This document shows, one piece after another, positions 1 through 64,000 of a stretch of DNA of 64,000 bases (within the stretch, counting starts at the first letter, position 1; each line of letters starts with the position of its first letter). Both the position numbers and the translations under genes were made by a program. The stretch is taken from positions 51,274,001-51,338,000 of the forward strand of contig NC_088859.1 of the NCBI RefSeq assembly GCF_963853765.1, in the 5' to 3' direction. The notes below the pieces were generated by a model, which ran no database searches, was not told the DNA's origin, and was given only the letters and a program-made list of their open reading frames with translations. The stretch is from Magallana gigas. Taxonomy: Eukaryota.

Positions 1-2668
1 AGAACGGTTGACATTCTGAGGCACTGCATAAATACGGTTTGTAAATCTGAATTTGTTGAGTCAAGAAAAATTAATTGAAATTTTACAAATTTAGATTTTT
101 TTTATTTCAAATTTGATACAATGCTGAACTATAATTTTGTGCATATAATGTCATAAGTACATTGTCATAGTAAGGTGTCATAGCTCAAATCCTTGCTATG
201 TCTGGTATCATGCTGTTGTGAATAAAGATAATTCTGTGAACAGTTTAATGTTCTGTAGGTTGTCATTTTGAAGCTCATAAGTGCTAGTTGTGTTGTAAGG
301 CAATCACTGTATGATGTCATAGTGTAACTCTTTAGTACTGATATTTGATATGTTGTAGGGCAAGCACTGTATGATGTCATAGTACAACTCTTTAGTACTG
401 ATATTAGATGTGTTGTAGGGCAAGCACTGTATGATGTCATAGTACAACTCTTTAGTACTGATATTAGATGTGTTGTAGGGCAAGCACTGTATGATGTCAT
501 AGTGCAACTCTTTAGTACTGATACTTTGATGTGTTGTAGGGCAAGCACTGTATGATGTTTTGGTACAGCTCTATAGTACTGATACTATAATTATATAATA
601 GTGTTGTGTTGTGCATGTACTATGCCTAAATAGTCCGGCTCGTGCACTATGTATCAAACCCTGACTACTATTTAGGCATAGTACATGCACAACACAACAC
701 TATTGTTATTATTTACCGACTGTTGAATATACTGACGTGCTTTGCTATAACGTTAGCTGTGACGTTCGAATGTTGACAAGTCCCTATAAATTATCACTGG
801 AAAAGAAAGCGTTTGGATTTTTTCAAATAAATCAATTGATTTGACTATCTATTTAATCAACAAATTGTTGTACAATAAAAATTCAACAAAGGTTTTTGTT
901 CTTTTCAAGAAATGAGAGACGTTTGGCCTTACCGAGAAAACTCGAAATGTTTAGCAGACGAAATCTCATTGAATTTTTTTCTTGCACATTCTTTATCAAG
1001 CGTCATTTAAAAAAGCGTTTTTGTGATTCTCATGTAGAATTTCTTTGAAAAATGTTCAATCAATTTGTTCAAAAGTTTATAAGAAACTTTAACTTTAAAA
1101 TTACCGTCAATAATGAAGTGTTTTTGGAAAAATGAATAATTTTAATTGCTTAATGTCAGTCGTATATATCTACGTTTTATATATATAAATACTGTTAAGT
1201 TTACTAACGGCTTATTTAGCGTAGCGGTAACGCGTTGGGCTTCAAGCTTGAAAGATTTTAGCGTCGTGAGTTCGAATCCCGCTGTCAGCGCTTGAAAGAT
1301 TTTCGTTGAAAACATTTGCCGTGCTCTATTTTGGCATAGTATGCTTACGCTATATAAATCCTTTAATACTATGCGAAAATAGATGAGTATTGAATATATA
1401 GTGACAAACTGACAGAAGGTATAATAATATGTTGTAGGGCAAGCACTGTATGATGTCATTGTGTAACTCTTTAGTACTGATACTATAATATGTTGTAGGG
1501 CAAGCACTGTATGATGTTTTGGTACAGCTCTATAGTACTGATACTATAATATGTTGTAGGGCAAGCACTGTATGATGTCATTGTACAACTCTTTAGTACT
1601 GATATTTTGATGTGTTGTAGGGCAAGCACTGTATGATGAAGGAAGGGCCTAGGAAGATAGAAGTTTGCATAGTCATTGTCATTCACACAGATGGTGCTGC
1701 CCCTGAAGTTATCAAGTAAGTCATCAGGAACCACAACTCTTGTTAATTTGTGTAAAAGTCACTAAAAGAAACTTGCTTTAACCAAAGATGACAACTTCTT
1801 ACCTTGGTTTATGATTGTATATCATATATTACCTCTCAGACACTATTTAATTCTTCTTGTTTGCTGTGTTCACTATTTAACAATATTTGTGTAAGAAAGG
1901 ATTATACAGGAATACAATGTCTGGATTGATCATTCTCTTTATTGAATCCTCAGAATACAATGTCACAAATCAATCCTATCTTATTTCAGAAGCATATTTG
2001 GAGTAGACAAGGCCACAGAATACAAGTATAATATATCAGACGACATTATCTGTGGTAAGTTGACTGTATTTACTACTTCATCATCTCTAGCCAGTATTGC
2101 TACAGGACGTTTTCAGTCTCAGATTGCCTCGCCCATCTTACTTATTGGAAATTAATAGCTGGAAAATGAAACAGGGAATAGGGGGCCTTCATTTGGATCC
2201 AGTATATCGAGAATCAATCTGCAGTTTTTTAATACAGTATAAAATCTTGGCAAATACCTGTTAACCCTCCCCTTTCCCATGGGAGACTCCTGAAAAATGG
2301 CTAAAAAAATTGTTTATCTCCAACATTTAACTAAACTCCCGCATGAGAGATGTGAAAACCACAGTAAGCCAAGCATTTCATGCTTCTGTCCTGAGAATGA
2401 TGAAATAATCATGCTGTACATATTTACAGAAACGATCACAGTGGGTGAAAATGGGGTCAACGACAAACAGAGCTTCCTGAGGGCTTTCTATGAACAAGTG
2501 CAGAAAGGTCAGGATCGTATGTTTTGGTGTACTAGTTCGCAACTGGACGAGTCCATTGTGACCCAGTTCCAGGACTACCTGGGTAGAGAGAGTGGGGATC
2601 AAAGGGCGCAGTCCCAAGACAGCGGCAGTGAGGGGTCCCTGCTACGCTCTACCTCCAACCCCTGCTAA
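1..2668 (+). CDS. 3' part of an unidentified multi-exon protein-coding gene (exons 1-36 partial, 1621-1715, 1990-2054, 2430-2668)
   Basis: GT-AG exons join in phase (0, 2, 1) into one open frame: RTVDILRHCINT|GKHCMMKEGPRKIEVCIVIVIHTDGAAPEVIK|SIFGVDKATEYKYNISDDIICE|TITVGENGVNDKQSFLRAFYEQVQKGQDRMFWCTSSQLDESIVTQFQDYLG...NPC*. Donors gtttgt(37), gtaagt(1716), gtaagt(2055); acceptors tgtag(1620), ttcag(1989), tacag(2429). No family recognised; the 1-36 exon is the least certain. Confidence 0.7.
592..1428. mobile_element. Non-autonomous insertion in the 60-bp array, with a terminal 38-bp hairpin and an internal tRNA-like segment; superfamily uncertain
   Basis: The repeat unit gatactataat|atgttgtag is interrupted here. 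Perfect inverted repeat at 597-634 / 667-704. Possible ataat duplication at 587-591 / 1424-1428 (AT-rich, could be chance). Confidence 0.65.
1210..1289 (+). pseudogene. Degenerate tRNA-derived segment inside the insertion
   Basis: A box TAGCGTAGCGG (1217-1227), B box GTTCGAATC (1270-1278), intact D stem gcgt/acgc. Acceptor and T stems have mismatches, and an extra gcttgaaagatttt copy lies in the anticodon/variable region. Confidence 0.55.
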
Positions 2669-5600
2669 TGCACCTCAGACAACCTCATGCCTCATCCAAA
2701 GGGGCACCTGTCTATAGATGAATAGTTTGTCAAATTGGATGCTTTATTGCGCGACTGCTTGCGTTATGTATGTTGTGAGTACAGCTCATATATTGCATAT
2801 ATTTCCTCAGGTTCTTTATAAACCTAAATACTAAATTATAAGAATTGGGAAAATCAAATTTTACAGTAATGGAGTGCTTGTGGAGATATTAACGCAGTTG
2901 ACATATGACATCTGCTGTGAATCTCAGCTCAACAAAGCTCATGTGGGAGGGGGTAGGGGAACAACACGTTGTAGCGGGTTACTTCATGTAAGCCTGCCCC
3001 ACACTCAGCAGTGGGATGGGTGTTCTTGGTTCGCTAGTTATTTTTCATTTTAAATTTGATGTTGTTGACTTGTTGGTATTTATTTTACCTCTGTTAGTTT
3101 TTAACTGATATTTTTTACTGGTGTTCAAAGATTGTGTTTAAGATTTGTTTTTATTAAAAAAATATATTTTTTATATGAATTTTATCTCAAATGTGACTTA
3201 CAAAATTTGATTTTGAATTATTTTCCTTGAACATGATTGAATGTAAGGTGGAGTCAGAGGTCCTTCGCATCTTTATAAATGTTCTGCAAACAAGCTCAAT
3301 CTAGTAACTTTAGTAAAGGTATCATAATTGAACATATATATGATTTGAAAGTGACAAAAAAAAAGCAATGCATAAGTTTTTGAAAAAAAGTTATTTAGAA
3401 AAATCCCTTCAGTTCTCAATTCAAACTCAGGATATGTAGGTCAAAAGTTTGAGCCAAATTTTACTGTGCTACACAGTCTGACAATCGATAGTGTCAAATT
3501 AACAATTTTCCGATGCATTGAAATCTCCTTGTTATGACATACTCTCATCAAAAGTATAAGTCAGGGGATGTGAAGGACCTTTTCACATGCGTATGTTTGC
3601 TAGAAGTCTGATGAAAACTCATTTGTATTGTGTTCATTTGGTGTAAAAAAAAAAGTGGAAATAGTATTATTTGGTAAATGCTACAAACAGAAAGAGAAAT
3701 AATGTGTATTGAGAAAAAGTGTTTGTGGTTTGTTTTTGCCCTCACAAGTTGAACTGAATATGACTTTTATTATTAGATATAACACGGTAATTATGTAGGG
3801 CAAAGCATTTAATGTAATTGTAAGCTAAATTTTTCTGAATTGTTGTTATCTTTTTTATAGATTTTTTTTCTATATTTAGCACATTGCTTTTGTTATTATG
3901 TCCAGTAGTATTACACGGCAGCATTAGCTATATTACACGTAACAATTTGTTAAATGTTAATTTTTTTTCTCTGTTTGTTTTTACTCCATAAAGTTTATTT
4001 TATTTACCAATGGTTTCTAAAATCTGTTAATTAGATTATCAAGGGGGTGAATGAGGATCGCAAAATCTTCAAAGTGGTGGGATAAAAAAGTAAAGGGAGA
4101 GCCCATTACGTGTTTTGGAGTGTATTTCTTGGGGAGTGGTAATAATGTGTCAGTGAAATGGTTACTAAAATAGTATTCGAGAATTTTGATACTGATGAAA
4201 TGTTTTGCTCAAATTTTGCTTTTGCTTTAGTCTTAACTTTAGACTTTTGCAGTTTACAGCTGTAAGTGCTTCATTAAATTACTTCTTATTCACTTGTGTG
4301 CCAGTAGGAAGCATTTTTATTTCATTTCATTTATTTTTACACAATTCATGCTTATATGTAATTATATACATATGGAGGTTTATCTTTCTCAGTATGGACA
4401 TTTTTTGATAAAATCTGAAATTTAAATTATGCTCACTATTTTAGCCCATCGTGTGGACTATAAAAAATATCATTACCTAGTACTTATAGTCTGTAATTGT
4501 AAAGAAAGAAAGTTATCTCTCTTTTCAGAGGTTCCATGAACTTTACATGTAATAATAAGTGAAGAAAGTATCAGTAATGATAGCAGGGTTAGAAGACAAA
4601 TTGGATGGCCCTTGACACGCCTATAGCTTTAACTGCCACACACTTATCTCCGACTTGTTTGTTTTAGTTGTTGTGTCTAGTCACTAGTCATTGTTTCTTG
4701 TATGTGGTAGACAACTAGACAATGTTGTCTAGCACTAAACCTGTACTACTAGCCTACAGATTTGTATCACTTGTAGGTGTGTGTATCACTTAAACTCAGC
4801 AATGATTCTTTATGTTTTTGGACTTAAAGCTGTCTGTGAAAAAGTGTTCCATCTGAAGAAGTTTAGCCCATTTGTGACTGAAACTTCTTGTCAGGATATT
4901 AAGCTCATCTGTAATTGAGTATTTTGTGAACTCTAATTATTGTGTTTTTTTATTACTGTAACATTGAATTTTTCTCTGTGTAGTAAATTAACTAAGAAAT
5001 CATGGTGGGTCAGCCCTGTATTGTGGGTAGATATGGTTGTCGTTGATTCTGCCAGGGTTACAAAATTTCATACATAATATTTTTTGGGGGGAAGGGGGGT
5101 GGATGGGTTTCACATCACAAATCAAGAAACATTTTGACTGGACATAGCTAACCAAAGATGTATATTAACATTATTTACTGCAATCTTGAGAAGATGACCG
5201 TGCCACACATGGCTGTACAGATCATTGTTTAGTTGACCTTTGTTCTTTTTTCTGAACGCCTATTCCTTTTCTAACAAAGCCACGTGAATTCCAAGCTTGC
5301 ATTTTGGATGCTAAAGTTTTGGGTTCTTGACCTTAACTCACGTTCACTTGTTTCATACTATATTTTGTAAATTGTTAAAATGGGTATTTTTTAATTTTTT
5401 TTTTCACTCAAAGACTTTTATTTTAAAGTAGGATATGTACATGTATATAGATTACCGATCATAAGATGCACTGCATTTTGGGATTGTGGGGGGGGGGGGG
5501 GGGGGGCAAGTTTGTGAATTAACACCATTGGGATACACAATAGTTCATGTCTTCCTTTTATGTACTTTTTAATTTCATTGATTAATATTTTTTGTTAATT

Positions 5601-6281
5601 TAGAGAACGTGACAGATGGTTTTTGTGATTTAGTTTCATGATGTTGAATAAATATGATCACATATTGTTGTTTTAGTTATTTATGACAAGTAATCTATGT
5701 CGCCACTGGTATAAACATGAGTTATCATTTTTACATAGACCGTAAACCCTCGAATTAACGTCCCCACTGACCACTAAGTTTGAACTGCCCAAAAACATTG
5801 AAATTCCTCCCCTCCGACATCAATGGATTCCAAAGCTCTTTGCGCAGAGACGGTGAATTGATGAATCATTTCGGTACGAATTCAAGCGTCGCTCACTCTA
5901 CACGGAGTGATTTTTGCTCAGAGTTGTGTGTCCCAGTGCTTCAGCACCCAAACCGGAGAAGTTGATGCTGCATAAGTTCCGCGCAGAACCAGTTCATGGC
6001 GCCTCATGGTGTTTGTTCACGTTTGAATTCTGACAAATACGTATAGTCTGATACAGCAGCTGTGGTCACAAAGGTCGATCTCCCACAGTGGGTGTACACA
6101 GACCACGGAATCGTGACCTCCCCGCTTAACCACAGCGCTGTGTGTGGACCATGGAGTTTGTGAACCATTGTTTGATGTAGGACGCTCTAGGTTTGAAGGT
6201 GAAAGTTGACTGTTACTCAACAGGACGAATTGTCTTTTATAACATGTAAATAATTGCTTCCACTGACCTTATATTCGCTGA

Positions 6282-7163
6282 GGCCAAAATAAAATTATTG
6301 CTTGTTTAGAATTGCCTCCCACCTCGTTGAAATACCCACGCTGATAACATTTTATTAGCAAAGTTTAAAAACTTTTTTGTTATGTGGAGATTTTAATTTT
6401 TTGTAACTAATTTTTGGGAGTTGATTTTAATCAACTCTCCTGTGCAGTTACTCAGGCAAACCGAAAGTAAAACAGTGTTTGGACCTAAGCACATATCAAC
6501 ACCGCTGACAAAATTTAGTTCTAATCAATAAATTCGATGTAATGAGTTCTTAGCATTGTTCTTCAAGGAAACTCATTTATAGATACCTTGAAAATAGTCA
6601 GATTTTAAATGGTACGAACAATTTAGATTGTTTTAGGTCGTACATTTTATGTATTACTACGCCAGAGTTCAATATAGTCTCGTTCAACCAGATTCTCGGC
6701 TGTCTCCGTAAATCTCCGACAAGCATAGAGTCTCTCTTGCTTCTCGGGGATTAACGGATACAGCTGAGAGTCTGGTTAAACGAGACTATGATATTAGTTC
6801 AATTTTGCTTGGATCCATAGAATTTCTCATAACTATTTCGATAACTGATACGTAGTTTGATGGATAATTCTACACAACATGATTGATATTGGGTTTTCAT
6901 AAAATTCCTGTAAGATTCATAATTTTATAAATGTGCGTAATTCAAATACTTATAGGAATTTACTTGCATGCAAAATAACATCGTTGATTTTAAAATAAAT
7001 AACAATCGATGAAATCAACTCCTGTCAGTACTTCAGTACTTTGATTAATTAGTTAAATTTATCGTTTGAAAAATAAAAAATAAATCCCTCCCTCCCTCCC
7101 TCCCTCCTGGGTCTAGAAACCTCGAGGCGGCAATTCCAAACAAACATTTTTTTAACGATGGCC
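6282..7163. mobile_element. Non-autonomous PIF/Harbinger-like DNA transposon (882 bp)
   Basis: Imperfect TIRs starting GGCCA...ttgtttagaattgcc / ggcaattccaaacaa...TGGCC; 3-bp TSD TGA (6279-6281, 7164-7166). The paralogous copy shows the empty site actgatgtt at 8071-8079. TNA TSD and GGC termini fit PIF/Harbinger. Confidence 0.8.
6675..6788. mobile_element. Palindromic MITE (114 bp) nested in the Harbinger-like element
   Basis: tagtctcgttcaaccagattctcggctgtctccgtaaatctccgacaagc ... gcttctcggggattaacggatacagctgagagtctggttaaacgagacta is a near-complete fold-back. Confidence 0.8.
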
Positions 7164-8528
7164 TGATGTTTAATGAACCGTTTTGTGTGACAGACTCCAT
7201 CGCGGGTCTCCTCTGAATTGCGCTAGAGTTTCTGCTCAAAGAAATTGTAAAATGTTAAAGACCTGTCCGCTCTACGTACAAGTACTCCTTATTCCCTGCA
7301 TCGTTTCTTCGTATACGACGAGGATGGACACTTGTTGACTTTGCCCCCCCCCCCCCCCCCCCCCCAATCTCTCTAAGCCTTAATGTCAAAGGACCTGCTC
7401 CCTATTTCAAATAAGCATCTAAGCTATAAATTAATATGATAAATCTAAACAGAACTTTTTGGAGTCGGATGAAGTGATTTAGTTCGGTAACCGTCCATGC
7501 GATAACTACTTGTAATGATATTATCTAGGATCTATTAGCATCAAATTTATAAACGATTCGTGAATCTACTTGGAGACGGGAGATGCTGGTCCATTCTTAC
7601 AATGCAGCTACATCCGGGCTAACCTGATGGTACATGTAAGATACCCTAATGATCCATTACTTGGACTCTGACAGATTCTGTTGTCCCCCCCCCCCCCCCC
7701 CACAGTGGGTGTAAAGGTCTGTATAGGAATACAAGTGACTAATGTTTACATACAAGAACAGGGACTACGGGACTACTGAGTGAAAGTGTCATGCTAAACC
7801 CCAGATCTCCGTATCATTTTGATCCAGCGTTTGAACCCTGACTCCCTCTGAGTTTACACTAACTTCTGAATGCTGACTAGTGTTTACACACAGGAATCGT
7901 GACCACCCCGCTAAACCACAGCACTGTGTGTGGACCATGGAGTCTGTAGAACTAGTGAGCCATTGTTTGATGTCGGGCGATCCGGGTTTGAAGGTGAAAC
8001 AGTACTGTTATTTAACGGAACTAATTGTCTTTAATTAAATAAATTCCATGCTCCCACTGACCTTTTATTTACTGATGTTAAAAGTTAACCCTTTTATCGG
8101 ACAGACTCCATTGTGGTGCACTTTTGAATTCTTGCAGATACATGTAGTTTCCACTCAAAGAATACGTGTTTGCAGCTAACTTCTCTGTTTGCTATACAAA
8201 CTGCCATTTCTACCAGACTCATATTTAGAAGAGAGTAATGTTTGATGTCCGACGATCTTGGTTTGAAGGTGAAACGGAACTTACTCAACGGGAGGAATTG
8301 TCTTTACATAAATAATGAAGGTGGTAGAGGGCACCTTGAGATATTAGAATTGATAAAAGTATACATTATGTTCAAAATGTTATCACCGTTTACCGTTTTA
8401 AGAACTTGTACATTGCTTTACCATAATATACATTTTTAAAAGAATTTTTGGAAGTGACTGAATTGTAAAATCCCCAGCCGGTTTTAAATAATGAAACCAA
8501 CAGATATGCAGCTGATATATTGCTTTAC

Positions 8529-8713
8529 CATGCGCGGATCCAGAATTTTTTCCCCGGAGGTGGAGGGGTCGACGGTTATTTGAGTTTGCCAGGGAGAGGG
8601 GGGGGGGTCCAGGCATATTTTTGGTAACTTATAATGTAATTTTATGAAATTTGAATTTGCGGGGGGGGGGGGGGGGGGGGGGGGTATGGACTCCCCCTCT
8701 AGACCCGCGCAAG
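8529..8713. mobile_element. MITE with poly-G interior
   Basis: TIR catgcgcggatccaga / tctagacccgcgcaag; flanking direct repeat gctttac at 8522-8528 and 8714-8720. Confidence 0.8.
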
Positions 8714-11700
8714 GCTTTACGTTGTTAGACATCAAAATTGTGAAGAAAAAATATTTCTTAATATGATTACGCTGAATTTGACTGTTTCAAACTAAATATA
8801 TCACAAATATGGAGGTGTCCCCTACCTGTTGCTATTTTTTGGGTAGTTTGTACATGTAGGTATGAAATATCTGCGGTAAGTGTTGTAATGATGGTGTACA
8901 TACATGTAAACAGTTGGGTACAATTAATGAAGTCTACTGCGTAAGTGCACTTTTATTTTTACATTCAATGTTTTCCCTTTTGATTAAAAAGAAGCAAACT
9001 ATTTTTCAAACTGTATTAATGTGCATACCCTTTATAATGCAGTTGTTTGTTGACGTTTACGAGTGAACGACGATTCGTGTATAGCCCACACAGAGAACAT
9101 TAACTAAAAGTCGCATTTCAGTAATCTATTTTATGATAATAATGTAACCACTGTGTGTGTATTTAAAGTTAATGTAGTGTGGTAGCCATTAAAATCATTT
9201 CAAGTACGTTTCAAACCTAATTTTTCATTGAAAGGATTGTTCCTATATATCCTCCTCATAAACTCCAACAAATCGTTGTTCATCAATAGGGGTAACTAAT
9301 AGATTATAAGAATTTCGGAATATTTGCATGATATCGAAAGAAGTTAATAATCCGAATCCGAATACGCTTAAGATGCGTAAAAATCTTTGGGATTTTTAAA
9401 AGTGCAATCATCGACATTTAAAATCCTGTCCTATTTTTCTTTTAGTCAAAGACATTCTAATATTGATTCAAAGCGTGACGTCATTTTTTGTAGAAAAAGA
9501 ATTACCAATTTTCTTATCACGACAGAGCAAGGCGGTATTATTCTCAATGCATCAAAACCACAATAGATTCTTATTTATCAACAGTGCACCTCCAAATCCC
9601 ATCGCAGCACATATATAGATACATACAAATCTATACACTTGTATACCCCGATATGACGGACCGTGGGAGACTGTGTAAACACGGCCCCCGAATTCCGACC
9701 CATTCAGAACCCGGATAAAAGGGGGATACGGGGGAATTCGTCTGAACATGTGGCCCCGTCGTGATTTATAACCGAAATGTCGACAACAGAACACCAAGTT
9801 TCTGTATGTACATAAGTAAATGAATCAATTTTGATAAGATCGTGTCAATAAAGCTATATTTGCTGACTAGATGTAAAATGGATTTTTAAATATGGATATT
9901 TCAATAGATAGAGAACTAAGATGTAAGGAAGGCGTTTCATTGTCACTGTTTATAAAACTCCTGTTTATTCGTGGTCAAATATACATATGATAAACACGTT
10001 GTCCTGGCAAAATATCAGAGGGGTTAAACATGTTTTTTTGGTATAATTATGTATATGACACTTGAGTGTTACCATGACAGCACCACTATGTCTCTCTAAA
10101 ATAACACCTATTTTTCTTCCGAGACATAATTACTTCAACTGTCTATATTGATTCGATCTGACTTCATTGAAAGCTCCCGACTGTATATATATTTAGTCCA
10201 AAGTAATTTCTCCGTAGGAGACAGGTGTCCGGGAGTACCTGCTATAATTGGACAGTACTAGGACTGCATTCAAGGCTCTGCACCGCTTTGGTCTTCCCCA
10301 ATACGTTTATGGTATATATAGGAACGTCATAAGTAAGCTTATTAAAATTGCTAATCGCCGTTAAGGGTTTTAAATCGTTATTTCTGGCACGCATTTGAGC
10401 GATTTGATTCTTCTTCTGCATAACTTAATACTTCTGAAGCTGCATGCTATTACGAAAGCTGGCGAGGGACCAGTGACTGAGGTGTCAGACATAGGTCTAC
10501 CCACAAATCCCAGGAACCCAAATCAGCCGCGACACAGGGTTTTGTTTATATTTGATAGAAAAGAGTTAAATTTGATACTAATTACTTAGTGTCTCTGGGC
10601 TAGAATCATGGACTATTGACACGGATGTAGAAGCAATTTCACATTCCATAAGACACATCTTAACTCTGAGAGAATAAATCATCTAAAAAATTATTTATGC
10701 AGAACTTTTGCATTGTCACTAATGTGCTTACAGGGGGTAAAATGTTGCCTTTTATCGATTCATTAAACGATAGGTAGGACATTAAGAGAAATCAGTTCCT
10801 GTAGAGCATATCCAATAGATGGAATGCTAAGGCTTTCACTTCAAACAATTAATTGTTCAATAAAGAATTACACTCTCTTCGGGTAAATTGACTGCATATT
10901 GAGTAGTAAAAGAAACCCCTTTATTCAATCCATTTAAATTTTGTTACATTTGCATAATAAAAAGATCAAGTGCTTGAATCAGTTTTCATGGACCGTTGTC
11001 TTCAATCAGCACCGGAAGTGACGCATCCTGTAATCACACTTATGTAACGCGATGTACTTGATTTTTCGTAACGATCAGTGCCTCATTACGATATCAGTGA
11101 AATCTTGTTCTACTGGAGATATATAATAACTGGATTTATCGAAGACAATATAACACAACGACCTCATTCCTTTACACAGATGATTATATTTCAAACTATG
11201 ACGATCAAGATATTCATAAAAGAGCAGCGATTTTTAATTTAAAATAGTAAATAATTGTAATGTATATTGGTTGGGTATAAAAAAAAAAATCTCCACTTCG
11301 GTTGATTTGAATTTTGATTAATTCATAATAAAGATTTAAATGAATATAATAAATATTATACAAAGTGAAACAAACTTATAGCTTTTAAAGTGAATAAGAA
11401 AGATATGAAATTTAAATGTCATAAACAAGTATTTCTTAATAAAAGCTTTGAAACGTAAGATTTTCAATCCTTTACCCCATGCAGGGAAGTTTAAATGTTT
11501 AAAATTTATTAAACCTTTCCAAAATCAATTTCATATTGCGTACAGGGCATTCTTTACAATAAATGCTTTGAGGCAATTAGTTTTTCGACTGTTTACTAGT
11601 AATAACAATTAATTTAAGCCCCATGAAGCCGGAGTTTAACTAAACAAGGTGCAAACATGAGACGGCATCACAAAAAGCAAAAAAGATTAAGTCTTGGAGT

Positions 11701-12479
11701 AAATATTGACCCGTGTACTCTAGCTGGTTTAACAACAATATTGGTATTTACTGTGCGTTATTTGAATTCCCTCTCTGTAGCGCTGTTATTTCAGATCTTT
11801 GGGGGTGCTAATCATGTCTAAAAGTAAGGTCCAACATGTTTTACGTTTTGGCTTCAAATTTTAATTCCGCTCGTTGCCTTTAATTTTTAATAAGAGAACT
11901 TGTAAATAAACCCCCCAAATCCCCCTGGCATCGGTCAGCATATAACCTGAAACTTAAATATGAAATATCCAAAGTAAGGGGCCGCTAACTTCATACCCAA
12001 ATATACGTACTGTGTATGCTAGTATACATGTACTTTTAATTGTATTTTCAAATACTTCCGTATAGATCTAGAGGTGTACTTAATTACTACATATATATAT
12101 GTTTCAGATATGTTGGGGGTAAGCACATCCAAATTATGAGCAAAACGATTGTAAATTGTTTTATTTTTCTTACGAATAGTTCGACAAGATGATTACATAT
12201 TTCACCTATTCAAAACAATAGTTTTATTCAGATTGCAATGTCTGTTTCTTTTTCTCTATAAATACACATTCACCAATCACGTCGTCCCTGTACTTATCAC
12301 AGTAATGGCTTCTTACGGCCTCGTCCAGGAAAGACACCGGGGACAAATCTAATCCACTCCATAAATGTCATCTGGCGTGTCAACTGAAATGACTGCCTCC
12401 AGTGGCAGTGAATATTATCACAGAAATATCCCAAAGTTTAAGTTATTCCGCAGTGAGCTCTTGTCACATGGTCTTCGTG

Positions 12480-13658
12480 TCACGTGGGAGCTCTAACGAT
12501 GCTGTTATGTGGCCCTTGCGCGGCCCCACACGAGCTGTCCCACATTGGGGCGATGCATGGGGACTCTTGCTGAGGGTTGGGGATATTGCCGTTCGCCATT
12601 AACCAACTGTACAGTCGTCTGTTTGTTTTTGACATGGCGCGCACATCCAAACGATCGCTTGACTGAATCATGGCGTCCAAAAAATCCCTAGAATTCTGAC
12701 TGTAGTTTTCCTCCACAATATACACCTTCTCAATTTGTTTGATTGGGTTCGAATCTCTGTCATAACTGTCATCGAGTAAATCCACAATCCGCATGGCGGA
12801 CACCGTCTTTGCGCTGGATGCCCTGTGCTCTGTAGCGCTGGATCCCTTGGGTTCTATTACGCTGGATGCCCTAGGTTCTGTAAGGCAGAATTCTCTGGAT
12901 TCTACAGCAATAGTACTAGTCGTGGTTTCAGTGGATTGCATGCTTCTGTTCTGACCACAGTTTGTCTGTGACGTCACTAACACTGTTTTTTTAAAAGCGG
13001 TAGGCCCACCATACTCTGTCTGTGATGTCATTGTTTTGTTGGGGGCGGTAGGCCCCTCTCCCTCCTTTTGTTCCCGCCTCTCCTTTGACTTTGCCTTTGG
13101 ACCTTTGCTTCCATGTTTCTTTCCACCTTTCACACGACCGTTCTTTCCTTTAGGCTTTGGCGATTTTTCCGTTTCGTTTGTATTTTCACAAGCTATTTCT
13201 TTCCGTTTGTCTTTTTTTACTAAACGTTTCCTAGCCGTCCGTTTGCCTTCGGGTTTCGTCGGCAATGTAGCACCAGTAATTGCAGCCACTTTGGCAGCGA
13301 TTTTGCCCGTGGACTTTTTCACTTCATAGTTTCCCTTCGCTATGCAGTGTTGGGGGGCCACGGCCGCTCTCCGTGGGCCCTCCTCCTCAACCTCACTCTC
13401 AGAGTCCGACTCCAGTGTCCAGCGCCCCAGGAGACTCCGGGCTGGAATCTCCCGGATCAGTACCAGGTTCTCGTCGCACTGGAAGGTCACCTTCTTCTTC
13501 TTCTTGGAGTCACTGTTGGCCGTGGACACACTCCGGACGCTGGCTGACTCGTCGTCCACGTACCCACTGGACGGACTCTCGTCCCTGGAGTCACAGTCCG
13601 AGAACTCCGAGTCACTCGAGATACTCGAGCCGATCGAGTCCACCTCCGAATCCGACAT
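12480..13658 (-). CDS. 392-aa single-ORF low-complexity protein (acidic Ser-rich N-terminus, Lys-rich middle) with an RVxF-type motif KKVTF; candidate PP1-interacting protein
   Basis: Uninterrupted 1179-bp ORF, GC-rich relative to its AT-rich surroundings, ATG start. KVTF at aa 56-59 (nt 13482-13493). No globular domain recognised. Confidence 0.8.
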   Translation of the reverse strand: MSDSEVDSIGSSISSDSEFSDCDSRDESPSSGYVDDESASVRSVSTANSDSKKKKKVTFQCDENLVLIREIPARSLLGRWTLESDSESEVEEEGPRRAAVAPQHCIAKGNYEVKKSTGKIAAKVAAITGATLPTKPEGKRTARKRLVKKDKRKEIACENTNETEKSPKPKGKNGRVKGGKKHGSKGPKAKSKERREQKEGEGPTAPNKTMTSQTEYGGPTAFKKTVLVTSQTNCGQNRSMQSTETTTSTIAVESREFCLTEPRASSVIEPKGSSATEHRASSAKTVSAMRIVDLLDDSYDRDSNPIKQIEKVYIVEENYSQNSRDFLDAMIQSSDRLDVRAMSKTNRRLYSWLMANGNIPNPQQESPCIAPMWDSSCGAAQGPHNSIVRAPT

Positions 13659-16131
13659 TTTACCGGATACACAAACCTATTTCTCTGTCATTTCTGCCGA
13701 AAACTGTTATCCAAGCGGTTGTTTAGGTCTCGCAGAGCTGGACAGCAACGTTGAATATCCGTTAACAATGTGTTAGCAAATAGTATTAAAACTGCACTGA
13801 AATGTATAGTTCACCTACTTTTCGAGAGGTTAATCCGGTATTTGAAAACAATTACTCGGTTTTTTATTGCCCGGAAAGTAGATTAATCCGTCTTAATTTC
13901 CCCTAAAATGAACACCATACATACAGTGCTTGTAATGTTCAAGATTGTAACAAATTTACCGTCTATAGAGAGAAGGTTCACCCGCTTTTAGCGTCAGACT
14001 TAATCTCTCAAGTTGTCGGCTTTAAATCCAGAGCCCCTGCACAGGTGTGACTCCGTCTGAATACCTGCTGAATTTAAGAGCAACTGACGACAGAAAGCCA
14101 CAGATCGATGGTTTTATTTACCACTTACAGGTCGCGCGTGGGGTTTCCCGTCTTTTGCCTGGGAGGATTCAGCTGATGGGGGAGGGAGACGGCTCGGAAA
14201 ACCGAGCCCTAATCAATAATCTAGGGGACCAGACTGCAACTTGTGAATATGTAAATCTTGTTATTTTCGGTTAAACTGTTCGATTTTTCCGATTATCTTG
14301 TCCGTATAGATATTGATTTTCCCGTCATCAAACTTTTGGCACGGGTTACATTCAACTATATATCAAGTGTCCGAGATATCTGGGTCCCAGAATTCCCTTT
14401 CTTTTTATGTATGATGATTTCGTTTTTCATAGATTGGAATACAAATTTTCCAATGTTTCCTGGTTCCGGAGGATTAAAGGTCAAACTGAGTTAATCACCG
14501 GCCGTAATTAACTGTCTAATGGCCTGAACCCACCGTCGTGGTTTGTTCGCAACAGATAAAGAAGATCGGGTCGTAATCAGTTAATTTGTTTGTCAGGACT
14601 AAAATAGTCTGGTAAACAGATTTATCACAAAGCTTGCATTGTCTGCAGGCAGAATCAGTTATATAAAGGAATCATGGGACATTGATTGACGACCTGGGTC
14701 CCGACTTCCTCACCCATGTCCTTGGGAACGAGTTGGGAGACACAGGGATTGCAGTTTTATGTAATGTCGGAATGGGTGAACAAATCATGAATTGAAAACA
14801 ATGTAATTTGTTATGTAACCTCTTCGTAACATCTCGGACATAGACCATTCTCTTGAAGAGTACTAGACAAAGTCCGCTTAATTCTGGACTACACTGCAAT
14901 TAATAATATGACTCTAAGACAATTCATATATCAATTCAATATTTAATGAAACTTGTTACAACACCTTCGACCAGTAAGTCAATTCTTTGGAACCAATAAA
15001 TCGTTCTAAATATTTTCATAGAACCTAGTGAGCCCGGCTACTGAGAGCTCCAGGGTAGGAGGACGTGACGTCACAATCCCAGATAGGATTACTCGTCGTT
15101 ATATTACATTTGTTTAAATATTGTAAATGATGCAACGTGATCAATAGTGATGTTTGGAAATTCGATTCCCAGTCGTTGACATAACCCAGTGGTCCCTATA
15201 TATAGTCGTTTACCAGCTATCTGTGACTGTCTATTGATGTGTTATCCACCCGATTACATAAACAAGTTCTATCTTACTGCATACGTCACAGTCTTATTAT
15301 TCTGTGTTTCGAGAAATATGATATTCCTGTTTTGACTTTATTTTAAATAAATATATGCAGGAAGTACGTGCAGATGTTGTAGGCTGTTGCTGAATGTTAG
15401 TATGTGGTGGTGGTGGGGGGAGGGGATATGGTACTTCGAACCAATTTTGGAATACTGATCTCATCGCAGCATTGTTTAAGATATATTGTTTTTAGACTTT
15501 TGCGACTAATAGAGTCTCAATTTAAACATTTTATTGAGTAATCAAATGGATTGGGCAACAGGCAAAGCCTATGTAAACCCTCTCCCAATACAAAGTCAAG
15601 TAGAGGTGTTATAAAATAATCTATATATAGACTTACCAGTTTACAGAGTGATATATTACTGATATTTTTTGTATGTACAAGACAAGGGATAATTTGATAT
15701 TCAATAATAATCTTAACTTTTGTCATATAAAAACTGTAAGTTAATTGATATTTACCTACATTTAAAAACCCACCACCTCATTCATACCGACAGACAAACA
15801 TAAGTTATATGATTGAGTTTTAATGATCTAGCCCATTTGAAAGGAACAGTAATTTAAAAGATTAACAATAAATAAAAAAAAAAGTCAAAAATTAAACGCT
15901 TGTTATTCAATGATGTTCTAGAACAATCTTATTGTAGATAAAGTTAATCCTCGCACTCTGAAACCAATACATATTAATATTTGTTCCCGGTAATAATACT
16001 GACTAGTGACAAAGCCAAATTTCTCTGTGACTTTGTTTGATAGGATTATTGGCTTTAACAAATTCAATTTGAAGCGACAGCGGATTAAATTTCGATCGGG
16101 AATCACAGAGATGTTGAGACACACACGATAC

Positions 16132-16851
16132 TGTAACGATTTTATGTTATGTAATGTTGAATCATGCGTACGGCACATGATAGCTGTGTTTGTATTGTCG
16201 CCTAGCAACCAGCGGAGATTGTCACGTGACCCACAGAGGGTATATAAACGAGCGCATCGCAGCTGCAGCGTTCTTTTCCCTAGCAGTCTTCATAGAGAAG
16301 AGAGAGAGAAATTGCGAGACTAAGGTACGGTTTTGGTAGGTGGGTTGCCTTGAGAGAGAGGCTTACCACATTTTCATAGTTAATAGGACCAACCGTGTTT
16401 GCCACTAGTTGGTTATTATAGAGGCTGTCCTCTTGGAGGTAAGCCTAGTTAGTCGTCGCTGATACTCTACTAGTAGTATTAGGGAAGGGGTACGCCTTTA
16501 GTAAGAGGTTGTATACTGTCCGTCCTGCATAAGGCATTAACACAGTGACTGCCTCTACTAAGGGTTTACCTCTTCAGTAGGTTATCCAGCTAGGGCGTGC
16601 CGCGGGTATTCACTACCGCCTGAATAAGGCATATAATAGTGTTTACCTCGTGGTATTAATAAAGTTACAATCCCGGCCGACCAGATTCATTTGTGATTTT
16701 ACCCTAAGGGAAGGCCATTTTGTAAATATTTGTAGGCCAATTGTAATCACTAATCATTTTAGAGAGGAAAATTATTATTGTTCGATATTTTTTTTATATT
16801 CAACCCCCAGACCCTAGAATTGACTAGGTACGGACCCCTCGACACGTTACA
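16132..16851 (+). mobile_element. Solo LTR (720 bp), probably Ty3/Gypsy
   Basis: Termini TGTAACG...CGTTACA; 4-bp TSD ATAC (16128-16131, 16852-16855); TATATAAA at 16241-16248; AATAAA at 16658-16663; no internal gag/pol. Confidence 0.88.
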
Positions 16852-18189
16852 ATACAATGACCTCGTCACAAAGAGGAATAAATGAGTCGGTGTAGTAAAT
16901 CTGTCGCTAGAATTCGACACCTTCCCTATCTTTTGGCAAAACAAGGGCATTCCCGATAACCTGAAGAACAAGCACCCCAAAACCTGCGTGTATCTCAGTA
17001 ATCAAAGTAACCCTATAACTGATGGTCCAAATCAATTAAAAAAAAAGATATGACATATTTTTAAACGATTTAATATCGTGTGTAGAGCCCATGCGATATT
17101 TCTCTTTTCTTTCGAGTCTAGGTCGTGAAGACATAGTATTCACTTGACTTCCCCCGATATTTTGATGATCTCCATCTTACAGACCCAGGGAAAGGCTGTT
17201 ATATATAGATGTAAATCTTGAACATATACATCGATCGTATGAAAAAAGAAGCGTCTGTCTAAAGTCGACTTGAATTAAATTGATTTGCTTTTTAGTTTCT
17301 GAAGTCAATCTATATTGGTACGTGATCTGTAGTGCAAGAATATAAACACATGGTGCAAGTTTCATGTAACAACGTCATCCATTATCCATCGGATCCAAAA
17401 AGCAATATTTCATCAAACGCATTCAAATTTGTTGGAGATTTGTTTCGATAAAAAGTTGCTGATTCATTTGTAGTTTTATTTTCAGAAGAAATAAAATCTA
17501 TAGCGATCCATTAGGGAAATCCCGGACCATTTTGACTGGTTGCCGAGGTGTCGCGCGCTCTCCCGTACCTAGTCGTCGCCACCACACAGAACCTTTCCAG
17601 CCATCTCTCTAATGCATTGTCAGACTTTTTCAAATTTAAATTTACTTTCAAGTTTTCGGTGCTTTGAGTCGACTAGAACACACCGGATCTCCCCACCTTG
17701 GGTTGGAGGGTGACCTGGCACCTCGTATCCTGGTCGATCTGGTCCGATGTGACAAAATGACGTACAGAAAAGAACAGATGTAAACACCGATCAAGGCCAG
17801 CCGACAGCGGTACGTGACGGTGTAATGGTGTTTACGTCCCGGATGACGTGATCAGAATTCAACATGTCTTCATTAAAAAAAAAAAAACCAATCGCGTATG
17901 TAGAAATAATTTGAAAAGGTAAAAAACAACACACAGAAAACACTTTTAATAATCGATCGACGATTGTAAAGTGCAAGTTGATATTAAGAAATAACAAGCA
18001 CCAAGGGCAAACCATCGTTCAATTTCCGAGAGAAACACTATTTTGAAAATACTTTGAAAAAAGAAACAAAGCATTTTGTAGTGATAGTCAAAATTCAATA
18101 CACTGTAGACTGAATTTCGTAAATTTGTTGAAATAAAGTAGTCCGACAACATGTATACATGTATGAGAGAATAGGAAGACCTTTACATA

Positions 18190-18960
18190 AAGAATCCAGA
18201 CTTTTTCAATAGCGTAGTCAGCATTTTGTACAGAGTAGACATAGACAGACTTCTGAACAGGGTATTCAAACTTTTGAATAGAGTGGTCAGACTTTTGAAT
18301 ATAGTAGTGAAACTTTTAAATAGATTAGTCAGACTATTGAATTAGGTAGTCAGACTTTTGAATAGAGTGATCGGACTTTTGAATAAAGTCGTCTTTTATA
18401 TAGAATAGTATATTTCTGCATACATTATAGTCAGAATTTTGAATGTAGTAGTCGGACTTTTAAATGTAGTAGTCGGACTTTTGAATTAAGTAGTTTCACT
18501 TTTGAATAGATCAGTCAGACTTTTGAATAAAGTAGTCAAACTTTTGAAAATAGTAATCAGAGTTTTGAATAAAGTCGTCTTTTGTAGACTTTTGCATAGA
18601 GAAGTATATTTTGGCATACATTATAATCAGACTTTTGAAATAAGTAGTCAGCCTTTTGAATAAAGTAGTTTAACTTTTTAATAGATCAGTCAGACTTTTG
18701 AATAAACTAGTCAAACTTTTGAATGTAGTAGTCAGAGTTTTGGGTAATGAACTCTTTTGTAGAGTAGCTTTAATTTTGTAAAGAGAAGTAAGAATTTTTA
18801 ATAGAGTGGTCAGACCTATAATAAATTAATAAATAATTAATTAATGAAGTAAGACTTTTTAATGAAATGCATGTAATAAATTCTTTTAATAGTTTTGAGT
18901 GAGACATTCAAACTTATGATATAGTGTCAGACTCTTGTTTAGAATAGCGTTGTCATGTTT
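18190..18960. repeat. Degenerate 21-bp minisatellite (consensus about aatagagtagtcagacttttg)
   Basis: Recurring tagtcagacttttgaa with many substitutions; clearly related to the adjacent homogeneous array. Confidence 0.75.
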
Positions 18961-19000
18961 TTGTTTAGAGAACACAGACTCTTTTATATATTAATCAGCG

Positions 19001-20023
19001 GTTCTGTATAGTGTAGTCAGAGTTCTGTATAGTGTAGTCAGAGTTCTGTATAGTGTAGTCAGAGTTCTGTATAGTAAAGTCAGAGTGTAGTCAGAGTTCT
19101 GTATAGTATAGTCAGAGTTTTGTATAGTGTAGTCAGAGTTCTGTATATTATAGTCAGAGTTCTGTATAGTGTAGTCAGAGTTCTGTATAGTGTAGTCAGA
19201 GTTCTGGATAGTGTAGTCAGAGTTCTGTATAGTATAGTGAGAGTTCTGTATAGTATAGTCAGAGTTCTGTATAGTGTAGTCAGAGTTCTGTATATTATAG
19301 TCAGAGTTCTGTATAGTATAGTGAGAGTTCTGTATAGTATAGTCAGAGTTCTGTATAGTGTAGTCAGAGTTCTGTATATTATAGTCAGAGTTCTGTATAG
19401 TATAGTCAGAGTTCTGTATAGTATAGTCAGAGTTCTGTATAGTGTAGTCAGAGTTCTGTATAGTATAGTGAGAGTTCTGTATAGTATAGTCAGAGTTCTG
19501 TATAGTGTAGTCAGAGTTCTGTATAGTGTAGTCAGAGTTCTGTATAGTGTAGTCAGAGTTCTGTATAGTATAGTCAGATTGTAGTCAGAGTTCTGTATAG
19601 TATAGTCAGAGTTTTGTATAGTGTAGTCAGAGTTCTGTATAGTATAGTCAGAGTATAGTCAGAGTATAGTCAGAGTTCTGTATAGTGTAGTCAGAGTTTT
19701 GTATAGTGTAGTCAGAGTTCTGTATAGTGTAGTCAGAGTTCCGTATAGTGTAGTCAGAGTTCTGTATAGTATAGTGAGAGTTCTGTATGGTATAGTGAGA
19801 GTTCTGTATAGTATAGTCAGAGTTCTGTATAGTATAGTCAGAGTATAGTGAGAGTTCTGTATAGTGTAGTCAGAGTTCTGTATAGTGTAGTCAGAGTTCT
19901 GTATAGTATAGTGAGAGTTCTGTATAGTATAGTCAGAGTATAGTCAGAGTTCTGTATAGTGTAGTCAGAGTTCTGTATAGTGTAGTCAGAGTTCTGTATA
20001 GTGTAGTCAGAGTTCTGTATAGT
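19001..20023. repeat. Homogeneous 21-bp minisatellite (gttctgtatagtgtagtcaga)n
   Basis: Dozens of near-identical 21-bp units with occasional 11-bp partial units; produces the spurious VVRVLYS ORF. Confidence 0.97.
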
Positions 20024-20357
20024 AAATATAATATTTAACTCCTGTATCTTATAACCACCAGCTGTGTCCATATTGACAATAATTACAATTCACTGTTTAT
20101 ATACCGGTAACAGTTATTATTCTTGGAAACTTTCAGCGCACACAGAATAAACATATTTTCATTAATGATGCATGCATCCAAGACAAATTACTGACAGAAA
20201 AATAATAAGACTACATGGCATCTGATGAGATATTAATGAATGTTAAAATCCACGTCATTTGTACCACTAATTTAGACTCTGTGAAATTAGGTGTGTGGTT
20301 AGTGCTTTTGACATCTACTGATCCTGCCGTTATATAAGAATGTACTATGTTTGTTGT

Positions 20358-21052
20358 GTCAGCAAGAGGACTTGGCCACACATAGGCGTCGGAACCGGGG
20401 GGGGGGGGGGGGGGGGGGCTTAGCCCCCCCCCCCCACTTTTTTTTGCCAAGGTATATCTAGCATGATAGAGGGTTCAGCCCCCTCACTTTTTTTCGCAGG
20501 AAAGATTAATGTACCTAAATAATTTACCTTGAAAGATTGCGAAGTTGGATTCAGAAGCATACTAGCCCCCCCCCTCCCACGGATTAGGAATTTCATGATT
20601 TTGGAGAAAAAAAATTGGGTAAGTAAGTTTTTTTTTCTTTTGGAAGTATAGGAATACCCCCCCCCCCCCCCCCCCCGGATTAGGATTTCCATGATTTTGG
20701 GAATTACTTTTTTCTCAATATTTCTGAGGATTAGTCTAGCCCCCCCCCCCCCCCCCCCACTTTCAATTTGCTTCCGACGCCAGTGCCACAATCATCTTCA
20801 GAAGACGTTGAAATTGGCCATGTACTTAGAAGGGACTCGGACAGCATCATAGTGACAGCTTACTTCTGGACATCGGAGGGAAAACGGAAGAGAGGAAGAC
20901 CCAAAGTCACTTGGCGGCGGACAGTGGAAGCAAACAAAGGAGAAGCTGGGACACACTGCAAAAGATAGCCAGTGACGAACAAGCGTGGAGAATCCTCGCT
21001 ACTGCCCTATACGCCAAATGTGTCACGGGCAGTCAGTAAGTAAGTGAGGAAG
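20358..21052 (+). mobile_element. 5'-truncated RTE-clade LINE (3' end of RT ORF), interrupted by a MITE
   Basis: After removing the MITE it reads QQEDLATIIFRRR...GHVLRRDSDSIIVTAYFWTSEGKRKRGRPKVTWRRTVEA..., the typical RTE C-terminus; gtaagtaagt tail at about 21035-21045; 12-bp TSD tatgtttgttgt (20346-20357, 21053-21064). Confidence 0.85.
20381..20785. mobile_element. MITE with poly-G/C tracts nested in the RTE LINE
   Basis: TIR cataggcgtcggaa / ttccgacgccagtg; duplication ccaca (20376-20380, 20786-20790); removing it restores the LINE codons gac ttg gcc aca atc atc. Confidence 0.8.
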
Positions 21053-22610
21053 TATGTTTGTTGTACACTCTCTGTTCACCCAGCCGAACTAACATCTGAC
21101 ACTGAGTGAGGCGATCCTAGATTGGAGAGATCTGATAGTAACTGTAATGTTTCTCGAATATTACACCTGTGCATTTACTTTAACAATCATTGTACATTTG
21201 TTATGCATCATTACTTAACGTAATACATGAATTCAATTCCATAACCATTGTACATTTTAATGCACTTTAATACGTTTGTAAAAACAATTTATAATTGAAA
21301 TACATATGAAATATTATCACCTTATACATGTACATAACTTACATGTATAATAATTTGTTATTACCTCATGTAATACATCACAATTCGATATGCACAATTC
21401 CACATATAATACACTTATGATATGAAATCAAAGAATGCACTACATTTTCATATAATTACGTACCGTTTGTGGTAAACATTTATAAAATTCTACATGTTTG
21501 TGTGCCACACTTTTTATTATCATTGAGAGTAATTTGGTTACTTTATATCTGTTATCAACGTATGCACTACACTTACTATATCAAATTAAAAGCATACTTT
21601 TTTGTGTATTACCCTTTTTGGTATAATAGTATACGAGTTTTGATTTCCCCTAAATTGTTGATTATTCTTAGAAAAAACCCTGGTGATATCATATGAGTAA
21701 TTGATTTGTACACGGAGTGCTGATAAACAAGATGACACTTAAATATATAGTTTTTGTTACGTTTATCTATCAATAGAATGTACATCTGAGCCAATTAATG
21801 TTTAACGTTCGATAACTCTTTCATAATGTTTTCCGTGGCAGTATTATCTTAATCTTATTATGGAAAACTTATAATGCTACTTTTTCTTTTAATAAACTGA
21901 GAAGTGAATATCTGTCTCCAATTATCATAATTCTAGTATGAAGGGTAGCAGTGTCAAGTCTTGGATACACAGACCACCCCCCCCCCCCCCCCCCCCCACC
22001 CCTACTACCAGCACTAATCTTGACCCTAACGAGAAAAATGAAAAATAAATCTGAATGGAAAAGAATTTATAATTAGAAAATGGATAAAAAAGAAATGTAA
22101 CCAATCGTTTTTAACTGTAAACCCCATCCTCCAGTTTTGGTGCACTACAAGATTTGAAATCAACACTTGTTTTACAATCTCTTGATTTCGTCCAAAATCA
22201 ATTCTTTAATCCAAAAAGAAAATATATAATGTGTACGAAAACTAGCTTGATACAAAGTTCCTGATAAGATATTGTAAGATTGAGCTTTAGTAAGTTAATA
22301 TAAACACATTTAAATTTAGATTAAGGGCCTTGTATACTTATCAAAATTACAAAAAATCGTTTACAAAGTACAAATAAACGGAGGTTGTATGAGAAAATTT
22401 ACATTTTCCAGTGTCTTTGTTATATAACACTACCAGAATTGAACGTGTAGCATATAGTTCAACACATTCATCAAGTTAGTTGATTATTGTGATCGGGGCA
22501 TCATCAAATCTTTTACAGGCTCTTCATAAAGTCCTTCGGGCTTTACTGGATTTAATCATGCCCCCTCTATAATATTCAAATAATGATTCCTCATAACTAA
22601 AGTCTTATAT

Positions 22611-23388
22611 TTTATTAGTCCCTACCAGTTTTCACCGGAGGGGACTATAGCTTTCCTCTGCGTCCGTCCGTCCGTCTGTCCCACTTCAGTTTTCCACACT
22701 TTTTTTCTTTATGCGTTTGAGGAATAATATGAAATTTGCTGAACAGCTTCAAAAATAATGTCAAACTACAGATCAAGTTTACACTTTTGTAGCATCTGGT
22801 TGACATATTTTCGAGAAAATTCATTTTTTATTTTCAATTTTTTAATGTTCGGGTTCGATATTCTGCATACCAGTGCTTCCACAAACCGGTATTCAGGTTG
22901 CACAACACTATTAATTTTTACTATATATTCTTACCAAAATTACGCAACTTTAGATACGGGTAGCAAGTTTAAAACAAACTTCTGGGTAAATTCCTCTTTA
23001 CAACTTTTAAAACAATTGTTCCTAACCAATTTAGTAGCAAAAAACACACAGCCATCCACATAGGCACGAGAGTTTGTTTACATCAAAGTTACACATGTGC
23101 TTGAAAATCATGTCCGAGCCCTTTCACACCCCTGCCTAAACAACTGGCATCAAAAATTCAAGTGTCCTCGTATTTTTACAAGGGTGGGAAAATCAGGCAT
23201 TTTACATGTTGTTTTCTATCTCATAAAAAAGTACAGTCCCTGTCGTTGGCGGAAAACTCCTAAAAACGAAGGGGAATTCGGGAATTATTTTCACTCAGCC
23301 ATGTTTTGACGTGAACCTTCGAAAAAATAGTGTTGTGATACCTGCAGGGGACGTGTATTGCTTATGCAATACTCTCAGATTGCTTGTT
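22611..23388 (+). mobile_element. Non-autonomous Helentron-type (HINE/DINE-like) element
   Basis: 5' ttattagtccc...gggacta followed by a (cgtc)n microsatellite; 3' ggggac plus hairpin gtattgc-ttat-gcaatac (23355-23372); ends in a T run. Confidence 0.7.
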
Positions 23389-24914
23389 TTTATATGATAT
23401 TGTATGCTGTTTTATAAAGCTAAATTAATCATTAGCTCCAAAAATGAATAATAATTATAAAATAATGAATTAGTGATTTATAATAAAACCTAGTATATGT
23501 TGCCTATTAATAATTTGCACACAATTTTTCTTTCCTATTTTGATATATGTGTCACTCTAATTTCTGTACTAGAAGGAACTGAAACACTGCCTCCTTTTTC
23601 TATCATGATGCTGATCTACCAGTTATGGGATATATTTGAAGTGTCAGAAAATTTAGGAATGAATTTTCAATTACCTAGCTTTAAGGTCTCATTTGCATCA
23701 AGTGCACATCTAAAATGTGAAACTATCACCAATTTTAGGTTAAAAAACCATGTAATCAAAAGAGGTCTGGTGAATAAAACTATTCTATATTACAATTGAC
23801 CATCACTAATCCTAAATAGGTCCAAGGATTTATTCTTCAGCTTTAGTACATAAACAATCATTTTCCAGAAGTGTTCTAACCGATCGAAAACGTATTTTTG
23901 TGTTCGACTAACAAAGCAGAGGGTCAGACAGATAGGCTACCGTACAATGATATGTTCCAACTGTCTTAACATGGCGCGGATAAAATGAATAAAATCAACA
24001 ATACTTAATAGATTATTCAATTCCCTTACGTACTAATTTCAGACGCGTTGCCTAGATTACTTTTGAGCTATGTTTTTGTATATAATTGCTTCGTCAGACA
24101 GCGTTTGTCGTGTCTCTCTATAATCTTGGCTTAGCCGTTATTTCCGTGAGACGCAGAACACATATTTAACGTGACAGGGTGGGAGGCAGAATTACCGGAA
24201 CGGCAAGCTGTTGCTACAGCTCCATCTAACGGAATCTGAAGCCCAGCTGAGACGAGGAGAGGTGTGGCGAGGGACAGTTAATAACGAGAGAGAGGTAGGA
24301 CAGTTTGTTGGGACAGTTAATTGCAATTAGGGATTGAACACGAAAGATTGTAAAGCATTTGTTCTGCCGAGTGATAAATTTAGTTGTTTGGCAGTTTCTC
24401 AAATAATCGCTAAAACTGAGCTAGTGCTTACATGTTTAGTGAGAAAAGTATAAAATCACTGAAGTTGTACACCGGTACTTAATTTACGATACCACTTCAA
24501 ATAAAAAGGAATTATTCTTCATCTTCTATATTTAAACATCGTTATCTCGTATCAAAATTATTTCAACAAAGATGACCAAGAATATATTTCGAACGCTCGA
24601 CGTGTATTCATGGTGCTGTAAATAAGCTTTAATAAGGCGACTTATAGAGGCCAAGATAAACTGTTGCGTCACTCTGGTACAATGCCTCGTAGCAATGCAT
24701 AGTTAATGGGGATGTCATGATAGATTTGTATGTAGTTGGGCAATATCGTCGGCGATATATCTAAACAGGTGTATGTACAATTGCCGTGATAACTGAAATA
24801 GTGATAAAGCGTGCTTTATATTTTTCTATCAATCCGTAAACGATACATCTTAGATAACTGTTCTGCATTATAAAATTACAAAATCTAGTCAAATTTGTTT
24901 TGAAATGCAAATTC

Positions 24915-26512
24915 AACCAGAGGCCCATGGGCCACATCGCTCATCGTTCCCAATATAATTCAAAGTTAAACATTGACCCCGTTTGGGACCCCAGTATAAG
25001 TCTTGGATAACAATTTAAACAATTTAGAATCTACCTTGTCTAAGAATGCTTGCATACAAATTGTAGCATTGTAACTCTTGAAAAAAAAAAGATTTTAAAA
25101 CATTTTCGCTATATATTTCTGTGTAAAACTTTGAACCTCATCTTGCGGCTTCTAAATATTAGTCCGGGGTTAACAAATTCAACAATTTAGAATCTAAATT
25201 ATTTGACTATGATCGCATAGTAATCTCAAAAATTGTAGCATTGTAGTTCTTGAGAGGAAGATTTTTAAACATTATCCCTATATATTCCTATATTAAACTT
25301 TGAAACTCTCTTGGGGCCCCAATATTAGTAGTGTAGGGGTCACCAATATATAACAATTTAAAATCTACATTTTATGAGGATGCTTGCCTTGTTATCTCAC
25401 AAAATGTAGCTTGCAGTTCTTGAGAAGAAGATTTTTAAACAGTTTCCTTCATGTTTCTATATTAAATTTTAAACCCCTCTTGAGGCCCCAGATTTAGTCC
25501 GGAGGTTACTTTTTTATCAATTTAACATCTACATATGAGGATACTTGCATAGTAATATCACAAATTGTTGCATTGTAAATTTTGAAAAGAAGATTTTTAA
25601 ACATTTCCCTTTATATTTCTATGTTAAACTTTGAACCCGTCTTAGGACACCATTTTGAGTCGGGGTGGGGGTGGGGGGGGGCACGATTATAAAAATTTAG
25701 AATCTGCATTATATGAGGATGCTTTTATAGTAATCTTAAAAATTGAAGCATTTTAGTTTTTGAGACGAAGATTTTTAAAACTTTTTATCCAATATATTTC
25801 TATGTTGATATTTTACCCTCTTGGGGCCCCATTTTTAGAAAAGGGGTGCGATTTTAACAAATCAGAATCTACATTAAATGATGATGCTTGCCTAGTAATC
25901 TTACAAATTGTAGCTTTATAGTTCGTGAGAAGAAGAATTGTAAACATTTTCATTTTATGTTTCTATATTAAACTTTGAACCACTTTTGGGGCCCCAGTTT
26001 TATAGTCCGGAAGTCAGGACTTATAGAATTTAGAAACTACATTATATGAGGAGGATGCTCGCCTGGTAATATCGCAAATTGCAAATCTGTAGTTCTTGAG
26101 AGGAAGATTTTAAAAATATTTTCCCTTAATATTCTTATATTAAACTTTGAACCCCTCGTGGGACCCCAGTTTAAGTCTGGTGGTCACGATTTTAACAATT
26201 TAGAATATCACTATATATGTAAACTTTGTTGTAGACATTAGCATTTCTGGTGCAGTGGTTCTAGAGAAAAAGATTTTTAAATTTTCACCGTTTTGCAGTT
26301 ATTTCTCCTTTAAAAAGAGTCGTGTCCTTTACTTTACAATTTAGAATCTATTTTTCATAAAAAAGCTTTGTACCAAGTTTGGTTAAATTTGGTCCAGTGG
26401 TTTCAGAGAAGTCAGAAATGTGAAAAGTTTATAGAGAGACAGACAGATGGACGGACAAACAGACAGGTGATCAGAAAAAGCTCACCTGAACCTTATTTCA
26501 GGTGAGCTAAAA
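24915..26512 (-). mobile_element. Non-autonomous Helentron (HINE) carrying about 7-8 diverged ~165-172 bp satellite units (Cg170-like)
   Basis: Ends aaccagaggcccatgggccacatcgctca and (gaca)n...agctcacctgaaccttatttcaggtgagctaaaa; internal tandem units with recurring actttgaa...aacaatttagaatctac...gaagatttttaaac. Confidence 0.85.
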
Positions 26513-27049
26513 GTGTTTAATTAGTAAAAAAAATATTTAGATTGTAACCGATTGTAACCATAAATAAATGCTTGTCACATCTTAACAGACCTACTGTTGA
26601 TCCTGTTTATTATTTGTTTGTCTGAAAGCGTCAATGGTTTGTGCTGTAATGGGAAGGAAGCATCTCTAACCAGGGCGATGATCTCATCACAGATTTAATC
26701 GAAAGTTTGACAGGTACTTGCCGTCAGGGGGAGACAGGGTACACTCAGAGGGCTGTGAATCATGACCTGTCCAATCAGAGATCATCAGTGCTGGCTAAAA
26801 CTGTCGGACAATAACATAACAATAACAATAATAAGACATCCGGGTCTTATAAACTTTTGTGACATGTTGTCCAAAAGTAATTGCTATATTTTTTGTCCAT
26901 CTTGGTGCTTCCATGCAACGACGCTAGTGTAATTATAAAAGTCTTTGTGACATGACATTTAATACTTAAAATAATGTTGTTGAAATTTTACAACGCAATC
27001 GATACAGCTTGGCGTTTGTTGGGTTATATAGTGTGACTTTGCTCTCATC

Positions 27050-28037
27050 CAGGCTTGGGGTAATGCTAAATGTAATGGTAATGCATTGCAATGCATTACA
27101 TGTTTTCAAAGTAATGCTAGTAATGTGTAATGCCACAAATTTAGCATAAAAAGTAATGGTAATGAATTATATGGCATTACTTTGCTTTACTAAGCTTTTT
27201 TATGCAAGTTCATTTTCATAAAATTGTGATGAATTTATAACCTGAAATTCTATTTGTTTTAAAATTGTTTTAAAGAAGAAAAATAATTCTTGAGATATAA
27301 ATTTTTTAGTTGTATGAAAAAAATAAAATAAAAAATCCATTCTTTAATCGTAAATATAACTAGCTATATAAACATAGTATATAACATTTTAAGAGTGTTG
27401 TTATTAGGAATTGTATATCATTTGAAAAATTTACTCCAATTAGTTGTGCATTTAATGAATTCTTTACTGTGAAGAATGTGTCAACAACACACAATGCCCA
27501 AAGGATAATCTAAGTATCAAAACAATCTATTGTTTTAAGAGGTGCTAAACACCCCAATCCCCACCCTTCTCTTGGCTGTGTTCCATTAGAATAGAGAACA
27601 GACATATACCCTTAAAAGCAAAAAGAATGCATTTTCCAACCATGATCTCTGGAAACTTAAAACGTCCTTCTAGTATTATAACCCATTTGAAAATAATTTT
27701 ACTCTCTGTCTGTCTGTCTCTCTTAATACCTTTGAAACTTTGATGATTATAAAGTGCAAGCGCAATCTTGTATAAGTCATTAAATTTGAATGTGACAGTG
27801 AACATGAACCTGTAAATATGTTTCAGCGTGTTTTATATAATTATGAAATATTTGCGAAAACCTTTATTCAGCTTTTAAATTACTTTTTTAAAACTTATTG
27901 ACTTTTACAAAGTAATGGTAATGGCAATGCATTACTTTACAATGAAATGCATTACTTCAAGAAAGTATTATCAAATTTATAAAGTAATAGTAATATAAAT
28001 ATTATATAACTTTATAATGTAATTCGCCCCAAGCCTG
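27050..28037. mobile_element. Non-autonomous hAT element (988 bp)
   Basis: 11-bp TIR caggcttgggg / ccccaagcctg; 8-bp TSD ctctcatc (27042-27049, 28038-28045); subterminal gtaatg repeats. Confidence 0.88.
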
Positions 28038-28194
28038 CTCTCATCAAAGGATCTCTGGATATTTTGTTTGAATATCAAAGAGTTAGTTTTAGCAAAACCA
28101 ATTAGTTTATTTTGTTTAATCTAATCTGAATATAAAATATATATATATTTTGTTAGCCAAGTATACTAAAATAGCTCGTACCAACTAAGAGACC

Positions 28195-29223
28195 ATGGCA
28201 TTTATGTATAAAGGTATAATCTTTTGCAGTTCCACTTTGTGGATGATGTTTAACGGTTCGAGCAACTCCACGGATGATCTTCACTGTACTGACGAGCTGG
28301 CCCGCCTGATCCTGTGTCCGCTGATCGCCGGGGTAGCCCTGCTGGGGAACGTCCTGGCCGTGCTGTCTATCCGGGTCAGAGACAAGTTCCGGATCCCCAC
28401 CTACGCCGCCATTTCCTGTCTGGCCGTCTCCGACTCACTGGCCGTCATCTTCCGGTTGGCCCGAGCACTAACCTGTAGGATATGTGTACTGTATTACGAC
28501 ACTCGGACCTGCCTTTCGGGCAAGCACACCCTCTATGACAAGTTTGGAGCGATAGCAAGTATCCCTTCCTTTATCTCAATCCACAGTTCATTTTGCCATC
28601 TTGTACTTTTCTCGGTCATTAGATACATCATCGTTGTTCACCCAATGTTCGCGCACCGCTACTTAACCAGTGGTAAAGTACTGAGGTATTCCGGGTTAGC
28701 CTGGATTGTAACGTTCGTCATCAGTTCCGCCTACGTGTATTGCTGTGTCCAATTCTACCTAGAAAACGAATGGTTCATCAAACGATTTGGATACATAGAC
28801 CTTGTCAGCGTTTTCTATTTGTTTCTTATAACCCTTCCGCCTCTGTTAGTCTTGCACATCGCTAAAAAGAAATCCATACCTTCTACCTTGACTGAACAGG
28901 TGAAAAAGATGAATCTAATGACAGTCTCTATCTCGGTAATCACGGTCGTCAGTCTGTTACCCACAATAATCCTTGCCACCCTGCTATTCCCAGAGGTGGA
29001 CCCTTTAACTGAAGACCAAGTAGAAACGTTTATGACAGTCGCTCAACTGACCTTTTTCCTGGGACATATGATGCACCCTGTGTTATATTTTTGGATCCAC
29101 GTGGTCCAAAAGAAGAGGCAGAACCTTCGTCATCACCATACCACACACAGTGATGTCCATCGTGAGTCGGCGATTCCTATGTGTGGTTCCAGTCAGTACA
29201 AAACAAGCCTGGTCGTCAAGTAA
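28195..29223 (+). CDS. Orphan class A (rhodopsin-like) GPCR 1, 342 aa, intronless CDS
   Basis: Seven hydrophobic segments; TM1 GN, TM2 LAVSD, TM3 VIRY, TM4 W, TM7 HPVLY; Kozak-like gaccATGg. Confidence 0.92.
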   Translation: MAFMYKGIIFCSSTLWMMFNGSSNSTDDLHCTDELARLILCPLIAGVALLGNVLAVLSIRVRDKFRIPTYAAISCLAVSDSLAVIFRLARALTCRICVLYYDTRTCLSGKHTLYDKFGAIASIPSFISIHSSFCHLVLFSVIRYIIVVHPMFAHRYLTSGKVLRYSGLAWIVTFVISSAYVYCCVQFYLENEWFIKRFGYIDLVSVFYLFLITLPPLLVLHIAKKKSIPSTLTEQVKKMNLMTVSISVITVVSLLPTIILATLLFPEVDPLTEDQVETFMTVAQLTFFLGHMMHPVLYFWIHVVQKKRQNLRHHHTTHSDVHRESAIPMCGSSQYKTSLVVK

Positions 29224-31701
29224 AATGTTTCCTGGATAAAAGTAATGTAATAGCCATTATAAATGTGATGGACAAGTACACTGGCGAGGCTCCCTGGATA
29301 GAGTTCAACCACTTATGAATATGGTCGGGTAACATACCGACGAGATTGCAACAACTTTGATGATATTCAGATAACTGCTGAATAAAGATCAACCATGTGT
29401 GTTGATGTTCGGGGACATTTTCAAGGACTCTCTGGATAAAGTTCAGCTATTCCCGCTGATCATGTGTTTAACAATGATACAAAATAAGATCGCCACATTT
29501 CTCAAAACAAGGTATGTTTGGTAAACGCTTTGGTCCTGACATTGAGAAGCTCAACGGACCAGTTTGACGCTTGGTCTACCTATTTCAGTGACATCATGAC
29601 GTAGTAATGTCAGTGACATTTGACCCTTGTTTCGGATCCTTCGGTTGTCGAATTTGAAGTCTACATATCATATATGTCGAAAGATGTTGACAAAGTTAGC
29701 TCAGACGGGCAAAGAGATGGACAGTTCTAAACATGTTCAACAGACCTGCTCCATGCGTCCACTGAATTTGAGGACATAGCTCTACTATTCATTGTGAATA
29801 TTTGGTTATAAACAATGTTGTTTTCATCTTGAGCGGAGTGCTGCTGAAGAAATACAGGGTAAATAAAAAACTTAAGTAGATTTGTGATATCCGTTTCTCT
29901 GAAAATCAACACCCTTTCTTAGACAGAGTGATAATGAAAACCTTGTACTAGAAATGACACAGTAGATATTGCCATCTCGGTAGAATGCAAATATCTATTA
30001 CATCTATTACAACATACTGTTGATGGAGGCCGTTAATATCAAATTCCCTAGCCACGCCTAGCATTCCATTTTCCATAATTCATTGTTACTAAAGAAAAAC
30101 ATGCAATCTTTTTAAAGGTGTTATTATATTATTTCGTTTTCGTGGATAGAGGATAAAATTTGATTGACTGCAGTTTAAGAATAACTGTAAGACCAAATTT
30201 CAGCAATCATAACTAGTACAGCAAGCGAGGACGTGTTTGTTTAAGAAAAAAATGTAACTTTTCATAAATCAACCATAAAAATTCATTCCACCAAAAACCC
30301 CTCGGGAATGAAAATTTTAAGAGAGTTACCATGGATACGAAATGGCGTTTCAAAAATAAGATTCTTCAATCGATAAGTACCTGTCATTAAATTTCGTTCA
30401 TTGCAATGACGTTGCAATAAAAAAATGATTATTGAAAGTTGAAATGGTGAGGGGGTATTTTGGTTTAAATTCCTTAAGACTCGTTTTGTATATGAACAAG
30501 TAATATCTATTTATTAATTTATCGAGTAATATTTATTTATGTTTTATTTATGTGAGGTTACTAGTATTACTTTTCAGTAATTATTTTGTTTGAATGTACG
30601 ACGCTGTACTTAGGAGCGAAGTTCGAGAAATTATTTTTGTATACTTCGATTCATCTAAGATGGTTTGGTTAAAATAATACTAGTATACTGGCGGGGTTTT
30701 AGTAAGACTCGTTTATATTGCATTACTGAATTAGTCACACATCGATGCCTCTACGCATGCGTCGAGATGGTGTCGTTTAGAATTACACGTTGATAGTTAG
30801 TGCAGCAGCTGCTTATTTAATGCTCATTTAATGGGTCAAAGAGGTGAATGGAATGTGCGAGAAAGGGCTATATCTGAATACCATACGCCTCGGTTGTTTA
30901 TATCATCAATGCTGTTTATAAAAAAAGAAAGTCAAAGCTTTCGGGTAAACATATGTATTTAACATTCATCATGCAATGTATTTTTCTTCTCAAAGAACAT
31001 GGGCGAATAAAATGGCACAAACGCCAAATCACGAATTCGTAAAATACAGTGTCCAATTTTAGGGAATCTTATTTTTTACTTCAATCAGGATTGTACAAAA
31101 TTAATACATAGCTGTGAATAATTTTTAATTGATACATGATAATTATATAATTTTTGCTAAAATGATTGTATCAGTTAAGAGGAGAGTATAAATACATGTA
31201 CAATTTATGCATGCATAAGAAAAGAATTCAGCGTTGATAATTAATACGCTCTAACCAGTAATTTCCCTCTGAGAAGGATTTGAACATACACCTGTGGCGG
31301 ACAGTGTTTGATGTCTAATCACCAGGGGGCGCCTTACAACAGGTGTTTTATAGCGTACAAAACCAGAGAAAACAACAACCACAACAGTGTACAAACAAAG
31401 TGGACTTATTTTGTTGTTCATCTTACTGTTAAATTCGACGTAAATTTTATTTGTCGTATTAATTGGTGGACTGAAGCTCAAGTGTGCGGCAGATGTCGCA
31501 TAATTACTGTAACAACGTAAATGATTTCTACTGCTCAATCAAAGCACGATATCCTCCCAGAATAATACGGCAATTTGCTGTCAACACACTCGCATGTCTA
31601 CACTTCATAGGGCAGTTTAGTTGGGAGAAAATATGAAATGACAATTACATTCAAACTCGGGCGTCCAAGTTTTCCAATTCGCATGCAAGAAGCTTGGGAA
31701 A

Positions 31702-32721
31702 ATGAACTTCAATTTGACAATGCCGAACAAATTTCTACATCTTGGATTCGGTGAAAATTCTACTCGAGGAAATGGATCAGAAATGACATTCTGTGATTCT
31801 GATCTAATAGAATGGAGTCATACTCATGAACTGTTCACATGCATAGGGATAGCGCTAGTAGCGTTTAGCTGTGTCGGAAACTCTGTGGCAATTATCTTCA
31901 TTGCGAGAAACTCTTCGCTCCACACCCCCACATATACGGGCATTGCGTGTTTAGCCCTCTGTGACCTGATAGCGGCCATTTTCAGGTTTCTCAAGTTCCG
32001 ATCGCATGCCATCTACATAATTATCAATGGTTGTGTAAATAAAGGACAATTCATCATGGATGACACTCTCTCCATTCTCTCGTTTTTTACGCTGAATTCA
32101 TCCTATTTCCACCTGATCATGGTGTCTGTGGTTCGGTATAAGCTGATTTCTCGTCCTTTTAAGACATATGTGGGTTTAGACTGTAGAAGGGTGGTACAAT
32201 ACTCCATTGTCTGTTGGGGCCTGTCCGTGATCGCTAGCATCGGCTATGGTCTCAAAGTATTAACCATCAGCCACGTCAAAAATCACGAATCTGACGTCAT
32301 AGAGATTGCGTTTGTAGTGTACCTGTTCTCCATTACCATAGTTCCTCTACTAACAATTCACATTTTAAAAATCCGTAAGCTTCGGAAGGCGCTCGTGGTC
32401 AACAAGCGACAAGAAGTGCGCATGCACACAATGATGGCAGTGATTTCTACCACCACCGTGGCCTGCATAGTCCCCATAGCGGGCTTGCAGGTCAACAAAG
32501 CGCTCGGGGATGCCACCCAGGCCCCGGCCCCCGAAGAGCTGTTCATTCAGGGTCAGCTCTCACAGATTTGTCTGGCGCTGAATCACGCCCTCCACCCTAT
32601 TCTGTACTTCATGCTGTCAGAAGTGAGTAAGAAGATGACCAAGCCGCTATCCCAGAATGACGTCATCAAAAAATGTTTACTTATCAGTGAAAACTCAAGA
32701 CGATTAAAGTCAATCATTTAA
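31702..32721 (+). CDS. Orphan class A GPCR 2, 339 aa, intronless CDS
   Basis: TM1 GN, TM2 LALCD, TM3 VVRY, TM4 W, TM7 NHALHPILY; N-terminal glycosylation sequons; paralogous to GPCR 1 and 3. Confidence 0.92.
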   Translation: MNFNLTMPNKFLHLGFGENSTRGNGSEMTFCDSDLIEWSHTHELFTCIGIALVAFSCVGNSVAIIFIARNSSLHTPTYTGIACLALCDLIAAIFRFLKFRSHAIYIIINGCVNKGQFIMDDTLSILSFFTLNSSYFHLIMVSVVRYKLISRPFKTYVGLDCRRVVQYSIVCWGLSVIASIGYGLKVLTISHVKNHESDVIEIAFVVYLFSITIVPLLTIHILKIRKLRKALVVNKRQEVRMHTMMAVISTTTVACIVPIAGLQVNKALGDATQAPAPEELFIQGQLSQICLALNHALHPILYFMLSEVSKKMTKPLSQNDVIKKCLLISENSRRLKSII

Positions 32722-34457
32722 GTGTGAAGAGTAAGTAAATGTAAGTTTTGTACAAATTGTTTTATACGCTGACTTTTTTCTACTTATCTATTTAACAGAA
32801 TTGTTCCATTGTGTAAAAATTGTTTCAAAAATCAATACAGTTTTTCCCCAAATAAAGTTATAGATAATTCACCGATTTATTTTTAAAAAAAAATGTACAA
32901 AATATTAAATATAAAAAAAAAAAGTTTTTGAAAACACGAAAGTGCACGGTATTTTCTAGCTCCTATAATGCTGCCGTTTAGTTTTCCTTTATCCCACAAA
33001 CAAAATCCAATCCAATCTATCAGCTCTGATATCTATGATCGATCTATGTGAGCATGTTCACACTAATTCACCGTTCAGGACATATGTTGTACCATGCTAG
33101 TGTTCCACGGTGCATTAATTAATGCCTGATATATCTCAGGACAAGCTTACAGCATCAGATAGAGCACAGCTTTGTCCAAACATTCTGAAATCATCCGATA
33201 TCTAGTGATTTATTACATGTTAAATAATTAGCAAAAAAAGAAATGGAAAATAACACGAAAAATCAATAACATTTACGTAAATTCGTCTAAAAATGTAAAA
33301 AAAAAAAAATTAAATAAATATGTTTTAAACAAATTGTCATGACAACCTGCATAAAATGCAAATTCAATTTCAAGAACTTCTAGTAGGCTTTCCCTTTTAT
33401 ACTGCGTGTCACTTTAAAAAAACATTTTAATTATTTTATCTTCATCAATCTAATATAAAAAAAACCCCATCAATTAAACAAGGAATTGAGATCACTTGCA
33501 TGTTAGATTGATATTCCGTAGTTTGCTTCACCAAAGAATCAGTAAACGTGTGATATGATTTCTTGTCAGAGTATCTGTTACTTCTATAACAAGAAATTAA
33601 CATGAAATGCAGCTATGGAATTCTCTTTTATCCACCACAGGGATTCCTTATAGCTGGCATAAAGATATATAGATAGATCAAAATAAGAACATACAGATTC
33701 AGGAGAGCCCAAACCTTGTCCGCAATGACCGTATATCCATGCGCGTGGGCAGAGGGGGCAAAGCCATTCATTTTTCATTTCGCTTATTTATTAAAAAACA
33801 TGCATAGGACAAACTATTATTTCAAAAATGAAGAAACAAAATTCTACATCTTATAATTATTTTCTAGATAATCAACACTATACAGTAGTGGCCATGTTCG
33901 CATCAAAACACCAACATATATGTCCTCATTATAGAATAAGTGATTTTGATAACTCATAATGCGCATTTTCTAGGCAGAGATAAACTCTTTATTTGAAAGG
34001 TCATAGCTCAGCTATAAGCCAGATACTCAGACATCTATTGAATTGAAATAACATCGACTTTTCATACAGCCTTCAGGATGGACAAAAGATTATGGGTTAA
34101 TTCGCGAGTCGTTTCATAGCGTGTTTTTAACATCAGTAAAGTTCTGGTATAACTTTCCATTGATTCTCCACGGAATTCATGCAATCACTAGTCATCACTC
34201 ACACGACCAAACAGGTTATCTTTTCACGCAGGGGCACACGGAGGCAGGCCCCCGACACAACATAACTTGTAAGCTGTCAGCCCGGCTACTTTAGGGAGCA
34301 ACTCCCAATAATTGATACCGAAAAGTACATACAGAATGTACCTTTGTGTTCCGGTGGAATTAGACTACTGCGATTCAAGAGTATGTTACGATACCTGTTG
34401 GCTTCCGCAGATTAATGCCTCCCCAGGAAGGAAGTGGTACATTCAGGTGATTTCACA

Positions 34458-35474
34458 ATGCTGGAAAATTTAACTGCGACATTTAACGGTAGCATAGTGA
34501 CACGTGAAAACGTCACGTGCAGAAAGATTCCATTTTCACATGACTGGCGAACGGCGTTTGATTCGGCGACAGCTGTGGGGATACTGTTAGCGTTAGTCAG
34601 TTTGGCGGGAAACATACTGACAGTGATTCAGATCCGGACCCACCGACTTCTACACACCCCCACCTACACGGCCATCCTGTGCCTCGCGGTGTCGGACGCC
34701 GTCGCTGTGGTGTTCAGGTTTGTCAAGTTCCGGGCTAAGTACCTCTATGCCCTCATCTTTCATTGTATAGACTTAAATGCTAACGTCTTTGACGCCTTTG
34801 TCGCCATATTTGCATTTACTTCCTTGAATTCGTCATATTTCCATCTTGTGATGCTGAAAGCCTTACGATATTACATCATAGCGTGCCCTCTGAAAAGTTA
34901 CTCTATTGTGACGTCAAACAAAGTAGTCCGCTACTCCGTTCTCTGCTGGACCAGCAGTGCTTTCATTGGGGCCGTCTACGGAATCAAGGCAGCCATGAGT
35001 GTCGGTTACATCGGGGAAGGCATGACGGAAAGAACGTCACTGATTATCGAGGTCGGCTGTGTGTTTTATTTTCTAGCCATTACGTTGATTCCTTTCTTAA
35101 CATTGCACGTCATGAAAATCCGGAAAATGCACACGTACATCACCATGCATCACCGACAGGAGCGGATGATGCACACGATGATGGTGGGGATCTGCGTGAC
35201 GACTGTCGTCTGCCTGATTGTGGTGGTGGCGTTCTGTGTCTACGTCTTTATTGACGGAGTCGAACCATTCTACCTCTCCAATGTCGCGCAGATGTTGTTT
35301 TTTGTGAACCACGCATTTCATCCTATATTTTACTTCCTGTTTTCGGAGATATCTCGGTATAACCGTTGTCGTAGAAGAGGAAGCGCTCCGTTTGACAGCA
35401 GTACAGACTGTGTGTCGTCGTTCTCCAACACGATGAGGCTCCGAACATTTCACCGGGAAGAATCTTTGACTTAA
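34458..35474 (+). CDS. Orphan class A GPCR 3, 338 aa from the first in-frame ATG
   Basis: TM1 GN, TM2 LAVSD, TM3 ALRY, TM4 W, TM7 NHAFHPIFY. The track's 34434 start is GTG; an in-frame TAA lies at 34413 and the first ATG is 34458. Candidate acceptor cttccgcag at 34410 suggests a 5' UTR intron. Confidence 0.9.
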   Translation: MLENLTATFNGSIVTRENVTCRKIPFSHDWRTAFDSATAVGILLALVSLAGNILTVIQIRTHRLLHTPTYTAILCLAVSDAVAVVFRFVKFRAKYLYALIFHCIDLNANVFDAFVAIFAFTSLNSSYFHLVMLKALRYYIIACPLKSYSIVTSNKVVRYSVLCWTSSAFIGAVYGIKAAMSVGYIGEGMTERTSLIIEVGCVFYFLAITLIPFLTLHVMKIRKMHTYITMHHRQERMMHTMMVGICVTTVVCLIVVVAFCVYVFIDGVEPFYLSNVAQMLFFVNHAFHPIFYFLFSEISRYNRCRRRGSAPFDSSTDCVSSFSNTMRLRTFHREESLT

Positions 35475-35921
35475 TGGTTCATGAAGGCTTCCATCAGACA
35501 GTGTGTTCAAAAGGATGTTACAGTATCATGTTTATTATTTGAATCTATATATTTGTTAATTCTGCTGTACTAAAAGCAAAAGCAAGACTCCAGTTTTAAA
35601 AGATACTACATTAAAAGATGCATACAAACAATATGAAGGTTAAGCCTGTTTTTATATTGTTTTTTGTAAAGTGTCAAGGTAACAATTTGTGAATCAATTT
35701 CAAATCATTTTTTGTTCAATTTAATTGTTTACAATGCCTTGACGTTAAATCATTTTTTGAAAACATGTTAAATGTTTGTTTTGAGTTAGGTTATTTTGAA
35801 AATATCATGTCTCGTTTAAACAAAGAGCAAAAAAAAAAAGCAATTATATTTTGTAAATACATGACTAGGTTATTTCATTACAATAAATATTCACGTTAGT
35901 TTAAATTTTATGAAAATTCAT

Positions 35922-38900
35922 TCAATCTAGCACAGGAATACTGTATGTATCATCTGTTGTTGCTAGGTAACTGACGCCATCTAGAACTGTATGACTGTAG
36001 GTATCGTCTGCTGTGGTGGCAAATCCATGGTTAGTGGCGCCACCTGCGTGATCATAAGTATCGTCTGCCGTGGCAGAGCTTCGATTGTTTGTGGCGCAAT
36101 CTGTGTGACTATAGTAATCGTCTGCAGTGGTGGCGAATCCATGATTTGTGACGCTGCCAGCGTGGGTATAGGTATCCTCTGTGGTATCGGACGCCTTATG
36201 GCTGTTTGCGTCATCAGCGTGGTCGTAGGTATCGTCTGCTTGACCGCCAGTAGGCGTCTGCCATAAATGATCGTACGACAAATCTTCACGAGAATTCTGC
36301 TCTGAATAAGACGGGACAGAATTGGCGTATATGTTAAGGTGAACTTCGTGTTTCTTCTCATTTGCCTCATTAAGACAGTCATAACTGACGTTGTCCTGAC
36401 TTAAGTTCTTGTGTCCTCTTTTCACCGGACTAAGCTCAAAATTACTGTATCCATTGGTTTTGTTTATTTGCTCTTCATTAGAAGACACCCCATCTGACTG
36501 TCTACGGAAGTAATTTTGACCTCTTTTTAATGAGTTTCTTTTTCGTCTTCTGTGAAAAATTCGAACAACATAATGAATTAAAGTTCATCAACAAATTTTG
36601 TCCAACATAAAATTTACTAGTATATAAGGGCTTACCGGGGGAAACGTTTAAAGTATTTTATGAGTGCATCAATGAATTGTTATCTAACCCACCTAAGCAT
36701 AACTTCCACAGATGAAATTACTTCTTGTCAACTTTTTTATCCTTGTTAAAAATAAAACGAAGTACCTTGACTTTATATTACACCTGACAAGCATCCTCCT
36801 ACCTTGTATAAAGTAGGAACAGCCCAATAACGGCTAATAGAGCGGCAATGGTTCCACACACAGCCAATAAGATTTCTCTAAGTTCTACTAAAAAAGATGG
36901 TGTCCATGTTTTGAGATGTACTGAATGATTTATAATATAACCCTTTGTTTATGATAATATGATAATACACGTAAAACATAAGTTATCAAACATTGAAAAA
37001 CTTATATTTAAACTCTAGCAAGCCTCTTCTTATGATTTAGTACAAACAGTGCAGAAAAACGATTTAGTTATTAGATATGTGTAGTAGAATTGACGAGATA
37101 GTTACTTTGGTTATCCTTGTTATTATTTTTTAAAAACGAATTGGATGAGACCGACGATGCTTGATTTGATGTTTGACTTGTTGGCGCCAATGAGCTACTT
37201 GTCGACGCTTGAGTGGTCGGCGCCAATGAGCTTCTTGTCGATGCTTGAGTAGTTGGTGCCAATGAGCTACTTGTCGATGTTTGACTGGTTGGCGCCAATG
37301 AGCTACTTGTTGATGTTTGACTGGTTGGCGCCAATATGGTACTTGTCGACGTTTGATTGAGTGGCGCCAATGAGCTACTGATCGTGGATTTTGTTGTTGT
37401 TTCCGACACGTTCTGAATTTAAAAAAAAGTTTCATTTTAATTGAATTTTTCTCTTGTACAAAATAATCGTTTTTGTTAACAATTATCATACTTAATGATA
37501 TACCAAAGACGCGTTTGGTGCTAACACATTAATTATTTTAAGATACCTGTTCACAAACTGCATTGTTATGGTCAGAACAGGAAGTTAATGAACAGGAGCT
37601 CTGATGACAGGTTTCACATTGCAGTTGTAGAGAGTATGATAAATCTGAAACAAGAGGTAAATTTACATCAAATTTGTTTTCTGCATACAACAAAAATACA
37701 TTAAGTGACAGAACCATACATGTTAGCTACAATAAAATTAAAATTAGGTCTTAGATCCGCTCACGTACGATCACTACACTTGTATAGCGTATCGTAGAGG
37801 AGCGGATTTACAAGTCTAATTTTAATTAGATTGAGTTAGCAATAGATTTTATTTATAAATACGTACCTAACGAAGATGAAGTAAAATTTTGTCTGACTAT
37901 TCCAACCCAAGTGTCAAGACTTCCAGTAGGAATTCCATTACAGGAACTGACTGGATCCATCACGTCGTAATCACCATGTAAATATAGCCCCTCATTTTTA
38001 CAATTCTTGTAACAGGTAATCCAACTCCAGTTTGAGTAATTAGTGTCATTAAGTTCTACAATTTATATCAAACAATTTTTAGCATTGCATTTCACCATTT
38101 TGTCAATACATTAACATTGAACGTGGAACCATAATTTTAGCCAATTTATTCAAGTGAAACCCATTTTCCATTTAAATTGTCAAAATGGATTCAAAGCTTA
38201 TCAAAAACCATATATAAATCTTCAGTTTGCAAGCTTTAGGGCTTGAATTTTGTCGTTATTTGAGGCTGCTAGTGACAAAAGTTACAGTTGTTTCAGTGAT
38301 AAAGCATTCATTTACGGTGATCTCAAACCATTTAACATGAGTCATAGAATATGATGAAACAACACCTCCAATAAGTATGTGGTTAACATTTTGACAAAAC
38401 AGTTTGATTAACTTTAATTCATTTTGTATTTGTTTCAATATTGGTACTTAGTTTGGTAATACTTTTTTATCTGTACAACATCAATTAAAAAGAAAATCAC
38501 CATAAATATTTTAGATAAACAGAGTACTAGTCATCGACAGAAAAACCAGATGGAAAATTGATGTGAAAAGGGAAATGTACATTTATTATACACAATCCGA
38601 AAATGTAAAAGTTTCCTTTCTACCAAGAATTTAAATGTTTTTTTTATGAATTACTTTTTTCATATGCATACAACATTTTGATAATATAATTCAAAGCCAG
38701 TTTTGATTCATCCACTCACACATTCATGCTCACATTCACCCAGATTTGGCAGTGATTGATTGTTTAATAATGAAAAACAATTAATATAAATAATAAAAAA
38801 AGATAAAACAAAAACCGAAAAATCACTGAATTGTATCAAATATATGTTTCCATACAAGCCAGTTGTTGGTAAACTTTTGCATTTGAAATTTCTGACATGA

Positions 38901-41149
38901 AATATATTTTTCAAATTTGTATTTGTGATATAAATAAAATAACAGCCCTGATAGACTAGGCAGTATATCTTTTTTAAAACAGCAAAACAAATATTGTTTT
39001 GTATACAACATTATAAAGTATACGACTTTATTGTCTTTCGACAATTGGAGTTCACCAAATAAGATATTAATAACATGCTTTGGTTGCTCCAAATTGTTGA
39101 TATTTTTTCACAACTTACTAAAACATGTTGGATTGTCTCAACTTCACGTTCACAAAAGGAACAGCAATCAGAAGCTATTTCATTGATTTTTTTCAAATAG
39201 TAATTTACAGGAAGAATTCTATGAAGTAGTCTGTATTGTAACAATTGAATAGATGAGTCATTAGTTGTCTTAAAACATACATTGAAAGCATCATAAATAC
39301 AAATTTCCACCCATATTGTACTAATTCTGAACGTGTTCTTGCTTTTGAAACAAAATTTGAAAAAGAAATAAAACAAATGTGTTTAGGCTGTTATTAAAAG
39401 TTAGGAACGAGTAATTTGGAATAATTTTGACACCGCCGAAAAAGTCCCGTTATGACAAAACAAAAGGCTCGGGAGCCACATCGCTCAAGTGAACAACAAA
39501 TTAAATGACAAGTTGTACCTGTGCCTGGGCGTCTACATTGGCAGTTGACAGTCAAAGTGGAGGATTGCCGATATACAAATTCCCTTGGTGAACATTTCAG
39601 AGCCATGTATGTTGCATTTAGGTCATGCTCGTCAAGAAATACTAAATCTCCTTTTAAAAAAAAGCGTAACAATGTATCATTTTTTGCAACTTGTTTCAAT
39701 CAATATGATCTAATGAAGACATTAGCAAACTGTGGAAAAATGTGACTGAAGGCCTGAACGCAGATTGAAATAAAAGTGAAAGTATTTAACCTGCTTTATA
39801 AACACTGTATGTCCCGGGGCCGCCACAGTCGTTAAGGACCTCGGATGTACTGCAGGATGTATTGCATAAACGTGGATCAATGGCTTCTGTGACGGAAAAT
39901 TGGTCACTTAGACAGACACAGCTGGTGTTCTTAAAGAGTAAAAATAATAGTAAATTTTTTTTACTTTTTATTAGTAAATGTTTTGGTAAATTTTTACAGC
40001 TGATGTTTGCTAAACTGCCTTGATAATTTTCCCATAAATTAAATGATTTTTTTTTTGTAAATTTAAAAGTATGAACTTTGAAAAAATCAGCCTTTTTGTT
40101 CAACAGCGTATGCGCATCGATTGTAAACATTTCAGTATGGCTTTCAGCATAAATTTCGACAGATTTGGCGAAAAAAGATCAAAAGAGATGAATTGAGACA
40201 AAACAGAAGTGCGAACTATAATTTTGTTCAAGAAAATAATGTAAAATGTACTTGTATCATCAATACATTCTTTTATCAAAAGAAAATTATTCACATCAAG
40301 GTCTGCTGAGCATTCCCTTTTCCCTTCCTCGTCAGGTTTTTTAATTCACATAATGTTTTAACAGTTTCTGACGTAATATATAAGGTTAAACTCTAGCACA
40401 AACAGCTCATATAAAATACACTGCTTAACGCATTATATAGTAAAGGAATGTATTCATTATATGCAGAAATGTCATGAAATACCTGAAGTCCAAAGAAAAA
40501 GTAATATGCCATGGAACATGTTTGCTGACACGTGACCACTGACGGAGAGGTCAAGGTCTTTTTCACTGTCTGTGACAGGTCTATCTGAGTCTCTTTAAAG
40601 CACCCTTAATCATAAAGGGTTAAAAAACAGAAAAATATAAATCTTTACACATTCCATTGAATTAATAAGTAAGCTTTTCAAATCATGTAAATTAAACTCT
40701 TTAAACAGCTAGACTTTTTCTGCATGTAGTAATGAAGTATCAGAACATGCTTAAGGTGTAAATTTGTTGTTCTGTACCATCTGACTGTATACCAGCTCAA
40801 GGTATTATTTAGATAAGAACCGTACCGATGACATGAATCCAAGGAGACAATCTCCGTTGCTTTCTTGTCCAGTACCCCTTGCCTTGGTCTGTCTGTGTGG
40901 TTTGTATGGGAGAAGACACAAGAGTGGAGTTTCTTTTCATGCAGTACTGTGCAGCCGCGGTCCAGTTCATGGTCGTATTAGATACAAACATCTCTTGATG
41001 CAAGTCGTTACCTTAAAAAAGGAAATTATTAAACTGAGAAATATTATTATTATTTTTCAGTTAAGAACAACCGATGTCTTCAAATACTTACTTTGAATAT
41101 GATGAATATGCATCCACAAAAACAGAAACATTCTAAAACATAGGTCCAT
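35922..41149 (-). CDS. Receptor copy A: C-type-lectin-like/WSC type I membrane protein, 647 aa, long Tyr-rich tail
   Basis: 10 GT-AG exons, all in phase, 1944 nt: 41149-41092 (signal peptide MDLCFRMFLFLWMHIHHIQS), 41011-40826, 40604-40483, 39929-39791, 39650-39519, 38055-37867, 37644-37547, 37412-37106, 36887-36803 (TM), 36549-35922. WSC pattern GCF...CQQTC...CVCL...CNTSC...CGGPGTYSVY. Confidence 0.85.
37166..37381 (-). repeat. Coding 36-bp tandem repeat (6 x SSSLAPTSQTST-like) in the mucin stalk of copy A
   Basis: LAP recurs every 12 aa in exon 8; ggcgccaatgagct recurs every 36 bp. Confidence 0.9.
38640..39328 (-). mobile_element. 5'-truncated L1/Tx1-type LINE fragment in intron 5 of copy A
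   Basis: QYRLLHRILPVNYYLKKINEIASDCCSFCEREVETIQHVLVSCEKISTIW is the zf-RVT-type C-terminal motif, followed by ILFG...WLVWKHIF. The block is absent at the aligned site in copy B (about 48345-48370). Confidence 0.8.
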
Positions 41150-41167
41150 TTTAATGAACACGTTTAC

Positions 41168-41228
41168 CTTTAAAACTTCCGCCTGTTATCAGGAGATAGG
41201 GATTTTGCGTTTCACCAAAATCGTAAAT
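41168..41228 (-). promoter_or_regulatory. Conserved upstream block of receptor copy A (also at about 50161-50221 for B and 60504-60562 for C)
   Basis: ctttaaaacttccgcctgttatcaggagatagggattttgcgtttcaccaaaatcgtaaa is nearly identical about 20-80 bp upstream of all three ATGs; it contains ETS-like (gcggaagt), GATA-like (gataac) and kB-like (gggatttt) words. Confidence 0.5.
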
Positions 41229-41272
41229 AACGCCAAATTAAACAATAACGACATGAATACATATAGCTTTAA

Positions 41273-41748
41273 AGGGGCATGGTTACGATTTTGGTCAACA
41301 ATCATTTTTTCGATTTTAATATTTACAATGTTTCAGAAAGGCATTTTAAATAGGCAACCGAAATTTGAGTATCATTTGTTAAGTTTAAACGAGTTACAGA
41401 GCTTAAAATTCTTCGCTATGTAAACAGAGCGTTTGTTTACATTTTGAACGGTGAAGTAAAAATTTCAGTTTTAAAACTAAAACGCAAGCAACTGTTTATC
41501 TATGCTTAAAATTGATAAAAAGATAGACAAATAAGCTAGAAAAATATTTACTGGTATATTGAACATATGTAAACAAAAACAGGGCACGAGCCTTTTTTAC
41601 ATGACAAAGAATTGTAAGCCCTGTGTCTTGCTTATATCTCTACGAATGACTCTCAAATTTTATTTGATCATTAGAAATGCATTTATAAAGCACTGTAAAT
41701 AATAAAAACATAAAAACTGAATTTGACCAAAATCGTGACAATGCCCCT
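41273..41748. mobile_element. Non-autonomous Kolobok-like element (476 bp) upstream of copy A
   Basis: TIR aggggcatggttacgattttggtcaa / ttgaccaaaatcgtgacaatgcccct; TTAA TSD (41269-41272, 41749-41752); purine-purine start fits Kolobok rather than piggyBac. Empty site gctttaaaggagtac seen upstream of copy B (about 50259-50273). Confidence 0.85.
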
Positions 41749-43357
41749 TTAAAGGAGTACACATAGTCTATAACCAATGCAAACTTAGTTTTATGTATAC
41801 GTATACAGGAAAACTTTAAAGACATAAGAAGCATTATTTATTGTTCATATCAAATTAATGTCATCAAGATTTTAGGGTTTTTCGACGAAGAGAAATTGCA
41901 TATTTTGTAAAAACAATGGATTTGAATTAAGAAAACCGATGTTTGGTGAATAATACAATAGTTTCACTTTTATTCCTTTGAAATAATTTATATGTAACTA
42001 TCTCAAATTGATGAGTTTCAATTTGGCAATTAAATAAGTTGCTTTGAAAATCAAAGTTTAAAAAGGTTAAATCATAGTTTCAATTGTAATAACGTTTAAT
42101 CCTAGTAAGTAGACTGTGGAATGCAGTTGCATCATATTGTCAATGCCTATGGTTAAGAAATGACCAGTTTATGATATAAACCGAGTGTGATACTAGATGC
42201 TATCCCGGGAATTAAAACCTTACCCATTAATGACACAATGCTAAAAGTTGAACCATAAAGTAGTATTTATATATATATTTTTTCGTATATACTGTGACTG
42301 TCCGGTTTCTTTCTTAATTGCTTTCTTAACCTTTTCATTGGTTATATACCCAGATGAACCTACATAGATTAAGAGAACCCAATAATAATTTTTAACAAAA
42401 TATTTAATAACAAATTTAAGAACACAAATAAAATAAAAATTTAACGGAAAGAAATTATCAAAATAAACTTAACAAAATAAAACAAAATAAAGTTATATAA
42501 TAATGTTTTTTTTTCTAATCCATTTCCGACGCTCGTGGTTTTGAAGAACCTTCAGGCGAGCAAAGTTGTTTCAGTTGAATTATCACATGCTGCACGGGTC
42601 TACCGAGGTTACATAGAACGAAGAATGTTTTCTTTGGTGATGCGAATGACCCACCGCCTGGTTCACGCTGATTGGAAATTTCTTTCAATATACTCAATTT
42701 ACAGAATATGGGTTTCAAGGAACACACATCATATAATTATGAATATCAAACTTTTACAATATTTAGTTATATAATACATCTACATTAATGATAATGAACT
42801 TGTGAAACTGCAAGGAGCACCGGCTGGTATAAAATCACAACTGGATTTTAGAGATGTGCCAAAAGGGCCGCCATAGTTCACCCACTCAATGCAGAACAAT
42901 GGCTTCTTTAAAATATTCCCCAGAAAAAGGAAAGGGCTACTCAAGATAAGCCGGTAATAATTGCGCACCCGAGAACCTTCCTTTCATGACAGCTATTGAG
43001 GTTTTGTAGGGACGGAAAATTTACTATTTATATTGGTTTAAGCATAACAGGAGGTCAAAGGACCTTAATGGTAACCTGAGTATGCTACAATCTTGTTCAT
43101 AAAAATATTCATAATTTACTGATAGAGGAAAATATCATTTAGGGGGAACAGATTTGAGAAGAGATAATTAATTGAGTGAAATATTTGGTATTTCGTTTTT
43201 CTCTTTCTATGTGTGATACAAACCAAACTTTAGTAAATTTAGGAAAGAAACTCTAGACATTATACACAATACGACAGTTTGATCGATCATCTACTGTCTT
43301 TTATCTTGAGATTAAGCGGAATCTTTCAGGTTTTTTTTTTGGGTTTGTTGATATATG

Positions 43358-43360
<3 letters not shown>

Positions 43361-43394
<34 letters not shown>
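43361..43394. repeat. (AT)n microsatellite
   Basis: About 17 AT units. Confidence 0.95.
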
Positions 43395-43397
<3 letters not shown>

Positions 43398-44608
43398 GCG
43401 AAACAAAAGCATTTTATGAATGTTACCCTCGCGAATTAGTTTAAAGCAGTTATTTACTGTTTAGAGATCTTATTGGTGATGTACGGCAATCTTTAGTTGT
43501 GAAGAGGACACCAATGAACCCCCTTGATATATTTTTTTTTAGAATTTTAAATCTTCAAAATAAGTCTGTAGCTGCGCAGTCCGACAGTTGTTCTGAGTGA
43601 TAAAAAGGCATTGTTCTGTTCTTGTATGCAAACTTCTCAAACACAATGACATTTAGAGCTTCATATTTATTGCTTTCTTACCTTTTAGCAACATTTTTGA
43701 CCAGTTTCGGGCGAAAAAAAGCCAGCTCAAGAAATGTTTACATTCTTATCCTCAAATGAACAAAATAACCGAACATCCTCCTTAAAGATATTAATGAGGT
43801 ATTTGTTTCACCTGCCTCAATCGTTCAATCGTTCTAATTGTCCTGTATGCATCATGAAAATCATCAATAAGACTTGAAAAGAAAATTGTGAAGTTTTCAT
43901 TTTTCTGCTAATTTCACTTTGTGAAGCAGATGTAAATGATAATACACACAAAAGACAATATCAGAGAGCAATCATCATAATGGTGTAGCCTTCTACAAAC
44001 ATATTTGATATCGTACTCAGTGTAAATCATCCGTATTTTATTTGTATTTATTCCTGCAAAACTACTAGTCAGACGTTCAGTAAAAAATATTTAAAAAGTG
44101 AACACAATATTTTAAACAGCTTTCATTATTTTACTTGTTTGATAAAAATAAAGTTCGTCAAATGTAATGTTTGAGTATGCATTTGAAAGGGTAAAACATT
44201 TTTACAGCATTTTCTGCAAACTTGCGTATTAAAAAGAGTTTAACTATTACTGTGTGATTACAAAATTAGATGGCTGCAATATTTCCTTTCATGAAAATGT
44301 ATACTGCGTACTCTGAAATTCAAGAGTGATTTTTGAAAAGTAATTAGAGTTTTTGTACTAACTACATGGATTATTTTGTTCAGTTTTATAAGATGAAATA
44401 AGAGAGCAGCTTGCACTATATAGCTCATGAAAGCTCTCGCTGGAACGATTTTACCCTTCCTTGGTAAAAAAAATATGTAGCAAAGCCATCAATCTCATTG
44501 GTGCCCTCTGGACCTTACTCCATGTATCGTCGATTCTAGTCTCAAGTCTAGTCTGTCTCAATGGCCATTTGATCCTACCGACTTGCAGGGTTACCCGACT
44601 CTCTGGCT

Positions 44609-47600
44609 TTATTCTCTTAAAGAGTCATAATGATGTTCATCATGTGAGTAATTTTCATACTTTGTTGTTACCGTTTGAAGCATAATGCAATCGTATTTAT
44701 TGTTTACTTCTCCGTGAGTAACATATTTAACTGCCTGAGAACAAGAAGTAGATGAATCTTTTGCGTTGTTTCTCTTTCGTCTTCTGTAAAATGAAAACAA
44801 GGAACTAAGTTCATGAAAGCAGAATAATTATCACAAAATATAATTGGGAAATGTTAAAAACAATTATGCTAGGATATGACAAACAAATTGGCTGACATTG
44901 GTTTAAGATTTTAGGAGAAACATATTTCGGCAACCAATCGCTTATGTCGAAGAAACTAATGCCAAAAATAAGAGCATTTAATGTTGAGCTTTGTAATTCC
45001 TAAATGGTCTCGAAACATACATGTAGCATTTTCGCCGAAGGAAAAATTTGAGAATAATAATATCTAAGTTTTATTCGTTTCTATTTTATTTCACTGTTTT
45101 ACAGGAATTTACTGGTTGCAGCGATTAATTTACGGGATTAAAATGTGGATTATTATTCAATTTGAAGACTGGTTTGCGGTGAGAAGTATTCGCGAAGACA
45201 AGGGTCTCCAAAATACGCTAGTTGTTTATTTAAGCTAAAATTTAAAGTCATATAATTCATTTGATTTAGGCAGAATTTCTACTGTGGATTTTATGCAGAA
45301 AAATCAAAAACACATATTAAAGTGTAGAAATCAGGTTTAGCTAAATATAATAAATATAGTTTAAACTAAGTTTATTCTACATTTATGTTATTACAAATAT
45401 AGCATGGAATCCGTAATAAATGCTATTTAAATTATAGTTACAGCGAAATCAAACTTAATTTATTTTATCTGCGTAAGCATATATATAAAGAAGAACATCG
45501 GATACAATTTTCATTCATACTAAAATACTTTCATCTTACTTTGCATAAAATACCAGCAGACCAATTGTAGTTGTTATAGCGACAATAATACCACCAAGAG
45601 TGAGCAAGACTTCTTCGAGTTCTACGGAGAAAAAGATATTGCAATTATTTTTGTTTTTGCAGGAAGAAAAAAACAATTTTGTTTATTGCAACAAAACTTT
45701 GATACTCATACCTAACTGATTATTTCAGCCTAGAAAAACATATATGTAATTGAGAATTCTTTATCATGAAAAATATTTCAAAGGTACCCATCTTAGAAAT
45801 ACTAAGAATTAAAGACACTAAAATACACATTTAGTAAAGGGCACAAGAAGTAGAACACATAGATTTCCACAGATACGAAAATTAAGACAGAAGGACTAGA
45901 TTTTTCTTTGACAAACACATTTTGATAACCGACAGAATTAAACACCAAATGTATACAGGCTGGAAGATGCATTCCATATTTGATAATATACTCCTCCTTG
46001 TCTTTTGATAAGATAGCAATATGTTTATCAAAACATTTTACTTTTTTAAAACTCTCTTCTACATGACAAACAATGCAGAAAACGATTTAGTTATAAATAT
46101 TAAGTTGAAATGACAAAAGAATTACTTTGCTTATCACCGTTTTTGTAATTATTATATGGATTGAAGGAAACTGATGGTTCTTTGTTTGATATTTGAGTGG
46201 TATGAGCTAATGAGATTCTTGTCGTGAGTTTTGTTGGTTCTAACAAGCTCTGAAATTAAAATAAATGTTAAAACACTAGCAATATTTTGCTTTATAAAAA
46301 AGTGAAATTTTCATTTCTTGAAAAAAATAACCAATTCTTCACAAATAGGAATTTATGCTCAATAATATTCTAAAGAAGAATTTGGATACTAAGACATCTA
46401 ATGTATTAAATCAACCTGTTCACAGAGTGCGTGGTTATGGTCAGAACAAGATGTAAATGAACAGAAGCTCTGATGACATGTTTCACATTGCAATTGCAAA
46501 GAGTACGATAAATCTGAAACAAGAGGTAAGTATGTATCAAATTGTTTTCTAAATACATCAAAAATACATTTAAGTGGCAAAACCATACATGTTAGCTGAC
46601 ATGTTAACTGATTTTATTTATACGTACCTAATGAAAATGAAGTGAAATTTTGTCTGGCTATTCCAACCCAAGTGTCAAGATTTCCTGTCTGAGTTCCATA
46701 ACAGGCACTAACTGGATCCACCACGTCGTAATCCCCATGTAAATATTGTCCCTCTTTTTTACAATTCTTGTAACAGTCTTTCCAATTCAAGTTTGAGTAA
46801 TTAGTGTCATTAAGCTCTACAATGTACATCAAATAATATTTCAGCGTTGCATTTACTGATGATTCGATACATTAACATTTAACGTGGAACAGTAATTTCT
46901 TTAGTTTAGTTTGCTAGCTTTAGAGCTTAAATGTTTTTGAAACGTTTTTTGAGGCTGCTAGTGACAAAGGTTGCAGTGTTTCAGTGACAAAGAATTCATT
47001 TGCAGTTATCTCATTCTATTCACTTTATATGAATTTCAAAAAATGATGAAACAAGAGGTCCATGGGCGACATCGCTCACCGGAGAAATAATAGGTATGAT
47101 AAAATCAGCTGAATACAGTCATAATACAAGCTATCTGGATAATTTACAATAATACATGCATATCCTGAATAAATAAAATCAATTCTTCTGAATATTTTAA
47201 TGGTTATTATCATTAGTCCATATTCTAACAGAATTACCTTATAGTAATATCACATGAATACCATTTCCTACCCTGGATATTATAATGTTTATAATCATTG
47301 GTACTTTTCTAACAGGATGATTTACAGTCATTTACAGTCATATCACATGTTGAGTATTGCAGTTATCAAAAAGATCCATAACAATTGTTTATATAATGGA
47401 AATAAACCTTAAATCAAACTCTGAACCCTTTGTGAGGCCGAAGAATTGTCCAGGGACTAAAGAAAGTCTTAACAATGATAAAGAAACACCTGGCTGATTA
47501 GTTCCTTAGATAAAGAATTTCAGGATTTACTGTACATATTCCTATGTAAAACTTCGACCCAATGTGCCGCCTTCCCCAAGGTGTCATGATATTTACAACA

Positions 47601-50143
47601 GTGAATCTACCTGAGGATGCTTCCACACAAATTTTTAGCTTTCCTTGATGATTCATTTCTGAAAAGCAGACTTTTTAAGATTGCTCGATATTTCAAAATA
47701 TGAAACGTCGACCCTCACTGTGGATGCACGCTACCTTCATAGGTCATGATTTTCGCAACTGTGAATCTACACTACTTGAAAATGCTTTAACTCAAGTTTT
47801 AGCTGCTTTCCTAGCTTATTTTTTTCTAATAGGAAGATTTTTAAAGAATTTGTCAAAAATTGTCAATAATTCATAATTATCTACCTTTGTAAAAGAGTGT
47901 GGTTCTTTAATTTCACAGCTTTGAATCTTATTTGCCTAATGTTGCTTTGTGTCAATTTTGATTGAAATATACCCAGTTGGTCTTCAGCAGATGTTGAAAA
48001 TGTGGAAAGTTTACGGATAGACAGACTGACGGACAGACAAAATTGATCAGAAAAATCACTTAAGCTTTCAGCTCAGGTAAGCTAAACACGCTACCAATAA
48101 GTATGTTGTTACTATTTTTACAAAACAGTTTATATAACTTTTATTCATTTCGTATTTGTATCAATATTGGTACTAAGAGTGGTGATACTTTTATCTGTAC
48201 AACATCAATTGAAAAGAAATGCACCATATTTTAAAAGAAAAACAGTTCTAGTCATCGACAGAAATATCAGATGAAAATTGGTGTGAAAAGGAAAAAGTAC
48301 ATTTATATTACACCATTCGAAGAGAATGAAAGGTTTCCTATCTGCCAAGAACTTGAATGTGTTCTTGCTTTTGAAACAAAATTGAAAGAAAAATAAAGCA
48401 ATTGTGTTTTAACTGTTATTAAAATTAAGGAACGAGAAATTTGGAATAATGACACTGCCGAAAAAGTTCCGTTATGGCAAAACAAGAGACCTAGGGGCCA
48501 CATCGCTTATATGATCAACACTTTAAATTACAACTTGTACCTGTGCCTGGGCGTCTACATTGGCAGTTGACAGTCAAAGAAGAGTATTGCAGATAAACGA
48601 ATTTCCTTGTTGTGTCTGAACATTTCAGAGCCATGTATCTTGCATTTAGGTCATGCTCGTCAAGAAATACTAAATCTCCTTTAAAAAAAGAGCGTAACAA
48701 TGTATCATTTTTTGAACCTGTTTCAATTAATATGATCTAATGAAGACATTAGCAAACTGTGGAAAAATGTGACTGAAGGCCTGAACGCAGATTGATATAA
48801 AAGTGAAAGTATTTAACCTGCTTTATAAACACTGTATGTCCCGGGGCCGCCACAGTCGTTAAGGACCTCGGATGTACTGCAGGATGTATTGCATAAGCGT
48901 GGATCAATGGCTTCTGTGACGGAAAAGTGGTCACTTAGACAGACACAGCTGGTGTTCTTAAAAAGTTAAAATACAAGTAAATTTTTACACTTTATTGGTA
49001 AATGTTTTGGTAAATTTATACAGCTGATTTTACTAAACTGCCTTGATAATTTTCCCAATAAATTAAATGATTTTTTTGTAAATTTAAAAGTATGAACTTT
49101 GCAAAAATCAGCCTTTCGTTCAACAGCGTATGCGCATCGATTGTAAACATTTCAGTAAGGCTTTCAGCATAAATTTCGACAGATTTGGCGAAAAAAGATC
49201 AAAAGAGATGAATTGAGACAAAACAGAAGTGCGAACCATAATCTTGTTCAAGAAAATAATGTAAAATGTACTTGTATCATCAATACATTCTTTTATCATA
49301 AGAAAATTATTCACATCAAGGTCTGCTGAGCATTCCCTTTTCCCTTCCTCGTCAGGTTTTTTAATTCACATAATGTTTTAACAGTTTCTGACGTAACATA
49401 TTAGGTTAAACTCTAGCACAAACAGTTCATATAAAATACACTGCTTAACGCATTATATAGTAAAGGAATGTATTCATTATTTGCAGAAATGTCATGAAAT
49501 ACCTGAAGTCCAAAGAAAAGGTAATATGCCATGGAACATGTTTGCTGACACGTGACCACTGACGGAGAGGTCAAGGTCTTTTTCACTGTCTGTGACGGGT
49601 CTATGTGAGCCTCATTAAAGCACCCTTAATCATAAAGGGTTGAAAAACAGAAAAGTATAAATCTTTACACATTCCATTGAATAAGTAAATAAGCTTCAAA
49701 TCATGTAAATTAAACTCTTTAAACAGCTATAATTTTTCTGCATGAAGTATCAGAACATGCTTTATGTGCAAATTTGTTGTTCTGTACCATCTGACTGTAT
49801 TAATTAGATAAGAACAGTACCAATGACATGAATCCAAGGAGACAATCTCCTTTGCTTTCTTGTCCAGTACCCCTTAACTAGGTCTGTCTGTGTGGTGTGT
49901 ATGGGAGAAGACACGAGTGTTGCCTTCTTCTCCATGCAGTACTGTACAGCATCGGCCCAGTTCATGGTTGTATTAGATACAAACTTCTGTAGATGTAAGT
50001 CGTTACCTTAAAAAAATTAACAAACTGAGAATTCTGATAATTATTCAGTTAAGAATAACCGATGTTATCAAATAATTACTTTGAATATGATGAATATGCA
50101 TCCACAAAAACAGAAACAAAAACATTCTGAAGCACAGGTCCAT
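44609..50143 (-). CDS. Receptor copy B: C-type-lectin-like/WSC type I membrane protein, 438 aa, short tail
   Basis: 10 in-phase GT-AG exons, 1317 nt: 50143-50080, 50006-49821, 49624-49503, 48956-48818, 48678-48541, 46816-46628, 46513-46416, 46249-46126, 45621-45540 (TM), 44783-44609. No internal stops found. Confidence 0.85.
47050..48086 (-). mobile_element. Non-autonomous Helentron (HINE) in intron 5 of copy B
   Basis: Ends aacaagaggtccatgggcgacatcgctcacc and (gaca)n...ttcagctcaggtaagctaaa; absent at the aligned site of copy A (gatgaaacaacacctccaataag). Confidence 0.82.
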
Positions 50144-51694
50144 TTTAACGAACACACTACCTTTAAAACTTCCGCCTGTTATCAGGAGATAGGGATTTTG
50201 CGTTTCACCAAAATCGTAAATAACGCAAAATTAAACAATATCGACATGAATACATAAAGCTTTAAAGGAGTACACATATTCTATAACCAATGCAAACTTA
50301 GTTTTATGTATAAGGGGAAAATTAAAACGACATGATAAGCATTATTTATTGTTCATAGCAAATTAATGTCATCAAGTTTCAAAGGTTTTTCGACGAAAAA
50401 GAAATTGTAACTTTGTAAAAACAATGGATTTAAATTTAGAAAACCGATATCTGGTGGATAATGAAATAGTTTTACTTTTTATCCCTTTGAAATGTTTTAT
50501 ATGAAACTATTTTCAATTTGGCAATTGAATAAGTTGCGTTGAAAATCAAAGTTTGAAGACGTTAACTATATAGTTACAATTGTAATAACGTTTGATCATA
50601 GTTAGTAGACTGTGAAATTATGCAGTTGCATCATTTTATCAATGCTTATGGTCAAGAAGTAACCAGTTTATGATTTATATCGAGTGTGGTACTAGATGGT
50701 ATCCCGGGAATTAAAACCTTACACATTAATGACACAATGCTACAATGTTGAACCATATCCTAGTTTATATTTTTTTTTGATTTTCGTATTACTGTGACTG
50801 TCCAATCTTTTTTCTTAATTGCTTTCTTAACCTTTTCATTGAATATATACCCAGATGAACCTACATAAATTAAGAGAACCCAACAATAATTTTTAACAAA
50901 ATATTTATATACCAAATTTAAGAACACAAATAAAATAAAAAATTGACAAAAATAAACTTTACATAATAAAACAAAATACATTTATATAATAATGTCCGTT
51001 TTCTAATCCATATCCGACGCACGTGGTTTTAAAGAACCTTCAGGTGAGCACGTGGTTTTATAGTACAGTCAGGTACACGTATGTTCGGCAACAGCCAGAA
51101 CAAAGTTGTTTCAGTAGAATGACCACATGCTGCACGAGTCTACCGAGGTTATCTTAAAAAGAAGGGTTTTTTTGGTGATGCAAATGACCAACCGCCTGGT
51201 TCACGCTGATTTTAAATTTCTTTCAATAGACTCAATTTACAGAATATGGGTTTCAAGGAACACACATTTTATAATTATAAATATGAAACTTTAACAATAT
51301 TTAGTTATATGATACATCTACATTAATGATAACGAACTTGTGAAACTGCAAGGAGCGCCGTCTGGTATAAAATCACAACTGGATTTTAGAGATGTGCCAA
51401 AAGGGCCGCCATAGTTCATCCACTCAATGCAGAACAACGGCTTCATTAAAATATTCCCAGAAAAAGGAAACAGCTACTCAAAGGGTAATGAAGCCGATAA
51501 TAATTCAGCACCCGAGAACGCTCCTTCCCCGACAGCTATTGACGTTTTGTAGCGACGGAAAATTTACTATTTTTATAGGTTTAAGTATAACAGGAGGCCC
51601 AAGGACCTGAAATATCACTTGAATATGGTACAACCTTGCTCATAAAAATATTCAATATAATATATTGATAGAGGAAAATACGTGGGTAGGTTAA

Positions 51695-52990
51695 GGCAAC
51701 TCCGAGTTTAATGACTTTCGATTTTATGATCAGTTTAAAATTTGTTTATTTTTTTTATGAAAACAGTGCTGAATATTAATATCAGATGACTGTGTTCGCA
51801 ATGGTATTATTTTTTCTACTTCGGAAGCGAGACGATCTTTGAAGCTGCCGTGCCATGGTATCACGTGACAGTTGAAAATAGATCACTTTTTAACCTTAAC
51901 AAAAAATCAAAAAGTGTAACACTACCCCAAAGTTCATTAATATGTATGATACAAAATTTCGATCGGCAATTTGTTCATATTTATAAGTATTACTGCTAGA
52001 ATACTTATTGTTTATCGCATAATATAAAAATTATCGTCATTATTAATCGGAAACCCACTCGACTTCTTCAATTTCATTGAAATTACTACGTATTTTTTAA
52101 TTACAACAACGAAGCACAGGATTCTAGCAGCAATTTTCACGTAGTATAGTTCATTTGCTAAATTCAACTTCCACAATATTCGGGGTAGTGTTACACTTTT
52201 GCCTTTTTTGTACACACTGACAGAGAAAGGGCCGGTGAAGCCACCCAAATGTCTATCTGCTTATCTTATTACACTAGCTAATAAAACAAAATATCCATGC
52301 GCGAATTTTCCTGATTATATCCAAACTAACAGTCATCTAAATCTTGTGTATTAGTATAAAATAAGTCTGATTTCGGCATTGTTTACATGCATTCCAATGA
52401 TTTGTCTCCCGACATTAATCTTCTCTTTTAAAGTAGATCCAGTGTTCTGTGATGTCATACTTTTTTGTAAAACTTTGAATTCTTTAAAATTTGCGCAAGA
52501 TAGTTTTATTTATTTTATGTGAATATAATCACATGGATGTTATTAGAATTATTGGTAGGTTCACGATATTTTCGCAACTTAATTTTATCCTAAATTTGCA
52601 TTTTTTTTTATACATCTTATCTATACAAAGTAACTCTTTTTCTGACTTTTCTCTCAGTTGTATGTCTAAATGCTATAGTTTTTGTTCTCTCAAAGATTAA
52701 TTTCAAAATATTTTTGTAGTTTTAGTTTTCTGATAAAGTTGACATTAAAATCAAACAAGAAAAACAAATTTCTGCCTAAAAGATTTTACTTTTAACCAAA
52801 ACAAAAACAAAAACAAAAAAAAACCCGTTTTCTGATGCTAAATATGCTTTACTTTGTGTTTATCTGGCATCTCAAAAACTATGATGACATGTATATTTTT
52901 TCTAACAATTTATGACTTATAAGTTTATTAAGTGAGATCAGTTCGGTTTTTTCAACTTTTATCAGAGAATTTTACGAATATGGAGTTACC
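51695..52990. mobile_element. Non-autonomous Kolobok-like element (1296 bp) in the B-C spacer
   Basis: TTAA|ggcaactcc ... ggagttacc|TTAA (TSD 51691-51694, 52991-52994); absent from the homologous A-B spacer near 43135-43190. Confidence 0.82.
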
Positions 52991-54063
52991 TTAAACATTG
53001 TTTTTCTCTTTTTATGTGTGCTACCAACCAAACCTTAGTAGATTTAGGAAAGAAGCTGTAAACATTAAACACAATACAACAATTCGATCGTACTTCTACC
53101 GTCTCTTTTCTTGAGATTAAGCGGAATCATCAGAGGTTCTATTTTTTGTTTTGCTGATATATATGTAGATATACATTATGCGAAACAAAACCAGTTTATA
53201 ATTTAAAGCAGTCATTTACTGTTTAGAGATCTTAAGATTTAAGTGAGGTATTTGTTTCACCCGCTTCAATCGTTCAATCGATCTAATTGTCCTGTATTGA
53301 TCTAGCGCTATGTGAAATTCATCAATAAGAATTGATAAAAATGGGTGACTTTTTCATTTTTCTGCTAATCTCACTTTGTGAGGGGAATGTAAACGAAAAT
53401 ACACAAAAGACAATTCCAGAGAGCAATTATCATAATGGTGTAGCTTTCTACAAATATTTTTGATAGGGTACTCAGTGTACATGTAAGGTATCCGTATTCT
53501 ATTTGTATTTATCCCTGCAAAACTTCTAGTCAGACGTTCAATATAATATCTTTTAAAAGTTAACGTATTATTTTAAACAGCTTTCATTATTTTAATTATT
53601 TGATAAATATACATTTGGTCAAAAGTAATGTTTTAGTATGCATTTGAAACATAAAAGACATTTTTACAGCATTTTCTGCAAACTTGCGTATTAAAAAGAG
53701 TTTAACTATTGCTGTGTGATTACAAAATTATATGGCTGCAATACTTTCTTTCATGAAAATTTATACTGCATACTCTGACATTCAAGAGTAATTTTTGAAA
53801 AGTAACTAACATCCTGCACAACGTAGCTCATGCCATATTTTAGTGGAACGATTTTACCCTTCCCCTGTAAGAAAACGTTTGTAGCAAAGTCATCAATCTC
53901 AGGGGTGCCCTCTGGAGCTGACTCCATATATCGTAGATTCTAGCGTTAAGTCAAAAAATTTCAGACAAAATGAATGGATTAATGAGTTCTGTCTGTTAGG
54001 GGAGAAAGATGTCCATCTCCATGGTCATCCTACCGACTTGCAGGATTACCCGACTTTCTGGAT

Positions 54064-57000
54064 TTACTCTCCTAAAGAGTCATAATGTTGTTCATCACGT
54101 GAGTAATTTTCAAACTTTTTTGTTACCGTATTAAGCATTATGCAATCGTATCCATTGTTTAGCTTCTCTCGAGTAACAGATTGAACTGCCTGAGAACAAG
54201 AAGTAGATGAACCGTTTGTGTTTTCCCGCTTTCGTCTTCTGTAAAATAATAACAAAGAACTAAAGTCACATTTTTTCACAAAATATAATTGGCATATGTT
54301 GAAAACATCATTGGTATGATATACAAACGGTTTAGAACAAATCCCCTCACTGTCATATAAGTTCACGTAAAATGACCTTGATTTCCTATTAAATTTTTCA
54401 AACAAAAAATATACTCGCTCGGTTCAGCGAAGAACCAATTTGCCTCAACTTGACTTCTAGTAAAAAGTCTTCTTCACCCCTTTACCAGGAACAACTCAAA
54501 CAAACACTTATGATTTATATCAAATCGCCACTTTCCTACAAACAATTGCTTAGGTAGAAGAAACTATTGTCAAAAGAAAGAGACCATATAATGTTAAGCT
54601 ATGTAGTTCCTAAATTGTCTCGAAACACACATATAGCATTTTCGCTTGAAAGAAAAATTTGAGAAAATTGTTATGACTGTTTAATTCGTTTTTATTGTAT
54701 GTCACGGTTTACCAGAGATTCACTGGCTACAGCAATTAATTTACGGAATTAAGATGTGGATTAATCTAAAAATAGTATACAAGAGACCTTTGAAGAGTGG
54801 TTCGCGGCGAGAAGTATTCACGAAGACGAGTGTCTCCAAAATAATTCGTCGGTTTACACTATAAATTTTTGAAGACATATAATTTATTTGATTTAAACGA
54901 AATTTCTACAGTGGATTTTATGAATAAAAGTCAAACATAAGAATTTGATATTCAAGTTTAAAAAATAATGTTTATCAAAATATAACCTTAGTCTATGCTA
55001 CATTTATGGTATTACAAATGTAGCATGACATCCATATCAACAACTATTTAAATTAAAGCTACAGCTAAATTAAACGTAATAAATTTTATCTGTGTTTGTA
55101 TATACATAAAAAAGGACATCGGTTACAATTTTCAACCATACTCATCTTACCTTGCAAAAAATACCAGAAGAACAATTGTAGTTGTTAAAGCGATAATAGT
55201 ACCACCAAGAGTCAGCAAGATTTCTTCGAGTTCTACAGAAATAAAGATATTGCCACACTATTTAGTTCTCCAGAAAGGCAACACTATTTTGTGTATCACA
55301 ACACTACTTTGATACTGTGTCGACAAAAATAATACAAGTTAGCAGCAATACTTTGATATTGTGGCGACAGAAACGAATAATACAATTTAGCAGAGATTTT
55401 TGTGTACAAAAAATGAATTTGTAAAAAAAGATATGAAAGTTAACTACAAATATATTTAAATAAATGAGAAGTTGCAGATTACATGTATTACAGTTTTATA
55501 CCTAATGAATTTGTAAAAACCTACAAAAGCATAATGATAATGATTAAGAATTCGTTACAATGAAAAGTATTTCAAAGGTATCCATGTAAGACTGCATAAG
55601 AATCAAAGACACCCAAAAAAAAAACACTCTCAGAAAAGGACTTTTTAATCAGAACCCCCAGATTTCTTAAATGCTGGTTGAGGTGAATAGACTTTTCAAC
55701 TATCTCTCGAAATTTACGATTCTTAGTAAACCAAAACCACATTCAAATCGTGTAAAAATGAGAGGTTTTTTCCGAGACGTATATAAATTATAAAAGCAGC
55801 TAGGTAAAGAAAATTAAGACTATTAATATTTTCTAAGACTGTTTTTCCCTATCAAAACAGCATTTCGATAACTGATTGATAAATAGTAGATAAAAAGTGT
55901 CCTAGCTGTAAGATACACTATATAGTTTTTAATAAAGCTCCCTTTGTCTGTTGATAATATAACAAGATATGATTATCAAACCATATTACTATTTTACATT
56001 ACAAGCAATGCAGAAAACGGTTTTATTAGATAGAAAATATTTAGTAGAATTGACGAAATAGTTACTTTGGTTATCATTATGAAATTGATTGGAGGAAACC
56101 GAGGATGCTACGTTTGACGTGTGACTAGTTGGCGCCAATGAGCTGCTTGATTTTGGTTTTGTTGTTTTTAACAAGCTCTGAAATAAAAATTAACGTAAAA
56201 AAGTGCAGTTTTCATTTTTTGCACATAATAACTAGTTCTTTGCAAATAAGAATTTATTCTCAATAATTTGTTAAAGAAGAATTTGGATGAAAATACATTT
56301 AGTGTGTTGAATTAACCTGTTTACAAACTGCATGGTAACGATCAGAACAGGAAGTTAATGAGCAGTTGCTCTGACGACAGGTATCACATTCAGAACAGGA
56401 AGTTAATGAGCAGTTGCTCTGACGACAGGTTTCACATTGTCGTTGTAGAGAGTATGATAAATCTGAAACAGAGGTAAAAATATGCATCAAATTTGTTTAA
56501 ATTTATGTATACATCAAAAATATATCTAAGTGACAAAACCATACATGTTAACATTTGATTTTATATATACGCACCTGAAGAAAATGAAATAAAATTTTGT
56601 CTGGCTATTCCAACCCAAGTATAAACATTTCCTGCCTGAATTCCTTGGCAGGCACTAACTGGATCCAACATATCGTAATCCCCATGTAAATATTGTCCCT
56701 CTATTTTACAATTCTTGTAACAGTCTTTCCAATTCCAGTTTGAGTAAACAGTGTCAATAAGTTCTATAATTTATATCAAGTAATTCTTTAGCATTGCAAT
56801 TTACTAATTTTTATATACATTTACATTTAACATGGGACCGTAATTTCATTTAGTTTGTCAAGTAAATCCCATTTTTCATTTAAATAGTGAAAATGATTTC
56901 AACGCTCATCCGAAATCATATATAAATATTCAGTTTGTAAATGAAGAGCTTAAATCATTGACGCAGTTTGCAGTTGCCTCAGTGAAAAAGAATTCATTAA

Positions 57001-60000
57001 CGTTTATCTCTGACAATTTAATTAATATATAAATAAAGACTTACGATGACACAATGCTACCAATAAGTATGTTGTTACCATTTCAACAAAACAGCCTGAA
57101 TGACTTTTTAGATATTTCTTATTCGTTTCAATATTGGTACTTGATTTGATAATACTTTTATTGGTACAAGATCAAATGTTAAAAAATGCGCTATAAATAT
57201 TTTTTAGGTAAACAGAGTTCTTGTCATTGACAGAAAAACTGGATGGAAAATTAATCTAAAAGAGGGAAATATTCGTTTATTATACCCCATCCGAGGAAAC
57301 AATACAAGATACAAGTTTCCTTTTGCCAAAATAATGAATGCATTTTTGACTTTTAAACAAAATTTGAAAACAATATAGTCAATGTGATTTTTACTGTTGT
57401 TATTAAGAAGGAACAAAACATTTGGAATAACTGTGCCATCGCCAGAAAATCCTATCACGGCAAAACAAGAGGCCCAGAGGCCACATCGCTCATATGATCA
57501 ACTCATTGAATTACAACTTGTACCTGTGCCTGGGCGTCTACATTGGCAGTTGACAGTCAATGTGGAGGATTGTAGATATACAAATGTCCATGTTGTTTTT
57601 GAACATTTCAGAGCCATGCATGTTGCATTTAGGTCATATTCGTCAAAAGATATCAAATCCCCTTTGAATAAATGAGCGCAACAAATGAATGCATAATTTT
57701 ATAGTGATCTGTTTTAATATATATGATCTAACGAAGACATCGATAAACTGTCAAAAAATTTAACTGAAGGTCTGGGGCTCGTAACATAAAGCATGCTAAG
57801 ATTTTGACTCAAGAAGGGTCATAAGTAGGACTTAGGCGCAATTTTAGGACCTACATAAGTCCTTATACCGTAACATAAAGCAACTTTAGCAATGTCTTAG
57901 CTAAGTCATGTTTATGTTAAAAAGTAAAAACATATTTTTCATTTCTTTTGTCGAATTTGAATGTATTGGTAATAAAATCATATTTTCATAGATGCACGTG
58001 CATGACATCTTTGGTATTAGATGGGGCAGATGTAAATGTACAGACACAACATTCAAGGTGGCATGAGTATATATACACATGTACTTAAAAATGTTTAAAA
58101 GCTCAGAGCGATGGATCTCGGTCAATATATTCAGTCTATTGTTGTTGCTTCTTTGTTTTGACGAATATTCACTATTGTGGTCGTTCTCGAAGACTGCCTG
58201 TGGCGTAATATCTCGATGCTGTTATAACTTGATATAATTAGGAAGCGGAAGACCCTCTTGTTTTTTTTTCGGTTTCTTTTTATTTTAATTTTATTTTTTT
58301 TATTTTTTTCTGACTCCTTCTCGGCTTTATATTTCAAAAAGTTTTCATCTGATTTCCCTGGAATTTTCCGAGCTTTTGTAAAGTTACCTTGCCACAACGA
58401 TGTTAAAGTTTCAGCATTTACGTCACTTCCGTTCAAATTTGACAGCCATTTTTAATTTTTAAAAAATTTCCATAAACTTTAAAGATATCGCTTTGAAATT
58501 TTTACAGATGATAGATGTATCAATTCTATGGTGTACTGGGGGGTTTAAAATTTTATTCATCAATTTAGCTTAAAACCGGAGGAAGTTCCAATTTTTGGAA
58601 ATTTTCATTTTTTTAACAAAAAAGACAATATTACAGTTTTATAGAATTTGCCATGGTAAATTCAAATCTGAAATCTGTTTTAAAATCGGACGATGCATTG
58701 CATAGATAGTGGGAATTAAAAATCGATTTTTCCGGAAATTTGACTCCGCGTTCTAGGTTTAAAAAATAGCGTCAAGTTCAATCTCGTATCAAAAATAGTT
58801 CGATTTTTGTTAAGTCTTACTTGACACGTTCGGATTTTTTTGTTAAGTCGTTCTTGAAATTGTAAAGGTTTTTGTTAATTCGTACTCAGAATCATTCGGA
58901 TTTTGCTAAGTCGTACCAAGAATAATTCGATTTTTAATTTTTTTTTGTTTAAGTTACCCTTTTTAATGGTTTAAGAACTCTCCTTCTTACAGGAAAATCT
59001 AGCTTTACTCTCGACATTAACGTAAGACCCACTTTGCAACGAGCTCTGCTCTAGTTATATAGTGGATTTCTTTTCATCTTTTGTTCTACATTTTACCCCA
59101 CCAATAAGGCAATTCACATATTCTGGTTATAATTTCTTCATTAAGTCGATAATTGAAAAGAGGCAATCGTCATCTTTAAATTCACTGAGGGTTTTTCTGT
59201 CTTCAAACGTCCATAGCTTCTTCAATTTCTCAAGTTTCGCGAGTTTATATATTCAGTTTCTTTTTGTAAACTTAAGACATACTTAAGTCACCTCTACCAG
59301 CCGCCTAAGTTTTGGGTAATTTGTTCTAGCTAAGCACTCATCTAGTTACGGACTTAAGTCTAAGAATGTACATAAGTCGTACTTAAGCATTGTCTTAGAC
59401 TTCAGTACCTTTTATGTTACGAGCCCAGATAACAGATTTAAACAAGTGTATAAGTATTCAACCTGCTTCATAAACACTGTATGTCCCGGGGCCGCCACAG
59501 TCGTTAAGGATCTCGGATGTACTGCAGGATGTATTGCATAAACGTGGATCAATGGCTTCTGTGACGGAAAAGGGGTCACTAAGGCAGACACAGCTGGTGT
59601 TCTTAAGGAGTGAAAATTAAAGTAATTTTTTGAGGTAGCATTCAACATAGTTTTAACCGTAAGAACATTAAAAACGACATTAAAACAAACAGTGAATGTT
59701 TAGACACGTAAAGAAGATGATTGTTGTTTTAACAGTTTTCGAGGTAATGTATAAGGTAAAACACTTACACAGACTGTTTAAGACGCTAAATTAATATCCA
59801 TGCACATAAAATACTTTGTTTAACGCCTGCGAAAGAAAGGTATCTATTCTTAGGAGTGCTTGTATATAATATTAGTAAGAAATGACATATACCTTAAGTC
59901 CAAAGAAAGTATAATGTGCAGTTGAACACTCTTGTTGACACGTGACCACTGACAGAGAGGTCAAGGTGTTATTCACTGTCTGTGACGGGTCTATCTGAGT

Positions 60001-60485
60001 CTCTTTAAAGCATCCTTTATCATAACGGATGAGAATATAAGACAATTGTAAATTATTGGTTGTATCTTTTACAGGTTATCTCATGTCGAAACAAATTCAT
60101 TAAAACTCTAGTCAATGTACTTATTTGTGTATATTTCCTGTTTTGTACGTATTACTCAAATGAAATCCATACCTATGACATGAATCCAAGGAGATATTCT
60201 CCATTGCTTTCTTGTCCAGTGGTTCCATTCATGGTCTGTCTGTGTGGGAGATGACACGAGGATAGAGTTCCTCGTCCTACAGTACTGAACAGCCTCGGTC
60301 CAATTCATGGTTTTGTTCGATACAAATTCATTTAGATACAACTCGTTACCTTTGAAAATAAGATTTTAAAATACTGTGATTGAAGATAGTTAAGTAAAAA
60401 CCCCGGTATATAAATACTTACTTTGGATGTAATTAATAAATATACACAAGAACAGAAACATAAACATTCTGAAATACTGGTCCAT
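54064..60485 (-). CDS. Receptor copy C: C-type-lectin-like/WSC type I membrane protein, 447 aa, short tail
   Basis: 10 in-phase GT-AG exons, 1344 nt: 60485-60422, 60349-60173, 60014-59893, 59601-59463, 57661-57524, 56763-56575, 56462-56317 (with a 48-bp in-frame duplication), 56177-56066, 55232-55151 (TM), 54238-54064. Confidence 0.85.
57772..59428. mobile_element. TIR element (about 1.65 kb, Harbinger-like) in intron 4 of copy C
   Basis: TIR ctggggctcgtaacataaa / tttatgttacgagcccag; subterminal cttaagtc-type repeats; absent from intron 4 of A and B. TSD not clearly resolved. Confidence 0.7.
58099..58758. mobile_element. Possible TTAA-flanked element nested inside the intron-4 insertion
   Basis: ttaa|aagctcagagcg ... 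cgcgttctaggt|ttaa, with only weak terminal complementarity. Confidence 0.3.
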
Positions 60486-61373
60486 ATTGACAAACACATT
60501 TACCTTTAAACTTCCGCCTGTTATCAGAAGAAAGGGATTTGTGTTTCACCAAAATCGTAAATCAGACCAATTTAAACAATATCGACATGAATACATCAAG
60601 TGCGAAAAGCAGTTTACATATTCCATGACCAATGCAAACTTTTTTCTGGGAAGATAAGACCACATGTACAGCTTATAATGTTGTTCATGGCAAATTTATG
60701 TCCTTATATTATAAGTCTTTCAACGTAATAAAATCGTACATTCTGTAAAGAAGATTGATTTTAGAAATCTGATGGTTGTTGGCAAATCAAAAAAGATTTC
60801 CTTTTAATCTCTTTTTAGATGTTTCATGTTACTATTATTACATAATCAGTTTCAGTAATTCTGTACAACCAATAAGTTGTTTTGAAAATCAAATTAGAAA
60901 AAGATAAATAGCATAGCTTCAACTGTATATATTAAAATCCTAGTATGATGGCTGTGAAGTTATATAATGTTGTCTCATATTGTCAATGTTTACGGTAAAG
61001 AAATGACCAGTCTATGATATACAATGAGTATTGAAGATAATTTCAAATTAACTTTTTACTGTCCGGTATGTTTGAAGTATTCATCGTCACGTAATATCGC
61101 AATATTTTATCTAATATCTGCCAGGTGCGAAAGAATGATCTACACGATTTTTGAAAGTGTTACTATTCATTCAGTTCTATTAGAAACAACAATTTTGTCA
61201 ACCCATAAAAAGATTCTTTAATGATTTAATTTGTAACAAACTTGCTTTACTGACTGTTCCCTCATGCTGTTTTCTCAATATGAATAAGAAGTATTACTTT
61301 CTTCCTTCAATGAATAACCTCAGTACTCAATAAATACAAATGAATAATCAATCACGTTTGTCATAAGGATTTT

Positions 61374-64000: not shown

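What the first reader, a model, noticed from the sequence alone, without database searches (positions are those of the whole stretch)
35922..60485. Paired-receptor-like cluster: three WSC/C-type-lectin-like membrane receptors with shared ectodomains but different signalling tails
Seen: three intact 10-exon paralogues. WSC exon 4 is almost identical in all three, but copy A has a ~210-aa tail with 14 Tyr, including two ITIM-consensus matches (VSYDCL, LSYDHL), while B and C have ~59-aa tails with YDCI and a terminal HYDSL and no strict ITIM. Known: vertebrate paired receptors (KIR, Ly49, Siglec, CD300) couple similar ligand domains to opposing outputs; WSC domains bind glycans such as beta-glucan or xylan in fungal and other proteins. 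Inference: this may be an invertebrate glycan-sensing paired receptor module with an inhibitory or scaffolding copy A and differently wired copies B and C. This is my best candidate for an undescribed system here, but novelty is unverified without a literature or database search.
Basis: partly seen in the sequence, partly recalled or inferred. Interest (0 to 1): 0.75.

Follow-up and report, generated by a model that had tools for sequence, protein, structure and literature searches.

The report
Oyster WSC-lectin receptor genes, different tails
Three neighbouring Pacific oyster genes encode membrane proteins with a sugar-binding-type (WSC) outer part and different tyrosine-rich inner tails; the genes are real, but nothing yet shows they work as an on/off receptor pair.

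Summary
The window is Magallana (Crassostrea) gigas chromosome piece C7. I rebuilt three intact minus-strand 10-exon GT-AG genes: A 41149-35922 (647 aa), B 50143-44609 (438 aa) and C 60485-54064 (447 aa).

- **Check against RefSeq:** model B is identical to XP_065923099.1. C exons 2-10 equal XP_065923360.1. A is annotated only as a 220-aa truncated product.
- **RNA support:** RNA contigs confirm six of A's nine introns, including an exon 8-9-10 contig that carries the long tail.
- **Domains:** WSC passes Pfam's threshold in A and B. The C-type-lectin likeness stays below threshold.
- **Tails:** A has 208 aa, 14 Tyr, VSYDCL and LSYDHL. B and C have 57 aa, YDCI and HYDSL, and no ITIM match.

- B is a mosaic. 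It is 85-98% identical to A across exons 1-5 and their introns, but its membrane and tail exons are of the C type.
- The B/C tail is homologous to the membrane-proximal 61 aa of A's tail, motif for motif.
- A fourth copy and a distant three-gene cluster on chromosome piece C1 exist.

The "paired receptor" reading is only partly supported. The short-tail copies have no charged membrane residue, tail dN/dS is near neutral, and no functional or tissue data were obtained. This scan also noted B's chimerism separately.

The parts
35922..41149 (-). Gene A, 10 exons, 647 aa. Exons: 41149-41092, 41011-40826, 40604-40483, 39929-39791, 39650-39519, 38055-37867, 37644-37547, 37412-37106, 36887-36803, 36549-35922.
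   Evidence: Hand-built GT-AG model. Exons 1-5 equal RefSeq XP_065921951.1 residues 1-212. RNA contig joints at 36549|36803, 36887|37106, 37412|37547, 37644|37867, 39650|39791 and 39929|40483.
44609..50143 (-). Gene B, 10 exons, 438 aa. Exons: 50143-50080, 50006-49821, 49624-49503, 48956-48818, 48678-48541, 46816-46628, 46513-46416, 46249-46126, 45621-45540, 44783-44609.
   Evidence: Model. It is identical to RefSeq XP_065923099.1 (P0024). It is a mosaic of an A-like 5' half and a C/D-like 3' part.
54064..60485 (-). Gene C, 10 exons, 447 aa. Exons: 60485-60422, 60349-60173, 60014-59893, 59601-59463, 57661-57524, 56763-56575, 56462-56317, 56177-56066, 55232-55151, 54238-54064.
   Evidence: Model. 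Residues 36-447 equal RefSeq XP_065923360.1 (P0030). The older model XP_034312939.1 covers exons 1-7 of a C-like allele with the same junctions.
39791..40604 (-). WSC domain of A, encoded by exons 3 and 4 (40604-40483 and 39929-39791). The equivalent exons are B 49624-49503 / 48956-48818 and C 60014-59893 / 59601-59463.
   Evidence: Pfam PF01822: 34.0 bits for A and 30.6 bits for B, over the full profile 2-82 of 82, against a threshold of 27.8. The best PDB sequence hit is 7pz2, the yeast Wsc1 sensor domain, E 0.005. Weak fold matches to Wsc1 and KREMEN1, Z 4.6-4.8.
40826..41011 (-). Exon 2 of A: a piece that resembles the N-terminal half of a C-type lectin domain. Exons 6-7 (38055-37867, 37644-37547) form a second, similar Cys-rich module.
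   Evidence: Pfam Lectin_C matches only below threshold: E 0.016-0.11, 13.7-16.4 bits, profile positions 2-61. Mincle, CLEC10A and TC14 C-type lectin domains at E 0.05-0.4. Language-model features of exons 6-7 lie nearest Lectin_C clusters, score 0.86, a lead only.
37106..37412 (-). Exon 8 of A: a Ser/Thr-rich mucin-like stalk containing a 36-bp (12-aa) tandem repeat, 5.9 copies, at 37168-37379. The stalk is much shorter in B and C.
36803..36887 (-). Exon 9 of A: the single membrane-spanning segment, with no charged residue inside it. The equivalents are B 45621-45540 and C 55232-55151.
   Evidence: This is the only Kyte-Doolittle 19-residue peak of 1.4 or more in each protein (2.73, 2.27 and 2.25). 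A against B/C is only 11-12 of 27 identical; B against C is 21 of 27.
35922..36549 (-). Exon 10 of A: a 208-aa cytoplasmic tail with 14 Tyr. It contains ITIM-consensus VSYDCL (36372-36389) and LSYDHL (36264-36281), and about 19-aa repeats that each carry a DDTYxH-type motif (57-bp repeat, 3.3 copies, 35992-36181).
   Evidence: The tail is held in RNA contigs joined to exon 9. It is unique in the genome. Orthologous ORFs of 61-91% identity occur in other oyster DNA contigs next to the same GPCR genes.
44609..44783 (-). Exon 10 of B: a 57-aa tail with YDCI (44684-44695) and a terminal acidic HYDSL (YDSL at 44618-44629).
   Evidence: It aligns end to end with the first 61 aa of A's tail (33% identity, E 0.003).
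54064..54238 (-). Exon 10 of C: a 57-aa tail with YDCI (54139-54150) and YDSL (54073-54084).
   Evidence: Only B, C and D carry this tail type in the genome.
38644..39328 (-). A-specific insertion in intron 5: a LINE reverse-transcriptase fragment. It supplies the terminal exon (acceptor near 39230, stop soon after) of the annotated truncated 220-aa product of A.
   Evidence: The stretch is absent from B and C in blastn. Pfam zf-RVT 37.3 bits. The ending of the RefSeq product maps here.

Best explanation
The locus is part of a small, oyster-restricted family of type I membrane glycoproteins.

Each protein has, in order:
- a signal peptide;
- a short piece like the N-terminal half of a C-type lectin domain;
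- a true WSC domain;
- a second C-type-lectin-like, Cys-rich module;
- a mucin-like stalk;
- one membrane span;
- a tyrosine-motif tail.

I take them to be glycan-binding surface receptors. On this reading their output runs through phosphorylation of a family-wide acidic Y-D-x-L motif. That motif is VSYDCL and LSYDHL in A, HYDSL in B and C, and ATYDHL in a chromosome-1 paralogue. This would resemble the hemITAM-to-Syk route already shown for the oyster lectin receptors CgCLec-HTM and CgCLec-TM1.

A, B and C therefore share the same basic wiring. A adds about 150 aa, with roughly 19-aa DDTYxH repeats that could act as a multi-tyrosine scaffold. A also has Val or Leu at position -2 of both Y-D-x-L motifs, which could in addition admit an SHP2-type phosphatase.

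Recombination or gene conversion recently gave A and B nearly the same N-terminal ligand-binding half, while each kept its own membrane and tail module. The same ligand is therefore probably read by two tails.

Shown: gene structures, the WSC domain, topology features, the motifs, the mosaic, and RNA for A's 3' exons.

Inferred: glycan binding, phosphorylation, the partners, and any difference in output.
For: - **Gene models and RefSeq identity:**
- **RNA joints for A,** including exons 8-9-10.
- **WSC above Pfam's threshold:**. PDB Wsc1 sequence hit. Weak Wsc1/KREMEN fold matches.
- **Topology:** one hydrophobic span, 6-12 N-glycosylation sequons and 20-25 Cys in the ectodomain.
- **Selection:** ectodomain dN/dS is 0.36-0.50, which is purifying.
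- **Tail homology:** A's proximal tail aligns with the whole B tail, with motif-for-motif correspondence.
- **Chromosome-1 paralogues:** about 35% identical, with the same module order, a membrane span, and a tail ending in an acidic ATYDHL.
- **Motif persistence:** the motifs are retained in orthologous A-type tails of other oysters.
- **A/B mosaic:**
- **Published oyster hemITAM lectin receptors** signalling through Syk-ERK to IL-17/TNF: PMC12842671 and PMC13027682.
Against: - Tail dN/dS is 0.64-0.73 for A orthologues and 0.86 for B against C. The membrane exon of B against C gives 1.17. None can be told from neutral.
- Tyrosines are not significantly better conserved than other tail residues (10/12 against 103/154, p = 0.34).
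- Copy D has a 2-bp deletion that removes its motifs.
- One A-type orthologue has a premature stop.
- RefSeq annotates A and D only as truncated soluble products.
- The exon 5-6 junction of A was not seen in RNA.
- The acidic run before Tyr is weaker than the tri-acidic hemITAM signature.
- No ligand, tissue or phosphorylation data were obtained.
Confidence: 0.45

Rival explanations
1. True paired receptors. A is an inhibitory, ITIM-bearing, SHP-recruiting copy. B and C are activating copies that see the same or similar glycans, so the cluster sets a threshold for a glycan-triggered response.
For: - A has two ITIM-consensus motifs, more than shuffled tails give (P = 0.033). They are kept in orthologues and lie 36 residues apart.
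- B and C lose the consensus only through His at position -2.
- The A and B ectodomain halves were homogenised recently while the tails stayed distinct, as in vertebrate paired families.
- The genes are clustered.
Against: - B and C have no charged membrane residue.
- The spacing of 18 residues does not fit a canonical ITAM.
- A's first ITIM is the positional homologue of the B/C terminal motif, with nearly the same +1 to +3 residues.
- Selection on the tails is near neutral.
- There is no evidence of co-expression or opposite signalling.
- C is only about 72% identical to A in the ectodomain.
Confidence: 0.17
2. Endocytic or scavenger lectin receptors. The YxxL/I/F motifs are unphosphorylated AP-2 sorting signals that drive uptake of bound glycans or microbes, and the tail differences only tune trafficking.
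For: - Every copy has YxxΦ-type motifs (YSNF, YDCL and YDHL in A; YDCI and YDSL in B/C) at typical distances from the membrane or C-terminus.
- The lectin-like ectodomain sits on a mucin stalk.
- From general knowledge, many lectin receptors use such motifs for uptake.
Against: - The acidic context and the many extra DDTYxH tyrosines in A look more like kinase substrates than sorting signals.
- Related oyster lectin receptors are reported to signal through Syk.
Confidence: 0.2
3. Mainly secreted lectins within a gene family undergoing birth and death. The functional products are the truncated soluble forms that RefSeq annotates, and the membrane and tail exons are drifting remnants whose motifs are chance matches.
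For: - RefSeq gives A as a 220-aa product ending in a transposon-derived exon, and D as 258 aa.
- D's tail is frameshifted.
- An A-type orthologue has a premature stop.
- Tail dN/dS is 0.64-1.17.
Against: - The 3' exons of A are spliced correctly, and their contig depth is equal to or higher than that of the 5' exons.
- RefSeq models B and C with the membrane span and tail.
- The tail ORFs and stop positions are kept in B, C and D and in several oyster lineages.
- Distant chromosome-1 paralogues keep a membrane span and a Tyr tail.
Confidence: 0.13

Closest known systems
Vertebrate paired immune receptors (KIR, Ly49, SIRP, CD300, PILR, some Siglecs)
   Same: - Tandem paralogues with similar ectodomains.
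- One long tail carries two ITIM-consensus motifs.
- The other copies have short tails.
- Exchange between genes keeps the ectodomains alike.
   Different: - The ectodomain fold is WSC plus C-type-lectin-like pieces, not Ig or a full C-type lectin domain.
- The short-tail copies have no charged membrane residue and carry their own YxxL/I motifs.
- The short tail is homologous to part of the long tail.
- No opposite signalling has been shown.
Oyster hemITAM C-type lectin receptors CgCLec-HTM and CgCLec-TM1 (PMC12842671, PMC13027682)
   Same: - They come from the same species.
- They are membrane lectin-type receptors; CgCLec-HTM also has a C-terminal membrane span.
- Their signalling element is a single acidic YxxL motif, reported to act through Syk, ERK and IL-17/TNF.
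   Different: - Those proteins have a canonical C-type lectin domain and no WSC.
- No sequence relationship was found here.
- The acidic run in B and C is only Asp-Glu followed by two residues.
Fungal Wsc1-family cell-wall stress sensors
   Same: - The order of parts matches: signal peptide, WSC domain, Ser/Thr-rich stalk, one membrane span, cytoplasmic tail.
- Yeast Wsc1 (7pz2) is the best solved-structure match by both sequence and fold.
   Different: - These are animal proteins with extra lectin-like and Cys-rich modules.
- The tails have tyrosine motifs rather than the Rom2-binding tail.
- Similarity is confined to the WSC domain.
Animal WSC-bearing membrane proteins: polycystin-1 (LRR-WSC-C-type lectin) and KREMEN1/2 (kringle-WSC-CUB)
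   Same: - A WSC domain sits in the ectodomain of a membrane receptor.
- In polycystin-1 it lies next to a C-type lectin domain.
- There is a weak KREMEN1 fold match, Z 4.6.
   Different: - The overall architectures and tails are entirely different.
- There is no detectable homology outside WSC.

Membership tests
WSC domain (Pfam PF01822) | A match to the family profile above the curated gathering score, across the whole domain. | tested here: met
   A scores 34.0 bits and B 30.6 bits, over profile positions 2-82 of 82, against a threshold of 27.8. C and D give no hit at E<=1 although they are about 85% identical to A in this region.
C-type lectin-like domain (Pfam PF00059) | A match to the profile above the gathering score (22.6 bits), covering the whole fold. 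| tested here: not met
   Scores are only 13.7-16.4 bits and cover only profile positions 2-61. PDB C-type lectin domains appear at E 0.05-0.4 for about 40 residues. The predicted models were too poor to judge the fold (pLDDT 35 and 46).
ITIM-bearing inhibitory receptor | A cytoplasmic (I/V/L/S)-x-Y-x-x-(L/V/I) motif. | tested here: met
   A has VSYDCL and LSYDHL; B and C have none. P(>=2 by chance) = 0.033.
ITIM-bearing inhibitory receptor | Tyrosine phosphorylation and recruitment of an SHP-type phosphatase with an inhibitory outcome. | not testable with these tools
   This needs phosphopeptide pull-downs and cell assays.
ITAM-bearing activating receptor | Two YxxL/I motifs separated by 6-12 residues. 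| tested here: not met
   In B and C, YDCI and YDSL are 18 residues apart (Tyr30 and Tyr52 of the tail).
hemITAM receptor | A single YxxL preceded by a tri-acidic stretch, with Syk recruitment. | tested here: inconclusive
   In B and C, YDSL is preceded by Asp-Glu and then two residues. The chromosome-1 paralogue has Glu-Glu-Glu-Ala-Thr before YDHL. Syk binding cannot be tested here.
Paired receptor cluster | Closely linked paralogues with similar ectodomains and dissimilar tails. | tested here: met
   The genes are in tandem within 25 kb. Exons 2-7 are 72-84% identical. The A tail against the B/C tail is 19/58 identical in the aligned part.
Paired receptor cluster | The short-tail member has a charged membrane residue for an ITAM adaptor, or its own canonical ITAM. 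| tested here: not met
   There is no Lys, Arg, Asp or Glu inside the membrane span of B or C, and there is no canonical ITAM.
Paired receptor cluster | Co-expression on the same cells and opposite signalling. | not testable with these tools
   Only A could be laid on RNA, and no tissue information was given.

The most novel reading that the evidence does not exclude
An invertebrate paired-receptor module built on a WSC lectin-type ectodomain. The long-tail ITIM copy A and the short-tail hemITAM-like copy B see the same glycan, because recombination keeps their binding halves nearly identical. They send opposing SHP-type and Syk-type signals. This would be convergent with the KIR/Ly49/SIRP logic, in a mollusc.
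Probability: 0.15. Interest if true: 0.75.

Novelty: new variant of a known kind. Interest (0 to 1): 0.5.

Why it matters
Paired inhibitory and activating receptors are regarded as a hallmark of vertebrate immune regulation, and oysters rely on greatly expanded innate receptor families.

This locus offers a compact, testable candidate. Two genes (A and B) have almost the same WSC-type binding half but unrelated membrane and tail modules. A third and a fourth copy serve as natural variants.

The family is named only "uncharacterized protein" in RefSeq. The long-tail form of A is not annotated at all. I found no paper on WSC-bearing membrane receptors in molluscs.

Even if the pairing idea fails, the family adds a new ectodomain type to the tyrosine-motif receptors of bivalves. 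It also shows tail swapping by recombination.

Tried and rejected
- **Structure prediction.** AlphaFold2 on the ectodomain was run twice (9-row and 23-row alignments). Mean pLDDT was 35 and 46, so only the WSC part could be used. Fold search gave Z<5. The idea that WSC is inserted into a split C-type lectin domain remains untested.
- **Full-length homology search.** An exhaustive search with exon 6 found only 9 proteins among 1.84 billion representatives, mostly fragments. Relatives longer than 451 aa, including A-type orthologue proteins, were therefore never searched.
- **Annotation of the window's genome.** The look-up of encoding contigs does not serve this genome.
- **Spliced B/C transcripts.** A search with C's tail found only unspliced genomic ORFs.
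- **Tyrosine conservation.** The test for preferential conservation of tyrosines was not significant.
- **Tail of the chromosome-1 paralogue.** The A tail against the chromosome-1 paralogue tail gave no significant overall similarity, only the shared Y-D-x-L end motif.
- **B/C 3' flanks.** They hold no remnant of A's tail extension.
- **Readings rejected.** A canonical ITAM in B/C (the spacing is 18). DAP12-type adaptor pairing (no charged membrane residue). Membership of the C-type lectin family (below threshold).
- **Literature.** A search for the LOC and XP identifiers gave nothing.
- **Not attempted.** Complex prediction was not used, because no binding claim is made.
Full report
**Where and what.** The window is Magallana (Crassostrea) gigas, contig C7:51274001-51338000. 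The stretch 35.5-61.5 kb holds three tandem copies on the minus strand. Nucleotide identities between copies run from 70% to 91%.

**Gene models.** I read stop-free segments and matched splice phases. This gave three complete 10-exon models with AG/GT at every intron.
- A: 41149-35922, 647 aa.
- B: 50143-44609, 438 aa.
- C: 60485-54064, 447 aa.

The finding's limits are A's stop codon and C's start codon.

The models were checked in two independent ways.

*First, against RefSeq.*
- Model B is identical to XP_065923099.1.
- C residues 36-447 are identical to XP_065923360.1.
- A residues 1-212 are identical to the start of XP_065921951.1.
- That last protein is a 220-aa product. It leaves exon 5 for a terminal exon near 39230.
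- This terminal exon lies inside an A-specific insertion (38644-39328), which is a LINE reverse-transcriptase fragment (zf-RVT, 37 bits).
- The long-tail form of A is therefore not annotated.

*Second, against RNA.*
- Twenty indexed runs from 9 studies hold at least half of the sampled words of A's tail exon. Two of them are on record as RNA, twelve more are guessed to be RNA, and six are of unknown type.
- Contigs of three runs (two on record as RNA, one guessed RNA) show joints at exactly my coordinates for A's introns 3, 4, 6, 7, 8 and 9. One 575-nt contig runs through exons 8, 9 and 10 with at most one mismatch per piece.
- Introns 1, 2 and 5 were not covered. The link between the two halves of A therefore rests on reading-frame continuity and on the homologous junction in the B, C and D models.
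- Contig depth over A's 3' exons is equal to or higher than over its 5' exons.
- A's tail is unique in the genome, so these contigs are A's own.
- Reads could be laid only once, so B and C expression was not tested directly.

**Protein anatomy.**
- Each protein starts with a short hydrophobic leader ending in Ile-Gln-Ser.
- Exon 2 gives weak but consistent matches to the first 40-60 positions of C-type lectin domains. Pfam scores are 13.7-16.4 bits against a cut-off of 22.6. Mincle, CLEC10A and TC14 appear at E 0.05-0.4.
- Exons 3 and 4 encode a WSC domain. It passes Pfam's threshold in A (34.0 bits) and B (30.6 bits) over the whole profile. C and D fall below reporting.
- The best solved-structure match, by sequence and by a weak fold comparison, is the yeast Wsc1 sensor domain (E 0.005; Z 4.8). 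KREMEN1 comes next.
- Exons 6-7 form a second Cys-rich module. Its language-model features lie nearest to C-type lectin clusters (score 0.86, a lead only).
- Exon 8 is a Ser/Thr-rich stalk, about 100 aa in A with a 12-aa repeat and about 40 aa in B and C.
- Exon 9 is the only strongly hydrophobic span and holds no charged residue.
- The ectodomains carry 6-12 N-glycosylation sequons and 20-25 cysteines.
- Both AlphaFold2 attempts were poor (pLDDT 35 and 46), because the family is tiny. An exhaustive profile-free search of 1.84 billion representatives with exon 6 found nine proteins, mostly oyster fragments.

**Tails.**
- A's tail is 208 aa with 14 Tyr. It has ITIM-consensus VSYDCL and LSYDHL, 36 residues apart. 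It then has about five 19-aa units, each with a DDTYxH-type motif.
- B and C have 57-aa tails with YDCI and, 18 residues later, a near-terminal HYDSL. They have no ITIM match and no canonical ITAM.
- Two ITIM matches in A are modestly more than shuffling gives (mean 0.30; P = 0.033).
- The whole B tail aligns end to end with the first 61 residues of A's tail (33% identity, E 0.003). YSNF aligns with YDCI, and VSYDCL with HYDSL.
- The short tail therefore equals the proximal part of the long one. The ITIM difference at the shared motif comes down to Val against His at position -2.
- No remnant of A's extension lies downstream of the B or C stop codons.

**Evolution.**
- Ectodomain exons 2-7 are under purifying selection (dN/dS 0.36-0.50).
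- Exon 4 stands out. It is 43-45 of 46 residues identical, and dS is only 0.03-0.10, against 0.2-0.6 in most other ectodomain exons. The conserved nucleotide block extends about 30 bp into both introns. This points to short-tract gene conversion or nucleotide-level constraint rather than protein selection alone.
- B is a mosaic. It is 85-98% identical to A from the promoter through intron 5, introns included. Identity drops to 71-86% over exons 6-8. From exon 9 onward there is no detectable similarity to A, and B resembles C and D instead at 71-91%. This agrees with another note of this scan (s1-375856).
- The membrane and tail exons of A and of B/C differ at saturation (dS above 1.6).
- A-type tails with the same motifs occur in DNA contigs of other oysters at 61-91% identity. 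They sit beside the same rhodopsin-type GPCR genes as in the window. The two tail classes are therefore old.
- Constraint on the tails is weak. dN/dS is 0.64-0.73 among A-type orthologues and 0.86 for B against C. The B-C membrane exon gives 1.17. None can be distinguished from 1 with these counts.
- Tyrosines are not significantly better conserved than other tail residues.
- One A-type orthologue has a premature stop, and another has lost its stop.

**A wider family.**
- A fourth copy, D, lies about 36 kb beyond the window's high-coordinate end (C7:51374153-51379639, minus strand).
  - It has a C-like tail, but a 2-bp deletion just after the exon-10 acceptor removes the motifs.
  - RefSeq gives D as a 258-aa soluble product. 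That product confirms the exon 2-6 junctions.
- Three tandem genes on C1 (23.38-23.44 Mb) share the module order at about 35% identity. At least one has a membrane span and a roughly 130-aa tail with SGYDTI and a near-terminal acidic ATYDHL.
- An acidic Y-D-x-L motif is therefore the one tail element common to both clusters.
- Between C and D, on the plus strand, lies a related gene with two compact lectin-like modules and no WSC.

**Reading.** The structural claim is solid: these are clustered type I membrane proteins with a WSC-type ectodomain and two tail classes.

For function I favour glycan-binding surface receptors. Their shared Y-D-x-L motif would be phosphorylated and read by SH2 proteins, as published for the oyster hemITAM lectin receptors CgCLec-HTM and CgCLec-TM1, which act through Syk, ERK and IL-17/TNF (PMC12842671, PMC13027682). 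A would carry an added multi-tyrosine scaffold.

Two results fit it:
- the A/B ectodomain homogenisation;
- the conserved Val/Leu at position -2 in A.

Several results count against it:
- the short-tail copies lack a charged membrane residue;
- there is no canonical ITAM;
- the tails are homologous motif for motif;
- the tails evolve almost neutrally.

Two further rivals remain open. One is endocytic sorting through YxxΦ motifs. The other is a largely soluble, decaying family.

**Comparison with the literature.** Searches for the WSC domain together with oyster or mollusc, and for the gene identifiers, found no description of this family. A review of invertebrate IgSF proteins reports a canonical ITAM receptor (CgIgIT2) in this oyster, and hemITAM lectin receptors are also published for it. 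The novelty therefore lies in the ectodomain type and the tail-swapped pair, not in the signalling principle.

Noticed in passing
G000:C7:51374153-51379639 (minus strand), outside the window; loci L001 and L002: This is a fourth paralogue, D. It has a C-like short tail, but a 2-bp deletion just after the exon-10 acceptor shifts the frame and removes the Tyr motifs. RefSeq annotates it as a 258-aa soluble product (XP_034312968.2).
   Followed up: yes
window 38644-39328 (minus strand): A LINE reverse-transcriptase fragment (zf-RVT) is inserted in intron 5 of A only. It provides the acceptor (near 39230) and the stop of the only annotated A product, so a transposon insertion creates a truncated soluble isoform.
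   Followed up: partly
G000:C1:23383101-23445600 (loci L009-L011): Three tandem distant paralogues (about 35% identity) have the same order of modules: a lectin-like half, WSC, then a lectin-like module. At least one (L011) has a membrane span and a roughly 130-aa tail with SGYDTI and a terminal acidic ATYDHL.
   Followed up: partly
L003:3614-7184 (plus strand), that is C7:51341614-51345184, just beyond the window: This is a related gene on the opposite strand. It has two compact C-type-lectin-like modules, a Cys-rich piece and a Thr/Lys-rich stalk, but no WSC exons. A similar exon also lies near C7:51387807.
   Followed up: no
window 28195-35474 (plus strand): Three single-exon rhodopsin-type GPCR genes (Pfam 7tm_1) lie tail to tail with gene A. 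The same GPCR and A-tail neighbourhood is kept in DNA contigs of other oysters (L004-L007).
   Followed up: partly
L008:1566-2390 and protein P0017: A-type tails in other oyster samples vary in several ways. One has three extra 19-aa Tyr repeats and an in-frame stop about 60 codons before the usual end. Another has lost the stop and runs on for 7 codons.
   Followed up: partly
window 41267-41298 and 37786-37833: Short stretches reach very high depth in all RNA runs (summed depth of thousands at the first, hundreds at the second), with loose ends on both sides. There is also an inverted joint at 37786/37815. These are probably small repeats that are expressed elsewhere, not part of gene A.
   Followed up: no
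window 59463-60014 (WSC exons of C): The WSC domains of C and D fall below Pfam's reporting level although they are about 85% identical to those of A and B, which pass the threshold.
   Followed up: no
window 1210-1290 (plus strand): There is a single Rfam tRNA match (33.7 bits). It lies within the stretch that another note describes as an intronic tandem array.
   Followed up: no
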